64,000 nucleotides of DNA from an uncultured bacterium (GTDB lineage: Bacteria > Acidobacteriota > HRBIN11 > JAKEFK01), in the NCBI GenBank assembly GCA_963777505.1, contig CAVZQN010000006.1, positions 320,001 to 384,000 on the forward strand, given 5' to 3'. Both the position numbers and the translations under genes were made by a program. A model generated the notes under the pieces. That model saw only the letters and a program-made list of their open reading frames with translations, did not search any database and was not told the DNA's origin. Positions 1 through 64,000 of the stretch are shown one piece after another; position 1 is the stretch's first letter, and every line of letters starts with the position of its first letter.

Positions 1-248
1 CTTACAATGCCGGTGAAAATCGCGTGATACGTCTTAACGATGTGCCAAACTTTTTAGAAACTCAAAATTACGTTCGTAAGGTTTTAGCTCTTTATAAAGG
101 GGATATGAAATATACTCCATTTTCAGGAGGCCCCGGTCGTTTAAAGACAGCAACCTATTACAAGTGGATAGATACTAAAGGTGTAACGCACTATTCAACG
201 AAAGCGGTTGCCAATGCGACAAAAGTGAGTTTCTCCTATTCATGGTGA
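1..248 (+). CDS. Lytic transglycosylase (SLT), 3' part, with C-terminal DUF4124-like segment; truncated at window start
   Basis: Frame from base 3 reads YNAGENRV...ETQNYVRKV (SLT motifs), then YKWIDTKGVTHYS (DUF4124-like). Confidence 0.8.
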   Translation, partial: YNAGENRVIRLNDVPNFLETQNYVRKVLALYKGDMKYTPFSGGPGRLKTATYYKWIDTKGVTHYSTKAVANATKVSFSYSW

Positions 249-2413
249 AAGGTCCTGCATCCTTTGACCAGGGTCTGTTTTTGATGCACTTGCACAAAGG
301 AAAGGAATACTTCGAACAAAATCAATTCCAGAAGGCTCGAGAAGAGCTGGAAGCTGCTTATCATCTCCGTCCTCAGGATGAGAAAATCCTGAATATGCTT
401 GGAATGACCTATTTCAAGCTAGAAATGCTCCCTGAGGCAGAGGAGATGTACACCGTACTGACCTCCAATAATCCGGATGTATATACGCTCCAGAGCAACC
501 TTGGACTGATTCGTCTGAAAATGGAAAAGCTTGAAAAAGCCGAGGATGCACTCAATCGCGCTTTGGAACTGCAACCATCAAACCCAAAAGCTCACTTTTA
601 TCTTGGGCTGTTATATGAAAAGTTAGACAGATTTGATAAGGCATTATTTCATTTTGAGCGCGCACATGCAGATAAGATGGTTCGCAAGTTGAAACAACGG
701 CTCGAAGAACTAAAATCGAAAGAATATACATTGCTTCCTTTTACGATTGTTGAAGTGATGGAGCCCGAAGAATCAATGGCACTTGTTGATAGCTCTATTT
801 CTCAAGTGAGTGAAGCGGCTCAGGAATTTCAGACCAGTGTTGCGCCCCAGGAAACGGTTGCTCAGGAATCGGCTCCGCCGCAAGAAAAATTCCAGATAAC
901 TGAAAAAGAAATTTCAGCCGTTGCTCCGGAAAGCGAATGGAGAGAAGGCGGTGCAAGTACCGGGAAAATGAGACGTCGCGATGTTATGGAAGCGATGGAT
1001 CGGAAAGATGATCGCGAAGAAGGCGAAGAACTCGTTGAAGATACGGCTAGCGAAGCGCAACCCGTTCAAGAAGAACGGATGGAAGAATTTGGAGTTGAAG
1101 TAGAAGAGGAAGCGCCCGCATGGGAAAAAACCGCACCTGCTTTGCATCCAGATTTTACTGCTGAACCACCGTCAGAAAATCTTGCTGAACAATTGATTCC
1201 GCAACCACCTCCTGATGCTTCCTTCTTTAACGCGGACGATATGGCAGCAGATATTTCATCATTTCTTGCTCAAAGCCGAAATGAAGAACCGGTAGTTGAG
1301 GAAGATTTCGTACAAGAACCTCCGGGCGAGGATACAAGGGAACAATCGCACACGCTCGAAGGTGAGACTTATGAAGAAACATTTGAAGAGGTTGCAAAAA
1401 TTCCAACACCGGAAGAAGTAGAAAATGCTGTTACAGAAATGGAAGGCCATGGCTCACCGGTTGATGAACCGGAAATAGAACCTCCTGCTGAAGAGCCACC
1501 GCAAAAACGTTTTCCATTCGAGGAACCGCCAGTTGAGGAACCCCCGGTCGAAGAGCCAACCGACGAGCCACCAGTTGAAGAACCTCCAAGGGAAATGTTG
1601 AGGCAGCATCCTTTTGGCTCAGAGGTCATTGAAGAATCTGTAGAACGATCATTTGCATCAGCATTAAAAGCTGCACCTCACATTAAAGAACCGATCGAAC
1701 ACACGATTGCAATGGATCTTGTTGAACATGTTGAACCATTGAAAACACAGGAACTGTTTCAACCTGCAAACCTCGATCAATTCTCAAGAGATCGATATTA
1801 CGTTCAACCCTTAATAGGTGCCGATCGATTTCTTCTGATCGATCCTCATCTGCTTGAAATAATTATTTCCGACAAACTCATTGTTCGCAAAGGTACCATC
1901 TCAAGTTTTACAGGCAATCTTTCGTTTGATGCGTGGCAGAAACAAATGGAAGAGACTTTGCCGTTGATTCAGGTCAGCGGTGCAGGTGTTTTGTTTCTTG
2001 CTGATAGGCGCCAGGATATTTATTTGATTTCGCTGAACAATGAAACACTTTATGTGGAATCAAATCATGTGCTTGTGGTGCAATCGGCTCTTAAAGTCGA
2101 ACCTCATTTCTTCCGTCCTAGTTCGGGTGATCCAGGCTTTTCAATGGTCAAAGTATCTGGCCGTGGAACGCTTGCGCTAACCTGTCAATCCAAACCGCTT
2201 ACTCTAAACGTTTATGAAGCAATGCCAGCGAACATACCTGCCGATGCTTTGATTGCCTGGTCAGGGCGGCTAACGTGCGATGTTCTATCCGATCCTGACA
2301 TTCACAACATCATGATGCAGCCTGAAGGTACGATCCTTCTCCGCTTTACTGGCGCCGGCGATGTTGTCGTAGAACAAGGAAGCCTTTGGGGCGAACGTCG
2401 TACTAAGAAATAG
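242..2413 (+). CDS. TPR repeat protein with long acidic/Pro-rich linker and C-terminal AIM24-like domain
   Basis: N-terminal TPR helices (NLGLIRLKM, HFYLGLLYEK); EEPP repeats; C-terminal VSGAGVLFLA, VSGRGTLAL and FTGAGDVVV repeats typical of AIM24. Confidence 0.75.
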   Translation: MVKGPASFDQGLFLMHLHKGKEYFEQNQFQKAREELEAAYHLRPQDEKILNMLGMTYFKLEMLPEAEEMYTVLTSNNPDVYTLQSNLGLIRLKMEKLEKAEDALNRALELQPSNPKAHFYLGLLYEKLDRFDKALFHFERAHADKMVRKLKQRLEELKSKEYTLLPFTIVEVMEPEESMALVDSSISQVSEAAQEFQTSVAPQETVAQESAPPQEKFQITEKEISAVAPESEWREGGASTGKMRRRDVMEAMDRKDDREEGEELVEDTASEAQPVQEERMEEFGVEVEEEAPAWEKTAPALHPDFTAEPPSENLAEQLIPQPPPDASFFNADDMAADISSFLAQSRNEEPVVEEDFVQEPPGEDTREQSHTLEGETYEETFEEVAKIPTPEEVENAVTEMEGHGSPVDEPEIEPPAEEPPQKRFPFEEPPVEEPPVEEPTDEPPVEEPPREMLRQHPFGSEVIEESVERSFASALKAAPHIKEPIEHTIAMDLVEHVEPLKTQELFQPANLDQFSRDRYYVQPLIGADRFLLIDPHLLEIIISDKLIVRKGTISSFTGNLSFDAWQKQMEETLPLIQVSGAGVLFLADRRQDIYLISLNNETLYVESNHVLVVQSALKVEPHFFRPSSGDPGFSMVKVSGRGTLALTCQSKPLTLNVYEAMPANIPADALIAWSGRLTCDVLSDPDIHNIMMQPEGTILLRFTGAGDVVVEQGSLWGERRTKK

Positions 2414-2512
2414 ACCCAAACTTTAAGCCCAAAATTCGAAATCCACAATCCGAAATTGTTTGACTTGATAATACAAAGTAGCTACCCTTGTGTAGGATTT
2501 GTTTTTGGGTTA

Positions 2513-3898
2513 ATGAAGTATTTGCTGCTGTTATTCCTTCTAATTCTTTCACATCCCGTTTTCGCTCAACAAGAAGTTTTCCCCAATCCATCCAAATTTC
2601 CGCAGCCGGAAGCATACAAAACAAATGTCGAATTCTGGATGAAGGTTTATGGTGAATGGGAAGACGACAAGATGGTCATTCATGATTCCAGGAATATGGA
2701 TATCGTCTTCGGAATTCATGAGATGCCCGAAGAAAATAGCTTGTTGTGGTCTATTGAACGGACGGCATTGAAACAACGCGTTGAAAGCATTCAGACACTG
2801 TTGAAAGAATTACATACAGACCCAACCATTGCTCAGCGTTCCGAAGATCATAAAAAAATTCATGAATTGTATAAAAACAACCATGATCCTGAAAAATTCC
2901 GGAAGGCAGCAGAAAACATAAGAGTTCAACAAGGAATAAAAGACCGTTTCGAGCAAGGTCTTGTTCGAATGCATTTATATTTGGATCATATTAAGAAAGT
3001 TTTGCGTGAGGAAGGCGTTCCTGAAGAGATCGCATATTTACCCCTGGTTGAATCTTCATTCAATAATCAGTCTTTATCGAAGACTCGAGCGGCGGGAATC
3101 TGGCAGTTTATGCCTGGCACAGCCCGCTCATATATGAAAGTGAATTCCGATGTTGACGAGCGGCTTGATCCATATATTGCAACCCGTTCAGCGGCCCGTT
3201 ATCTCAAGCGGAGTTATCAAATGTTTGGGAATTGGCCTGTCTCATTAATGTCTTACAATCACGGACAACAAGGTATGCGTAATGCTTCAAATGCACTGGG
3301 CACATCTGACTTCATGACAATTGTTACGCGATATGAAGGAAAATATTTTGGATTTGCCTCCCGTAATTTTTATGCGGAATTTTTGGCTGCTTGTAAGGTA
3401 ATGAAGGAAGCTGACAAATATTTCGACAATATCCAATATGCAAAAGCGCTTTCACACGATTCGATAACGCTCGCAAAGCCTCTTTTTGTTTCCGATCTCA
3501 TTAATAAATCTTCGCTCACGCGTGAAGAATTACGAATGTATAATCCGGCCCTTCAGTCCAGTGTAATTTTCTCACGCAGACCGATCCCTGTAGGATACGA
3601 ACTCCGATTACCCGCTGGAAAATACAAGGACCTGAACACATTTATTGTACAAGTTCGTGGGAGCGGTGGATCATCGGATAAGCCAACAAAGGCAGTTTCG
3701 GAATCCGCGAAGTCATCTGATCTTTCAGATGTGAAAGTCGCCTGTGCCTCATCTAAAACTTATGTTGTACGTAGAGGCGATACTTTATTTTCTATTTCTG
3801 TGAAATTTTCTACAACTGTCAGTGAGATACGCACCGCAAACCGGTTGAATCATACCGTGATCACTCCAGGCCAGAAATTGCGAATCCCAACCTGCTAA
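2513..3898 (+). CDS. MltD-like lytic transglycosylase with C-terminal LysM
   Basis: Signal peptide from ATG 2513; LPLVESSF, AAGIWQFMPGT, SYNHG motifs; LysM YVVRRGDTLFSIS...ITPGQKLRIP. Confidence 0.88.
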   Translation: MKYLLLLFLLILSHPVFAQQEVFPNPSKFPQPEAYKTNVEFWMKVYGEWEDDKMVIHDSRNMDIVFGIHEMPEENSLLWSIERTALKQRVESIQTLLKELHTDPTIAQRSEDHKKIHELYKNNHDPEKFRKAAENIRVQQGIKDRFEQGLVRMHLYLDHIKKVLREEGVPEEIAYLPLVESSFNNQSLSKTRAAGIWQFMPGTARSYMKVNSDVDERLDPYIATRSAARYLKRSYQMFGNWPVSLMSYNHGQQGMRNASNALGTSDFMTIVTRYEGKYFGFASRNFYAEFLAACKVMKEADKYFDNIQYAKALSHDSITLAKPLFVSDLINKSSLTREELRMYNPALQSSVIFSRRPIPVGYELRLPAGKYKDLNTFIVQVRGSGGSSDKPTKAVSESAKSSDLSDVKVACASSKTYVVRRGDTLFSISVKFSTTVSEIRTANRLNHTVITPGQKLRIPTC

Positions 3899-4641
3899 TG
3901 CCTGTTTTTTCGACTGAAGCTTTTGTGCTTCGAACCTATAAGCTAGCTGAGAACGACAAAATAGTAATTCTATTTACGCGCGATCATGGCAAAATGCGAT
4001 TTGTCGCAAAAGGCGCGCGAAAAATGAAAAACCGTTTTGGCGCAGCCCTCGAAGTACTCACTCATCTAAGAATCTCTTTTTTTGAAAAAGCAAACCGGGA
4101 ACTTCAAATTCTGGAACAAGCCGAAATCATTTTTTCTCCGCACATGCGTGAAGGCGCCTCGCGAACACATTATTACCTCTTTTATTTTGCAGAATTAATG
4201 AATGAATTTTTTCCCGATCATGAAAAGAATTTGAAGGGTTTTCGAATGTTAATGAACATAGAAAAAGCCTTAAAAAACAGACAAAATCTTGAATATCTTG
4301 GTCGGTATATCGAATTGCATTTGCTACACTCTCAAGGTATCCTTTCCAGTGTTGCGTTCTGCTCAGGATGCAATCGCCCCTTTGAGTCTCTCCAGGAACG
4401 TCGGTACCTGGGTGCAGGGACCGAAATCTTTTGCAAACGATGCCGTACAGCGGAGAGTTATGTTTTGTTGGCTCCCGTCGTCAGAAGCCTCGATAGCTTT
4501 GAAAAAGGGTCGATGGATTGGGCAAAAACTTTGCCAGGTCCCATCATGCAGGAACTTGCATCGTTGAATCAGATGCTGATCCAACGATTTCTTGGAAAAG
4601 ATTTGCAATCATATCGTCTCCGCAAAGATCTAGCGGAATGA
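3898..4641 (+). CDS. recO: DNA repair protein RecO
   Basis: EAFVLR...ENDKIVILFT..HGK..FVAKGARK N-terminus; Cys pairs CSGC and CKRC; directly upstream of glyQ. Confidence 0.92.
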   Translation: MPVFSTEAFVLRTYKLAENDKIVILFTRDHGKMRFVAKGARKMKNRFGAALEVLTHLRISFFEKANRELQILEQAEIIFSPHMREGASRTHYYLFYFAELMNEFFPDHEKNLKGFRMLMNIEKALKNRQNLEYLGRYIELHLLHSQGILSSVAFCSGCNRPFESLQERRYLGAGTEIFCKRCRTAESYVLLAPVVRSLDSFEKGSMDWAKTLPGPIMQELASLNQMLIQRFLGKDLQSYRLRKDLAE

Positions 4642-4683
4642 TATTGTTGTAATTGAAAAAGACGCATCAACTTCTCTTAAGAC

Positions 4684-5532
4684 ATGACATTTCAAGATCT
4701 GACATTCTCTTTACAAAAATTCTGGGCCGACCAGGGCTGTATCATTCAACAGCCTTATGATATTGAAGTTGGCGCAGGGACGATGCATCCTGAAACGTTT
4801 TTAAGAGTTTTGGGACCACAGCCATACAAGGTTGCTTACGTGCAACCGAGCAGGCGTCCGGCTGATGGCAGGTACGGCGAAAATCCGAACCGCTTATACA
4901 AGCATCATCAATTTCAGGTAATTCTAAAACCATCTCCAATGGATGTTCAGAATTTATATCTCGAAAGCCTCCGTTCTTTTGGAATCGATCCATCCAAACA
5001 TGATATTCGTTTTGAGGAAGATAATTGGGAATCACCCACTCTTGGAGCATGGGGAATTGGCTGGCAGGTTCTTTTGGATGGCCTTGAAATCACACAATTT
5101 ACTTACTTCCAGCAAGCTGGTGGAATTGATCTTTCCCCAATCTCAGCGGAGATTACATATGGTCTTGAAAGGATCGCTGCGATGGTCGATTCAAAAGAGA
5201 GTGTATATGACATTGATTGGGCAAAAGGATACAAATACGGACAAGTAAGACTCGCAGAAGAACAACAACTTTCGAAATACTCATTTGAGCTTGCCAGTGT
5301 CACGCTGCATTTTGAACTTCTTTCACAATTCGAAGAAGAAGCGAAAAAAATGATTGAAGCAGGATTGTTGCTTGCAGCTTACGAATTATGCCTTAAGTGT
5401 TCTCACGCATTTAATGTGCTTGAAGCTCGCGGAGCTATCAGTGTTACAGAACGAACAGGAATCATTACACGCATTCGCAATCTGGTTTGCCAGATAGCGG
5501 AAAAATACAATGCAGGACTTATCAATGCCTGA
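4684..5532 (+). CDS. glyQ: Glycine-tRNA ligase alpha subunit
   Basis: [60 protein letters not shown]. Confidence 0.98.
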
Positions 5533-7594
5533 GTTGATTTTTGAAGTTGGTACTGAAGAAATTCCAGCAGACGACTTGCTAAAACTTCCCGCACAATTAA
5601 ACGATCTCGCTTCCAAGTCATTTGAAGCGAACCGGATCGATTGTTCAAAAATTGAGACTTTTGCAACGCCAAGGCGTATAACGCTTTTTGCAGATCTTGC
5701 GAGCATGCAAAAAGATCTTCGCGAACAACGGATGGGACCGGCTAAAAAGGTCGCTGTGGATGCAGCAGGAAACCCGACTCCGGCCGCATTGGGTTTCGCC
5801 AGAAACGCAGGAGTTCCCTTTGAGAAGTTAACTCTGGTTTCAACTCCAAAAGGCGAATATCTTTCAGCGGAAATTTTAGTCAAAGGCAAAAAAACCGCAC
5901 AAGTTCTAGCTGAAACGATTCCTGCTATTGTCAAAGGACTCTCGTTCAAGAAATTTATGAAATGGGGTTCAGAGGATTTTGTTTTCGGCCGTCCGATCCG
6001 GAATCTCCTGTTGCTCTTTGATAATGAAGTCATTCCTTTGACCATTGCAGGCGTTCAAACAGGCCGCACAACGTTTGGTCATCGCTTTCTTGGAAGTCAG
6101 AAAATTGATGTTGAGTCTTATGATCAATACCGGAAAAAACTGGAAGAGAACGGCGTCGTGCTTTCTTTTGATGATCGATCTCAGCGAATTCGCAAAGAGT
6201 TGCAGGAAAATGTTTCCAAAATAAACGGAATCCTGTTGGAAGATGATGACTTATTGCAAATAATGGCAAATGAAGTTGAGTATCCCCAGGTACTGAGTGG
6301 AACTTTTCCGGCCGAATTTCTTTCTTTGCCTCAGGAAATTCTGATCAACGCAATGCGGAAGCATCAAAAATATTTCAGCGCAACGGACTCAAATGGGAAA
6401 CTTTTGCCTGCGTTTTTCACAGTACTGAATACTCGAACCTCTGAATCTGATGCGATTCGCAAAGGACATGAGCGCGTGTTGATGGCACGCTTGCGGGACG
6501 CAGAATTCTTCTGGCGTGAAGATCTTAAGACTTCGTTGGGGGAGAATCAGAAGAAACTGAGCCGTGTTACATACCATGAAAAGCTAGGCTCTTATTCCGA
6601 CAAAGTTGTCCGAATGTTGTCAATTGCCGATCAAATCATAAAGCAATTAGGCCTTGAGGAGTCGGCTCCAAAACTTCGCAAGTTAATTGAATTCAGCAAA
6701 GCAGATCTGGTTACTTTGATGGTTGGAGAGTTTCCAGAACTTCAGGGGGTTATCGCGGGTCTTCATGCTCGTGAAAATCAGATGCATGAGGACGAATGGC
6801 AGGCGCTTTATGATCAATATCTACCTGCATCTGCGGAAGGTAAAATACCGCGCGGAACTCCAGGAGCTTTGCTATCCATGATTGACCGGATCGAGATTCT
6901 TGCGTCAGGTTATGTTTTAAATATGATTCCAACCGGTTCTCGCGATCCGTACGCGCTTAGACGCGCGGCAACCGGCCTGATTCGCATCATCATCGACTTT
7001 CGTTTGCCAATCGATTTGCTTCCCGTTCTGGATCATGCATTTACTTTATATGAACGAAAGACCAAACTCACCCGAAGTGAAATGCTTCACGCGGTTTTGG
7101 AATTGCTCGAGAACCGTCTCCGGTTTTTAATGGAGCAACGAGGACTTGCACACGATTACTTAAACGCAATCCTTGCAATCAAATCAGGCTCTTTCCTGGA
7201 CGCGTTTAATCGTGCCAACGCGCTCTGGTCTAAAAATGCGTCGGAGGACCTAAAGACTTTGGCGCGCTGTTTCAAAAGAATTAATAATATTATTTCCGAT
7301 CAACCCGTTCACGAATTTGATGCAACGAAACTATTAGATGATGGTGAAAAACGGCTGAACCAGGTTTTTTCAGACATGGAGTTTCGTGTTCAGCAGCTAA
7401 TTCAAGATGGAAAATATCTTGATGCGCTTGATATTATGGTTACCCTTGGTCCCGAAATTGATAATTTTTTCGATGAAGTGTTAGTCATGGCGGAAGATGA
7501 ACAACTTCGCAAAAACAGGATCGCACTGTTACAGAAAATAAGTCATCTGTATCGAAAGATCGCTGACTTTTCACAACTTCAAATTGAAATGTAA
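5525..7594 (+). CDS. glyS: Glycine-tRNA ligase beta subunit
   Basis: [45 protein letters not shown]...NRIALL; overlaps glyQ end. Confidence 0.97.
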
Positions 7595-7597
7595 TGG

Positions 7598-7676
7598 GAT
7601 GCTGGATACCAGATGCTGGATGCTTTACGGGCTAAGTCTTGCGCCGAGCATCAAGCATCTAGCATCAAGCATCTAG
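7598..7676. repeat. Inverted heptamer tandem repeat (GATGCTG-type / AGCATCA-type) able to form a hairpin
   Basis: gatgctg gatacca gatgctg gatgctt ... agcatca agcatct agcatca agcatct in the glyS-ppdK spacer. Confidence 0.75.
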
Positions 7677-7694
7677 AATAAAGGATGAAGAATT

Positions 7695-10385
7695 ATGAGT
7701 GAGAAATACATTTATTTTTTTGGTGAAGGAAAAGCAGAAGGCACTGGCCAGATGAAGGATCTTCTTGGCGGAAAGGGATCGGGTTTGGCTGAAATGACCA
7801 ATCTCGGAATTAATGTTCCACCAGGTTTTACAATCACAACAAAAGTTTGCAATCTCTTTTATGAAAACAATGGGAAAGTTCCTGATTCTTTAGTGAAGGA
7901 ACAAAGAGTAAATCTCGAACGCCTTGAATCTGTGCTTGGAAAGAAGTTTGGCGATCAAAAGAATCCGCTACTTGTTTCAGTTCGTTCAGGTGCAAAATTT
8001 TCAATGCCCGGCATGATGGATACCATTCTTAACTTGGGCTTGAATGACACCACAGTTGAAGGATTGGCAAAACTGACTGGAGACAAACGCTTCGCGCTTG
8101 ACAGCTATCGGCGCTTTATCCAGATGTTTGGCAATGTTGTACTGGGTATTACCAAAGAAAAATTTGAGAAGCTTCTCAGTGCAATCAAACAAGAAAAAAC
8201 TTACAAACTTGACACTGAATTAAAAGCAGAAGATTGGAATGAAGTTATCCGCCGCTATAAAGAACTGGTAACGCAAGAAACAGGAAAGGAATTCCCGCAA
8301 GATCCGCAAGTTCAGCTTGATATGGCGCGTGATGCTGTATTTCAATCCTGGCACAACGATCGTGCACGATATTATCGCAAGCAAAACAAAATTCCGGATG
8401 ATCTTGGAACTGCGGTTAATGTGCAAGCCATGGTCTTCGGGAATATGGGAGACAAATCTGGAACTGGAGTTGGTTTTACGCGCAATCCTTCTACCGGGGA
8501 AAAAATGTTTTATGGGGAGTACTTGACCAATGCGCAAGGAGAAGATGTTGTTGCAGGAATCCGCACTCCGAAGCCAATCTCCGGATTGAAAGACGAAATG
8601 CGTGCGGCATATGATCAGTTGCACGACATCACTTCACGCTTAGAACACCATTATCGCGATGTTCAGGATTTCGAGTTCACGATTGAAAATGAACGCCTTT
8701 TCATGTTGCAAACGCGAACAGGGAAACGGACGGCTGCAGCGGCTGTGAAAATTGCTGTGGACATGGTAAACGAAGCACTCATTACTAAAGAAGAAGCCGT
8801 ATTGCGGATCGATCCGGCTCAACTTGATCAATTACTTCATCCAATTATTGATCCATCTCAAAAAGTGGAAGTTGTTGCAACCGGTCTTCCGGCATCTCCC
8901 GGTGCTGCCACAGGCGTTCTTGCGTTTACAGCAGATGAAGCTGTCGAAGTTGTGGAACGTGATAAGTTGCCTGTCATTCTAGTTCGTGAAGAAACCGTGC
9001 CTGATGATATTCACGGAATGGATGTAGCAAAAGGCATTTTGACAGCACGTGGTGGAATGACAAGTCACGCTGCGGTTGTTGCACGCGGAATGGGAAAACC
9101 TTGCGTAGCCGGGTGCGAATCTCTTCAAATCGATGAACAAAATCGTACATTGCGCATCGGAGATACAGTCGTCAAAGATGGCGATTACATTACGATCGAT
9201 GGTGGTAAAGGTCAGGTCATTCTTGGCAAAGTGAAGCTGCAGGATCCTGAGCTGAGTGGTGAGTTTGGCATTTTGATGAAATGGGCAGATGAATTTCGCA
9301 GCTTGCGTGTCCGTGCAAATGCCGATATTCCGCGCGATGCTCAGGTTGCAAGACGGTTCGGAGCACAAGGCATCGGACTCTGCAGAAGTGAACATATGTT
9401 TTTTGATCCTGAACGGATTCCTGTGATTCAGGAAATGATTCTTGCAAGAACTGAAGAAGAACGAAAAGAACCTTTAAAGAGAATCAAAGAGTGGCAACGG
9501 TCTGATTTTCTCGGATTATTCCGTGAAATGAACGGATTCCCAGTGACTGTTCGACTCCTGGATCCGCCTTTGCATGAATTTCTTCCGCGCCGGGAAGAAT
9601 TAATGACGGAAATTTCAGAACTAAAACAATCAAGTTCGCCTGACGCACCAAAAACGCTGAAACACAAACAAGAACTTTTGAAAAGAGTCAATGAACTTCA
9701 TGAAATGAACCCGATGTTAGGCCATCGCGGATGCAGGCTTGGTCTTACGTATCCTGATATTTCAGAAATGCAAATTGAAGCCATTTTTGAAGCAGCTGCG
9801 GAAGTCCAGAAGGAAGGTGTCCGCTGTACACCAGAAATTATGATTCCGCTTGTTGGTATTGCTGAAGAATTTCGGATCGCAAAAAAGCAGGTTGACGAAA
9901 TTGCAGAACGTGTATTTACCGCCTTAGGAGTTCGTGTTTTATATCTCACAGGCACAATGATCGAATTGCCACGTGCCTCATTAACGGCAGATGAAATCGC
10001 TCGTGAAGCCGAATTCTTTTCGTTTGGTACAAATGATTTGACTCAAACGACCTACGGATTTTCTCGAGATGATATCGGAAAATTTTTACCAAAATATTTA
10101 GAGATGAAAATTTTGAAGAAGGATCCGTTTGTCACTATCGACAAACAAGGCGTTGGGCAATTGATGAAGATTGCAGTTGAGAAAGGACGTTCTGCGCGAG
10201 GCGATTTGAAATTAGGAATTTGTGGCGAGCATGGAGGAGATCCGGAATCCGTTGAGTTTTGTCACCAATTAAAATTGCACTATGTGAGTTGCTCCCCATT
10301 TCGAGTGCCGATTGCAAGGCTTGCGGCCGCTCAAGCTGCATTAAAAGAAAAAGGCGCCGGCGATCTTTCCAAATCTCAGTTATGA
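7695..10385 (+). CDS. ppdK: Pyruvate, phosphate dikinase
   Basis: LLGGKG, PLLVSVRSGA, SMPGMMDTILNLG, GGMTSHAAVVARG (phospho-His), FSFGTNDLTQ, GICGEHGG. Confidence 0.98.
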   Translation: MSEKYIYFFGEGKAEGTGQMKDLLGGKGSGLAEMTNLGINVPPGFTITTKVCNLFYENNGKVPDSLVKEQRVNLERLESVLGKKFGDQKNPLLVSVRSGAKFSMPGMMDTILNLGLNDTTVEGLAKLTGDKRFALDSYRRFIQMFGNVVLGITKEKFEKLLSAIKQEKTYKLDTELKAEDWNEVIRRYKELVTQETGKEFPQDPQVQLDMARDAVFQSWHNDRARYYRKQNKIPDDLGTAVNVQAMVFGNMGDKSGTGVGFTRNPSTGEKMFYGEYLTNAQGEDVVAGIRTPKPISGLKDEMRAAYDQLHDITSRLEHHYRDVQDFEFTIENERLFMLQTRTGKRTAAAAVKIAVDMVNEALITKEEAVLRIDPAQLDQLLHPIIDPSQKVEVVATGLPASPGAATGVLAFTADEAVEVVERDKLPVILVREETVPDDIHGMDVAKGILTARGGMTSHAAVVARGMGKPCVAGCESLQIDEQNRTLRIGDTVVKDGDYITIDGGKGQVILGKVKLQDPELSGEFGILMKWADEFRSLRVRANADIPRDAQVARRFGAQGIGLCRSEHMFFDPERIPVIQEMILARTEEERKEPLKRIKEWQRSDFLGLFREMNGFPVTVRLLDPPLHEFLPRREELMTEISELKQSSSPDAPKTLKHKQELLKRVNELHEMNPMLGHRGCRLGLTYPDISEMQIEAIFEAAAEVQKEGVRCTPEIMIPLVGIAEEFRIAKKQVDEIAERVFTALGVRVLYLTGTMIELPRASLTADEIAREAEFFSFGTNDLTQTTYGFSRDDIGKFLPKYLEMKILKKDPFVTIDKQGVGQLMKIAVEKGRSARGDLKLGICGEHGGDPESVEFCHQLKLHYVSCSPFRVPIARLAAAQAALKEKGAGDLSKSQL

Positions 10386-10405
10386 TCTTTGTGTCTTTGC
10401 GGTAA

Positions 10406-11095
10406 ATGATCTTTAAGAATGGAATTCTAACTTCCGAACTAATCCCAGCAGTGCATGGATTTTCTACGCGCCAAAAAGGAAATCTTGGCTATGGGAAAAA
10501 TTTCGGTGATCCTGAGGTGACCGAAAACCGTTCGAAACTATTCGAAACTCTTCAGCTTCAAGATCGAATTCACGTTCAGCCACGACAAATTCATTCAACA
10601 AGAGTCATCGACGCTCAACAGTTTGAATCCGGAATGGAAGCGGATGGTTCATTTACAAATTCAAACAGTCATCTGCTTTCAATTTTGACTGCTGATTGCC
10701 TTCCAATTCTTCTTTATCACTCCGATGGTGTGATTGCTGCAGTTCATGCCGGATGGCGAGGGCTCTTGAATGGAATCATCCCCGAAGCGATGCGTTTTAT
10801 TCCTGCTGCACCGGTCGCTGTGATCGGGCCTGCCATCGGACAATGCTGTTACGAAGTGAGTGATGATCTCGCAAATGATTTTTCTGCTAAATCTGGAGAA
10901 CGTTTCGTAGATCGAAGCAAGCCGAAGCCTCATCTGGATCTCATTGGTGTTGCTGTTCAACAACTCGTGAATGCAGGCGCTGGCGAAGTAGAAGCTGCAC
11001 AAATCTGTACACGCTGCCATCCGGACCTGCTTTTTTCGTACAGACGTGATGGCTCGTCCGGGCGTCAGATGAGCTTTATAGGGCTGCGAGGATAG
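10406..11095 (+). CDS. pgeF: PgeF/YfiH family protein
   Basis: HGFSTR, QIHS, ADG, TADCLPI, HAGWRG, IGPAIG..CYEV, FSYRR. Confidence 0.92.
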   Translation: MIFKNGILTSELIPAVHGFSTRQKGNLGYGKNFGDPEVTENRSKLFETLQLQDRIHVQPRQIHSTRVIDAQQFESGMEADGSFTNSNSHLLSILTADCLPILLYHSDGVIAAVHAGWRGLLNGIIPEAMRFIPAAPVAVIGPAIGQCCYEVSDDLANDFSAKSGERFVDRSKPKPHLDLIGVAVQQLVNAGAGEVEAAQICTRCHPDLLFSYRRDGSSGRQMSFIGLRG

Positions 11096-11173
11096 AGAAT
11101 AGAGGATAGAGGATAGAGAAGAGAGGATTGCGTTCTTTCTATCTTCTATCTTCTTCCTCCATTCTCTATCCTC
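11088..11173. repeat. Inverted heptamer tandem repeat (GAGGATA / TATCCTC type) between convergent pgeF and dinB; possible bidirectional terminator
   Basis: gaggata gagaata gaggata gaggata gagaaga ... ctatctt ctatctt cttcctc cattctc tatcctc. Confidence 0.75.
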
Positions 11174-12359
11174 ATGCTCTTTGGGCGTCGCGTTGATTCT
11201 TTTTCTTGAGCATCACACTTTGTCCGGCATGTACTGATTCAAAGCCGAATCGCTCACGCACTGAATCTACTTGTTCATGAAGTTCTCTTGCTTTAATTTG
11301 CCGCGGATCAGGAAACAATTCATATTGTCCCGTTTCAGGTTCAAAGTGTGAAAGATGAATCCCAACAAGCCTGATACGAACACGCCGCTGCCAATTCTGA
11401 CTCAGAAGGTTTAACGCAGCACGATAAACAGTTTCATCCAGATTGGTAGCAGAATCTAATGTGATGGAGCGCGAAACACGTTTTAAATCTGTATAGCGCA
11501 ATTTTAAAGTAATCGTTCGCGCTTTCCGGCGGGTTTTTCGAAGCTCATTGCATGCACGTTCAATCAGAAGATGGAGCATTGCACCAAGATATTCTTCATT
11601 CACAGTGTCTTCTTCAAGAGTCAGCTCACGGCTGATCGATTTTGATCCTGTATCTACAATTCCCATCATTTCACTGTCTATACCACGCGCTCTTCTGGAT
11701 AAAGCAACACCGTTAATGCCGAAAACTGCTTCCATTAAATCTGCGGGAACATTTGCAAGTTCACCGATTGTAGAAATGCCCATGTCCTGTAGCTGCGATT
11801 CCATTTTTTCACCAATGCCGGGAAGTGATCGTATCTGAAGTGAACGCAGGAAAGATTCTTCATAACCAGGGAGGATAAATAAAAAGCCATTCGGTTTAGC
11901 AAAATCGGATGCGACTTTTGCCATTAAACGATTTCGCGCGACACCAACTGAAGCATTTAAATGAACTTCATTTTGAATCGCATTGCGAATTTTCTCCGCA
12001 GCTGCAGCAGCCGAGCCATAAAGACGTTCACACCCATATAAATTGATGTAGGCTTCATCAATCGATACCCATTCAACATGAGGTGAATATCGTTCGAGAA
12101 TCCTGGCAATTCGATCTGAATATTCAGCATAGGCATCATAATGCGCGGAAACAAAAATTAAATTCGGACACAACTTGCGGGCATGATAACTTGGCATCGC
12201 AGAACGTACCCCAAAACGGCGCGCTTCATACGAAGCCGATGCAACAACACCTCGGCCTGTAGGATCTCCACCCACGGCAACAGGTTTGCCGCGCAATGCC
12301 GGGTTCAGGAGCTCCTCAACCCCAACGAAAAATGCATCCATATCAACATGTACGATCAT
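11172..12359 (-). CDS. dinB: DNA polymerase IV (Y-family)
   Basis: HVDMDAFF, ASYEARRFGVRSAM, SIDEAY, AKVASDFAKPNG, C-terminal clamp-binding-like QYELF. Confidence 0.95.
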   Translation of the reverse strand: MIVHVDMDAFFVGVEELLNPALRGKPVAVGGDPTGRGVVASASYEARRFGVRSAMPSYHARKLCPNLIFVSAHYDAYAEYSDRIARILERYSPHVEWVSIDEAYINLYGCERLYGSAAAAAEKIRNAIQNEVHLNASVGVARNRLMAKVASDFAKPNGFLFILPGYEESFLRSLQIRSLPGIGEKMESQLQDMGISTIGELANVPADLMEAVFGINGVALSRRARGIDSEMMGIVDTGSKSISRELTLEEDTVNEEYLGAMLHLLIERACNELRKTRRKARTITLKLRYTDLKRVSRSITLDSATNLDETVYRAALNLLSQNWQRRVRIRLVGIHLSHFEPETGQYELFPDPRQIKARELHEQVDSVRERFGFESVHAGQSVMLKKKNQRDAQRA

Positions 12360-12450
12360 ATGTTTTAAACATAAGGTCTTCTAAATTAAAAAACCACCTT
12401 ATGTAGTGGTATTATCGACAGAAACACACCATTAGTTGCTACATCGAGGA

Positions 12451-13059
12451 TCAGTATTTTCTGAGTATCCCGATTACGATCCCCTGAATTGTGAGCCGAT
12501 CCGAGGGGAATGTCATTGGTTTCATCTCGGGATTTGCCGGTTGAAGGCGGATATTTCCACCCCGTTCCCGATAAAATTTCTTCAATGTAGCTTCGTCTCC
12601 ATCAATTAAAGCAATCACCATTTCGCCATTTTCTGCAGTCTTACGGTCCTCGACAATTACATAATCGCCATCTCGAATTTGTTCATCGATCATCGAACTG
12701 CCTCGAACTTGAAGTACATACGTTTTGCCTTTGGTTTTCACCATATCTGCAGGCACTGAAATGACTTCATCAATCGCCACAGCCTGAATCGGACGTCCAG
12801 CGGCAACATAGCCAAGTAAAGGAATTTCAGTGCCTTCGGTTTCTGATTCTATCGGGACCAATTCAATAGAACGGCTCGAATAATGTTTTCGACGAATCAG
12901 CTTTTTTTCCTTTAGATGAGTCAAATGTTTATGAACGGTAGCTAGTGAGGTATAACCGAAATGATCTCCAATTTCCTCAAGACTTGGGGAATACCCGTGA
13001 CTCCGAATAAACCGTTCAATAAAATCCAGGATTTGTTTTTGCGTTTTTGTTAAATACAA
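12451..13059 (-). CDS. lexA: SOS repressor LexA
   Basis: LTKTQ..IL.FI...GYSPS.EEI winged HTH; VAAG cleavage site; GSSM Ser and TLKK Lys; TTG start with AGGAGG RBS. Confidence 0.96.
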   Translation of the reverse strand: MYLTKTQKQILDFIERFIRSHGYSPSLEEIGDHFGYTSLATVHKHLTHLKEKKLIRRKHYSSRSIELVPIESETEGTEIPLLGYVAAGRPIQAVAIDEVISVPADMVKTKGKTYVLQVRGSSMIDEQIRDGDYVIVEDRKTAENGEMVIALIDGDEATLKKFYRERGGNIRLQPANPEMKPMTFPSDRLTIQGIVIGILRKY

Positions 13060-13113
13060 AATTGCTCCTCCTTGGTTCCAGGGGCGGAAGAAAACTCCGC
13101 CCCTGATAATTTC

Positions 13114-13142
13114 AGCATAGGCGAAGAAAAAGCGAAAATCAA
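13114..13142 (-). promoter_or_regulatory. Putative sigma70 promoter of lexA (TTGATT-N17-TATGCT) with candidate LexA operator TTCGC-N6-TTCGC in the spacer
   Basis: Minus strand -35 at 13142-13137, -10 at 13119-13114; plus strand GCGAA at 13121-13125 and 13132-13136. Confidence 0.7.
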
Positions 13143-13249
13143 GTGGTTTCTCAAACTCTGATTAAAAGTCCTTTTTATTGAAAACACCAAAGCGCTTGCA
13201 TTACTATTGACTGGGGAAAAACGGAAGAGATTTTTTTGAGGAGATTTGA

Positions 13250-13936
13250 ATGCGTGAAGAATATGAAGAGAAGTCTTTCAACCCATTGAAGTTCGGAATC
13301 CTCGCTGCAGCACTTGTCGCCTTCGTCGTAACATCGCTTCTTTATTTCAATTCCTACCGCAAAACAAAGGAAGTAGAGGCACAGGAACAAGCTTTTTTGC
13401 AGGAAGAGTTAACGAAACTCAAGAAGGATAAAGGCGAATTAGAATTGAAGGTGGAAGATCTAGAAAAAGCATCGAAAGAGAATTCCGAAAAGTTAGAAAA
13501 ACAGGTAAAGACCAGAGATTCGCAGATTACGAGTGTAAAACGGGAACTGGAAGTAGAAAGCAAAAACATGGAAGCGAAGCTTGCGGAATTGAAGAAAGAA
13601 AAAGAATTGCTTTCCTCCCAGATTGCTGGTTACAAAAAAGAATTAGATGATGCTCGTTCCGAAACGAATTCTGAAAAGAGAAAGGGTGCTGAACAAGTCA
13701 CAAAGCTTCAAAATGATTTGAAGAATGTGCGACAGGAATCTGATCGTTATAGCAAAGAATTGAAAGTACTTCGCGAGAAATTAAACAAGATTAATGAAGG
13801 GGATCGCGCGGCTGCGGATGCTATGGTTGAACAATTGGCAGAAGCACGGCAGGAATTAAAGAGTGAAAAAGCGGCACGCGAGCGTCTGGAACAGGAACTG
13901 ACAGCATTGCGATCACAGTCCCCGCCCCAGCGTTAA
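13250..13936 (+). CDS. Membrane-anchored coiled-coil hypothetical protein
   Basis: One N-terminal hydrophobic helix followed by ~190 aa of K/E/L-rich heptads; GAGGAG RBS. Confidence 0.75.
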   Translation: MREEYEEKSFNPLKFGILAAALVAFVVTSLLYFNSYRKTKEVEAQEQAFLQEELTKLKKDKGELELKVEDLEKASKENSEKLEKQVKTRDSQITSVKRELEVESKNMEAKLAELKKEKELLSSQIAGYKKELDDARSETNSEKRKGAEQVTKLQNDLKNVRQESDRYSKELKVLREKLNKINEGDRAAADAMVEQLAEARQELKSEKAARERLEQELTALRSQSPPQR

Positions 13937-13941
13937 TTGTA

Positions 13942-14133
13942 TTAAACAACTTTTTCGACTTTTCCGGATCGAAGGCAGCGCGAGCACACTTTTAGCGTTT
14001 TTACTGAAGCGCCGATTTTTACTTTCGCCTTATGCAAATTGGGCTTCCATCGACGATTCGTTACATTATGAGCATGGCTCACATTGTGCCCTTTTAACGA
14101 GCCTTTGCCGCAGATATCACATCTGTAGGCCAT
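13942..14133 (-). CDS. rpmB: 50S ribosomal protein L28 (Zn-binding form)
   Basis: CDICGKG..GHNVSHA....RRWKPNL...VCSRCLRSG. Confidence 0.96.
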   Translation of the reverse strand: MAYRCDICGKGSLKGHNVSHAHNVTNRRWKPNLHKAKVKIGASVKTLKVCSRCLRSGKVEKVV

Positions 14134-14297
14134 TGTATTAATTCTCCTAAGTTACAGATTTTACACGACGCCACAGCATGGGCGTAGTGATTTTGTCCTG
14201 ATGAAAGGAAACGGAGAATATAACACAATCTGTCCCTTTGCGGCAAGCGCAGCCCGTTTTTGGCCTTAAAGTATTATTAATTCAGGAGAAAGTACTC

Positions 14298-14660
14298 ATG
14301 CCGACACATTTAAAAGGGCCAACTATTATTCAATCAGCAGGAAATAAGCCGAAGATTATTGAAGAGTACATTGGGCGAGTTAATTCAAAAACTTCCGGCT
14401 TAAGCATTGCGCGGATGAAAAGTCCTGGCGGTTGGATCGAACCAGGACAATGCCCGGAGTTTGATGAATTTACTGTAGTGCTGCACGGGAAGCTCCGGGT
14501 TCAATCTGAGTCTGGCGTAATGGACGTCAATGCAGGTGAAGCGGTTATTGCACACAAAGGTGAATGGGTGCAGTACAGCACACCTGAGTCTGATGGAGCG
14601 GAATACATCGCTATTTGTATGCCTGCATTTTCAATGGAAACTGTTCATCGCGACGAATAA
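14298..14660 (+). CDS. Cupin domain protein (EutQ-like)
   Basis: KPKIIEEYIGRVNS, SPGGW.EPGQ.PEFDE, GEWVQYSTP, C.PAFS; AGGAG RBS before ATG 14298. Confidence 0.85.
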   Translation: MPTHLKGPTIIQSAGNKPKIIEEYIGRVNSKTSGLSIARMKSPGGWIEPGQCPEFDEFTVVLHGKLRVQSESGVMDVNAGEAVIAHKGEWVQYSTPESDGAEYIAICMPAFSMETVHRDE

Positions 14661-14661
14661 G

Positions 14662-15807
14662 CTACGCAACCCAGAACCAGTTCGCGAAAGCAGCCATAAA
14701 AAACCCAAGCAACAGTGCACAGAAAATTTGTATCGCGGGATTCAAACGTCCAGCAAAAAAAGAGACAACCATGAAGAAAGGTACGTTGGCAAGGCATAAA
14801 CGGGAAAATGAAAACAATGTGCTCATCAGCGGAAACAAAACAGCTAGAAGACTGTAGAAAAAGTAAGGACGCGGAACTCTTCGCCAGGTAAATACAAGCG
14901 CGCATAAATTCGCAATTGCGAAACAAAAATCAATAATCGAATTATGCTGGCCATGAATTGAAATATTGCTTTCAGCAAATCGTACAAAAGCGTAGAGCGG
15001 ATACTTTAAATCTCCGCGCCAATATCGAATGCTCTCTGGAATCCAAACAATAGAACCAAATTGCACATGAATGAATGCGAGATAACCAATCAATGGAACC
15101 GCGGATGCAAGAACAATTGCACTTGCAGCCCAAACCCTTTTTTGAGGATAACATCTCCAGGCAAGCCAGATGAGAGCTGGTATGGCGATGACTGCTTGAG
15201 AACGGGTTAAAACAGCAATTGCTGTTGCAATCATCGCTGGCAGGAGTTTGTTTTTTTCTAAGTAATAGAAAGCTGCTGTCAGCGCAGCAAGAAACATGGA
15301 TTCTGAATATACAGCGCTTAAAAATAAACTCGTTGGGAAAACGATGTAAAGGATTGTAGTGTTGTAAGCCGTATCAGAATTAAAAAGTTTTTCGGTAAGT
15401 TTGAAAAGATAGTACAAAAATAGGATCGCACACACATTCGAAACGATGATCCCGGCTGCGATGCTATTCCCGGTGAATACTGAAAGGAAACGGATTGCCA
15501 TTGGATATGCCGGGAAAAATTTAGCAGTTTCTTGTTTAAGATAGCGTCCGCCTCCATATTCCTTAAACAGTTCGTAATTGCCGTAACCCTTCTCTGCGAT
15601 CAGGAGCCACCATTCAGAATCCCATCTGGCCCAGATATCGAGCGTCAGAGTTTGGCGTTTGTGATATTGCAAATCCCTGCCTTTGAACAAAGCTTGGGCC
15701 GAGGGAAAATAAAAAGCGGAGAGGATGCCGACGATTTCCAATCCAAGACGTGAAATCAAAAAAATTGCAAGAATGAAGCGGAAGTCTCTACGGACTGGCT
15801 CTGACAT
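14662..15807 (-). CDS. GT-C mannosyltransferase-like membrane protein (PIG-V family)
   Basis: RWDSEWW..IA.KGY, KFFPAYP, FPTSLFLSAVYSES motifs; multipass. Confidence 0.8.
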   Translation of the reverse strand: MSEPVRRDFRFILAIFLISRLGLEIVGILSAFYFPSAQALFKGRDLQYHKRQTLTLDIWARWDSEWWLLIAEKGYGNYELFKEYGGGRYLKQETAKFFPAYPMAIRFLSVFTGNSIAAGIIVSNVCAILFLYYLFKLTEKLFNSDTAYNTTILYIVFPTSLFLSAVYSESMFLAALTAAFYYLEKNKLLPAMIATAIAVLTRSQAVIAIPALIWLAWRCYPQKRVWAASAIVLASAVPLIGYLAFIHVQFGSIVWIPESIRYWRGDLKYPLYAFVRFAESNISIHGQHNSIIDFCFAIANLCALVFTWRRVPRPYFFYSLLAVLFPLMSTLFSFSRLCLANVPFFMVVSFFAGRLNPAIQIFCALLLGFFMAAFANWFWVA

Positions 15808-15887
15808 GCTTAGGACATTTTAACCACAAAGACGAAGAGTATAAAGGAAAGATGAAGTATGTTGTATAGAGGAGCAAGGAGAAAAAT

Positions 15888-16286
15888 ATGAAAACGATCG
15901 CTATGATTCTGATGACTTTATTTGTCCTGCCGCTTGCAACTGCTCAGGAGAAGGAAGAAGCGCCAAAATTCGAGATGGTTACTTACTATCTTGGTTTGCT
16001 ATATGCAGGAACTGCACGAGATCAGTCACCGGAGGATTTAGAAAAAATTCAGACTGCTCACCTAAAACACCTCGAATCTATGTATAAGAAAGGCATTTTG
16101 TTAATTGCTGGTCCGATGGGAGACAATGGTGATCTGCGTGGAATTGTTGTTCTGAAAGTAAATTCAATGGAAGAAGCAAAAGCGCTTGTAGATGCAGATC
16201 CCGCAGTGAAGGCCGGCAGATTGCGAGTCGAACTTCATCCATGGATGAGCCAATCTTTGGATTCTCTAGCTTACAAAGAAAAATAA
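15888..16286 (+). CDS. Exported YciI family protein
   Basis: Signal peptide; AHLKHL, IAGP, RGIVVL, DPAVKAGRL..ELHPW. Confidence 0.85.
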   Translation: MKTIAMILMTLFVLPLATAQEKEEAPKFEMVTYYLGLLYAGTARDQSPEDLEKIQTAHLKHLESMYKKGILLIAGPMGDNGDLRGIVVLKVNSMEEAKALVDADPAVKAGRLRVELHPWMSQSLDSLAYKEK

Positions 16287-16287
16287 A

Positions 16288-17628
16288 TCACTTTGGGGGA
16301 TCTTTTTTCTTTTCCTGTCCTTGATAAAAAGATGACCGGTCTGAAAAATATCGATACAGAATATTGCTCAGTCTTTTCGGAACTTCAACAAACTGATTGC
16401 GCAACATTTGTGAAATTTGGAAGTGGCCGTCACGTGGAAGCATTCCTGTTGATACCTGAATCACCATAAAGAGATTCCAAATTATGAAAAAACCTGAAAG
16501 TACTGGAATTAGGCGGCTGGAGAAGCGTGAATACAATGCTGCAAGTCCCAATGTAAATATCGCAGTGCAACTGATTAAATACCGGAGTCCGAATCCTGCA
16601 CCACCTTGCCAGGTATCAATACAGATAATGAGATAAAACTGAACTGCAAACACTACGATTAACAGCCAGAAAGTCTTGTTAGTTCGCACAAGATTGATGA
16701 ACCCCCCAATGCACAATACGATGACGGGAGTCCAGATGAAAAGGCCATGATAGGTTGAAAATAGAACCGAGATTAAATACCTTCCTTCCCAAAAAAATTT
16801 ACCTTTAAGATTTCCCGTTGAATAGGGATTCAATGCACCATTCAGCTTCCACCAGATCCAGAGCTGCGGAATAAACATAACGAATGCAGCGGCAACACAT
16901 GCGGCTTTCAGGCGAAGCGGTTTGCGATCGAGGATTGGAATGAGCATAAACAAACCATCTTGCCAACGAACAAGCGCCGCCAGCCCGCCTACGATTCCAA
17001 TCAGAGCCCAGGATCCTGTTGAATCTTTATCACGCAGGCGGTGCCACACAAAAAGAAAAAGGCTTGTTGTGAAAATTGAAGTTGCATGAGACATCGGTGG
17101 CGTAACATACATGTAAAAAACAGCATGTGCTCCAAACCACAATGTTAGTACTGCCCAAAATGAAACCCACGTGGAAAAGAAATCGCGCGCAATTCGATAT
17201 TGCAGAATGAATCCAAGAAATCCGTAGAAGGCACTGGCGAAACAAACAGCAAGAATATAGGGAAATGAAAAGCCATTTGCCGATGCTTTCCCGGTAGCCT
17301 TCACATATAAATCTGCAGCCCCGAAAAAAGGAGCCCATAAAATTGCACATCCAATTGGCGCATCATTTCGAGCATAACCAGTTGGGGTCTTGCGATCCAT
17401 AAATGCTCTTCGAAAGGCTTGTTGTTTTGATGGTCCTTGTTGATAAAGCCAATAGTATTCGTTTGCAAAATTCAAATCGCCATCTTTCCAGATTGATCGC
17501 AGGTATGAAAAGTATTGGATTTCATCACCGCTATAGAGACGGGGTGTAAGCAGTACAAGAGAAATTAGAAAAATTAGAGTTAATGCTAAGAAACCGCGAT
17601 CCAGTCCGCGGTTTTCGAGCTTTACCAT
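16288..17628 (-). CDS. GT-C type integral membrane glycosyltransferase
   Basis: GDEIQYFSYLRS..DGDLNF.NE first loop, PIG.A.LW.PF, HGLF.WTP, W.GG.GFG.RY; multipass. Confidence 0.72.
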   Translation of the reverse strand: MVKLENRGLDRGFLALTLIFLISLVLLTPRLYSGDEIQYFSYLRSIWKDGDLNFANEYYWLYQQGPSKQQAFRRAFMDRKTPTGYARNDAPIGCAILWAPFFGAADLYVKATGKASANGFSFPYILAVCFASAFYGFLGFILQYRIARDFFSTWVSFWAVLTLWFGAHAVFYMYVTPPMSHATSIFTTSLFLFVWHRLRDKDSTGSWALIGIVGGLAALVRWQDGLFMLIPILDRKPLRLKAACVAAAFVMFIPQLWIWWKLNGALNPYSTGNLKGKFFWEGRYLISVLFSTYHGLFIWTPVIVLCIGGFINLVRTNKTFWLLIVVFAVQFYLIICIDTWQGGAGFGLRYLISCTAIFTLGLAALYSRFSSRLIPVLSGFFIIWNLFMVIQVSTGMLPRDGHFQISQMLRNQFVEVPKRLSNILYRYFSDRSSFYQGQEKKKDPPK

Positions 17629-19121
17629 TGGCAGGAATAGATTAAAACGTGTTCTGTCCCAAGCAAAGGAGTTTGATGATCCAATTTACAACGGTTGTCC
17701 TCTGCCAGAAGCTTTTCGCGGCGTTCGCTTACCAGGCCAGTATTGATCAGTAAATAATCTGGTTTTTGGGTGGATAAATAAGCAAGCATTCTTTCGTTAA
17801 TACCATCGCCTTTCTCGCGGTACTGCTTGCTATTCAGATCGATCCATCCAGAAAAATCCACAAGCTTTCTTTCAGCAAAATATGGAATCACACCGATTTC
17901 TTCCGATGCAAACGTTGCATTCCGAGGTGTGTGATTTTTCAACCAGATCCCTGCGTCGCGGTATGCAGGATATGCGGTGAGCCGCTGCCCGCCCCGAGTT
18001 TGTTCGTAATAATAAATGTTCAAAAGAAAATAACAAAAGAAACAAATACCGATCGTTCCAAAAAGGAAAAACTGCGACCACTTCTGGGAACTAAAATATT
18101 TCTCTGAAACTATTTTCAGATAGACCAGAGAAAACAAGCCGATGAATGGCAAAAGGTGAATATAGTAACGCCTGTTATCAAGAAATGGACCATAGAAGAA
18201 CATGCAAAACGTCACCCAGATAAAAAGAAACATGAATCTTGGCGCACGTTCGCGGATCTGTGCTAACCCCGCTGCAATTGCAGCAAGAATCAAGATCGGG
18301 AAAAATAATATGAAGATACCGCCAATGAAATGTGGAATTTTCCGGATTGCCCAGGGGTTTAGTTTTGCACTTCCTGAAGTTGGAAGCACTGTGGCGTTCG
18401 TGCCGATATACAAAAACCACATCGCCGGAAGTGCAGCAAGAACAAGGAATCTGACTAACGCGTCTTTCCAACTGAATTCGTCGTTGCGGTAATCCAGATA
18501 GAGATGATTGCAATAGAGAAGCAGTGCATAAAGCGCGCCTTCATATCGTGTAAGAATTGCAAGACCGAGGAATACATAAGTCCAAACAGAGCGTGTATGA
18601 AACAAATAGAAATAGAGCGAAATCAGCACCAGAAAAGTAAATAGTGTGAAGTCCTGCGGTCCGGCACTCAAGATGCTTTCCAGAGGTGACGCAGCCCAAA
18701 CAAGTGCAGACGCAAATGCGATAAAGGTACTCGATGTGATTTTGTACGCGATCAAGAAAAGAAGGATTGTTGCCCCAAGACTGAAACCCAGATTAACAAA
18801 TTTTGCAGTAACAAGAGCGCTATCCTGAAACAAGAAATGTTGAACTGCTAGAACGAATGTCAGTAAAGGTGTAGCCGCATGTGAAATTTCGCCGGGATTA
18901 AAACTGAATCCATGGCCTTGTGCGAGGTTACGTGCGTATACATGAAAGACATACGCATCATCATAAGTGAGGTAATAGTCGCCGAAGAAAAGAAAATGAA
19001 CCATTAAAGACAGAACTAATGCGCCTGTAATAGGCCATCGCGATTTACTGATGATCTCGGCGGCGGTAGCTTCTTTTTCTTGAAGAAGAGTCGCTTTCTT
19101 GAAGGGAATAATTTCAGTCAT
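17622..19121 (-). CDS. GT-C type integral membrane glycosyltransferase
   Basis: DDAYVFHVYARNLAQGHG..FNPGE, TRYEG, IGVIPYF..D..G, PDY; multipass. Confidence 0.75.
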   Translation of the reverse strand: MTEIIPFKKATLLQEKEATAAEIISKSRWPITGALVLSLMVHFLFFGDYYLTYDDAYVFHVYARNLAQGHGFSFNPGEISHAATPLLTFVLAVQHFLFQDSALVTAKFVNLGFSLGATILLFLIAYKITSSTFIAFASALVWAASPLESILSAGPQDFTLFTFLVLISLYFYLFHTRSVWTYVFLGLAILTRYEGALYALLLYCNHLYLDYRNDEFSWKDALVRFLVLAALPAMWFLYIGTNATVLPTSGSAKLNPWAIRKIPHFIGGIFILFFPILILAAIAAGLAQIRERAPRFMFLFIWVTFCMFFYGPFLDNRRYYIHLLPFIGLFSLVYLKIVSEKYFSSQKWSQFFLFGTIGICFFCYFLLNIYYYEQTRGGQRLTAYPAYRDAGIWLKNHTPRNATFASEEIGVIPYFAERKLVDFSGWIDLNSKQYREKGDGINERMLAYLSTQKPDYLLINTGLVSERREKLLAEDNRCKLDHQTPLLGTEHVLIYSCQW

Positions 19122-19849
19122 ACTTGAGTCACCAGCCCCTTCGTTTTAGAAACGCTTCCAAACCGGAGCCGGAAAATTGTTTGAATTGCTTTAATAATTT
19201 CTTTTCGAGAGATTTTTGATTTTCCTGCACGGCGTTCGATGAATGTAATAGGAATTTCTGCAATACGCAAATTTCTGGATTCGGCGCGGTGCAGAATTTC
19301 AACTAGATACGAATATCCTTCTGCAACCACACTCTCAAAATCAAGTTCTTGCAGCGTTTTGGAGTGGTAAAGACGAAAGCCGGAAGTACAGTCAGAAGCT
19401 TGAAGCGAAAGGACGGTATGCGCCATCAGGTTCGCAACTCTGCTGATAAAAATGCGAAACCAACCCCAGTTTAATGTTGCTCCGCCAGCAATGTAACGTG
19501 ATCCAATCACAAGATCCGCCTTTTGTGAGGTCCTGATCAATTCAGGAATATGCTCCGGATTATGAGAAAAATCGGCATCCATTGTTATTGCGGCGTCATA
19601 ATGATTTTCAAGAGCGTAACGGAACCCTGCTGCATATGCAGTTCCAAGGCCCAATTTTGCTGAGCGATTCAATAAATGAACCTTCTCATGATTTCCAAAA
19701 TGATGTAAAACCTCATCGGCAGTGCCATCTGGCGAACCGTCGTCAATAACCAAGACGTTCAGCGACTCTGGCAATTCGAGGATTTTTGTGACCAGCGGGA
19801 TAACATTATCCCGCTCGTTATAGGTGGGAACTAAAACGAGCGTTTTCAT
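19118..19849 (-). CDS. Polyprenol-monophosphomannose synthase (DPM1-like GT2)
   Basis: VPTYNE, DDGSPDGT, KLGLGTAY..GF, MDADFSH.P, GSRY..GG, DCTSGFR, ERRAGKSK. Confidence 0.9.
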   Translation of the reverse strand: MKTLVLVPTYNERDNVIPLVTKILELPESLNVLVIDDGSPDGTADEVLHHFGNHEKVHLLNRSAKLGLGTAYAAGFRYALENHYDAAITMDADFSHNPEHIPELIRTSQKADLVIGSRYIAGGATLNWGWFRIFISRVANLMAHTVLSLQASDCTSGFRLYHSKTLQELDFESVVAEGYSYLVEILHRAESRNLRIAEIPITFIERRAGKSKISRKEIIKAIQTIFRLRFGSVSKTKGLVTQV

Positions 19850-19904
19850 TAAAATACAAGAAATTCTGAATAATTCAGTATAACATGTGCCTCGATAAGC
19901 TGTT

Positions 19905-19932
19905 TTGACGCCTGGGAATCGTTAGATATAAT
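19905..19932 (+). promoter_or_regulatory. Putative sigma70 promoter TTGACG-N16-TATAAT for the small zinc-ribbon gene
   Basis: Near-consensus hexamers ~20 bp upstream of ATG 19952. Confidence 0.55.
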
Positions 19933-19951
19933 TTGAAAAGATGGAGTGTTC

Positions 19952-20110
19952 ATGTCGAAAGTCGTTCAAGGGAAAATAGGCGATCCAATTCGAGAAAGCG
20001 GTAACTACATCTGTGATAATTGCGGTCATTACCAGGCTTTTGAAGTAGGTGATGACTTTATTGAATGTCAGGCATGTTGGGAGCCAGATATAACCTGGGA
20101 ACTTGAATAA
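19952..20110 (+). CDS. 52-aa zinc-ribbon protein (absent from ORF track)
   Basis: MSKVVQGKIGDPIRESGNYICDNCGHYQAFEVGDDFIECQACWEPDITWELE; two CxxC; GGAG RBS; own promoter. Confidence 0.8.
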   Translation: MSKVVQGKIGDPIRESGNYICDNCGHYQAFEVGDDFIECQACWEPDITWELE

Positions 20111-20786
20111 CTAAACTCCGAAGAGCAATACAATCAGTCCGATTGCCAGTAGAACAAAAATAGCTCCAAAACCCAACCAGATATAAATTTCAATTCCACC
20201 TTTTTCCTTTTGTTCAGGAACCGGTGCGTCTGGATCGACAGGAGCTGGTGGTGCTTTCGGTTCTGCTTTTGCTTTTGGCGGTGGCGGAGGGGGTTCAGGC
20301 GGTGCAGGTTCCTCTGCCTCGGGCTCTGGTGGCGGCGGCGGCAGGTGCTGCTTTTGCAGGTGGAGGTGCAGGCTCTTCTCTTTCGTGTTCCGCCGTTCCG
20401 GTGCGCTGACCTAAATTTGGTTGCGTTCCCGATCTGCGAAGATTGGCTATATCGGGCGAGACCGCTTCCATCATCGTAGCGCCAATTTCCCCTTCAAAAC
20501 GGATTCGATACGGATTAATCGTAACAACGTCCTGACTTGTTAATGGATATTTTTCTTTTGCTACAATTGGTGCCCCATTCAGCAGCGTGCCATTTGTGCT
20601 TCCTAAGTCAGTGACATAGTAGTTATCGTTTTCATATAGAAATGCTGCATGTGAGCCGGAAATTTCAGGACGATTAAAATGAAGATCGTTACCAGGTTTC
20701 CGTCCGATAGTAATACGTGGCCTATCAAAAGAAACTTCCTGATTCGTATTATCGACGTCCGATTCGATGATCAGCCTTGCTGGCAT
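20111..20786 (-). CDS. FHA domain protein with Pro-rich linker and C-terminal TM anchor (one +1 frameshift near 20341)
   Basis: IGR..GND...ISGSHA...DLGSTNGT; shifted frame continues PPPPPEPEAEEP...IWLGFGAIFVLLAIGLIVLLFGV to TAG at 20113-20111. Confidence 0.8.
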
Positions 20787-20825
20787 AGAGGGTATGGTAC
20801 CGCTAGAGCCGTCATTCGTAAAGAC

Positions 20826-23384
20826 CTATCTCGCCAGGATAACCTGCCAACTACCTTCCTGGCCTGTAGATCGAACTACAAAGGTGCCTTTCAGACTCTT
20901 TCCTTCCAGTTTTCCAACAAAGTCTAATGAGCGTCCATCCTTTTCAGTAAAAGAAAATTCGACGGGAAAAGATGAAGTTTTGCGATATTGTCCAAACAGT
21001 GAAAAAGTCCCCAGCGGCTTAAAGGCTTCATTCTGAAAACTGCCACTCGTACTTCCAACCACAATCTTCCATGTAATCGTTGCACGGCCAGAGATTCCGT
21101 CACCGCGTTGTTTTAAATTGAGTTCTAACTGCAGCGTTGGATCGCTGATATTTGTATACAGTTTGTTGTCCATAGCTCCAATCCACGAGCCATCAACGTT
21201 AGAAACTTTAGCAGGCAATGTAAGACTCAGTGAAAGCAGTTTTGCTTTTTGATCGGATGGAAGCGTTTCCAGAAAATCTTTGTTGTAATACCGTTCACCA
21301 CTCTCATTTCCAACGGCATAAAAATTCACAACTTGCTGAAAGATGCTTCCACCTGCCGAAATAATTCCTGTTCCTTCGGGATCTTTTGCCTGAACAAACG
21401 TCTTGTAATAAGCGCCTAGCAGCATTCGCCACCATTCAGCCAATTCATCTAGAGAAACAACTCTGGAATTCAATCTGCTGTACGGAAGCGCATCGTCAGG
21501 CAGAATTCTTAAAAGCGACAGCCGTGTGCCTTCGACTGCGCCATCTGCAAAAATGGAGTATGCGCCTTCTTCTCTTGTGAATGCGATTTTTGCATCGGGA
21601 TTTGATAGGAAATACTGAACACCATCGTTCAAGCTCTTCGCTACTTTTTCCGCGCGTTCGCGGCTACTTCCTGAATCATCTTTTGCAACCATAATCAAAA
21701 GCGGACCTAAATTCGTTTCGATTGAATACTCATTGAATCCCAAACTTTTTGAATATGGTTTTGCAACAAATCCCAGCTTGAAGACTTCCAGCGGTTTGGC
21801 AGCTTCTGGCAAAATAAGGAAGTCGATCGAATTTTTAGCTTGAAGATTATTAATACGGACAGTAACAGGGACTTTCATTCCATTTTCAGGTACTTTTTCT
21901 CCAGGTCTTGGCACCGTAACAACGAGTTCTTTTCCAGTACCGCCGGTGCCCGCAAGATCTGAACCAAAGAAGACTGTAGTCGGTTGTCCAGGCATATTCG
22001 TTTGAATCCGGACTTGTGTCCCAACGCCTCCGGAAAGCGGATTGATATTTTGAATTCGTGGCGCAATTAAAACTGTAAATGGGATTCGAGTCAGTGCTTT
22101 TTCTTCCTCCATCACAACAAATTCAGTTTTCGTTTCCGGCGCAGAAAGTTCAGGGAAATCGGGAAGTTTAATTTCAAGGCCTTCTGAATCGCGTTTCAAA
22201 ACGTAAGCCTCTTTTTCAAGAATTTTGACAGCTGTTACATCTTCAGGTTCGAAATCACCAGCAATTCGGATTAAGTCTCCCGTGCTGCCTCTTTCAGGCT
22301 TTACAGAATCGATGATTGTCGTGCTTTTGCCTAGAATGAAAAAGACTGCAATACCGATTGCTGATAGCGCTAAAACTATGATTCCAATTAATCCCAGTGG
22401 AGATGAAAGAATGCGTTTTACTGATTTTTCTTGCGGCGGGAGTTCAATACTTTCATCAGCAATCAAAGGCACTTCAGCGGCATCTTCAGCAACACCGTCT
22501 TCAGCCGCTGATTTTTCACCTTCAGCTTCGCCTTCCGCTGCTTCTACTCCCTCTTCAGCCGCAATTTTCTCACCCTCTCTAGCGGCCGCATCCGTTACTT
22601 CTTTGGATTGCAAAACTCCAGGAGTGCTATCTGTCATTTGCATTTCTTCCAGTTTGGATAACAGGGCTTCCGCAGGATTACTAAAAACTACTATCACAGG
22701 AGCCGAACTGGATTGTTGCCCAAGCCGGATTTCATCTCTATCACGCAGCCTTTGACTTCCTGAGATCCGCTGATCATTTACAAAAGTGCCATTTGCACTA
22801 TTCAAATCTTTGATAAAAGCACCAGACCATGAAAGTGAAATTTCGGCATGACGGCGCGAAACGCTGGGATGATCAATCACAACTTCAACCCCCGCAGTTC
22901 GTCCCGCTACCAGAATCGTACCTTCACTGAGTTCGAACTGTTTTCCGGCATCGGGACCCCCCATCATGATGACTCGCGGCTTATCCGATGCGGTGGCTTG
23001 CCACGAACCAAGAACTTCCATGACCATCTGGCGAGCCACCTGCACAGTAGCGCCAGACTCGACATTCATTACGTTGATCCCGGTCGAAAAATAAAGTTCG
23101 AAAGTCTGAATTTTTATCATGTCGCTGTCACTTAACAGCTTTTTTTCGCCTGGGACGAGTCGCTGATCATTTAAGTAAGAGCCATTGATTGAACCCCGAT
23201 CGACAAGATAGTAATTGTCTCCGTCTTTGACGATTTGTGCGTGATATCCGGAGACCGTAGAAGAGGGGAGTTGTATATCGTTTTCTTTTAGCCTGCCAAT
23301 TGTAACGACAGGCTGTTCAAATTCGTAGCTATAATCTTTGGTCCCGCCCTCGGTGAGCTGAGCCTTAACGACCAGTTTGATCAT
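20826..23384 (-). CDS. Tandem-FHA, single-TM protein with extracytoplasmic IPT/TIG-like domains
   Basis: Two FHA domains (IGRL..ND..VSGYHA..DRGSINGS; GR...VSRRHA..DLNSANGT); TM LGLIGIIVLALSAIGIAVFFIL; IDSVKPERG and IQNINPLSG repeats. ATG 23384 chosen as start. Confidence 0.8.
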   Translation of the reverse strand: MIKLVVKAQLTEGGTKDYSYEFEQPVVTIGRLKENDIQLPSSTVSGYHAQIVKDGDNYYLVDRGSINGSYLNDQRLVPGEKKLLSDSDMIKIQTFELYFSTGINVMNVESGATVQVARQMVMEVLGSWQATASDKPRVIMMGGPDAGKQFELSEGTILVAGRTAGVEVVIDHPSVSRRHAEISLSWSGAFIKDLNSANGTFVNDQRISGSQRLRDRDEIRLGQQSSSAPVIVVFSNPAEALLSKLEEMQMTDSTPGVLQSKEVTDAAAREGEKIAAEEGVEAAEGEAEGEKSAAEDGVAEDAAEVPLIADESIELPPQEKSVKRILSSPLGLIGIIVLALSAIGIAVFFILGKSTTIIDSVKPERGSTGDLIRIAGDFEPEDVTAVKILEKEAYVLKRDSEGLEIKLPDFPELSAPETKTEFVVMEEEKALTRIPFTVLIAPRIQNINPLSGGVGTQVRIQTNMPGQPTTVFFGSDLAGTGGTGKELVVTVPRPGEKVPENGMKVPVTVRINNLQAKNSIDFLILPEAAKPLEVFKLGFVAKPYSKSLGFNEYSIETNLGPLLIMVAKDDSGSSRERAEKVAKSLNDGVQYFLSNPDAKIAFTREEGAYSIFADGAVEGTRLSLLRILPDDALPYSRLNSRVVSLDELAEWWRMLLGAYYKTFVQAKDPEGTGIISAGGSIFQQVVNFYAVGNESGERYYNKDFLETLPSDQKAKLLSLSLTLPAKVSNVDGSWIGAMDNKLYTNISDPTLQLELNLKQRGDGISGRATITWKIVVGSTSGSFQNEAFKPLGTFSLFGQYRKTSSFPVEFSFTEKDGRSLDFVGKLEGKSLKGTFVVRSTGQEGSWQVILAR

Positions 23385-23450
23385 ACGGGTTTCAGAAAAA
23401 AGCATAGCACAAAGATGGCGAAGGTGATGCGAGATACGTGAAACGGGTTT

Positions 23451-23549
23451 GTAGTAAGGCACGCAGGCTTATCAGCGAAGCGGATGAGGCAATGCCGTTC
23501 AGATCAATACGGCACTGCCCTGCATTTGCTCGGCTGCGTGCCTAACTAC
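23451..23549. repeat. GTAG-type REP-like inverted-repeat element
   Basis: gtagtaaggcacgcag ... ctgcgtgcctaactac outer arms; inner ggcaatgccgt ... acggcactgcc. Confidence 0.7.
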
Positions 23550-23559
23550 GAACGGCAGA

Positions 23560-24135
23560 CTACTTGAGTTCCAGCTCCAGTAGTTGGCAAAGGAGGTGGA
23601 TAATCATCGAATGAACCTCCTGAATGCGAGGGGTCGAAGAATCCGGAACAACCAGCGCAATATCACACAGCAACAAAGCGCGGCCGCCATTTCTCCCCAG
23701 AATTCCTGCAGTCCGGCATTGCTTATCGCGGGCAATCTTGAGTCCTTTGACAATATTGGTGGAATTGCCGCTTGTGGTGATAGCAATTGCCAGATCTCCG
23801 GGATCAGCGAGTGTTTCAATTTGTTTGGCAAACACAGAATCGAATCCTTCATCATTGCCGATTGCCGTGATGAGAGACGAATCCGTATGGAGTGCAAGAG
23901 CGCGAATGCCCAGAGGGATCTCTTCAACACGGTGCATTAACTCTGCGGCAAAGTGTTGCGCGTCTGCCGCAGACCCTCCATTTCCAAAAATCAAGATTTT
24001 TCGTTTCTGCTTCGAAACTTCGCTTAACAATTTGTAAAGCTGAACAATTTTTTCAGAGTTCTTGAAAAAGAAGTCATGCTTCAATTCAAGTGATTTCTTT
24101 ACAACTTCACGAATGAAATTTTCAGGTTCGATCAT
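23560..24135 (-). CDS. gmhA: Phosphoheptose isomerase (SIS domain)
   Basis: FGNGGSAADAQHFAAEL, TAIGND, TTSGNS.N, PRIQEVH. Confidence 0.92.
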   Translation of the reverse strand: MIEPENFIREVVKKSLELKHDFFFKNSEKIVQLYKLLSEVSKQKRKILIFGNGGSAADAQHFAAELMHRVEEIPLGIRALALHTDSSLITAIGNDEGFDSVFAKQIETLADPGDLAIAITTSGNSTNIVKGLKIARDKQCRTAGILGRNGGRALLLCDIALVVPDSSTPRIQEVHSMIIHLLCQLLELELK

Positions 24136-25166
24136 AGGATTAGCATCGCATCGCCATAGCTGTAAAATCTAAAACCTTCGCGGATTGCATGCTCATAGGA
24201 CTTTTGGATTGAACTATAGCCTGCGAAAGCGGAGACAAGCATCAGCAAAGATGATTTTGGCAAATGAAAGTTTGTAATGAGTCCGCTGGTAATTTGAAAA
24301 TCAAATCCCGGATAAATAAAAAGCCCGGTAGCGCCATGAAGTTCATTGGTTGAAACAATCGTCTCAAGCGCTCGAGTCGTTGTGGTTCCAACAGCGATCA
24401 CTCGTTTTGCCTTTCGAATTTTGTTCCAGGTCTGCTGTGAACATGAATAATACTCAGCCTGAATTGTATGTTTACGAATGTCATCGCTTTTTACGGGACG
24501 GAACGTTCCGGGGCCTACATGAAGTGTAAGCTTAACTATTTCCACTCCACGCTGCCTGAGCTCTCCCAATACTTTTTGCGTGAAATGTAAACCGGCAGTG
24601 GGTGCTGCAATGGAACCTGACATCCGTGCATACACTGTTTGATACCGATTGCGATCCAGAGCATCTGCCATCCTTCCGATGTAAGGTGGAAGCGGCATAG
24701 ACCCATGTTTTCGAATTAGATTTTCGATCTTTCCGGGAAAACGCAAGATGCGCCCTGTAGTTGATAATGAAAGTACATTCGCTATTGTGCCGTCTTCAAA
24801 TTGAATCTGATCGCCTGGACGAAATTTTTTTCCAGGATAAACGATCGCATCCCAGCAATTTAAATCAGTTTCATGGATCAGTAAGACTTCCCCGCGATCC
24901 GATTGAAGTCGTGCAGGGATGACCCGCGTATTGTTCAATACAATAAGATCCCCTTTTTGCAGGAATTTGGGAAGATCAAAAAAATTACTGTTGGAAAGAT
25001 TTCCAGAATCTCGATTCAGCACCAGAAGGCGTGAATGATCCCTCGGCGTAACAGGATATTGTGCGATCTGGTCTGTGGGAAGATCGTAATTATAACTTTC
25101 GAGCCGAAATAGATCCGCATTCTTTTTCAATCTTGAAGTGTATTGATTCCCGGCACTCGTTTTCAT
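24132..25166 (-). CDS. queA: SAM:tRNA ribosyltransferase-isomerase
   Basis: [54 protein letters not shown]. Confidence 0.97.
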
Positions 25167-26200
25167 TTCTCAAACAGGCTTTGCTGATAAATCGACTTGC
25201 CGGGCGTTAATCCGAAATGTTTATATGCGTTCACAGTTGCCATGCGGCCTTGCGGTGTACGATTTAAGAAACCGATCTGCATTAAGTAAGGTTCGTAAAT
25301 ATCTTCAAGTGTCGATTTTTCTTCAGATGTTGCAGCTGCAAGCGCACCAACACCTACAGGACCACCATTAAATTTTTCGATAATTGTCAGCAGAAGTTTG
25401 CGGTCGATTTCATCCAATCCCAGCTCATCCACTTCCAGCATTTCTAAAGCCTTCATCGCGACATCATAAGTAATAACGCCATCTCCTTCTACCTGCGCGA
25501 AATCACGCACACGTCTGAGAAGTCGATTTGCGATCCGGGGAGTTCTGCGGGAACGCATCGCAATCTCGCGGATCCCATCTTCTTCAATCGGGATATTCAG
25601 GATTCGCGCGGAGCGAGTAAGAATCTTGTAAATATCTTCCACGCTGTAATAATCAAGCGTATGCCTGATCAGGAAACGGTCACGTAAAGGTTTTGTTAAT
25701 GAACCTGCGCTTGTTGTTGCTCCAACTAATGTGAATGGTGGCAGATTAATTCGCAATGTTCGCGCTGCCGGCCCCTGCCCGATAATTATATCCAGCTTGT
25801 AATCTTCCATTGCCGGGTAAAGCACTTCTTCGATTGCAGAGTTCAATCTGTGTATTTCATCAATGAATAGAACTTCTTTTTCTTGAAGATTTGTTAAAAG
25901 TGCGACAAGATCGCCCGCTCTAAGAATCACGGGCCCCGAGGTTGTCTTTAAACTAACCCCCATTTCTTGCGCGACGATATTTGCAAGAGTAGTTTTTCCC
26001 ATTCCGGGTGGGCCCATCAAAAGAATATGATCAAGAGCATCATTTCTTTGTTTCGCAGCTTGAATTGCTACCTGGAGATTTTTTCTGACTTTTTCCTGTC
26101 CAACATACTCTGAAAAAGTCTTCGGACGAAGATGTAGTTCTTCTTTTAATTCTTCACCGCTGGGCGCGGTAAAAACAATCCTTTCCGCTTTATCGTTCAT
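25163..26200 (-). CDS. ruvB: Holliday junction helicase RuvB
   Basis: [51 protein letters not shown]. Confidence 0.98.
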
Positions 26201-26264
26201 TTATCTGGCAGGCAGAGCCGCCCGCCCTCCTAATTTAACCGCAAAATTTATCATTCGCGCAAAA

Positions 26265-26855
26265 CTACCCCGAAATATTTTGGAGTGCGCTTCGCAGTAA
26301 ATCTTCAAATGAAGCATCGCTTTTCGATTTATCCAGAACATTTTTCGCAATACGCTCTGCAAGATTTCTCTGATAGCCAAGATTCACAAGGGCGCTTATC
26401 AAATCTTCACGCATCGGTTTTTCTTCATGCACATGCGCCACTTCTGACAAAAGCTTCGGAATCTGCTCCCGCAGTTCTAATGCAACACGCTCGGCAGTCT
26501 TTCTGCCCACACCTGGAATTGTTGAGAGTTTAATAATGTCCTGTCTCTGGATTGCAGGAATCAATTCATCCGCAGACATACCTGATAGAAATGAGATTGC
26601 AACTTTAGGTCCGATTCCACTGACGCTGAGCAATTTTTCAAACAGAACTTTCTCGCGTGTTGTGCGAAAACCATATAGCGCCAGCATATCTTCACGCACA
26701 TGCGTATGAATAAAAAGTGAAAGCGTTGATCCCTCATCGGGAAGTTCAAGGAAAGTTGAGACCGGAATATTGACAAGATAGCCTGTTCCATTTACATCCA
26801 GAATCAAGGAATTGGGCTTTTTTTCAAATAGATTTCCTTTGAGATAGCCGATCAT
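26265..26855 (-). CDS. ruvA: Holliday junction branch migration protein RuvA
   Basis: MIGYLKG, VRED..LYGF, VSGIGPK, PGVGRKTAER, ALVNLGY. Confidence 0.97.
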   Translation of the reverse strand: MIGYLKGNLFEKKPNSLILDVNGTGYLVNIPVSTFLELPDEGSTLSLFIHTHVREDMLALYGFRTTREKVLFEKLLSVSGIGPKVAISFLSGMSADELIPAIQRQDIIKLSTIPGVGRKTAERVALELREQIPKLLSEVAHVHEEKPMREDLISALVNLGYQRNLAERIAKNVLDKSKSDASFEDLLRSALQNISG

Positions 26856-26856
26856 T

Positions 26857-27354
26857 TCATGCTCGTCCCAATGCCTGATTGAACGTAATCAAATGCGCAT
26901 GGGTAATCGCCAGACCAAGTGCATCCGTCACATCATAAGCTGCATCATCTCCGAAATTTACTTTGATGATCGTTTCAACCATTCTTTTAACCTGTGCTTT
27001 TTCAGCATGGCCATAACCTGTCACAGCATTTTTCACTTGTAACGCCGTATATTCATGTACTTCGCAGTTGTGAACCGATAGACTCAGCAGAATCACTCCA
27101 CGAGTTTGTCCAAGTTGAAGCGCGGAGCGTACATTGCGAGCATAAAAAATTTCTTCGACAGCTGCAAATTGTGGATTGAAGGAGCTGCAAATTTCGCAGA
27201 TTGCTTCGTAAAGAAGCTTCAGGCGTGTAGTAAACGGTTTGTTGGATAATTTGATGCAGCCAGCTTCTATTAATTGAAGTTGCTGACCATCGCTGTCAAT
27301 GATCCCATACCCGGTTACCTTGCTACCAGGATCAATCCCGATTATTCGAACCAT
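26857..27354 (-). CDS. ruvC: Crossover junction endodeoxyribonuclease RuvC
   Basis: IGIDPG...TGYG, LGQTRG, VKNAVTGYG.A.K.QV, D..DAL..A. Confidence 0.97.
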   Translation of the reverse strand: MVRIIGIDPGSKVTGYGIIDSDGQQLQLIEAGCIKLSNKPFTTRLKLLYEAICEICSSFNPQFAAVEEIFYARNVRSALQLGQTRGVILLSLSVHNCEVHEYTALQVKNAVTGYGHAEKAQVKRMVETIIKVNFGDDAAYDVTDALGLAITHAHLITFNQALGRA

Positions 27355-27409
27355 CTCCGGTACTAGTATACCGCGTATCTCTGTCTCTTTGTGGTTAAAA
27401 AATTGGTGA

Positions 27410-28159
27410 TCAACCAGCTAGTTTGACAAGTTCGTCTTCTTCGATATCAAAATTTGCCCAGACATGCTGAACGTCATCATGATCTTCAAGAGCTTCAACA
27501 AGTCTAAGCACCTGTTGTGCCTCTTTACCCGTAATCTTGATCCAGGTCTGAGGAATCATTGCCATTTCCGCTGAGATCGTGGGAATGTTGTTTTTTGAAA
27601 GTGCTTCAGTGACAGCCACAAAGTGATCGGTGGAAGTTAGAATTTCAAAATTGCCCGCATCTTCCTGAATGTCATCGGCACCAGCTTCAATCGCGATTTC
27701 CATCAATTTATCTTCATCGACTCCCGATTTGTCAACGACGATTGAACCTTTTTTTGTAAACATCCATGATACGGAGCCTGCTTCACCCATGTTTCCATTG
27801 TGGCGTGAAAAAACAAATCGCATATCAGAAACAGTACGATTCTTATTGTCGGTCAGCACTTCAACAAGGATTGCAATTCCACCTGGACCATATCCTTCGT
27901 AATTGATTTCTTCGTAATTAACGCCAGGCAATTCACCTGTTCCTTTTTGGATGGCTCGTTTCACATTATCGGCGGGCATGTTCGCCCCTTTTGCGGCCTG
28001 AATCGCTGCACGCAATCGCGGGTTGCCCGTTGGATCGCCACCGCCGATTTTGGCTGCTACTGTTATCTCTTTGATGATTTTAGTGAAGGCTTTTCCTCTT
28101 TTGGCATCAACAACAGCCTTAATGTGCTTCACCTTACTCCATTTTGAATGGCCTGACAT
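27410..28159 (-). CDS. yebC: YebC/PmpR family protein
   Basis: [33 protein letters not shown]; upstream of ruvC. Confidence 0.95.
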
Positions 28160-28421
28160 ACATGAACTCCTAATTCATAATTGGGTGTTGGGAAGATGAA
28201 AAAAATCCTGGATTTCCCGGCAATACATGACACCCGGCAATTCAGCACGTGGACGCGGACTTGTCGCCGCAAAATTCGTGCGGATACTCTAATCCTAGCA
28301 CAGAGATACCCCTCAATCCAAAGACGGTTTTGGCTATTTGGACTTTGAGGTTGGTTTGAGCTATATTGACGGTGCGGAGCTCATCTTCGCAACATACTCA
28401 TGCGAAATTGTAGGAGTTAGC

Positions 28422-28622
28422 GTGGCGGTAAGTCAGGAATTACTGGACATCTTAGCCTGTCCCGTCTGTATTCGGAGCGTTCATTTAACTTCCGATCAAA
28501 AGGGCTTGAAGTGCGAGCAATGTAGCCGTGTCTATCCAATTGTGGACGACATACCTGTAATGTTGATTGAAGAAGCAACAATCCAACAAGAGCCCGATAC
28601 AAATAAACCAGCTTCCAAATAA
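28422..28622 (+). CDS. Trm112 family protein
   Basis: GTG after AGGAG; LLDILACPVC...LKC..C...YPIVDDIPVML. Confidence 0.88.
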   Translation: MAVSQELLDILACPVCIRSVHLTSDQKGLKCEQCSRVYPIVDDIPVMLIEEATIQQEPDTNKPASK

Positions 28623-28680
28623 CTAATCGTCGTACTTTCCGCAATAACCGCGGTACAACTAACGGATTGTCGATTCCAGC

Positions 28681-29949
28681 ATGCTTGCTTTCCTGAAAGA
28701 AAGCTTAAAGTCCAGAATCCGCAGCGAACGGCTGCTATGGATTCTCCTTTTGCTTTTTGTATTTTCAATATCCTTCTCTATTGCAGCTTCTCACATTCTC
28801 TTAGCTGCTTCAGCAGCAGTTTACTTCTATTGGAAATTGCGCCATAACTGGAAATTACCCAATCTTCCCATCCTGGTTCCTGCGCTGGTATTTGCCTACT
28901 GCACTTTGCTTTCAGCAGCATTCTCGATTCATCCCTTGGAGAGCTTAAGAAATTCAAAAGATCTCGCAATGTTCATTATTCTTCCGATTTTTTTTGATAT
29001 GGTGCGAAATCTAGATGACATCAAAGTTATTTATGGCATTTTAATTTTTGCAGGTGTAATTTCAGCCGCATACGGTTTATATCAATTTTTTTATCCAGAA
29101 ACATTTTTAATTCAAAGCAGGCTTCGAGGGTTCATGGGACATTGGATGACCTTTTCAGGTCTCTTGATGATCCTGAATGTTCTATTACTCTCCCATTTAT
29201 TATTTGCTAAGCATCATCCGCGGTGGTTCTATCCGGCTTTTGCTTTATTTTCGCTAACGTTGCTTTTCTCTTTAACACGAAATGCCTGGCTCGGATTTCT
29301 TGCTGCATCCATCGTATTAATTGCTATGCGAAAAGTCCGATGGATCATCGCAGTTCCTGTAGGTGTCGTTGTAGTCTTTGTGGCTTCAGTGCTGATTTTT
29401 CCCAACACGGTTGCCAATCGGATGGCGAGTCTTTTTAATACGTATGAGACATCAAACCGCGATCGTATATTGATGGTAAAAAGCGGATGGGAAATCATCA
29501 AAGATTATCCATTAACAGGAGTGGGCTCGGGAATGATCGAACAGGTTTACCCTCGATATCGAGCATCTGATAGCAAGTTTCGAAATCATCAGCATCTTCA
29601 CAATAATTTAGTTCAACTCGCAGCTGAAAATGGCATTCTTACACTCGCAGCCTGGTTGTGGTTAATATCGCGCGTCTTATTTGACTTGATTCATTGGAAA
29701 AGAAAAGTGATGAATCCGGAAGAACAGTTTATGATTCATGGAACAATTGGAATCGTAATTTCACTTTTCGTAGCTGGAATGTTTGAATACAATTTTGGTG
29801 ATTCAGAAATCAAGATGTTATTTCTAACCTTGATAACCTTGCCATATGCATGGCATACGCATGCAGTGCTTCTCAATGGAAGATCCCGTCAGGAAGAACC
29901 AGTGCATGTTCCGGATGCGGCTCCTGCTGCTGCAACAGCAGCCGGTTAA
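28681..29949 (+). CDS. O-antigen ligase family (WaaL/Wzy_C) protein
   Basis: Multipass; TRNAWLG, SNRDR, PLTGVG.G, HLHNN..Q...E.G. Confidence 0.85.
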   Translation: MLAFLKESLKSRIRSERLLWILLLLFVFSISFSIAASHILLAASAAVYFYWKLRHNWKLPNLPILVPALVFAYCTLLSAAFSIHPLESLRNSKDLAMFIILPIFFDMVRNLDDIKVIYGILIFAGVISAAYGLYQFFYPETFLIQSRLRGFMGHWMTFSGLLMILNVLLLSHLLFAKHHPRWFYPAFALFSLTLLFSLTRNAWLGFLAASIVLIAMRKVRWIIAVPVGVVVVFVASVLIFPNTVANRMASLFNTYETSNRDRILMVKSGWEIIKDYPLTGVGSGMIEQVYPRYRASDSKFRNHQHLHNNLVQLAAENGILTLAAWLWLISRVLFDLIHWKRKVMNPEEQFMIHGTIGIVISLFVAGMFEYNFGDSEIKMLFLTLITLPYAWHTHAVLLNGRSRQEEPVHVPDAAPAAATAAG

Positions 29950-29951
29950 AC

Positions 29952-30920
29952 ATGAATCAGGCATCTGTTCGTGAACTAATTTCGCGCTTCAACTCACTTC
30001 GAATTCTTGTGCTCGGCGATTTTATGCTTGATCACTATGTGATGGGGCGTGTGGATCGCATTTCACCTGAAGCCCCTGTTCCTGTTGTAGACGTTGAAGG
30101 GGAAACGTTCAGGCTTGGTGGTGCCGGAAATGTTGTCATGAATGCGCTTGGATTAGGAGCTCAACCAATTCCTCTTGGTGTTATTGGAAATGATTGGCCG
30201 GGCGTCAGCATTCGTGAACTGCTTGCCAAGCAGAATATTTCATCGGAGGGTTTGATCGAATCATCACGTCCGACAACACTAAAGACCAGAATTCTTGCTC
30301 ATCAACAACAAGTTGTTCGTGTCGATCGCGAACAAAGAATTCCCATTGATGCAGCTCTTGAAGATCAGATTGCTGAACAATTTATTAAAAAACTAGAGGA
30401 TGTTGATGCAGTTATCATTTCGGATTATTCGAAAGGAACTTTAACGCCTTCTCTGCTATCGCGAATTCTTCCGGCCGCAAGATCTAAAAACAAGTTGCTT
30501 TGTCTCGATCCGAAGGTCCGGCATTTTTCATCCTATACGCCTGTCACTGTCATCACACCGAATCAGGCTGAGGCCAGCAGTGTTCTGGGTTATCCCATTC
30601 TCAACGAGGACGATCTGAATGCTGCTGCAAAACGCATCATGGAAATGATCGATTGCAAAGCCCTGCTCATTACTCGTGGCGACAAAGGGATGTCCCTTTT
30701 TGCTGATGGCAAGCTCACACATGTCACGGCAAAAGCACGTGAAGTTTATGATGTAACAGGAGCAGGAGACACCGTTGTAACTTCACTCTGTTTAGCTCTC
30801 GCAGCAGGAGCGAGCGTTTTGTCAGCGGTTGAAATCGCGAATGCTGCGGCAGGCGTTGTCGTTGGTAAAATCGGGACCGCTTCTGCAAGCCCTGCCGAAC
30901 TGCTCGACTGTTTTGAGTAG
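29952..30920 (+). CDS. rfaE1: D-glycero-beta-D-manno-heptose-7-phosphate kinase
   Basis: GDFMLDHY, RISPEAPVPV, GGAGNV, ISDYSKG, TPNQ.E, DVTGAGDTV. Confidence 0.93.
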   Translation: MNQASVRELISRFNSLRILVLGDFMLDHYVMGRVDRISPEAPVPVVDVEGETFRLGGAGNVVMNALGLGAQPIPLGVIGNDWPGVSIRELLAKQNISSEGLIESSRPTTLKTRILAHQQQVVRVDREQRIPIDAALEDQIAEQFIKKLEDVDAVIISDYSKGTLTPSLLSRILPAARSKNKLLCLDPKVRHFSSYTPVTVITPNQAEASSVLGYPILNEDDLNAAAKRIMEMIDCKALLITRGDKGMSLFADGKLTHVTAKAREVYDVTGAGDTVVTSLCLALAAGASVLSAVEIANAAAGVVVGKIGTASASPAELLDCFE

Positions 30921-30987
30921 GCGACCCTTCTGGTTGCCCATGTTGGTTAACAGACTTCGCCAGGCCGGCCACAAGAGCCGCCCCTAC
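30917..30987. repeat. GTAG-type REP doublet (REPIN-like)
   Basis: gtaggcgacccttctggttgccc ... ggccggccacaagagccgcccctac, inverted imperfect palindromes. Confidence 0.65.
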
Positions 30988-31028
30988 CTAAAGAACCCGG
31001 ATTTTGTAAATATCGTATATTAAGTTAG

Positions 31029-31805
31029 ATGCCAAATTTTCCATTCATCATCTACATCGTAGCAGTTGCGGTTATAAGGATTCTCTTTCGCTCTCTTTAC
31101 GGAAGTCGAAGATACCGCAAGTATGTGTTTGTGCGTTTCAGAGAATTACTTCAGGATTTGCACGCCCGATATGGCGGCTCGATCAATGGTTGGACAAACT
31201 GGTCAGAATACGTGCTTCCTGATGGCCTGCGTGTGCGTGCTACTTATCGAGGACGCCCGATTCTAAAAATATTTTTTCCTCATCAATTTCAATTCTCAGC
31301 GCACCTGTATCGGCTACCCCAATTCCTTTTCTCATGGATCGGGCCTATTCTGCCTGAATCGACACGCCTGGGTGAATTGCCCTACATCATCAACGGCAAT
31401 ATGGATCGGATGCAATCACCACAAATTCATGGAACCCTTGAAAGAATCAGTCGATCTGGTTACACAATCCACATCGGTTCGAATGGGGTCACTTTTACGA
31501 AAACTTTGAAACCTGAAGATGCGATGGAAATTCCTTTCGTAGAAACTTTGCGGACCATCCGTGAGTTTGCAAAGCTACTGGATGGCCGCATCTTTGATAT
31601 TCCAGTCAGTGAAATCAATTCTGAAAGCAAATGTGCTTATTGCAAAGAAGAAATGATACATCCTGGAGAAGTCACCCATTGCCTGCAATGCGGCACGCCT
31701 CATCACAGTGAGTGCTTTGATTTAAATGGACAATGTTCAGTATTTGGCTGCAACTCTAGCCGGCATGAAGAGAATCGTACGCGTACTGAACAATTAATTC
31801 AGTAA
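31029..31805 (+). CDS. Membrane-anchored protein with C-terminal prokaryotic RING-like zinc finger
   Basis: N-terminal TM; C-x2-C-x12-C-x2-C-x4-H-x2-C-x6-C-x4-C (CAYC...CLQCGTPHHSEC...CSVFGC). Confidence 0.72.
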   Translation: MPNFPFIIYIVAVAVIRILFRSLYGSRRYRKYVFVRFRELLQDLHARYGGSINGWTNWSEYVLPDGLRVRATYRGRPILKIFFPHQFQFSAHLYRLPQFLFSWIGPILPESTRLGELPYIINGNMDRMQSPQIHGTLERISRSGYTIHIGSNGVTFTKTLKPEDAMEIPFVETLRTIREFAKLLDGRIFDIPVSEINSESKCAYCKEEMIHPGEVTHCLQCGTPHHSECFDLNGQCSVFGCNSSRHEENRTRTEQLIQ

Positions 31806-32159
31806 GTCACTAGCTCCCCATCAAAAGACAGGACTAAAACCCCGCTGTTCGATACTGTTTCAATTCTCTTTCTTCACCGATAAATAAACTGTTGATGGCG
31901 TTATAGGTCAGTGTCTGGCCGGCTGGTGTCAAGAGTCTTGATATCCGGCCGGCCTTATCGTCTTAGGAAACTTTTGACATGGCTTGGTCGAGAAGTATTG
32001 GAGGGGGTTATTGCCTTCTATGCCTACGGTTGTGGCTTGGAGAAAAAAGCCAGAACCGTGCGCAAAGGAGGACAGCTGGGGAGCCGACAATTTTCGCCGG
32101 CCCCCCTCCCTTTGTGAAAACATGTCCTTTTTGCTTTAATGTCCATAAGAGGTGGGCTC

Positions 32160-34331
32160 ATGATTAGGCGTGTTGTCTCTCTTTGGGGATTGTTCTGTTT
32201 ATTCTTCACTTCGTTCCTCTATGCAGGAACCTATTACGTCGCTACAAATGGAAATGATTCCCCAGGCGGTGGAACACTCGCAAACCCCTGGCAAACCTTA
32301 ACGTACGCTTGCACAAGCATTCCTGATGACGGAAGCACTGTGCTTGTAATGAATGGCACTTATAACGGCCGCGTACGCCTTAATCGACGTTTTACCAATC
32401 ACACTACTTTCAAAGCAATGAACCCGTATTTAGCTGTTTTACAGCATACGACTGAACAAGTTTTGACCAGTTTTGGCGGTGCCAATTTTACGATTGAAGG
32501 TTTCCGCTTCACACGTCCGGTGAATGCACCTGCTGCACTGATCGTACAAATTCAGCAAGCAGGCTCAGATGGATCAATTCCGGCTGAAGACATCATTATC
32601 CGGAATAATATTTTTCACGATAGTTACAACAACGATCTGCTCAAAATCAATAATGCTTGCGACAACATCCTTGTAGAAGGCAACCTCTTTTACAATCAAT
32701 CGGGCTCCGATGAACACATGGATGTCAACGGCGTCACGAATGTGACAATTCAGGACAACATTTTTTTCAATGACTTTGCTGGAAGTGGTCGCACCAATAA
32801 CAATGACACAAGCAGTTTCATCGTAATCAAAAATTCAGGAGACCTTCCACTCAATCAAGATTTCATCGTAAGACGAAATGTCTTTTTGAACTGGGAAGGA
32901 TCAACCGGAAGCAATTTTGTACTGATCGGTGAAGATGGTAAACCTTTTATCGAAACTGAAAACGTTCTTGTTGAAAACAATTTAATGATTGGAAATTCTG
33001 CGAACACAATGCGTGCTGCATTTGGAGTTAAGAGCGGAAGAAATGTTACTTTTCGGAATAATACAGTAACAGGAAATCTTCCGTCGCTTGCCTATGCTTT
33101 ACGTGTTAATCGCGAGAATCCAACGATCGTGAACGAAGACATTTTCTTTTACAACAATATTTGGTCCGATCCTACTTCAACGATGGAAGATTTTTCTGAT
33201 GGTGAGACGGCCGAATCATCCAACATAATTCTGGATAACAATTTGTATTACAACGGTGGTAGTGCTTTGCCTGCTGGAGATGTATTAAGTCCATCTGATG
33301 ATGCAAATGCAGTGATTGGGAATCCTGTACTTGGAAATCAGGCAGGCCTAGTTTTGCCGCGTTGGAATCCTGTAGCTGAAGAGTTCTTGAGCCAAAACAC
33401 AACGATCCGCCAGGAATTTTTGCGGCTGGTGTCTAACTATGGAACGCCTGGTGGCGGCAGTGCTGCGTTTAATGCTTCCGATCCTGCACACACTCCAAAT
33501 GATGACATTCTTGGAAATGGCCGGGATGCGAATTCAGATCTAGGTGCTTTAGATGCCGATGGTGGCGTTTTGATTCTGCTGAGTCCGGCATCGCTGCCGA
33601 ATGGTTCGATTGGGACCACGTATTCACAAATGATTACAGCAAGCGGCGGAGATAGTCCGTATAGTTTTTCGGTGACCTCGGGAGCTCTTCCCAACGGACT
33701 GAATTTAAACGCGAGCGGATTACTTTCCGGAGATCCCACAGTTGGGGGAACTTTCAATTTCACGATTACAGCTACAGATTCCAGCAATGATACAGGCAGC
33801 CGCGCATATTCGATTCAAATCGTGGCCTGCCTATTTTGTGATGAGTTTGATAATGGAGTACTTGATTGGTCCTATCTAAAGCCAAATTGGAATGAGGCAG
33901 GAGGATCTTTAATTGGAACTCCAACCGGCAAAAAAGCGATTGCAGTTGCATCACCTCTTTTTTCCGGCTGTGTAAATTGCAGCGTTGAAGCCGTAATGAG
34001 GACTGCAGGTGGAGTTGCAAACCGAGTGTGGCTGCTTGCGTGGTATTTCGATAAAAAGAATTTGGTTGAAGTCATGATGAAAGAACAATCGGACAGCTGG
34101 GTTGTTAAGCAACGATCAGGTGGAAGAGTTGTAGCGAAAGGCAAAGGCGTCAGCACAATTGTTCCGGACACAAATTACGTTGTGCGCATTACATATAACG
34201 GTTCGCAATTCCAGCTTTTCGTAGACGATGTTTTGTTGGTCACTTTACAAGACGGTGCTTCAGCAAGCGGTACTGTAGGATTTCAGATTAAAGCAACAAC
34301 TGGAACGTTCGGATCGATCAATGTGTTCTGA
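32160..34331 (+). CDS. Secreted parallel beta-helix protein with He_PIG-like Ig domain and shared C-terminal domain
   Basis: Signal peptide; YYVATNGNDS; repeated IIRNNIF/LVEGNLF strands; YSQ.ITASGG..PYSFSVTSGALPNGL Ig; C-terminal domain from 33828. Confidence 0.8.
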   Translation: MIRRVVSLWGLFCLFFTSFLYAGTYYVATNGNDSPGGGTLANPWQTLTYACTSIPDDGSTVLVMNGTYNGRVRLNRRFTNHTTFKAMNPYLAVLQHTTEQVLTSFGGANFTIEGFRFTRPVNAPAALIVQIQQAGSDGSIPAEDIIIRNNIFHDSYNNDLLKINNACDNILVEGNLFYNQSGSDEHMDVNGVTNVTIQDNIFFNDFAGSGRTNNNDTSSFIVIKNSGDLPLNQDFIVRRNVFLNWEGSTGSNFVLIGEDGKPFIETENVLVENNLMIGNSANTMRAAFGVKSGRNVTFRNNTVTGNLPSLAYALRVNRENPTIVNEDIFFYNNIWSDPTSTMEDFSDGETAESSNIILDNNLYYNGGSALPAGDVLSPSDDANAVIGNPVLGNQAGLVLPRWNPVAEEFLSQNTTIRQEFLRLVSNYGTPGGGSAAFNASDPAHTPNDDILGNGRDANSDLGALDADGGVLILLSPASLPNGSIGTTYSQMITASGGDSPYSFSVTSGALPNGLNLNASGLLSGDPTVGGTFNFTITATDSSNDTGSRAYSIQIVACLFCDEFDNGVLDWSYLKPNWNEAGGSLIGTPTGKKAIAVASPLFSGCVNCSVEAVMRTAGGVANRVWLLAWYFDKKNLVEVMMKEQSDSWVVKQRSGGRVVAKGKGVSTIVPDTNYVVRITYNGSQFQLFVDDVLLVTLQDGASASGTVGFQIKATTGTFGSINVF

Positions 34332-35876
34332 TCAATGTCTGAAATGCCGTACTCCGGTGAATATCATGGCTATATTGTGTTCGTTCGCCGCATCGATTAT
34401 TTCTTGATCGCGAACTGAACCTCCTGGCTGAATGATGGCGGTCGCACCTGCGGAAGCGATTTCATCAACACCATCCCGGAATGGGAAAAATGCGTCAGAT
34501 CCAACACTCGTACCCTGGAGTGAACTTTGTGCTTTCAGTTTTGCGATCTTAACTGAATCCACGCGGCTCATTTGGCCTGCGCCAATTCCGACCGTGACAT
34601 CGTGCCGTGCAAATACAATTGCATTGGATTTCACAAACTCAGAAACAACCCATGCAAACTCAAGTGCCCGCCATTCTTCTTCTGAAGGCGCACGTTTCGT
34701 TACAATTTTGGTTTCAGCACGATTGAGCTCAATATCATCGCGATCTTGAATCAGCATTCCCCCTGTAATTTTCTTCATGTCGAACTTGTCATGGATTTTC
34801 CAATCTCCAGGTAATTTCAAAAGCCGCATTGCCGTTTTCTTTGAAAGAGTATCCATCGCCTCCTGCGTAAAATCTTTTGCAACGATCCCTTCAATGAATG
34901 CTTCCGATACAATGCGTGCAGTTTCTCCATCTACAATTCCATGAATGCTAACAACTCCACCAAAAGCCGCAATCGGATCTGCTGCCCGGGCCTTCCGGTA
35001 CGCCTCAGAAATTCGATCATCCACAGCAACTCCGCATGGATTGTTATGTTTGATAATTACTGCTGATGTTCTATTCAAAGCGCAACTTAATTGAAACGCT
35101 GCATCGAAATCCAGCAAGTTGTTATAAGAAAGCTCCTTTCCCTGGATCTTCTCCGCTTTCGCAAGAGTTGCTCCAGGTGTAGTCGGGGAAATGTATAAAG
35201 CACCTTTTTGATGCGGATTTTCTCCATAACGCAAAGTCGATGAAAGTTTCAGACTATTCGGAAAATATTGAGGAAAATCAGTTGATCCAAGTTTTCGGCT
35301 GTAGTGATTTGCGATCACCGCATCGTAATACGAAGTGAAATGAAAAGCTTTTACCGCAAGCTTCCGGCGTGTTTCGTTTGAGACTTCTCCATTCGTTTTA
35401 TCGAGCTCTTCGATCAAACCTTGATAATCCTTCGGATCGGTCACAACGGTCACATACGCATGATTTTTTGCTGCTGCTCGGATTAGGGAAGGACCGCCAA
35501 TATCGATCCATTCGATTGATTCTTCAATTCCAAGATCTTTCGCAACGGCTTGATCTTCAAACGGATATAAGTTCACGATTACCATATCGATTCCGTGCAA
35601 AGAATGTTCTTTCATTTGCTGTTTGTGATCTGGATTGTCGCGCACCCCAAGGATTCCGCCAAAAATCGCCGGATGAAGTGTCTTGACGCGGCCATCCAAA
35701 ATTTCTGGAAAATTTGTTACCGAAGATAGAGAAGTTACATGAATGTGGTGATCATGCAGAAATTGAGCGGTGCCACCTGTGGAAATGATTTCGACACCCT
35801 GCTGCTGCAGTTTTGCTGCGAAGGGTATTAAATCCGTTTTGTCTGAAACGCTGATTAGCGCACGTTCAACTTTCAT
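34332..35876 (-). CDS. purH: Bifunctional AICAR transformylase/IMP cyclohydrolase
   Basis: ALISVSDK, STGGT, GRVKTLHP, IDIGGP, RYGENPHQ, KHNNPCG, SDAFFPF, RHFRH. Confidence 0.98.
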   Translation of the reverse strand: MKVERALISVSDKTDLIPFAAKLQQQGVEIISTGGTAQFLHDHHIHVTSLSSVTNFPEILDGRVKTLHPAIFGGILGVRDNPDHKQQMKEHSLHGIDMVIVNLYPFEDQAVAKDLGIEESIEWIDIGGPSLIRAAAKNHAYVTVVTDPKDYQGLIEELDKTNGEVSNETRRKLAVKAFHFTSYYDAVIANHYSRKLGSTDFPQYFPNSLKLSSTLRYGENPHQKGALYISPTTPGATLAKAEKIQGKELSYNNLLDFDAAFQLSCALNRTSAVIIKHNNPCGVAVDDRISEAYRKARAADPIAAFGGVVSIHGIVDGETARIVSEAFIEGIVAKDFTQEAMDTLSKKTAMRLLKLPGDWKIHDKFDMKKITGGMLIQDRDDIELNRAETKIVTKRAPSEEEWRALEFAWVVSEFVKSNAIVFARHDVTVGIGAGQMSRVDSVKIAKLKAQSSLQGTSVGSDAFFPFRDGVDEIASAGATAIIQPGGSVRDQEIIDAANEHNIAMIFTGVRHFRH

Positions 35877-36628
35877 TGCTTCTCCTTCTTCTTCGTTTTT
35901 CCTTTTGAATGAAAAGGCGTCCATGTTGTATCACCATGCGCCTTTTTCCATGTATAAAACCAAAATTGCACGGTATGTGAAATGGATCGTGAATAACTTA
36001 GACTTGCGATCCCAAACGGTAATGATCTTGGATCAAAAGTGTCTGAGGACACCAGCGTACCATTTGGAAAATAGGCGTCTCCAAGCAGCGGGTATTTTTG
36101 CACTGCATTCAATGCAATTTGATGCAGATATTCTTCTTCGCTTGGCTGATTCAAGATTGAAGGCTCATGTCCATCAAAGATCCACGGAAATAACTCTATG
36201 TTCTTTTCGAGATAAATTGCAAAATCGGATCGGTATTGCGGTTCACGTGAATCTTTGTCCGACAAAACCAGTGCATCATTTAAGTCGGCAATGTAATGTG
36301 CCATACGGCCAAAATCTACAGCTACTTTTCGAAACGGAACGTGATTGTAAATATCTTTTGGCGCCTTTGCAGACAATATCGTTAGTTGGTCTTTTAAGTA
36401 ACCGCTGCGCGTTTCAATATTGTACGTATGTTCTGATTCGGGAAGTTCATCAGGCCGTAAAACCGCTCCAAGAATCTCTTCTTGATGCCGCATCATAATG
36501 TTTTTGAAAGACGTCGGCATCAAACTCGTCGATTTAACAACCACAAGCTGGTACGTTTTTGACGTCCATGCTTCGGATTCCAATTGAACGCAGAAAACAA
36601 ACACAACGAAGAACCATCTCCAGAACAT
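35873..36628 (-). CDS. Exported hypothetical protein, possibly degenerate S1/P1 nuclease or Zn-phospholipase C fold
   Basis: Signal peptide ending ESEA-W; RPD, HYIAD motifs; several expected His ligands absent. Confidence 0.55.
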   Translation of the reverse strand: MFWRWFFVVFVFCVQLESEAWTSKTYQLVVVKSTSLMPTSFKNIMMRHQEEILGAVLRPDELPESEHTYNIETRSGYLKDQLTILSAKAPKDIYNHVPFRKVAVDFGRMAHYIADLNDALVLSDKDSREPQYRSDFAIYLEKNIELFPWIFDGHEPSILNQPSEEEYLHQIALNAVQKYPLLGDAYFPNGTLVSSDTFDPRSLPFGIASLSYSRSISHTVQFWFYTWKKAHGDTTWTPFHSKGKTKKKEKQ

Positions 36629-36660
36629 AAAAAAACCTGCAGAATTTTACCATAATAGGA

Positions 36661-37033
36661 TTCAACACAAAGACTCTAAGACGCTAAGTTTCACTATTTT
36701 TTGATAAATAATTCGTGAATCCTTCTAGTAGAAGCTCCAATCGTTGTTTTTGTGAAATAAATTACCACGGAGTCACGGAGGATTGGATCGTTGCCGATTT
36801 CGTTCGCGTCGCGAACGAGGCTGAGAAATAGAGCCAAAACAAATTTTCTTGCTAATAAAGAAACCTAATTTGAATCGAGTCGATGATTTGTTTTGAGCTC
36901 TATTTCTCAGCCCTAAAGAAAATCGGCAACGATCCAATCACACGAAGTTAACTCCGTGATCTCCGTGACTCAGTGGTAAATCTTTTCTGGTTGCGGCTTT
37001 GCCGCGTTAAGCGTTTGGGTCTTTGTGGTTGAA
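36661..37033. repeat. Nested multi-layer inverted-repeat (MITE/REP-like) element
   Basis: Arms 36661-36688/37007-37033, 36761-36780/36961-36981, 36781-36800/36920-36939 (perfect 20 bp), 36819-36844/36886-36912. Confidence 0.85.
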
Positions 37034-37063
37034 AAAAAGCATACGCATGATTAAATAGGGAAT

Positions 37064-38332
37064 ATGTTGGATCAAACTTTTGTACGAGAAAACCGCGAAA
37101 TCGTAGAACAAAAACTAAAATCACGCGGGATGAAGGTCGATTTAAACGAGTTTTTTTCGGTCGATGAACAACGGAGAACCGCGATTCGTGAAGCAGAAGA
37201 ACTGAAACGTGTCAGCAATGTAGTGTCGAAAGAAATCGGAGAAGCGGTTCGACGGGGTGAAGATGTTTCAACCCGCAAGGAAGAAATGCGCCTTCAGAAA
37301 GACCGGATTAAAGAGCTTGATGATCTGATCCGGCAAACACAAGAGAAAATGGAGAATTTTCTCCTGAATATCCCTAATCTGCCGAATGCTTCAGTACCGC
37401 TTGGCGCCAGTGCTGCAGACAATGTTCCCGTGCGGGAGCATAAAGGGATAACCGCGGTCGATTTTGAAGCAAAAACACACAACGTAATTGGAACCCAGCT
37501 CGGAATCTTGGATTTTGAACGGGCGGCAAAAATTACAGGAAGCCGTTTTGTATTGTACAAAGGCGCCGGTGCTTTGCTGGAACGCTCGCTTATCAATTTT
37601 ATGATTGATGTACACACCGCAAATGGGTATACAGAAGTGATCCCGCCCTTCATTGCAAATGCGGATTCGCTTCGTGGCACAGGAAACCTTCCGAAATTTG
37701 AGGAAGATCTTTTCAAGCTGGCTGACACAAATTATTTTTTGATTCCTACCGCTGAAGTTCCTGTAACAAATATTTATAGAGATGAAGTCTTAAATGAAGA
37801 AGAGTTGCCTATCCGTTATGTTGCGTACACTCCATGTTTCCGCCGCGAAGCAGGAACATATGGGCAAGAAACGCGCGGGCTTATCCGCTTACATCAATTC
37901 AACAAAGTCGAGATTGTACATTTCTCAACACCAGAGAATTCTTATGTGCAGCATGAAAAACTGACTAACGATGCGGAAGAAATTCTAAAGAAGCTTGATC
38001 TGACGTACCGGGTCCTTCTTCTTTGTACAGGTGACATGGGATTTTCTTCGGCAAAAACTTACGATCTTGAAGTCTGGATGCCTGGCCAAAATGCGTTTGT
38101 AGAAATTTCATCCTGTTCGAATTTTGAAGATTATCAAGCTCGCAGAGCAAATATCCGTTTCAAAAAAGCAGGCACAAAAGGAACCCGGCTGGTTCACACT
38201 TTGAACGGATCAGGTCTTGCTATTGGCCGTACTGTGGCTGCGATTCTGGAAAATTATCAACAACGTGATGGAAGCGTTCGAGTTCCTGAAGTGCTCGTGC
38301 CATATATGAAAGGCCTAACGACAATTCGGTAA
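37064..38332 (+). CDS. serS: Serine-tRNA ligase
   Basis: MLD...[49 protein letters not shown]. Confidence 0.98.
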
Positions 38333-38490
38333 GTAGCCCCCGGCGTAAGCCGGGGGTCAATTTGGCATTTTAATGATTTAGCCCGCCAAAGGCGGGCGTA
38401 AGAGTGATCATAGTAAAGGTCTTTCGCCCGCTTGAAGCGGGCTGGTTCATTTCTCAATCCTTTTACCCCCGGCTTACGCCGGGGGCAAAC
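38333..38490. repeat. GTAG-type REP/REPIN-like composite palindrome between convergent genes
   Basis: gtagcccccggcgtaagccggggg ... cccccggcttacgccgggggc outer pair; inner gcccgccaaaggcgggc and gcccgcttgaagcgggc. Confidence 0.82.
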
Positions 38491-38511
38491 ACATTGGATA
38501 GGGCTGAAGGC

Positions 38512-39465
38512 TTACTCTTTGCTCATTTCGAGCCACTGATCCCAGTCTTCTTTTCGGATGTTCTTCAGAGCAGCAGGTCTTTGTCTGATCAAGGACGGAA
38601 GTTCTTTCAGTAATTCCCATCGTGCTTTCATCAAAACTCCCCAGCCTGCTTTTTGCCTGATCATATCGACGTAGCGGAGTTCATCCAGCGTAACAGATAC
38701 GCTTTTTTTCAGGAGAGTTTGAAATGGAATATTTTTGATAAACGTTCGTAGCCGATTCCGTTCGCTTAAGAACCACAAAGCATCTGATGGCAGTTTTGTG
38801 CTGGTTCCATGAACCTTATGATATGCAACCGAATTGGGAACCCAGAATGACTCCGACCCATTGATTCTTGCTTTCCAGCCTGTATCTAAATCTTCGTAAT
38901 AAGCGAAGTATGTTTTATCGAATGCTCCATTACTCATCAGCAGTTCTTTGTTGAAGATTGCAGCACCCGCAGAAGCCGCAAAAATTTGCCGCACTTGATT
39001 TGAGATCGATTCAACGCTGCGATTGTGGTATAGATTTCTGGCGGCACCGCATGGACGGATCCCAAGTCCGCATGAATCAACTTTAGTTTTATCATCGGAA
39101 CGAAGAATCGTTCCTTGAGCGGAAAAACAATGCGGATGATTTTCGATTCCTTTCAACAAATTCTCCAGCCAGTTTTTATCAAGGATCATGTCGTTGTTGA
39201 CTGTAGCAATCCATTTTCCACGGGCTGCCTGAAATGCAATATTGTTTGGGCCTGCAAATCCTTCATTTTTTTCAAGCTGAATTAAATTGACAGCCGGAAA
39301 ATTCTCTTTAACAAATGCGACACTATCGTCCTTGGATCCGTTGTCTACAACAAGAATCTCAAAGTTGTTAAATGTTTGTTGTTGAATGGATGGAAGGCAT
39401 TCCTCGAGATGATGTCTGCCGTTCCAGCTTACGATAACGAAAGATACGAGCGGATTCGCCGGCAT
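38512..39465 (-). CDS. GT2 glycosyltransferase (rhamnosyltransferase-like)
   Basis: VIVSWNG, VDNGSKD, NEGFAG.NN, NND, YYEDLD.GW. Confidence 0.88.
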   Translation of the reverse strand: MPANPLVSFVIVSWNGRHHLEECLPSIQQQTFNNFEILVVDNGSKDDSVAFVKENFPAVNLIQLEKNEGFAGPNNIAFQAARGKWIATVNNDMILDKNWLENLLKGIENHPHCFSAQGTILRSDDKTKVDSCGLGIRPCGAARNLYHNRSVESISNQVRQIFAASAGAAIFNKELLMSNGAFDKTYFAYYEDLDTGWKARINGSESFWVPNSVAYHKVHGTSTKLPSDALWFLSERNRLRTFIKNIPFQTLLKKSVSVTLDELRYVDMIRQKAGWGVLMKARWELLKELPSLIRQRPAALKNIRKEDWDQWLEMSKE

Positions 39466-39469
39466 CGAT

Positions 39470-41509
39470 TTAATCTGCGACGTAACCTAAACTTTTAAGT
39501 TCTTCTGCTTGTTCCGCGCTTATGTTCAGGTCTCTGGTTCTACGCTCAATTCTGGCAATGGAAACCCTGTTACTGGTGGAAGAAGATTTTGTACTTACAG
39601 GAATTGCTTCCATATGAAACGGGGAGTTCAGCGCTTTTCCATTTTGATCAAATACATTGACTCCCGAAATGCTTAATTCTGCATTACTTGCAGGCTCAAC
39701 AAAAACCCAATCCACATCATTGCCTGATGCGTTGAGAGCAATGGACGCTTCTTTATCTGACAACGTTATCCGATCTTGCTCTTCACCTTCTGATAGATGG
39801 ATACGCTTTAAGTTTTGGTTCGATTTCAAAATTGCAGTTCCGTTAAAATCAGCAAACCGGAATAGAAGACCTCCGGATACGTGTTGTTGTATCCATTGAT
39901 CAATAATCCTTTTACCATCGTTCCAGCCTGTAGGTGATTTGAATTCACCTGTTCTTTCGTAGATCGCTTCATCATCACCCTTAAACGCCGCCCAACGCTT
40001 ATCTGGCTGTTCGGCAAATAGGACCCTGTCTTTTGATGATTCAAATAGATCTTTTCCACGAAATGATTTTGGTTTCTCAATGCCTGTTAATTTCAACAGA
40101 GTAGAAGGCAGATCTATCAACGAAACTCTATGTTGCAGCATTTGGGGATTGATATTTTCGCCATGAAGAATTAATGGAACATCAAGAAGTTCAGGTGTCA
40201 CATTGTGTCCATGAGCGAAATAATGTTCATTTTCACCCAAAGACTCACCATGATCCGAAGTTATCGCAACGATTGTACGGTCCATTAGTTGTGCGCTTGC
40301 GAGCTCATTCAAAAATCTTCCGATTTCTTTATCTGCGAAAAAAATCTCGCCATCGTATTTTGCTACATAGTTATTCAAATCAAAAATTCCAGGAAGCTTA
40401 GCATAATCTGGAATGCCTCCCTTTCCTGTGAAATCTCCAACATCCCTTAACACAACCGGAGTAGAGTTTGTCCTGAACTTATTATCGTAAGGGGGTGGTG
40501 GCATATAAGGTGCGTGAGGATCCTGATAATGAAGCCACATAAACCACCTTTCATCTTTGTGCGATTTTAACCAGACCACTGCTGCATTTGTAAGTTGTTC
40601 AGCATTCCGTTCAGGGAGACGCCGATTAATTTCGGTACCCGGAAGGAAGCAGTTATAAACATCAAAACCCTTATCAAGGTTGCGGTTCTTTCTTAATACT
40701 GCATTCCCAACAAAAGCCGCTGTTGAAAACATGTTGCGGCGAAACACTTCTGCAAGCGTCATCTTGTTTTGGTCAAACACCGAGCGATTGTCCTTCAGGC
40801 CATGCTCAGAATAGTACATTGAAGTCATGATCGAAGTGATGGATGGAACTGTGAGCGGAGCGGTACTGATTGCTTTCGTAAATACAGCTGATGATTTGCT
40901 AAATGAGTCCAGGAAAGGAGAAGTGTCTTTTGAATACCCGTATGCAGAAAGATGATCTTTTCTCAACGTATCAATTGTGATCAATAGAACGTTCGGTTTA
41001 TGGACTTCACTCTGTTTGTTAACAACTTTCATCCGTGAAAGAAATACTTCTTTATCGCCCTCGTTGGTTGTCAGTTTTAAAGTAATTTGAGTCTTTCTAT
41101 TGTGAAACTCTGAAAGATCGAAAGAATAATCTTTCCAACGCCTGTCACTTTTTATTTCGGCAGGTGAAAGTTCGGCCTTGTATTCTTTTTCTTTTTTCCC
41201 TGACTTCACTTGTATTTTGATGGTATATATATCGGTCTCGTTTTCCCAATCAGTTTTAGGAACTCCCAACCCGAATGTCAGCAGACTACTTGAACCCGGA
41301 GATGCAGTGAAGCTAAGCGGTGTTCCATCTTTCAAGCTAGCAGACTGTCTGTATTCTTCACGGATGTTTTGTGAGGTTGTGTTAGTGAAAAGAAATGCGC
41401 TGGCCGGCTCATGAGGTTTGAAAAAGAACCGCCACAAAAGGATTGACGCCGCAAGGATGATAATTGCGATTATGATGACCCGCTTTGAGCTTCGGCTTCC
41501 GATTGACAT
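39470..41509 (-). CDS. Sulfatase-like (alkaline phosphatase superfamily) protein 1, membrane-anchored
   Basis: NVLLITIDTLRKDHL..YGY, PLTVPS, HYQDPHAPY, YDGEI, SDHGE, HG; ends LKSLGYVAD. Confidence 0.85.
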   Translation of the reverse strand: MSIGSRSSKRVIIIAIIILAASILLWRFFFKPHEPASAFLFTNTTSQNIREEYRQSASLKDGTPLSFTASPGSSSLLTFGLGVPKTDWENETDIYTIKIQVKSGKKEKEYKAELSPAEIKSDRRWKDYSFDLSEFHNRKTQITLKLTTNEGDKEVFLSRMKVVNKQSEVHKPNVLLITIDTLRKDHLSAYGYSKDTSPFLDSFSKSSAVFTKAISTAPLTVPSITSIMTSMYYSEHGLKDNRSVFDQNKMTLAEVFRRNMFSTAAFVGNAVLRKNRNLDKGFDVYNCFLPGTEINRRLPERNAEQLTNAAVVWLKSHKDERWFMWLHYQDPHAPYMPPPPYDNKFRTNSTPVVLRDVGDFTGKGGIPDYAKLPGIFDLNNYVAKYDGEIFFADKEIGRFLNELASAQLMDRTIVAITSDHGESLGENEHYFAHGHNVTPELLDVPLILHGENINPQMLQHRVSLIDLPSTLLKLTGIEKPKSFRGKDLFESSKDRVLFAEQPDKRWAAFKGDDEAIYERTGEFKSPTGWNDGKRIIDQWIQQHVSGGLLFRFADFNGTAILKSNQNLKRIHLSEGEEQDRITLSDKEASIALNASGNDVDWVFVEPASNAELSISGVNVFDQNGKALNSPFHMEAIPVSTKSSSTSNRVSIARIERRTRDLNISAEQAEELKSLGYVAD

Positions 41510-41589
41510 TTGAAACTTCTAAAAATAACATTCCTAACTCAGCGCAACAAGCCGCTGGGCTCGATGCCATTAATTGTTCGCCACCCATA

Positions 41590-43476
41590 ATGAGAGAACC
41601 TCAACCTAAGATTGGTACTTTTTTCAGCTTATTCGTAGGCTTCGCGTTATCTGCATTTATTGGGTTGCTTGAAGCTATTGTTCTTAAAGTCTCGCATAAA
41701 GCGATTCCAGGCAGTTCAGATCCCTGGACCATTCATGCTGCATTCACTATTTATGGTCTCACAGGACTCATTTTAGCTGCTTTGTTATTTCTACTTTTTC
41801 GCAGCCTGAGGTTTCCTTCAAAAATGTTCATAACTATTCTTGCCTTCTGGGCAGGTGTTTGGGCCATTTATGTTTGGAACCTCATGATTCCTTCCGGATT
41901 TTTGTCTGCTGCTGGATTGGCCGGCACAGGACTGGCAATCTTGATGATCTTTGGATTTATGAAGTTTGTTGCACCAAAGATTCATGCCGCGGTTCCATCA
42001 CGTTATTTTACTGGAGCATCATTAATGATGCTTGTCTTATCTGTGTTCGCACTTATCTTTCAAAGTCCGATAGCTGCAGGATCCAAGAAACAAAATGGGC
42101 CAAATGTTTCTTTGCCGAATGTAATCCTGATTACGCTAGACACCACAAGAGCTGATCATCTCACACCTTACGGTTACAGTCGCGATACAACTCCATTTCT
42201 AGCAAAGCTAGCATCGGAAGGTGTGCTCTTCGAAAATGCATTTGCAGTCTCTTCCTGGACTTTGCCATCGCATTCATCAATTTTCACCGGCAAACTTCCC
42301 TCAGTGCATGGTGCTACATATCAGCATTTGTGGCTCGATTCATCCGAAGACTGTCTTGCAGAAATTCTAAAACGCAAAGGCTATCAAACCGCTGCTTTCG
42401 TAAGCGGACCATTTCTGCTTGCTGCATTCAATGTCACCCAGGGATTTGAATATTATGATGATCAGCTTGATCCATTATCAGGAATACAACGCCTGATGTT
42501 AGTAAAAGTAATCCGCAGATTTCATCAAAAGCCATTGTGGTGGGTAGACGGACAAAGGAATGCAATTGAAGTCAATCAACAGCTCTTCAAATGGTTCGAT
42601 CATAACTCCGAACGAAAACCATTTTTTGCTTTCATTAATTACTTTGACCCGCATGACCCTTATTTGCCGCCGGCTGCATACAGCAAAATGTATAGAACTT
42701 CTCCATCAAGAATGAATGGAAGAATTGAAGGAATTTATTCTGATCGAGCAACTGGTGAGCGGATTGCTAAAGACGGAAAGCCCTTGCGTGAAGATGATTA
42801 CCAGGCCCTGAAAGCGCTATATGATGGTGAGATCCGTTTTATGGATGATCAGCTCTCAAAGCTATTTGATTATTTAAAGCAAAATAGTCTTTTATCAAAT
42901 ACGCTTGTGGTCATTACTTCAGATCATGGCGAAAGCCTTGGTGAGCACAAAATTCTGGATCACGGACATACCCTCTATGAAGAACAGATCAGGGTTCCAT
43001 TACTTATGATTGGCCCAAATATTCCAAAAGGAAAAAGAATCTCGGGCATCATACGGAATATCGATATACTTCCTACGTTGATGGAGTATTTAAAGTTTAC
43101 AGCTCCTTCAGATATCCAAGGAAAGAGCTTCCTTTCAAATTTAGCAGATGCTCCGCATGATGGCAGAATTTATGTAGGAGAGATCTTTCAAGATCCGAAT
43201 ACAAGAGTGAAAAGGTTTCAGCGGGATTTGAAAAGCCGTCGTGATGATACTTCAAAACTATTGTGGGCTTCCAATGAACGTCACGAATTTTACGATCTTC
43301 CTTCCGATCCTGCCGAAAATCACAATTTGTATCAGACAAAGCAAGAAAATTTTAATTTGATCTCTACGGAACTATTTAACTATTTGAAACCGCTCCCCAA
43401 AAAGGATCGTCGTAAAAAACCTGAGATAGATGAAGAGTCGCTTGAGAGTTTAAAGGCCACAGGATATTTAGATTAG
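41590..43476 (+). CDS. Sulfatase-like protein 2 with N-terminal TM bundle
   Basis: About five TM helices, then NVILITLDTTRADHL, WTLPSHSS, NYFDPHDPY, YDGEI, SDHGE; ends LKATGYLD. Confidence 0.85.
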   Translation: MREPQPKIGTFFSLFVGFALSAFIGLLEAIVLKVSHKAIPGSSDPWTIHAAFTIYGLTGLILAALLFLLFRSLRFPSKMFITILAFWAGVWAIYVWNLMIPSGFLSAAGLAGTGLAILMIFGFMKFVAPKIHAAVPSRYFTGASLMMLVLSVFALIFQSPIAAGSKKQNGPNVSLPNVILITLDTTRADHLTPYGYSRDTTPFLAKLASEGVLFENAFAVSSWTLPSHSSIFTGKLPSVHGATYQHLWLDSSEDCLAEILKRKGYQTAAFVSGPFLLAAFNVTQGFEYYDDQLDPLSGIQRLMLVKVIRRFHQKPLWWVDGQRNAIEVNQQLFKWFDHNSERKPFFAFINYFDPHDPYLPPAAYSKMYRTSPSRMNGRIEGIYSDRATGERIAKDGKPLREDDYQALKALYDGEIRFMDDQLSKLFDYLKQNSLLSNTLVVITSDHGESLGEHKILDHGHTLYEEQIRVPLLMIGPNIPKGKRISGIIRNIDILPTLMEYLKFTAPSDIQGKSFLSNLADAPHDGRIYVGEIFQDPNTRVKRFQRDLKSRRDDTSKLLWASNERHEFYDLPSDPAENHNLYQTKQENFNLISTELFNYLKPLPKKDRRKKPEIDEESLESLKATGYLD

Positions 43477-43478
43477 AC

Positions 43479-44588
43479 ATGTTTATGAAAATTCCTCTCG
43501 TAGATGTTGCTTCACAATACAGTTCTATTCAAAACGAACTTGAGCCTGTTGTACTGAATGTCTTGAGAAGTGGAAACTACATACTTGGTGAAGAGCTGGC
43601 GAACTTCGAAAAAGAATTTGCTGAATTTTGCAATACCAAGTTTGCTGTGGGTGTGAATTCTGGAACGAGTGCGCTGCATCTGGCATTGCTTGCTGCAGGT
43701 GTGGAGCCAGGATCGGAAGTCATTACAGTGCCATTTACGTTTGTTGCCAGTGTAGCCACAATTCTTTACACCGGGGCTCGCCCGGTTTTTGTAGATATCA
43801 ATCCGGATACTTGTCTGATGGATGTCAATCAGGTTGCAGATAAAATTTCTGAGAAAACAAAAGCCATAGTCCCTGTGCATCTTTACGGGCATCCAGTCGA
43901 TATGGATCCGCTTCTCGATCTGGCGCGAAAAAATAACCTTATTGTGATTGAGGATGCCGCCCAGGCGCACGGAGCTCGTTACAAACAACGCCTTGTTGGA
44001 GGTTTTGGGGAAATTGGATGTTTCAGCTTTTATCCAAGCAAGAATCTTGGAGCTGCTGGTGAGGGCGGCGCCATCACAACAAATAATGAAGCTTTCTACA
44101 ATAAAATTCGAAAGTTAAGAAACTGGGGAAGTGATGACCGCTATCATCATGAATTTCTTGCCTACAACTTCAGGCTAGAAAATATTCAAGCGGCAATACT
44201 GCGGATCAAGCTTCGTCATCTTAATGATTGGAATATGGAGCGCACCCAAATAGCGGCCGAATATGATTCTGCTTTTAGGAATACGAATGTTCGTTTACTT
44301 AGAAAGTCTGACACTTCGCAGCCGGTGCATCACATCTATCCAATATTTTCAAAGAAACGTGATGCTATAAAAATGAGTCTCGAAAAAGCAGGAGTTTCAA
44401 CAGGGATTCATTATCCTGTGCCCATTCATTTACAACAAGGATATCAATTCCTGGGTTACAAGGCGGGGGAGTTCCCGGGTGCGGAGCATGCGGCTGAGGA
44501 AACACTTTCAATTCCAATTTATCCTGAACTTACATCCGAGAAACGCATCTATGTAATTGAATCCGTTTTGAACAGTCTGAATGGATAA
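43479..44588 (+). CDS. DegT/DnrJ/EryC1/StrS sugar aminotransferase
   Basis: NSGTSALH, VHLYG, EDAAQAHG, SFYPSKNLG..GEGG, HYPVPIH.Q. Confidence 0.93.
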   Translation: MFMKIPLVDVASQYSSIQNELEPVVLNVLRSGNYILGEELANFEKEFAEFCNTKFAVGVNSGTSALHLALLAAGVEPGSEVITVPFTFVASVATILYTGARPVFVDINPDTCLMDVNQVADKISEKTKAIVPVHLYGHPVDMDPLLDLARKNNLIVIEDAAQAHGARYKQRLVGGFGEIGCFSFYPSKNLGAAGEGGAITTNNEAFYNKIRKLRNWGSDDRYHHEFLAYNFRLENIQAAILRIKLRHLNDWNMERTQIAAEYDSAFRNTNVRLLRKSDTSQPVHHIYPIFSKKRDAIKMSLEKAGVSTGIHYPVPIHLQQGYQFLGYKAGEFPGAEHAAEETLSIPIYPELTSEKRIYVIESVLNSLNG

Positions 44589-45279
44589 CATACAAGTCTC
44601 TCTGTGTTTTCCTGTTTATAACGAAGAACCAACGATCGCACAGGTTCTTGAAGAAACATATCTTCAAATGTCCGGCTCAGGCGTAAGTTATGAAATTGTA
44701 GTCTGCGTTGATGGTTCTACTGACAAATCGCCGGAAATTATTCGCGCCGCAAGTCAAAGAATTCCGAAGTTGCGAGTGATCGAAAATGATGGCCGCAAGG
44801 GGATTACGTATACATTTGAACGATTGTATATTGAGGCTCGCGGACAATTTGTATTGTTAAATTCAGCAGATCGTCAATGGCCGGCCTCCATCATTCATCC
44901 CATGCTGAAATTATCAAAACAGTTCGATATCGTAATCGCTTCAAGAAAACAAAAGCATTACAGTACCACCCGAAAATTTGTTTCCTGGATGTTTAATGCA
45001 ATTCCTGAGCGCTTGTTTGGGGTACGCACCTACGATGCTGGCGCAGCAAAATTATTGAAGAAGGAAATTATTGAGCGATTTCCAATTGTCTCGCAATCCC
45101 CATTTGCTGAAGCAGAACGGATCATACGCGCTGTTCGTTCAGGCTACACGATTACTGAATATCCCGTAGAAACTTCTCCACGAATACACGGGAAGCAACG
45201 GGGCATCAGCCCCCGCCTTGTACTACAATCCGCCCGGGATGCGATGAAGGTGTGGGTTGCGTTGAGAGAAAGAAAATAA
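44581..45279 (+). CDS. GT2 glycosyltransferase (polyprenol-P sugar synthase-like)
   Basis: FPVYNEE, DGSTD, NSADRQW, R.FVS..FN, R.HG. Confidence 0.8.
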   Translation: MDNIQVSLCFPVYNEEPTIAQVLEETYLQMSGSGVSYEIVVCVDGSTDKSPEIIRAASQRIPKLRVIENDGRKGITYTFERLYIEARGQFVLLNSADRQWPASIIHPMLKLSKQFDIVIASRKQKHYSTTRKFVSWMFNAIPERLFGVRTYDAGAAKLLKKEIIERFPIVSQSPFAEAERIIRAVRSGYTITEYPVETSPRIHGKQRGISPRLVLQSARDAMKVWVALRERK

Positions 45280-45295
45280 CTTCGTGTCTTTGTGG

Positions 45296-46243
45296 CTAAA
45301 ACACTTGTTGGAATTTTCCTGTGAGCCGTTTCACTGACTTCACGCTATAAAGCGGCGCTTTTTTCACTTCAGTCATGATGTAAGTCACATATTTTGAAAG
45401 CATCCCCAGAACGAGGAAGAGTCCGGAGAATCCAAATGTCATGACAAGAACAAGAGTCGTCCATCCTGGGACGATAGAATTAAGAATGAAGTGAATAAAC
45501 ACAGAATACGTTCCAATCGCTATCGATAGAAGTAAGAAAAAGAAGGCGATATAAAAACTTAACTTTGTTCCAACGGACGAATGAATCAAGATAAGTTCAA
45601 ATGCCATATCGATCCGTTCGTGGAATCGCTTTTCTGTGTGAATCTGACGGATCTCTTTTGAAGGCTTATATAAGATTTCTTCAAAAGGGAAGCCGGATAA
45701 TCTCATCATTGCTTTTCTGTATCGAATTTTTTCTTTCGATGACAGGATCCTGTTTAATGCCCTCCGGCTAATGATTCGCAAACGTTCGGTCCGCACAACA
45801 ATCGGAATTTCTGAAATGCGATTGAAGATGAAGTAAAACAACTTTGAAAAAATTCCGATACGTTGAGAAGGACAGGCGCTCACTACATCGATTCCACCTT
45901 TGCATTTTTGAAATAGTTCGAAAATCAGATCGATCGGATAATCGATAATTGAAGTTTCTACTTCAATTACAAAATCACCCATTGCAAGATCTGAACCCGC
46001 AACGATTGCCAACTCGGTTCGATGATGCCAGGAAAGATCAACCAGCAGAATATTTCCAGTCAAGTAGCCAGAATTTTCTATGCGTTCGACAGTTCGATCT
46101 GTGCTGGCATCGTTAACCAGGATAAGCTCAAAATTTTCGAAATGTTCTTCAAGAAATTTATGATATGCGCCTAAGAAAGATTCAATCGTGTTTTCAGCGT
46201 TGTAGATATAAACAACGACCGACAAAAAAGCCTTCTCTTTCAT
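45296..46243 (-). CDS. GtrB/ArnC-like GT2 with two C-terminal TM helices
   Basis: LSVVVY.YN, VNDASTD, PGWTTL, C-terminal TM pair; DxD replaced by VET. Confidence 0.75.
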   Translation of the reverse strand: MKEKAFLSVVVYIYNAENTIESFLGAYHKFLEEHFENFELILVNDASTDRTVERIENSGYLTGNILLVDLSWHHRTELAIVAGSDLAMGDFVIEVETSIIDYPIDLIFELFQKCKGGIDVVSACPSQRIGIFSKLFYFIFNRISEIPIVVRTERLRIISRRALNRILSSKEKIRYRKAMMRLSGFPFEEILYKPSKEIRQIHTEKRFHERIDMAFELILIHSSVGTKLSFYIAFFFLLLSIAIGTYSVFIHFILNSIVPGWTTLVLVMTFGFSGLFLVLGMLSKYVTYIMTEVKKAPLYSVKSVKRLTGKFQQVF

Positions 46244-47379
46244 AAGAATTGCCTTTTGAGGTCATATATGGTGCTGATTTTTCCGGATAGAACAGAAATG
46301 AAATTCGGATTTGAATTTACTTTCTGAATGAAGGTAGGCCGGGCATCATCAATTTCAGAAGCATGGGGTATCGTTTTCACCGCAAAAAGTGCCTCCTCAA
46401 ATTCTATCGTAATTGATTCATGTAAGTATTTTGAGGCAAGCTGACGCATTAAGGGAAATGCTGATTCCGGGCGGGCTTCACAAGTGGAGCAATTTTGAAG
46501 CTGCTGAGGAGTGCAGTTTGGATTATTCTTCTGACAATCAAAGGTAGGAACTGGCGACGTGGATGTCAGGTGTGGCGTATATGGCACAGCGCTCAGAACA
46601 TGAAAACCACTTGTTCCAAATGGAACTAATGAGAAAAATGGTCCGTCCATGACAGTCATTCCGAAATTTTCGGCTGCTGAAGAGACTTTGCAAAGTGTGA
46701 CTTCACATAATTCGTACTTCAAAGGAAGTTTGGGAAGTCCAAACAATTCCTGAGTCTGATTCAAGCTCGCGTAGGTAGCGTTAATAACATTACTTGCCTT
46801 AAAAATTGATCCATCGCTCAGTTGAAGCCTGTAATTTTGGTCTTGAATCTCCGCTTTAATAACGTGAGTGGAGTAAAGTATTTCAGCGTTATCATTCGAT
46901 TGAATTTTGCCTAACAAATAATTACGAATTTTTGGTGCATCAAAAGAATATTCTTGAATGCTGAATGCTGCTTCGATCAAATCGGGCTTAAAGTATGGAG
47001 ATGGATCGACTTCGGAACATGGAATTCGGGCATGGTCACAAAATTTTTGAAATTGTTCGGCATTCGTTTGAGAGTAATGACTTGCAATCGCATAAATATT
47101 TTCAAATTTGTTCATCAAGGCAAAATCAAATTCTTCACAAAATTCGCGAAAATATGAAGCTGTTTGTTTTGCTGTGGTAAAACTTCGTGGATAGTGATAT
47201 CCATTGTGGATTCTTGCTTGATTCACAAAGGAAGCTCTTTGAAAACTTGCTGGCTCATACTCAATGACTGCGACTGTATTTCCTTTTTCTGCAAGAATGC
47301 AGGCAGAGTACAATCCGTAAATTCCTGCGCCCAGAACTACATAATCAAATTCTTTAATATTATTAACCACGAAGATCAC
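46240..47379 (-). CDS. FAD-dependent oxidoreductase (DAO-like)
   Basis: VVLGAGIYG, AS.VNQARIHNGYHYPRS, MDGPFFS, RPT, SGKI. Confidence 0.85.
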   Translation of the reverse strand: MIFVVNNIKEFDYVVLGAGIYGLYSACILAEKGNTVAVIEYEPASFQRASFVNQARIHNGYHYPRSFTTAKQTASYFREFCEEFDFALMNKFENIYAIASHYSQTNAEQFQKFCDHARIPCSEVDPSPYFKPDLIEAAFSIQEYSFDAPKIRNYLLGKIQSNDNAEILYSTHVIKAEIQDQNYRLQLSDGSIFKASNVINATYASLNQTQELFGLPKLPLKYELCEVTLCKVSSAAENFGMTVMDGPFFSLVPFGTSGFHVLSAVPYTPHLTSTSPVPTFDCQKNNPNCTPQQLQNCSTCEARPESAFPLMRQLASKYLHESITIEFEEALFAVKTIPHASEIDDARPTFIQKVNSNPNFISVLSGKISTIYDLKRQFL

Positions 47380-47393
47380 GAAGATTTACGAAG

Positions 47394-47873
47394 TTATTCA
47401 TTTTTATCAGTAATATAGCGCGTAATTCTTGCGGGAACTCCCACTACAACTGCGAAATCAGGAACGTCATTTGTCACAACCGCGCCTGCCCCAATCATTG
47501 CATTTTTACCAATTGTAATTCCTCCCATGATGACTGCGCCGCTGCCAAGGCTTGCTCCATGTTTTACAAGAGTTCGCACACATTGCCAGTCTTTTTCAGT
47601 TTGGAGTCTTCCCTCAATAGTCGCGCGAGGTTCGATCGTATTAATAAACATAACTCCATGACCAACGAAAACCTCATCTTCTATCGTTACCCCTTCACAG
47701 ATGAAAGAGTGGGAAGAAATCTTACAGCGTGATCCTACTACCGCATTTTTCTGGATTTCGACAAAAGTGCCAATCCTGGTGCCGTCACCGACGACACATC
47801 CATAGAGGTTCACAAGCTCCGGATGATGAATTTCAACTCCATTTCCAAGCCTGACGTCATTGCTGATGGGCAT
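47394..47873 (-). CDS. Hexapeptide-repeat sugar N-acetyltransferase (WbpD-like)
   Basis: NLYGC.VG..T.IGTFVEIQK, KISSHSFICEGV, IGAGAVVT.DVP..VVGVPAR. Confidence 0.88.
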   Translation of the reverse strand: MPISNDVRLGNGVEIHHPELVNLYGCVVGDGTRIGTFVEIQKNAVVGSRCKISSHSFICEGVTIEDEVFVGHGVMFINTIEPRATIEGRLQTEKDWQCVRTLVKHGASLGSGAVIMGGITIGKNAMIGAGAVVTNDVPDFAVVVGVPARITRYITDKNE

Positions 47874-48021
47874 ATTCCGCGGTGAATTCTATAGACTAGA
47901 ATTTTCACTGTCAATGATAATACATTCTCACAAACGAACTCACCAATTCGCCAGCGAAACTTGATTTGAGTGGTTGCTATCAGTAAACTAAAAAGCTTTC
48001 AATGTAAGGTTGTTTTTTCTC

Positions 48022-49381
48022 ATGCGTAAATCTGTTTTGATTCTTCTCATAATCGCTTTAGCCGGTGGCGCAGCAGCCATCTATGTAAACTATAAGCAAC
48101 AGTATCCAAATATCGTTTTGATTACGATTGATACTTTGCGAAGTGACCACTGTACACCTTATGGCTATAGCAGAGATACCACCCCTTTGATGAGCACGTT
48201 GGCACAGCAAGGAAGTCTGTTTGAGAATGTTTATGCCCCAATGCCGACGACTGGACCTTCACATTCCACCATGTTCACTTCACGCTATCCGATCTCTCAT
48301 GGAGTTGTGAAGAACGGTTTTGTTTTGGCTGAGGAAGAGCTAACAATCGCAGAAATCCTGCAGAGTAACGGTTATGCTACCGCCGCTGTCATCAGCTCTT
48401 TTGCTGTAAATTCAAAATTTGGTTTGAAACAGGGGTTCCAATATTACGATGAAGAATTTATTGGAAAAAACCCATCGATGCGAACAACGCGCTGGCAAGG
48501 AATTGAAGTCGAAGGTTTATTCGATAGGCGCGCTAAAGAGACGACCGCAAGCGCATTGAAGTGGATCAAAAATCCGCAAAAAAAACCGTTTTTCCTTTGG
48601 GTTCACTATTTTGATCCTCATGGTCCTTATGATCCGCCGGATCGTTTTAAGAAAAAATTTGCAAGCGCTTCGGGCGGCAATCTGGAACCTCAGCGATACT
48701 TACGATGCGTATGATGGTGAAGTCGGATATGCCGATGCTGAAATTGAGAAGATCGTGAAATATTTCGACGAGAAAGGATTAGATGAAGATACGTTGTTGA
48801 TTGTTACAGCCGATCATGGTGAAGGTTTAGGCCAACATGATCACATGCACCATGGATTGTTTTTGTACGAAGAAGCAGTCCGCGTCCCTCTTGTCATTCG
48901 ATGGCCTGGAAAAATTCCAGCAGGATTGAGAATCAAGAATCGTGTAGAGCTTCTTGATTTATCTCCAACAATTCTGGACATTGCCGGCATCCCTGCAAAA
49001 AACGCCAAGTACCAGGGCAGAAGTTTGAAGAGTTTGCTAAAAGCGCCTTCGATAACCCGGCAAAGCCGTCCAATTTTTTTCCAGCGAAGATTATATGAAA
49101 CTGAAAATTACAAAGGCAATATTGTGAAGGGAGAAAAGCTTGGCGTTCTGATTGATCAATGGAAATATATTGAAGCCCTGAAAGAAAGATCGGTTGAGTT
49201 GTATGATTTAAGCGCGGATCCTGGTGAATTAACAAACATCAGCAGGGATCATCCCGATCAGGTCAGGCGCTTGTCATCGATGATCAAAGACTGGCGTCAG
49301 AAATACGGAAAGGAAACGTATGATCAATCAATGAGCGAGGAAGATATTGAAGCTTTGAGATCTCTTGGATACGTGCAATAG
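48022..49381 (+). CDS. Sulfatase-like protein 3 (+1 frameshift near 48690)
   Basis: ORFs 48010-48714 and 48611-49381 join: ITIDTLRSDH, TTGPSHST, HYFDPHGPY, then YDGEV, ADHGE, HHG; ends LRSLGYVQ. Confidence 0.82.
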
Positions 49382-49402
49382 CCGCATTAGTTGAATATCA
49401 AC

Positions 49403-51805
49403 ATGCCGATGAAGCGCGCACTTCCATACTTCTTCTTTTTTCTATTTAGCATTATTTATTTCTGGCCTGTTCTGTTTGGTTCAGCCATCCTTCTGCCAAC
49501 AAATCCAAAAACGATTCCACCATGGAATGAATTTGAATCATCTGAACCGTCCAACGGTCTAATGATCGACAGTCTTACCCTTTTGTATCCATGGCGCGTT
49601 TTTAATTCCAATGTTTTAAGGAGCGGGGAAGTCCCACACTGGAATCCTTACATTTTCTGCGGCTATCCACATCTTGCAGCTCTTCAAACGAACAGTTTGT
49701 ATCCCGGAACAATTTTGTTTGATCTGCTGGATCCTGTGCGTGGAATTGCAGGCTCGATGGCATTACACCTGGCGCTCAGCGGCGTATTCATGTTCCTTTT
49801 CTTGAAACGGATCGGACTATCACCGCAGGCAAGCTTCTTAGGTGCGCTTACATACGAATTTAACGGAATGTTCCTTGTGCGAATGAGTTCACCTACGTAT
49901 GTGTTTTCTGCTGTTTGGATTCCGATGATGTTGATTGGGGCGCACGCACTCGCACAAAAACTCAGCCTCAAAAATTCGCTTCCATTAATCTTTGGTGTTG
50001 CACTATCTTTTTTAGGCGGACATCCCCAAATTTTTCTAAATGGTGTTGTGATTGCAGGTTTATTCTTCCTTTTTGAACTCCGCCACAATTTTTCTATACG
50101 AAAGCTCTTTACGCCTGTTTTTATTTTTGGATGCGCATGCTTGGCCGGCTTAGCGCTGGCAGCATTTGAATTGTTGCCTTTTGGTGAGTTGATTCGCAAT
50201 TCTTCGCGTGAATCGATCCCTTTGGAAATCTACAAGAAAGCGGCGCCTCCATTTGTGATTGCGATTCAGGCAATCATTTCGGATTTCTTTGGCAATCCAG
50301 TGGATAAGAATTACTGGTTCAATCAAGGAGCAGAACTTCTGGGACGTGGAAATAAGTTTGGTGCACCGTGGTCCTTTAACTATTCAGGCGAAAATCTATT
50401 CTCCGGGATCATTCCTCTGTTTCTTGCGGGGATTGCTCTATTCAAAAGCCGGAGTGTTTTGGCCCTGTTTTTTTCTTCGCTCTTGTTTGCTTCACTCGGA
50501 ATCTTATTTGGAACGCCTATTCTGGATGCAGTCTACTATCTCATTCCGACATTCCGATTTTCTCGGCCGGATCGCGTGATCATTATCTACATGTTTTGCA
50601 TGTCAGCGCTTGTTGCTGTGGGCTATCATTCTTTGCTTTACAAGGACTCATCGAATAAGACTTACGGCAAATGGATTGCCGCCGCTTTCGGAGTTCTTGC
50701 TCTTATAGTGATCGCTCCTTATTTGTTTGAGTCTCATTCTTTCAACGGACTTCGAGAATGGATCAATGTTGCAGGTCAAAAATTTCGCGCAATTTCATCA
50801 GCAAAGTCTGGTTTTTTGGTGACTGTCATTCTTCTTGTAACAGGTGGTGTGCTCGCGATTTTGATGAGCAAAATTCCGGCATCGCGAACGATTATGGTTT
50901 GCGTGTGGGCGTTACTAATTTTCCTGCCGTGCTACTTTTTCGGCTGGAAGTTTAATCCACTTCAACGGAGTCCACTCTTCCCTACAAATGAAGCTCAAAA
51001 TATCTTGACCGGAGAGACTTCAAAAGAGCTCTACAGGATTGTCCGCATTTTTGGCAGAAGAGGACAAAAGTATTTTCCATCGAACATTTCTGGCACGATG
51101 GATGTCTTCGATGTAAACGGTGCAAGCGCAGCACCTGTTTATCTCTATGCCGATTTTGTTCGATCGATTGATCCACGTGCGATTACAAAGGAAAAGTACT
51201 TTTGGGAGTTCACAAATCCAAGGCTAGCGAATCGTCCATTGTTTGATTTCTTAAATGTGAAGTATGTAATTTCGGATACCGCTCTGCCTTTTGACGAAGA
51301 ACCTTTATACAGAAAAGATCAATTCAGGATTTACAAGAACCCGCGTTATCTTCCCCGTTTTTTTCTCGCTTACTCTGCTGAGCCATACAAAGATGCGAAA
51401 CAAGCTCAAATGAATCTAAAGGATTGGAATTTTAATGCCGGAGAAACGGTTCTGATTTCGGAAGAACAGCTCAAGCTGAACAACATAATGCTGAGTGGAA
51501 ACGGATCAGGATCCGTGCGTGTTGTTAGTTATGAACCAAACAGGATTGAGCTTGAAGTAAAGTCCGACAAGAGTGCAATTCTCGTTTCGAGCGAGTCTTA
51601 TTACCCTGGCTGGCGCGCCGCAATTGACGGCCAGACGGTTGCTACTCTACTTGTGAATACTGCGTTTCGCGGTGTACATGTCCCGGCTGGCACTCACCGT
51701 GCAACATTCATGTACCATTCCACTTCTTTCCGGATCGGTACATTCATTTCGATTCTTGCACTCGGAATTCTTTTGTCAGCCCTATTCTTCAAGGCAAAAC
51801 CGTAA
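49403..51805 (+). CDS. YfhO-family GT-C membrane protein
   Basis: P.WNPY.FCG.P, LGGHPQ, RPDR; C-terminal LVSSESYYPGW.A.IDG...VNTAFRGV.VPAG.H. Confidence 0.82.
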   Translation: MPMKRALPYFFFFLFSIIYFWPVLFGSAILLPTNPKTIPPWNEFESSEPSNGLMIDSLTLLYPWRVFNSNVLRSGEVPHWNPYIFCGYPHLAALQTNSLYPGTILFDLLDPVRGIAGSMALHLALSGVFMFLFLKRIGLSPQASFLGALTYEFNGMFLVRMSSPTYVFSAVWIPMMLIGAHALAQKLSLKNSLPLIFGVALSFLGGHPQIFLNGVVIAGLFFLFELRHNFSIRKLFTPVFIFGCACLAGLALAAFELLPFGELIRNSSRESIPLEIYKKAAPPFVIAIQAIISDFFGNPVDKNYWFNQGAELLGRGNKFGAPWSFNYSGENLFSGIIPLFLAGIALFKSRSVLALFFSSLLFASLGILFGTPILDAVYYLIPTFRFSRPDRVIIIYMFCMSALVAVGYHSLLYKDSSNKTYGKWIAAAFGVLALIVIAPYLFESHSFNGLREWINVAGQKFRAISSAKSGFLVTVILLVTGGVLAILMSKIPASRTIMVCVWALLIFLPCYFFGWKFNPLQRSPLFPTNEAQNILTGETSKELYRIVRIFGRRGQKYFPSNISGTMDVFDVNGASAAPVYLYADFVRSIDPRAITKEKYFWEFTNPRLANRPLFDFLNVKYVISDTALPFDEEPLYRKDQFRIYKNPRYLPRFFLAYSAEPYKDAKQAQMNLKDWNFNAGETVLISEEQLKLNNIMLSGNGSGSVRVVSYEPNRIELEVKSDKSAILVSSESYYPGWRAAIDGQTVATLLVNTAFRGVHVPAGTHRATFMYHSTSFRIGTFISILALGILLSALFFKAKP

Positions 51806-54800
51806 TGTGATCGGCCGATCCTACAGCTCTTCTCACCGCGATTCCCACGGTGCCATTCGGAGAGCCTGAGGCATTCAGCGTCATGACTTCAATTCCATCA
51901 ATCAGAACATGAAACATTGTGCCGTCAAATCGCATCTCAGCTAGATAGATCGTATCCGGATCAATGGTTTGGCTCACAGACTTTTTCCCGACAACCTTGC
52001 CATTCACTTTATGCCGAATGGACCATTTGTCTCTTCCTTCTTTCATTTGAAGTTCAACTTTTGTCTTTTTATCCAGGAACCAACCAATGAGTGTAACGAT
52101 TCCGTTGGTTGTTTCAGATGACTTGAGGGCTGCTGTAACGGTACAGTTCGCACAACCGGCAAATACAGGTGATGCAATGCCATCAATCGATAAGCTTCCT
52201 GCGCGGAGATCCTATTAGCAAACCACCCGCTTCTGACCATGAGCCGATCAACTTAAAGACCCAGTTAGGAAGGATGCCATCCTCAAAGTTGTCGCAGTAA
52301 GTACATTCATCATCTAATATCGTAGCCGTGGCGGTGGCATCGCCCAAAGTAGCGTTGGAACTTATATTGCTCAACGTTGCCGTGAAGTTTTCATTTCCTT
52401 CTTGAAGTAAATCACCAACGATTGGGACTTCAACAAGGAAGGCAGTTGTGTTAATCGGGATTATGATTGGAATATCGGTGTCCACGTAATCGAGCAGCGC
52501 CTGCGCGCTTCCATCGTCTGTTTGGAAGTTGAGCGTAATCTGCTTCATCGATGGGAGCTGAAATAGTAATTGTAAATTCAGCCGTAGTATTTCCCGCATT
52601 CCCTTCGGCTACGGAAATATCGCTGATCGATACGATCGGAATCACGGGCGTGTCATCATCTTGAATTGTGCCGATACCTTGTCCATCTGCAATCGTACCA
52701 ACAGATGGGTTTGCTATGTTCACGAAAAATTGTTCATTCGGTTCGATGTCTGTATCGCCGTTGATGGTGATTGTGATTGTTGTTGAAGGCTGATTTGCCG
52801 GAATAAAAGCATCAACGTTGGTTGCTTGCTCATAATCATCATCGGCAACCGTGGCGGTATCATCCTGAGTGCTGAATTCAAAGTCGATATTTGCAGGATG
52901 AAGTTGAGATGTTGTTACAGTGAATTGAGCTTGCGTAGTTCCAGCATCACCTTCGAAGATGCTGACATCATTAATTGAGAGGGATGGCGCTCCTCCGGCA
53001 ACTGTAAACATTCTTGCCATGATATTCGGAGAGCGTCCACGACCGTACCATGCAACGACAAAATTGTTTTGTTCTGTCATTGCAACTGCAGGCGAAAAGT
53101 CATCATTGGCTGGTGGAGTAGCCGGAATACGAAAATCATTCCCTTGTGGATCGCCTTGACTATCAAAATACCGTCCCATCGCCTCAAACATGGTGTAGCC
53201 GGAATCTTTCCATGCGACAAAAAAGCTGCCATTTGCTGAGACATCGACCGAAGGGTTATCCTGCAATTCTTCATTTTTTTCAGTCGTTGCAAGGAACTTT
53301 TCAATACTTACGGCATCTGAATCGAATCTTTCTCCAACGATTCCGCCCGCGCCTGCTTCAAGCCAAACAACGACAAAACCTCCATCGTCTCCCATTCCAA
53401 CATTGGGTGAAAAATTTCGTTGGGCTCCTGTCTTAAATGGGCCGCATCGAAAATCAGTTGGTGTTTTTGGAGTTCCATCCGCGTTATACGGGCGGGCACG
53501 AACGCGATCCATATCTTGTGAATCATCACGCCAGACGATAACAAATTCACCATTTGGATTCGCAGCAATGTCTAAGGCCCATGGTTCGCCGGCGATTGAA
53601 GTGTTAACTGGAACATCAAGAAGATCGATTGGAAGCCCGGTGACTGCATCAAACCTTCGCATCCAAACTCCGCGTCCATCACCATCCGTTGGACCAGCCC
53701 ATGCTGCGATATATTTGCCATTGCCATACGCGACCACTCCATAAACTTGTTTTCCAATCGGATTCTCTGGAATGATGACATCGAGAAGATCCAGTTCAAT
53801 CGCACCAGCGCTAAATCTTCTACCAAAAACTCCCCAACCTTGCCCATCTCTTTCCGATTCTTCTGCCCACACTCCCATAAAGTCACCATTGCTACGCACT
53901 GCGAGCATGGAAGTATTCTGCGGGTTAGGTCCGAATACATTCAACTGAAATTCGGCGCCACCGGGAGTTCCATCGGAATTGAATTCACGACCCATAACAT
54001 TTTCGGCGCCGTTTAGATTGGGATCAGTTGTCCACGAAAAAACCATGTTGGCCGATGAGTCTACTTGAACAGACGGACCAAATTGCGAACCTTGATCTTG
54101 CTGATTGATATCAATGTTGTCGCTTGCTGTTATATTCGGCGGCAAATCTACCGGTGTTGCGCTAACCTTTGCAGGCGTCGAATCTTCGAGACTGAAAAAC
54201 GTTCCTGAATCCGCATCATAAAACTTTAATGAATCCTGACTCCAATGAAACGTTGATGAATCAATCTTTTTGCCGCGATAATTTTTCCGGCCGGTATAAA
54301 TTGATTCTTCTGAACGTAAAGTGTTTAAGTTAAATTTTTCGAGTTTATTTCGATCTGTGTATTGAATGATCGCGAAATCTTCCTGAGAATCAAACGCAAT
54401 TCTTCCTGGACGCCCTTCAAAATTAACAAAACCTTTGAAGGAAAGATCGTCTAGATCAAGGGATGCAACAAAACTTTGGGAACGTACCAAAAGTTTCCGC
54501 CATTTATTGCTGAAATGAATTGCAACCGGAGTTCTGTATATATCGGACGATGAGACGCGTTCTTTACCATTCTTGATAGCCGAAACTCTGCCATTCATGT
54601 AACCAACATAGAACTCATCTCTCGTTGGGTTGTATGCAAAGCAAGCTGGCTGATGATTCAAAGGAATCGCCGTTATTTCGGAAAATGTTATTGCATCGAA
54701 GACACGGATGCTTTTTGAGGATACATCTAGAAAATAAAGGATGGATCCACTGGCATTCGTTTCGATTTGCTTAATCTTTCCGCTCAGTTCAATGGAGTTC

Positions 54801-55045
54801 TTAAGAGTACGAGATGAATTTTCATAAATGTCCAGCACTGTGCCATTTGAACGGAGGACGTAAGTCAGTGATCTGTCAGGGTTGATTTTGGAATCTAAGG
54901 GCCCATCCGGGATCCGCAGTTTTACTGCCTTCCCTTCGTGGGATGTGATAACTAGCTCTTTTTGTTTCTGGTCCCATAAGTGGCTACCAGCCAGAGCATT
55001 CAAAGTTAAAAAGTGAAACACTATACACAGGGCAAAACGGCTCAA
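51789..55045 (-). CDS. Secreted surface protein B: YVTN-like propeller, P-x-V...VV-W repeat region, two Calx-beta domains, shared C-terminal domain (+1 frameshifts near 52553 and 52203)
   Basis: TTG 55045 with AGGAGG RBS; ORFs 52451-55096, 52183-52599 and the frame of 51789-52046 join; SINDVSIFEGDAG and SISDISVAEGNAG Calx-beta starts. Confidence 0.8.
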
Positions 55046-55106
55046 AGTCCACCTCCTCCTGCCTGAGTTTATACTCGAGATCGCCGAGAAAAGCAATTAA
55101 AAGCAG

Positions 55107-55132
55107 CAGGGACGGGCCTTAGCCCGCCCCTG
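55107..55132 (-). terminator. GC-rich hairpin between the two paralogs, possible terminator
   Basis: cagggacgggc-ctta-gcccgcccctg, followed on the minus strand by ctgctttt. Confidence 0.45.
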
Positions 55133-55139
55133 GATTCGA

Positions 55140-58071
55140 TTATGGCGAGACTGTAATGTGATTCACCGAGCCTGTTGCTCTTCTTACTGCAATACCAACA
55201 GTTCCATCTGGCACTCCGGCAGCATCCATTGTGAGAACTTCTACATCATCAATAAGAAGGTGGAACTCCGTGCCATCAAAAACGATCTCAGCTTCATACG
55301 TAGTGTTTGGATCAATCGTTTGACTGACGGACTTTTTCGCAACAGTGTTGCCATTTCTTTTTTGTTTTAAGGTCCATCGGTCTCTTCCTTCCTTCATTTG
55401 AAGTTCGACTCTATCCTTTTTACTCTGATTCCATCCGATCAGCGTAACGAATCCTCTGTTTGTGGCAGAAGACCTTAACGCTGCAGCGACTGAACAGGTT
55501 GAGCAACCTGTAAATACGGGTGTAGCAAGCCCATCAATTTTTGCATTTCCGGTAGCATCACCAATGAGAAAGCCGCCATTTTCAGACCACGACGACGGAG
55601 ATTTAAAATCCCAATTCGGAAGAGTGCCATCATTAAAGTTGTCCGAATAAAGCGTACCGCCTCCACCGCCATCATCATCCTGAATTGTGCCTGCTCCTGT
55701 CCCATCATCAATTGTTGCATTAGTTGCATTAGTTAAATTGACAGAAAAAGCTTCATTTGATTCTGAGTCCGTATCGCCATTTACGGTGATGGTAATTGTT
55801 CTGGATGGCGCGTTCGCCGGAATCGTCAAAGTGCCAGAAGCTTGTTCGTAGTCATTGTTTCCTGTCGTTGCTGTTCCATTCTGAGTTGCAAAGTTGACTG
55901 TCACTTCCGAGCTTGTGGTGGCTGAAAGCGATACTGTGAATACGAACTGTTTCGTTCCAGAATTCCCTTCGTTAGCAGTGACATTGTTGATTGACATTGA
56001 CGGTGTTGCCACCACCACCACCGCCGACAGTGAACATTCGGGCCCCAATGTTCGGGCTGCGCCCACGGCCATACCATGAAATAACAAAATTATTTTGGTG
56101 CGTCATTGCAACTGCAGGTGAAAAATCATCATTTACCGGGGCAGTCTTAGGAATACGAAAATCTCCACCCGCTGGATTTCCCTGACTATTGAAGTAGCGA
56201 GCCATAGCTTCAAATTGTGGATAACCTGAGTCCTTCCATGCAACAACAAAACTGCCGTTGGCGCTTACATCAACTGCAGGATTATCTTGAAGCTCATTAT
56301 TTGATTCAGTTGTTGCTTTAAATTTTTCAATGCTTTGAGAATTTGAATTAAAACGTTCGCCTACGATCCCGCCTGCACCCGCTTCCAACCAAACGACAAC
56401 AAAATTTCCATTATCTGCGATCCCTACATTTGGTGAAAAATTTCTTTGTGCATTGGGATTGAAAGGGCCGCAACGGATATCGGATCCAGTTTTTGGATTA
56501 CCATTTGCATTGTATGCGCGCGCGCGGACACGATCCATGTCATTTGAATCATCGCGCCAAACAATAACGAACTCTCCATTTGGATTTGCAGCGATATCCA
56601 ATGCCCAGGGTTCACCGGCTGTTGATGTGTTTACCGCAACATCATTTGCATCTAGTGCTGCGCCTGTTCCTGCATTGAACCGTCGCATCCATACACCGCG
56701 TCCATCACCATCAGTCGGTCCGGCCCACGCAACAATGTAAATGCCGTTACCAAAAGCGATAACCGGATAGATCTGTTTTCCAATTGGATTATCTGGAATG
56801 ATTCGATCGTTCGCGTCCAGCTGAACGCCACCTGCACCAAATCGACGTCCAAACACTCCCCATCCCTGGCCATCACGCTCCGATTGTTCATTCCAGACAG
56901 CCATGAAGTCACCGTTATTCCGCACCGCTATACTCGACGAATTCTGCGGAAAGGCACTCGTTTTATTGAGTTGAAATTCTGGGCCATCAGGATTTCCATT
57001 TGCACCGAATTCACGTCCCTTAATATCTTCTTCACCGTTTTGATTTGGATCAGTAGTCCAGGAAAAGACCATATTGTCTGCTGAATCCAACTGAACCGAA
57101 GGACTATATTGAGGTCCTTGATCAGCTGAATTGATATCAATGTTATTGCTGGCGTTTACTCCAGGGGGCAAATCGGTTGGAGTTACGGCAAGTGCTGCAG
57201 GTGTAGCTTCATCAAATTTGAAAACTGCACCAGATTCCGCGTCATAGAATCCAAGTGAGTCCTGGTTCCAATGAAAAGTCGATGGATCGACTTCCTTGCC
57301 GCGGAAATTTTTTCTTCTTGGATAAAATTCATTTTCCGAACGAAGAGTGCTCAGATTGAATTGTTCAATTTTGGCGCGATCAGAGTATTGAATGATTGCG
57401 AAATCTTCCTGAGCATCGATTTCTATTCTTCCAGGTCGCCCTTCGAATCGCAAAAATCCCTGGAAGGCAAGATTGTCTGCATCATATGCAGCAACATAGG
57501 ATTCAGTGCGTACAAGTATTTTGCGCCACTTATTTGTGAAATGAATTGAAATCGGAGCTCTGTATAGATCCGATACTACACTCCGCTCCTTTCCATCTTT
57601 GATTGCTGAAAAAGTTGCATTCGTGAATCCAACATAAAACTCGTCTCTCGCAGAGTTGTAAGAAAAACAAGCCGGGGTTTCCTTTAATTGGATCGCTGAT
57701 TCTTCGGATAATGTCAGTGTGTCGAAAACCCGGATACTCTTGGAAGATGCATCCAGTAAATACAAACTGGAACCACTTTTGTTGGTTTCGATTTGCTTAA
57801 TAAAGCCATTTACAGTGATTGACTTTTGAAGAATGCCCGATGAATTTTCATAAAGATCCAGGATCCCACCGCTCGAACGGATTACGTAAGTCGTGGATCT
57901 ATCAGGGCTGATTTTTGATGCTAATGGCGTGTCTGACGTTCGAAGTTTAACGACCTTTCCATCCTGCGCAGTGATGACAAGCTCTTTTTGATTTTCGATC
58001 CATAGGTGCGAAGCAGCCAGAGCATTTATTGTGAAAAACAAAAACAAAATGCAAAAGGCAAAACGGCTCAA
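55140..58071 (-). CDS. Secreted surface protein A, paralog of B with one Calx-beta domain and the shared C-terminal domain (+1 frameshift near 56006)
   Basis: ORFs 55972-58071 and 55140-56087 join at GGGG/TPSMSINNVTANEGNSG; long identical blocks with B (WAGPTDGDGRGVWMRRF, SERDGQGWGVFGRRF). Confidence 0.82.
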
Positions 58072-58184
58072 AATCCACCTCCAAGTCCCGTGTTGATTTC
58101 GATCTCCGATCGGAAAAGCACTTACAAAACTTAACTGTTCACCCGTTTAGTCGTGGCAGGAAGTAATGCTGGGAGCAGTGCAAA

Positions 58185-60771
58185 TCATTCTAATTTCCCA
58201 AAGACCAGAAACCAGATTAGCAGACCCATCACTGTAAAAGCAATGGCCAGCCGGAAATACGGGACTTCAAACGAAAACTGTATGCCGTGACTGCCGGCTG
58301 GAACGCGTATGGCTTGAAATGCGTAGTTGGCCCTGAGTATTGGAGCTTTTTTACCATCTAAGAAGGCGTGCCAACCCGGATTGTAATTTTCGGCAAATAC
58401 CAAAAGAGTGTCGTTGGACGTTTTAACTGTTGCCGTCATCGTAGAGGATGTTTTGTCAGTCATGATCAATGATGCATGAATTTCGTTTGCGAAAAAACCG
58501 GGATTCTCTTCTAGAACTGTGTAAGCATTCGGATTAAATTCGGAGCTTCTAATATGCTCTAACGCTTTCGCAGAATCCTGGATGACAACGATTTTGCTGG
58601 AAAGATAAGCCAATGGCACAGCATTTCTGTTTTCAAATATTGTCAGACCTTTTGATGAATGCACGACTGGATATTTTTCGGAAGTGGCTCCGGGAGCTGC
58701 AAGAATGTAACGGATTGCTTGCATGTCGATCCACCCTCCGCTCCAAACATCGAGACTTTCCGCGGGCTTGACGTAATGCAGAATATCATTTGGCCGTCCG
58801 CGATGAAGCCGGAAATATCTGGATGGATAAAAACCAAGATACCCTGAGGATGTTGGAATCGTGTAATGAAGAAGAGAATCTGGTCTTGCGACAAACTCGA
58901 AGGAATTGAAATCGAAGAAGCGTACTCCGCGCGTGTAGTAATCATCCAGGGAACTATAGTTTTTCAGCGGAACATCAAGAAATTCTTTTAGCTTTTGAAC
59001 TTCCATGACCCGAGACTCTTTTGTTTTTTGAGCAAGAAATTCTAATGATTCAATTCCTTTTGGCTCAAATGCTACTGACGGGGTGAAATAAATTGGAGGA
59101 TCGGTTCGTCCGTGATAAAGCAAATCAACAAAAGTGAGCCCCACGATCAGCGACATACAAATTGGCGCAGCGATTTTCCCGCGAGCAAGTAGGATCAAGA
59201 GAATTGCGGCAGTCAAACACACGAGGGTTGGAATCACAAAAACTTTTGCTGTTTCTGCAAACATGGATGGCAGAGTTGCAAATGCTTCCGAATAAAAAGA
59301 TTCAGCATTCTGGTTCCAGGGAAACGATTTTTGTTGCGCAGAGTAATAGTTCCGTACGCTATTCTGAAGAGTGGTTCCCATGAGTCCAGCTGTCGTAAGA
59401 AAAATAAACCCGAACGCAAATACTATCGTTGTGATTTTGAGCAATGAAATTGCACTATTGCGGTGTACTAACGTTTGAAGAGCATTCAACCCAAATGCGG
59501 CAAGTATGCTAAATGCAAAAACGCATAGAACCAACAATCTCGAATGATCCAGCGTTCTTGCTCCGCTCCAAAAAAAACTAACAATTTTGTTAAAGAGATC
59601 GAAATTCAAAAGTGTCAAAAACAACAAAGGGAACACTGCTAGCAACCAAAAAAAGCGAATTCGGTGATCACTCCAAAGTCTTAGTGAAAGCAATGCAAAC
59701 AGAAAAGGAAGTAATCCGACATAAGCAAGAATCCGGTTGTAGACCGAACCTGGTTGACCGAAAACCAGCCGCTCCCAGATTCCATCTTTCATTTCCAGCG
59801 GCGGCTTTAAAAGAAGCTTACTCAAAACATTGTTTTCTGTTTCTCCATACAAATTTGGAATGAGCAGCGTTGGAAGCTTGCGTGGTGATAAGAAGTTTCT
59901 TCCCGCGTACATTTCAGCTGTTTCATTTGTACCGCGCGGGCTGTTCCTCAATCCTGAAGCCACGCTGAACAATTCAGGACTTGCAACAAGCATAGAAATA
60001 ATCAACGCACTGGAAAAATAGATTCCGAGTCGCATGCGGTTTTCTAGTTTCCAGAGCTGAAACAAAGCGTATGCTGCAAAAGCAGCTAGATTGTAAATCC
60101 ATAGTTGAGGATGATCGCCTAGAAATTGCGCAGTCAATGCAAACACAAGTAGATGAAATCCAAAACGTTTTCCACTGCGCGAATTGATGTACGGAAAAAA
60201 GTATGAGTGGTAACCAGCATAAGGTTCCGTTATAACTGACAGTTCCAAACCATCGCATAAAATGGCTGTTCCACATAAATGCGATGCCTGCAAGCAAACT
60301 GGCCGTGCGGCTCAATCCCAACGATTCGCAAAAAAGGGACATGAACCATCCGGCAAGAATGAATTGAAGGATGATCACAAGCGCATGCCCGGTTCCTTCT
60401 GGTAACAAATAGAAAATTGGCGTCAAGACATCGAACACCGCCACCTGTGTTCCAACAAGCTGCGTGCCTGAAAAAATGTTCGGCGTCCAGAATGGAAATT
60501 CACCGCTGCGAACTATATTCCGAACTTCCTTTCTTAATGGGAATATCGATAGAGCTGCATCAATATTGTGATAATGTTTCGCGGGATTGAATTCATGTGC
60601 ATAACTCCCTGAGTCATATGATTTCCAGGGATAGTTTTGATACAGCGGATTCGCGTCAATCGGTATTTTTCCGGTGAAAAAGAAAGGGGAAAAGAAAATC
60701 AGATTCAGCAAACAGAAAAAAAAGAGCGGGAACAACCGGGAGGAAACAAATTTAGGAATTGCAGCTTGCAC
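58185..60771 (-). CDS. YfhO-family GT-C membrane protein (+1 frameshift near 60180)
   Basis: ORFs 59974-60771 and 58185-60293 join: PFWTPNIFSG, FLGDHPQ, AYVG, C-terminal FAENYNPGW.A.LDG...ANYAFQAI.VPAG.H. Confidence 0.8.
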
Positions 60772-60839
60772 AAATATCGTTATTCTTATTTATCGTTTTG
60801 TAGAACTCGGTAAATTATAGCCGTAAATTCTAAAGAGAT

Positions 60840-60945
60840 AGAAGATAGAGAATTGAGGATAGAAAGAGGAAGATTGGGTATAGTATGACATTGGTCAGGT
60901 CATGAGGCAGATTTTCTATTCTCTATCATCAATTCTCTATCCTCT
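60840..60945. repeat. GAGGATA-type heptamer inverted repeat straddling the start codon at 60902
   Basis: agaagatagagaattgaggatagaa versus ctctatcatcaattctctatcctct, 22/25 complementary. Confidence 0.7.
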
Positions 60946-62300
60946 CTTAATTCTGTCGCTTGCTTTTACAGCTTGCCAAAATAAGCAGGAAAAATCGAAC
61001 CTGGTTTTGGTAACAATCGATACGCTTCGGGCGGATCATCTTGGAATCTACGGATATAAACGACCGACTTCTCCAAATCTTGATAGGCTGGCCAAAGAAG
61101 GGATCTGGTTTAGTAATTGTTATTCACAGTCTGCTACGACTGGCGCCTCCCATGTGTCGCTCTTCACCTCGCGCTATCCACAGAGTCATGGTGTTCTTGC
61201 CAACCGTGAAAAATTTCCTGATTTTGCTTCGATGATGGATAGCTTTCGAACTGCAGGTTATTCGACAGCAGGCTTCGTTTCAAGCGCAGTATTAGCCGGA
61301 GACTTTGGAATCAAAAAGGAGTTTGATCATTTTGATGAAACTTTAACTCGAGCAGAAAAAAATCGCGTTAATCGCTATGAACGGACTGCAAAGGACACTT
61401 TGTCGGCAGTCGAAAAATGGATTCAAACAAGCAAAGGTCCATTTTTTGTTTGGATTCATTTGATCGATCCTCATGGGCCATACCAGGCCCCCGAAAACGC
61501 GGATTACTTTGTCTCCGATACGTTGTCACAAACCGAGAGTCCGATACTTGAATTTGCCGCTTCGAACTGGGAGTTCAATAAAATTCCTTTATACCAAAGG
61601 TTGGACAATAAAAAGGAAGCTGCTTACTACATCGCCCGATATGATGCCGAAATCCGGTATACCGATGAAGCACTGGGAACATTTTTTAATTTTCTAAAGA
61701 ATTCGAAAGTCTACGAAAATACTGCCATTGTTATAACCGCCGATCATGGCGAAACAATGGCTGAGCCAAATCATCTAAGACATTTTTCGCACAGCACAAT
61801 TGCGTACGAAGAAGTCGTCCGCGTTCCAATGATCCTGAAGGGTTCAAATTCGGTAGATTTTAAAAAGTTGGATTCTTCAAAAACAATTCGATTAATGGAC
61901 ATTTTCCCTACGCTGTGTTCACTGTTCGGATTGAAGAAACCCGAAAGTTTACAAGGTATTGATCTCCAAAATACAGATAACAAAAATGATTCGATCTTTT
62001 CATTTGGAGCATACGGCACAGAGTTTTTGGAGAAGAAAATAGGAACACAATTTACCGTATTAAATGGCGACCTTTCGATATGTAGTCAGAACTGATAATT
62101 CGGCCGAGGAATTATATGATCACAAGAATGATCCTGCCGAGGGAGTTAATGTCGCAGCGGATCATCCGGAAAAGATGGCTGAATTCCGGAAGGAGCTGAA
62201 GACATTTTTCGAAAAAGTGCCTAAGGCTGAAGGTCAATCGATGCACATCAATGAGGAACAGGCTGAAAAGTTAAAAGCTCTTGGTTATACTCAGCAGTGA
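60902..62300 (+). CDS. Sulfatase-like protein 4, probable lipoprotein (+1 frameshift near 62071)
   Basis: Lipobox-like FTAC; VTIDTLRADHL, TTGASHVS, HLIDPHGPY, YDAEI, ADHGE; second ORF EELYD..DPAE, ends LKALGYTQQ. Confidence 0.82.
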
Positions 62301-62306
62301 AACTGA

Positions 62307-63074
62307 ATGATTCACGGTAAACGAATTGTCGTTGTAATGCCCGCGTATAACGCTTCGAAAACCCTCGAACTCACCTATTCTGAAGTCCCTTTCGATATTG
62401 TTGATGAAGTCATTCTTGTGGATGACGAATCGAAGGATGAGACTGTAGAAGTTGCCCGGCGTCTGGGAATCACAAAAGTAATTCGTCATGAAAAAAATAA
62501 AGGTTATGGCGGAAATCAAAAGACATGTTACAAGGAAGCTCTTCGTTCAGGCGCCGATGTGATTGTAATGCTTCATCCGGATTATCAGTACACTCCTTTG
62601 TTAATTGAAGCGCTTGCTTTTCCTGTTGCTAAAGGAGTGTTTCAATCGATGCTCGGTTCGCGGATTCTGGGAAAAGGTGCTCTCTACGGCGGTATGCCAT
62701 TGTACAAGTACATTTCCAACAGGATCCTGACTCTGATTCAAAACATTTTTTTGAATCACAAGCTTGCTGAGTATCACACTGGCTATCGGGCTTTTGACAG
62801 GGCAGTGCTTGAACGCCTTCCATTGGAAGAGAATTCGGATGACTTTATTTTCGACAATGAAATGCTCGCGCAGATCATTTTTCAAGGTTATGAGATCGGC
62901 GAGGTTACATGTCCAACGAAGTATTTTGAAGAAGCGAGTACAATAAACTTTGTGCGCAGCGTTCGATATGGTCTTGGAGTATTGCGCGTTTCGATTTGTT
63001 TCCGATTGCAAAAATGGGGACTTGGAAGGTACAAGATATTTGACTTTGAATCCGGTAAGAAGCTTCAGCTTTAA
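62307..63074 (+). CDS. GT2 glycosyltransferase
   Basis: VMPAYNA, VDDES.D, GYGGNQK, LHPDYQY, GSR, YHTGYRA. Confidence 0.9.
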   Translation: MIHGKRIVVVMPAYNASKTLELTYSEVPFDIVDEVILVDDESKDETVEVARRLGITKVIRHEKNKGYGGNQKTCYKEALRSGADVIVMLHPDYQYTPLLIEALAFPVAKGVFQSMLGSRILGKGALYGGMPLYKYISNRILTLIQNIFLNHKLAEYHTGYRAFDRAVLERLPLEENSDDFIFDNEMLAQIIFQGYEIGEVTCPTKYFEEASTINFVRSVRYGLGVLRVSICFRLQKWGLGRYKIFDFESGKKLQL

Positions 63075-63113
63075 GCGGAATATTCGTATCCGGCGGTTTG
63101 AGGAAGTCAAAGT

Positions 63114-63833
63114 TTGAACAAAAATTCTTTGATTTCAGTCGTAATGCCCTGTTATAACGAAGGCAAACTCGCTGTCGATCACGCCTTAAAAGTCCGGGAT
63201 TTCCTTTCTCGTTTGAAATGGAATTTCGAACTCGCTATTTGTGATGACGGGACAAATGATGGATCGCAAACGTTAATCGATACACTTCAAAATTCTGACA
63301 TTCGCGTCTTTCATTATGCGAATGGCCCCTCCAGGCGCGAAAATCTCAGCGAATGTTTGCGTCAACTCAATGGATCAATCCTCATCTATATGGATATTGA
63401 TCTTTCAACGGATCTTGAATGTTTACCTGAGATCGTAAATCCACTGTTGAATGATGAATGTGATATTGCAATTGGGAGCCGTTATCAAAAAGGCGCAACA
63501 GTGCACCGTGAATTCTCACGATTTCTCTACAGCCGTCTGTATAACGGAACAATACGATTATTGCTTCGTTCCAAGATTCTTGATCATCAATGTGGATTTA
63601 AGGCGTTTAAACGGGATGTCTTTCATTCGCTAGCAACCAGCGCGGGATACGACACGCTCCATCAACGTGGATGGTTCTGGGACGCAGAAATATTAATCAG
63701 AGCGCAAAGGGAAGGCTATAGAATTCGTGAAGTACCCGTGCGCTGGAATGCCGCGAAAAAAAGCTCTTTTGACTTCTTCAGAGAGTTGAAAGTAATTCCT
63801 TATCTGCTGAAGTTTCGAAAAAGAATCAGCTAA
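63114..63833 (+). CDS. GT2, dolichyl/polyprenyl-phosphate glycosyltransferase-like
   Basis: VMPCYNE, DDG.ND, YMDIDLS, GSRY, DHQCGFKAF, WFWDAEIL..A. Confidence 0.87.
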   Translation: MNKNSLISVVMPCYNEGKLAVDHALKVRDFLSRLKWNFELAICDDGTNDGSQTLIDTLQNSDIRVFHYANGPSRRENLSECLRQLNGSILIYMDIDLSTDLECLPEIVNPLLNDECDIAIGSRYQKGATVHREFSRFLYSRLYNGTIRLLLRSKILDHQCGFKAFKRDVFHSLATSAGYDTLHQRGWFWDAEILIRAQREGYRIREVPVRWNAAKKSSFDFFRELKVIPYLLKFRKRIS

Positions 63834-64000
63834 TTATTCTTTCTTATCGAGCTTCAATGATGCGGAATTAATACAATACCGAAGCCCGGTCGGTTCCGGA
63901 CCATCATCGAAAACGTGTCCGAGATGACCGCCGCAACGGCTGCACAATACTTCGGTACGCTTCATTCCAAGGGTGGAATCGCTTTCGCTTTCTACATTTT
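63834..64000 (-). CDS. msrB: Methionine sulfoxide reductase B, 3' part (truncated at window end)
   Basis: Manual translation: [44 protein letters not shown]-stop. Confidence 0.93.

Follow-up and report, generated by a model that had tools for sequence, protein, structure and literature searches.

In the chromosome of a soil acidobacterium, we describe an island of 18 genes at positions 38512-63833 of the window, by which we mean the whole stretch of 64,000 nucleotides that was analysed. The island most likely encodes a system of a known kind with an unusual make-up, which decorates a cell-surface sugar polymer or a surface protein. More specifically, we tentatively propose, at slightly less than even confidence, a lineage-specific locus that would decorate a cell-surface glycoconjugate outside the cytoplasm, and whose sulfatase-like enzymes (here called Thr-type) would add or trim anionic esters. 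We consider an envelope glycan a likelier acceptor than the neighbouring proteins.

Gene content and layout of the island

The island contains four genes of the PF00884 'sulfatase' family, two YfhO-type GT-C glycosyltransferases, six family-2 glycosyltransferases (GT2), a set of amino-sugar genes and two secreted proteins that are paralogues of each other. A fifth sulfatase-like paralogue, sulf5, lies about 1.4 kb past the end of the window. Membership in the GT2, YfhO, PF00884, DegT and hexapeptide-repeat families lies above the Pfam cut-offs; matches to PF00884 score 83-175 bits (curated cut-off 25), those to PF09586 60.3 and 58.1 (28.5), and those to Calx-beta 36-54 (27). The features are:

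38512-39465, minus: GT2a, family-2 glycosyltransferase without membrane helix, 317 aa (PF00535, 91 bits), last in the sulf1 operon
39470-41509, minus: sulf1, Thr-type sulfatase-fold protein, 679 aa (PF00884, 165 bits)
41485-43476, plus: sulf2, Thr-type sulfatase-fold protein, 663-aa open reading frame (PF00884, 175 bits)
43479-44588, plus: DegT/PseC-like PLP sugar aminotransferase (PF01041, 401 bits)
44581-45279, plus: GT2b, short soluble DPM1/ArnC-like GT2, 232 aa (PF00535, 65 bits)
45296-46243, minus: GT2c, CsbB/GtrB/PgfS-type GT2 with C-terminal membrane helices (membrane-like segments 223-284)
46240-47379, minus: FAD-dependent oxidoreductase, DAO family (PF01266, 62 bits), overlapping GT2c by 4 nt
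47394-47873, minus: hexapeptide-repeat sugar N-acyltransferase, NeuD/PglB/VioB-like (PF00132, 69 bits; TIGR03570, 83 bits, below cut-off)
48010-49381, plus: sulf3, Thr-type sulfatase-fold protein with N-terminal signal or anchor, +1 break near 48697, heading the sulf3-YfhO1 operon
49391-51805, plus: YfhO1, intact YfhO-family GT-C membrane glycosyltransferase, 804 aa (PF09586, 60.3 bits)
51792-55096, minus: surfB, secreted protein with Calx-beta (Pfam), two +1 breaks near 52540 and 52200
55107-55132, minus: strong terminator-like hairpin, 11 pairs (9 G-C), directly after the surfA stop
55140-58071, minus: surfA, surfB paralogue with one Calx-beta domain, +1 break near 56005
58185-60771, minus: YfhO2, YfhO-family GT-C, +1 break near 60174, heading YfhO2-surfA-surfB (PF09586, 58.1 bits)
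60902-62300, plus: sulf4, Thr-type sulfatase-fold protein, lipoprotein candidate (…LAFTAC), break near 62071 (PF00884, 174 bits)
62307-63074, plus: GT2d, soluble DPM1/PpgS/AglJ-like GT2, 255 aa (PF00535, 71 bits)
63114-63833, plus: GT2e, soluble DPM1-like GT2, 239 aa (PF00535, 72 bits)

Re-reading the open reading frames bore out the gene order and strands that the original prediction gave from sulf3 to GT2e, with a sulfatase-like gene adjoining each YfhO gene and the two surface-protein genes in between. That layout did not include the left half, from GT2a to the hexapeptide acyltransferase. Packing is operon-like from sulf1 to GT2a (4-nt gap), from sulf2 through DegT to GT2b (2-nt gap, then 8-nt overlap), from sulf3 to YfhO1 (9-nt gap) and, when the sulf4 frame is followed past its break, from sulf4 (6-nt gap) through GT2d to GT2e; YfhO2, surfA and surfB follow one another on a single strand. 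Four of the five sulfatase-like copies stand first in tight strings whose next genes are of the GT2, DegT or YfhO type. The LPS-type genes expected nearby are present upstream of the island (gmhA-like, rfaE-like and the WaaL-type Wzy_C), and the predicted lack of wzx, wzy, wzm, wzt and gtrA also held up: Pfam gave no match to Wzx, Wzy or ABC-transporter families among 20 open reading frames, and a search of the entire genome (95.9% complete) for GtrA (PF04138) was also negative, whereas it succeeded in 8 of 14 genomes used as controls.

In NCBIfam, GT2c and the two YfhO proteins have PgfS, PgfM1 and PgfM2 as their best matches. GT2c aligns with PgfS end to end (positions 3-303 of 308, E 5e-32), at 111 bits against a cut-off of 500, and is a candidate polyprenyl-phosphate sugar synthase; the two YfhO proteins score 18-39 bits against equivalog cut-offs of 1400-1500. 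YfhO1 has 13 membrane-like segments. DegT matches PseC best (283 bits against a cut-off of 423), GT2b has weak matches to ArnC and dolichyl-phosphate hexose transferase, and the AglJ and PpgS matches of GT2d are below cut-offs. The proposal that GT2 and YfhO act as a two-step extracytoplasmic glycosylation pair, for which CsbB and YfhO provide the precedent (PMC5836110, in excerpt), fits these family memberships, the CsbB/PgfS-like character of GT2c and the presence of a GT2 gene beside 4 of 20 YfhO loci from other genomes of the phylum.

The two secreted proteins are 70% identical. surfB consists of a signal peptide, a YVTN-like propeller, seven Trp-marked repeats of about 55 aa, two Calx-beta domains and a C-terminal domain of about 170 aa, and the N-terminal part of surfA matches the Methanosarcina surface-layer protein 1l0q (E 2.9e-8). 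The hairpin after surfA comes only from a consensus scan in which the total number of such sites is not above that in shuffles.

Active sites and interrupted reading frames

All five sulfatase look-alikes have Thr/His in place of the Cys/Ser…Arg that sulfatases require. The threonine (T259 in sulf2 numbering) is invariant in all 62 aligned family members, and D219, H263, H390, D480, H481, H488 and H493 are also conserved. T-G-A-S-H of sulf4 aligns with A-G-P-S-R of the sulfatase 4upi, which places Thr and His at the nucleophile and Arg positions of x-P-S-R; sulf1 has the motifs LITIDTLRKD and T-V-P-S-I. Because an invariant threonine replaces the formylglycine precursor, the five proteins, judged by their sequences, cannot be type I sulfatases. 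The invariant Thr nucleophile and the experimental precedents of GacH and Agl30/Agl31 agree with the original idea of alkaline phosphatase (AP)-superfamily enzymes that attach or take off anionic groups.

The fold of the Thr-type enzymes is sulfatase/phosphonate-monoester-hydrolase-like. In an AlphaFold2 model of sulf2 (pLDDT 89.8), five N-terminal membrane helices occupy residues 45-193, and for the domain that follows, Foldseek ranks a phosphonate monoester hydrolase and S1 sulfatases highest among PDB structures. (Since close relatives are 628 aa long, sulf2 likely starts about 35 codons downstream of the ORF start.) Sequence and fold both place the enzymes in the arylsulfatase/phosphonate-monoester-hydrolase branch and not in the LtaS/GacH/EptA branch, and they reach 19-56 bits against NCBIfam LtaS and EptA, whose cut-offs are 500-970; hydrolase and transferase roles are therefore equally compatible. 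The family also matches PF01663 in Pfam (E about 1e-12 to 1e-17), and its motifs I-D-T-L-R-A-D and T-x-P-S-H are ones that we take to resemble those of nucleotide pyrophosphatase/phosphodiesterases. All five proteins carry export or membrane signals, with the five-helix anchor in sulf2 and sulf5, and a signal peptide or single anchor only in sulf1, sulf3 and sulf4. sulf1 has one N-terminal membrane helix (membrane-like segment 6-32), a pre-domain of about 140 aa and the C-terminus ...LKSLGYVAD.

Six frame breaks, all +1, interrupt sulf3, surfB (twice), surfA, YfhO2 and sulf4. They are probably single-base insertion errors of the assembly, because a relative with about 92% identity has exactly one base fewer at each of the four breaks it covers (48697, 56005, 60174 and 62071). 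Taking out one base reopens the frame over 462 codons in sulf3, 985 in surfA, 867 in YfhO2 and 471 in sulf4, and doing so at each of the two surfB breaks gives an open frame of 1101 codons. The two open reading frames of sulf3 cover PF00884 positions 1-192 and 201-301, the downstream frame of sulf4 bears the family C-terminus ...LKALGYTQQ, and the YfhO2 orthologue of a congener is intact at 853 aa. The breaks could alternatively be real mutations in a right-hand module (sulf3, surfB, surfA, YfhO2 and sulf4) that is truly decaying, which would concern the state of the genes and not their function. Their clustering would fit such decay, since all lie within 14 kb and none was seen in the remaining 48 kb of the window, and no break is inside a long homopolymer. 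However, besides the uniform +1 shift and the single extra base relative to the 92% relative, in-frame stops were not seen in the pieces, third codon positions are favoured downstream of the surfA break (24 of 40 listed differences from a total of 615; p = 5e-4), and about 190 same-strand open-frame overlaps of at least 120 nt occur across the genome. We consider decay doubtful, though with an appreciable chance.

Conservation of the gene set

Evidence for conservation rests on one congener, G001, the only one compared, as the 92% relative is not distant enough to serve as an independent case. Within 14 kb, G001 has three sulfatase-like genes, YfhO, a GT2e orthologue and an intact surface-protein homologue. 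There, sulfA faces YfhO and the GT2e orthologue that lies after it, followed by msrB and an IS110 element, and then by sulfC, surf and sulfB on the same strand. The locus is rearranged and inverted and contains IS110 and IS21 transposases, yet the gene set is together. Orthologue identities of 72% for msrB, 66% for sulf5 and 61% for GT2e (against L097:3669-4364) set the baseline, and in the tree sulf2 pairs with sulfB (99/97) and sulf5 with sulfC (100/100). The surf-sulf adjacency recurs on a metagenome contig (L149), but the tree places this contig almost on top of G001, so that it is not independent. No orthologue of the FAD oxidoreductase was found in G001 or in four genomes of the family; for this gene at least, G001 does not share the island's left third.

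Farther out, the expected conservation of the neighbourhood was not found. Of 20 YfhO loci from other members of the phylum, 1 has a sulfatase-like gene within about 8.5 kb, and among 80 sulfatase-family loci in other phyla, YfhO is near none, GT2 near 7 and tandem copies are present at 17. The linkage of sulfatase-like, YfhO and GT2 genes is confined to one genus. A neighbouring sulfatase-like copy is also less striking because this genome carries about 26-36 members of the family (45 ORF hits, about 26 merged loci), many of them in tandem arrays far from glycosyltransferase genes. Nevertheless, only two of the six YfhO loci in the genome have a sulfatase-like neighbour, both of them in the island, and five of the six sulfatase-like loci within 3 kb of a GT2 gene are in or beside it (random mean 1.25 of 26), against 1 of the 21 merged loci outside. 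The original interpretation is supported in part, namely for the GT2/YfhO pair, the anionic groups and conservation in the congener, and not for linkage beyond the genus.

Proposed pathway and competing readings

Family membership suggests the following route. DegT, the hexapeptide acyltransferase and the FAD oxidoreductase would produce an N-acylated amino sugar, and GT2c (with its membrane helices) and the soluble GT2b, GT2d and GT2e would load single sugars onto polyprenyl phosphate. A putative flippase, in a genome that lacks GtrA, would turn over the lipid-linked sugar, which the GT-C enzymes YfhO1 and YfhO2 would pass to an acceptor facing the periplasm. The Thr-type enzymes might then add or trim phosphoglycerol- or phosphoethanolamine-like or sulfate esters on the same product. 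With an envelope glycan as acceptor, the YVTN-propeller/Calx-beta proteins surfA and surfB would sit at the surface and either bind the decorated glycan or depend on it.

The surface proteins could instead be the acceptors, O-glycosylated by YfhO1 and YfhO2 from polyprenyl-phosphate sugars, with the Thr-type enzymes then modifying the bound glycan. This resembles PgfS/PgfM1/PgfM2 acting on the adhesins Cnm and WapA of Streptococcus mutans (PMC5856776 and 10.1101/2022.10.10.511621, both in excerpt), and, for the modification, Agl30/Agl31 in Halobacterium. The string of YfhO2, surfA and surfB on one strand, the two sulfatase-like genes flanking surf in G001, the Pgf proteins as best matches and the surface-layer match of the surf N-terminal domain agree with it, as does the fact that among 25 ORFs with the surf-type C-terminal domain only this window's three are close to sulfatase-like, YfhO or GT2 genes. 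On the other hand, the Pgf matches are far under their equivalog cut-offs, and 10.1101/2024.05.05.592596 (in excerpt) indicates Ser/Thr-rich disordered regions as streptococcal targets, whereas no linker of this kind was seen in the surfA and surfB translations, whose linkers are Gly runs. (The hairpin after surfA would fit an abundant protein under its own tuning and is silent on modification.) We regard protein glycosylation as unlikely, if a serious contender.

Less probable still is that the genes are neighbours without cooperating, the Thr-type enzymes being phosphodiesterases or phosphatases that are exported to serve scavenging or turnover, in a variable, rearranging surface-gene region. 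The many loci away from glycosyltransferase genes, the counts from other phyla, the hydrolases as nearest fold, the transposases within the G001 locus and the lower G+C of the left sub-cluster (0.418 against 0.44) all point this way, but the tight strings headed by four of the five copies, and the persistence of the families and of the orthologous pairs in G001 despite inversion and IS insertion, argue for cooperation. It is very improbable that the Thr-type enzymes recycle the lipid carrier, cleaving the phosphodiester of stalled polyprenyl-phosphate sugars on the membrane's outer face to free it. A polyprenyl-phosphate sugar is a phosphodiester, a bond that would suit the PF01663 matches and the presumed motif likeness to phosphodiesterases, and the five-helix anchors of sulf2 and sulf5 and the sulfatase-like gene adjoining each YfhO are compatible with this task. 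However, five paralogues seem too many for a single housekeeping role, and the pairing is absent at 19 of 20 other YfhO loci. UshA and UpsH, the hydrolases that liberate the carrier in Bacillus subtilis and so offer a precedent, also have different folds, namely an alpha/beta hydrolase and a metallophosphoesterase (PMC11898649, in excerpt).

The preferred reading, decoration of an envelope glycan, would instead give the island a logic like that of the streptococcal proteins GacI (GT2), GacL (GT-C) and GacH, a membrane AP-superfamily glycerol-phosphate transferase. GacI and GacL offer the precedent for GT2 with GT-C (10.1101/180810, in excerpt), GacH that for the addition of an anionic group by an AP-superfamily enzyme (10.1101/337519, in excerpt), and Agl30/Agl31 are sulfatase-like proteins required for N-glycan sulfation (PMC11980604, in excerpt).

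Gene content and layout of the island

The acidobacterial source genome, G000, comprises 5.23 Mb in 14 contigs, with the window at C6:320001-384000 (contig:positions), and the best identity of its housekeeping protein GlyQ, about 67%, is to Acidobacteriota MAGs. Directly after serS (37064-38332) begins a dense run of 18 genes, 38512-63833, which forms six same-strand strings with spacings from an 8-nt overlap up to 113 nt within strings. We refer to the sulfatase-like genes as sulf1 to sulf4, to the YfhO-type GT-C genes as YfhO1 and YfhO2, to the family-2 glycosyltransferases as GT2a to GT2e, and to two paralogous secreted proteins as surfA and surfB; a fifth sulfatase-like paralogue, sulf5, lies about 1.4 kb past the window end.

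Gene strings of the island, in order of transcription
String 1, minus strand: sulf1, GT2a
String 2, plus strand: sulf2, DegT aminotransferase, GT2b
String 3, minus strand: hexapeptide acyltransferase, FAD oxidoreductase, GT2c
String 4, plus strand: sulf3, YfhO1
String 5, minus strand: YfhO2, surfA, surfB
String 6, plus strand: sulf4, GT2d, GT2e

The original prediction had described the right half of this layout, with a sulfatase-like gene next to each YfhO gene and the two secreted proteins between them, exactly as we find it, and the grouping of genes that it observed is confirmed. The 5′ flank of the island contains genes of the gmhA-like, rfaE-like and Wzy_C (WaaL-type) kinds. A family search of the region gave no ORF match to the Wzx, Wzy, ABC-transporter or GtrA families. 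There are no tRNA genes within the window and no matches to integrase or transposase families among its ORFs; on these grounds the island cannot be called strictly mobile in G000. The left sub-cluster has a lower G+C content (0.418 versus 0.44). Neither the promoter scan (26 hits, versus 34.4 in shuffled sequences) nor, in our judgement, the terminator scan (24 versus 19.1) rose above shuffles, and a hairpin 3′ of surfA is the sole item that we retained from them.

Upstream of the island, a second apparent lipid-linked glycosylation group occupies 14662-19849, and two FHA-domain proteins lie between it and gmhA.

Features upstream of the island
14662-15807, minus strand: PMT_2-type GT-C gene
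16288-17628, minus strand: PMT_2-type GT-C gene
17622-19121, minus strand: ORF of 499 aa, no family
19118-19849, minus strand: GT2 of the second group
20295-23462: one FHA-domain protein of 163 aa and one of 878 aa that has two such domains

Both YfhO proteins belong to the YfhO family (PF09586) by score (60.3 and 58.1 bits against a gathering cut-off of 28.5), with the match limited to the C-terminal 100 or so residues. YfhO1 has 13 membrane-like segments and no sequence relative among solved structures, and single-protein searches of species-representative genomes found no close relatives of YfhO1 or surfA. The alignment of GT2c to PgfS spans positions 3-303 of 308, and membrane-like segments lie at 223-284; GT2c thus resembles the GtrB/CsbB-type GT2 enzymes with C-terminal membrane helices, without being an equivalog by score. 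The flippase of the three-component CsbB-GtcA-YfhO system is missing: GtrA (PF04138) had no match in the whole of G000, which is 95.9% complete, whereas the same search was positive in 8 of 14 control genomes. The same genome nonetheless contains six GT-C genes of the YfhO type, several of the PMT_2 type and 33 GT2-like ORFs. To our knowledge, YfhO-type glycosylation has been worked out solely in Gram-positive bacteria, and our literature search found nothing on a pairing of YfhO with sulfatases, nor on YfhO in Acidobacteria. The cell surface of Acidobacteriota is poorly known, and a diderm locus that pairs YfhO with secreted propeller proteins provides a handle on how it is built.

Sulfatase-like enzymes with a threonine nucleophile

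All five sulfatase-like proteins pass the PF00884 cut-off (83-175 bits for sulf1 to sulf4, against 25) and have the sulfatase/alkaline-phosphatase-superfamily fold. None has the C/S-x-P-x-R motif that supplies formylglycine in type I (S1) sulfatases. Each carries a threonine at the nucleophile position (Thr-type), and alignment with 4upi, a sulfatase of solved structure, puts the Thr and the His at the first and last positions of x-P-S-R.

Nucleophile motifs
sulf1: T-V-P-S-I
sulf2: T-L-P-S-H
sulf3: T-G-P-S-H
sulf4: T-G-A-S-H
sulf5: T-T-P-S-H

This substitution is a property of a large family. Of the 8000 candidate proteins that a word-index search scored, 5111 reached E ≤ 1e-20; their sources label them 'arylsulfatase A-like enzyme', 'sulfatase' or 'sulfatase-like hydrolase/transferase'; one relative of sulf2, 77% identical, is labelled Acidobacteriota by its source. 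We aligned 57 of 120 listed matches, spread across the list, with five sequences from the G000 locus and from G001, the only congener genome. T259 is invariant in all 62 sequences, and D219, T220, R222, D224, H225, P261, H263, H390, D480, H481, H488 and H493 are fully or almost fully conserved. The SulfAtlas authors report that PF00884 includes many sequences with Thr at the nucleophile position and that, as Thr cannot yield formylglycine, such proteins are not countable as sulfatases (PMC5066984). Because Thr cannot give formylglycine, sulf1 to sulf5 are, judged by their sequences, no true sulfatases.

The metal site of these enzymes resembles that of LtaS, GacH and EptA in combining a Thr nucleophile with Asp/His ligands (T259, D219, D480 and H481 are conserved), whereas the first metal ligand, Asp here, is reported as Glu in GacH/LtaS (10.1101/337519). 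Membership in the curated families is far off: the NCBIfam LtaS model gives 19-39 bits where its cut-off is 970, and the EptA/MCR models give 18-63 bits where theirs are 500-1250. The arylsulfatase model PRK13759 scores higher than these (81-178 bits), yet below its own cut-off of 481. In an AlphaFold2 model of sulf2 (pLDDT 89.8, pTM 0.87), the catalytic domain comes after five membrane helices (45-193). A Foldseek search of the PDB ranked this model closest to a phosphonate monoester hydrolase (4uph), to choline sulfatase and to S1 sulfatases, with E values of about 1e-24 for 4uph and 6g5z; the matches listed include no LtaS, GacH or EptA. The sequences and the predicted fold thus place the Thr-type enzymes in the arylsulfatase/phosphonate-monoester-hydrolase branch. 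The N-terminal parts vary. Next to the five helices of sulf2, each of sulf1, sulf3 and sulf4 has one anchor, signal peptide or lipobox (a single hydrophobic segment in sulf1 and sulf3, a lipobox-like LAFTAC in sulf4), and the N-terminus of sulf5 is a hydrophobic region, comparable in length to that of sulf2, that weakly matches DUF7789. Because of these helices, hydrophobic segments and lipobox, all five enzymes should act outside the cytoplasm.

The family is abundant in G000, where a profile search gave 45 matching ORFs in about 26 merged loci; 21 of the ORFs have T-x-[PAG]-[ST]-[HR] and 3 have the true sulfatase motif C-S-P-[ST]-R, the others being fragments or variants outside the search pattern. 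Tandem arrays of 3-6 copies occur, for example at C4:239754-261509, C4:733747-739746 and C3:37433-41394 (contig:positions), and many copies are about 750 aa long with long C-terminal extensions, where database relatives often have TPR repeats. A GT2 is found within 3 kb at six of the 26 merged loci (random mean 1.25), five of these loci being island copies, and two of the six YfhO loci have a sulfatase-like neighbour. On the same strand and 5′ of sulf5, the stretch L182:4565-9165 (G000:C6:387565-392165) has an ORF for a 1097-aa Sortilin/BNR-repeat propeller protein, so that another exported propeller protein adjoins a membrane-anchored Thr-type enzyme; a 384-aa ORF without a family, overlapped by a 119-aa ORF, is found there too.

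Thousands of 'arylsulfatase A-like' database entries belong to this invariant-Thr branch. Because enzymes of the branch cannot work as sulfatases, the number of sulfatases counted in Acidobacteriota, Planctomycetota, Gemmatimonadota and other groups is higher than their true sulfatase capacity. The present locus is one of few with members of the branch in tight operons beside GT2, DegT and YfhO genes, a setting that permits a concrete, testable guess at their substrate class.

Secreted proteins, reading frames and conservation

The proteins surfA and surfB are 70% identical across about 690 residues and each begins with a signal peptide. A family profile matches, in their N-terminal domain, the YVTN beta-propeller surface-layer protein 1l0q at E 2.9e-8 over profile positions 54-175, and Atlas leads for this domain are YncE-like propellers. 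Seven repeats follow, marked by invariant Trp at 338, 393, 449, 505, 561, 612 and 666, in a region that has no Pfam family match; solely on the basis of these Trp residues and their spacing of about 55 residues, we infer that it may be a seven-bladed propeller. This region of Trp-marked, roughly 55-aa repeats occurs many times over, in tandem, in very large ORFs on unrelated metagenome contigs (L153, L160, L173-L175), and it appears to be a widespread propeller-like module outside Pfam coverage. Each protein also has one or two Calx-beta domains (PF03160; 36.2, 38.5 and 54.5 bits against 27).

At their C-termini both proteins carry a domain of about 170 aa that is present in 25 G000 ORFs at E < 1e-10, always at the very C-terminus in the ORFs checked, and that may serve generally in surface retention or sorting. 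Among its copies, three lie near sulfatase-like, YfhO or GT2 genes, and these are solely the ones in the window. A 730-aa protein with a He_PIG (putative Ig) domain, encoded at 32139-34331, also ends in this domain. The domain has no PDB match by sequence and weak Atlas leads, and scores for PF06439 (Concanavalin/LamG-like 3-keto-disaccharide hydrolase) fall below the cut-off of 26.8 (17.3 bits for surfA, 20 for the G001 homologue).

Five of the island genes are cut by frame breaks: sulf3, surfB (twice), surfA, YfhO2 and sulf4. We compared the window with contigs about 92% identical to it from a public run (X1), in which only 6% of the sampled words occur. These contigs show 583 differences over 55210-62197 and include short pieces over 47900-48981, with no cover over about 49331-55054 (YfhO1 and surfB). 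Relative to them, the window has one extra base at each of 48697, 56005, 60174 and 62071; these positions coincide exactly with the breaks in sulf3, surfA and YfhO2 and with the point where sulf4 ends early. The remaining indels are two single bases, both in spacers. Removing one base per site gives open frames of 462, 985, 867 and 471 codons (867 being the read-through frame of YfhO2), and the frame past the sulf4 break has the family C-terminus ...LKALGYTQQ and ends 6 nt before GT2d. Both surfB breaks, which fall outside the cover, are +1 as well; with a base taken out at each, the open frame has 1101 codons. Past the break in surfA, 24 of the 40 listed differences (of 615) are at third codon positions of the surfA frame (p = 5e-4), and this frame has therefore been under selection for most of the divergence.

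We consider the breaks to be probably assembly insertion errors; real decay is possible. The genome as a whole has about 190 same-strand overlaps of at least 120 nt between open frames in different frames, a rough indicator (at 45 nt or more the count, 630 pairs, was too noisy), and the overlaps suggest either many single-base assembly indels or many pseudogenes. The island stretch is among the denser clusters, and the breaks may be concentrated there owing to variability of the region between strains. The densest overlap regions are C8:496000-562000, C4:1230711, C6:67200 and C6:367992, and two further YfhO loci have short open frames (C6:417104, 182 aa; C8:349252, 302 aa). Programmed frameshifting was considered and rejected, as the four covered sites share no slippery motif and the 92% relative does not have the extra base.

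The grouping was then compared across genomes. Searching the genomes of 40 relatives besides G000, we found full-length surf relatives in the congener G001 alone; nine other genomes match the repeat region only. In the 14-kb G001 locus (L097), a sulfatase-like gene, sulfA, faces a YfhO gene, whose 853-aa product is 33-36% identical to YfhO2, together with a GT2e orthologue; beyond these come msrB and an IS110 transposase, then on one strand sulfC, an intact surf gene (1061 aa, 34% identity) and sulfB, then an IS21 element and a restriction-modification gene. The insertion elements, of the IS110 and IS21 families (L097:5413-6891 and 14850-16597; the latter family with IstB and a Mu-transposase C-terminal domain), and the Eco57I-like restriction-modification gene interrupt or flank this version of the locus. 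In G000, too, msrB follows GT2e, with sulf5 0.9 kb beyond. A tree of 11 domains, kept by a strict filter on an island-based profile that left out most paralogues and the split sulf3, pairs sulf2 with sulfB (99/97) and sulf5 with sulfC (100/100). Identities between the two genomes are 72% for msrB, 66% for sulf5/sulfC and 61% for GT2e, against 33-37% for surf, YfhO and sulf2/sulfB, which thus evolve much faster; surface-exposed or specificity-determining parts often do.

For the FAD oxidoreductase, no orthologue was found in G001 or in four other genomes of the family, where matches were to the Rossmann motif only. The conserved core therefore consists of the sulfatase-like genes, YfhO, GT2e and surf, with the amino-sugar genes seemingly a variable addition. 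In the loci that we examined, linkage of sulfatase-like genes with YfhO was not found beyond the genus. Within the phylum, 82 of 201 genomes carry a YfhO homologue, counting the unpublished G035, G058 and G153 (79 of 198 without them). We fetched 20 YfhO loci with about 8.5 kb per side, 19 of them from other genera and one a second YfhO locus of G001, and these had a sulfatase-like gene in one case and an adjacent GT2 in four. Conversely, 80 sulfatase-family loci from many phyla had YfhO in none, surf in none, GT2 in 7 and tandem family copies in 17, and 32 metagenome loci with the repeat region alone had no sulfatase-like, YfhO, surf or GT2 genes. The sole metagenome contig with a full-length surf gene followed by a sulfatase-like gene, L149, is not an independent case because it is nearly identical to G001 in the tree. 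The linkage has been seen in a single acidobacterial genus.

Possible function and comparison with known systems

The original prediction was that the island builds or decorates a surface glycan or glycosylates the neighbouring secreted proteins, with the sulfatase-like enzymes adding or removing anionic groups. By family membership, the DPM1/CsbB-like GT2 enzymes would make polyprenyl-phosphate monosaccharides, and the YfhO-type GT-C proteins would use such lipid-linked sugars on the outer face of the membrane, as is reported for CsbB/YfhO (PMC5836110) and, with the same logic, for GacI/GacL (10.1101/180810). The DegT aminotransferase, acyltransferase and oxidoreductase could supply an N-acylated amino sugar, and the exported or membrane-anchored Thr-type enzymes, of which four of the five head strings of glycosylation genes, might add anionic groups to the glycan. 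The interpretation is supported in part: for the addition of anionic groups the precedents, GacH and Agl30/Agl31, are real, whereas for the island enzymes we infer it by analogy with them. Hydrolysis is equally compatible, because these enzymes fall in the arylsulfatase/phosphonate-monoester-hydrolase branch, and it is also possible that they free the lipid carrier, for which UshA and UpsH offer a reported precedent to compare (PMC11898649).

As to the acceptor, direct glycosylation of the surf proteins is a strong rival to an envelope glycan, given that surf appears to share a transcript with YfhO2 and, in the congener G001, with a pair of sulfatase-like genes. Read by eye, the translations of surfA and surfB showed us no Ser/Thr-rich disordered acceptor region and no Ser/Thr-rich linker of the kind found in proteins known to be targeted by YfhO-type systems. 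With this in view, we give a slight edge to an envelope glycan as acceptor, to which the surf proteins would bind or on which they would depend. A more elaborate scheme seems improbable, namely a machine for an anionic surface glycoprotein coat, in which YfhO would glycosylate the YVTN-propeller/Calx-beta proteins in the periplasm and a Thr-swapped, membrane-anchored transferase of the sulfatase fold would add phosphate- or sulfate-containing groups. If true, it would give a function to the huge 'arylsulfatase A-like' family (more than 5000 matches at E ≤ 1e-20), and the Agl30/Agl31 sulfotransferases of archaea would have a counterpart in bacteria.

Single components of the locus resemble proteins of known structure. 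In fold and most of their sequence, the Thr-type enzymes are like S1 sulfatases and S1_0 phosphonate monoester hydrolases (4uph, 2vqr, 6g5z, 4upi; Foldseek E 4e-25, TM-score about 0.66 on the target, phmmer E 7e-26), but they have Thr for the Cys/Ser nucleophile and His for the Arg of the motif. The N-terminal domain of the surf family is like 1l0q, a YVTN surface-layer protein of Methanosarcina mazei; unlike 1l0q, the surf proteins continue with the seven Trp-marked repeats of about 55 aa, the Calx-beta domains and the shared C-terminal domain.

Among whole systems, CsbB/YfhO(/GtcA) glycosylation of lipoteichoic acid in Bacillus subtilis and Listeria likewise joins a GT2 with C-terminal helices to a PF09586 protein (PMC5836110), whereas the G000 genome is without GtrA/GtcA, has LPS-core genes and gives LtaS-family scores below cut-off. 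The Pgf system of Streptococcus mutans is similar in that PgfS, PgfM1 and PgfM2 are the best NCBIfam matches of GT2c and the two YfhO proteins and that surface-protein genes are reported to be involved (PMC5856776); it differs in that the island scores are far below equivalog cut-offs, with no PgfE epimerase and no Ser/Thr-rich acceptor region seen. Agl30/Agl31 of Halobacterium salinarum are reported as alkaline-phosphatase-superfamily sulfatase-like proteins within a glycosylation cluster that are needed for addition of sulfate to the N-glycan (PMC11980604). Unlike the island enzymes, they are archaeal and have an N-glycan target, and one is reported as soluble and cytoplasmic (PMC11980604).

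The nearest worked-out logic is that of GacI/GacL/GacH in Streptococcus pyogenes (SccH in S. mutans). There, GacI is reported to make GlcNAc-P-undecaprenol and GacL to put GlcNAc on the group A carbohydrate polymer (10.1101/180810), and GacH to add glycerol phosphate to the GlcNAc side chain (10.1101/337519). GacH is described as a polytopic protein with eleven membrane segments and an extracellular, LtaS-like domain of the sulfatase fold, with a Thr nucleophile and Mn bound by E/T/D/H (10.1101/337519). Unlike GacH, the island enzymes have an anchor of five helices or one and Asp as first ligand, and they belong by sequence and predicted fold to the arylsulfatase/phosphonate-monoester-hydrolase branch; unlike the Gac system, the island has a diderm host, five paralogues and two secreted proteins. 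The likeness of GacL to YfhO is taken at the level of GT-C proteins. What the two have in common is a three-part logic in one cluster: a GT2, a GT-C protein and a membrane-anchored, sulfatase-fold enzyme with a Thr nucleophile.
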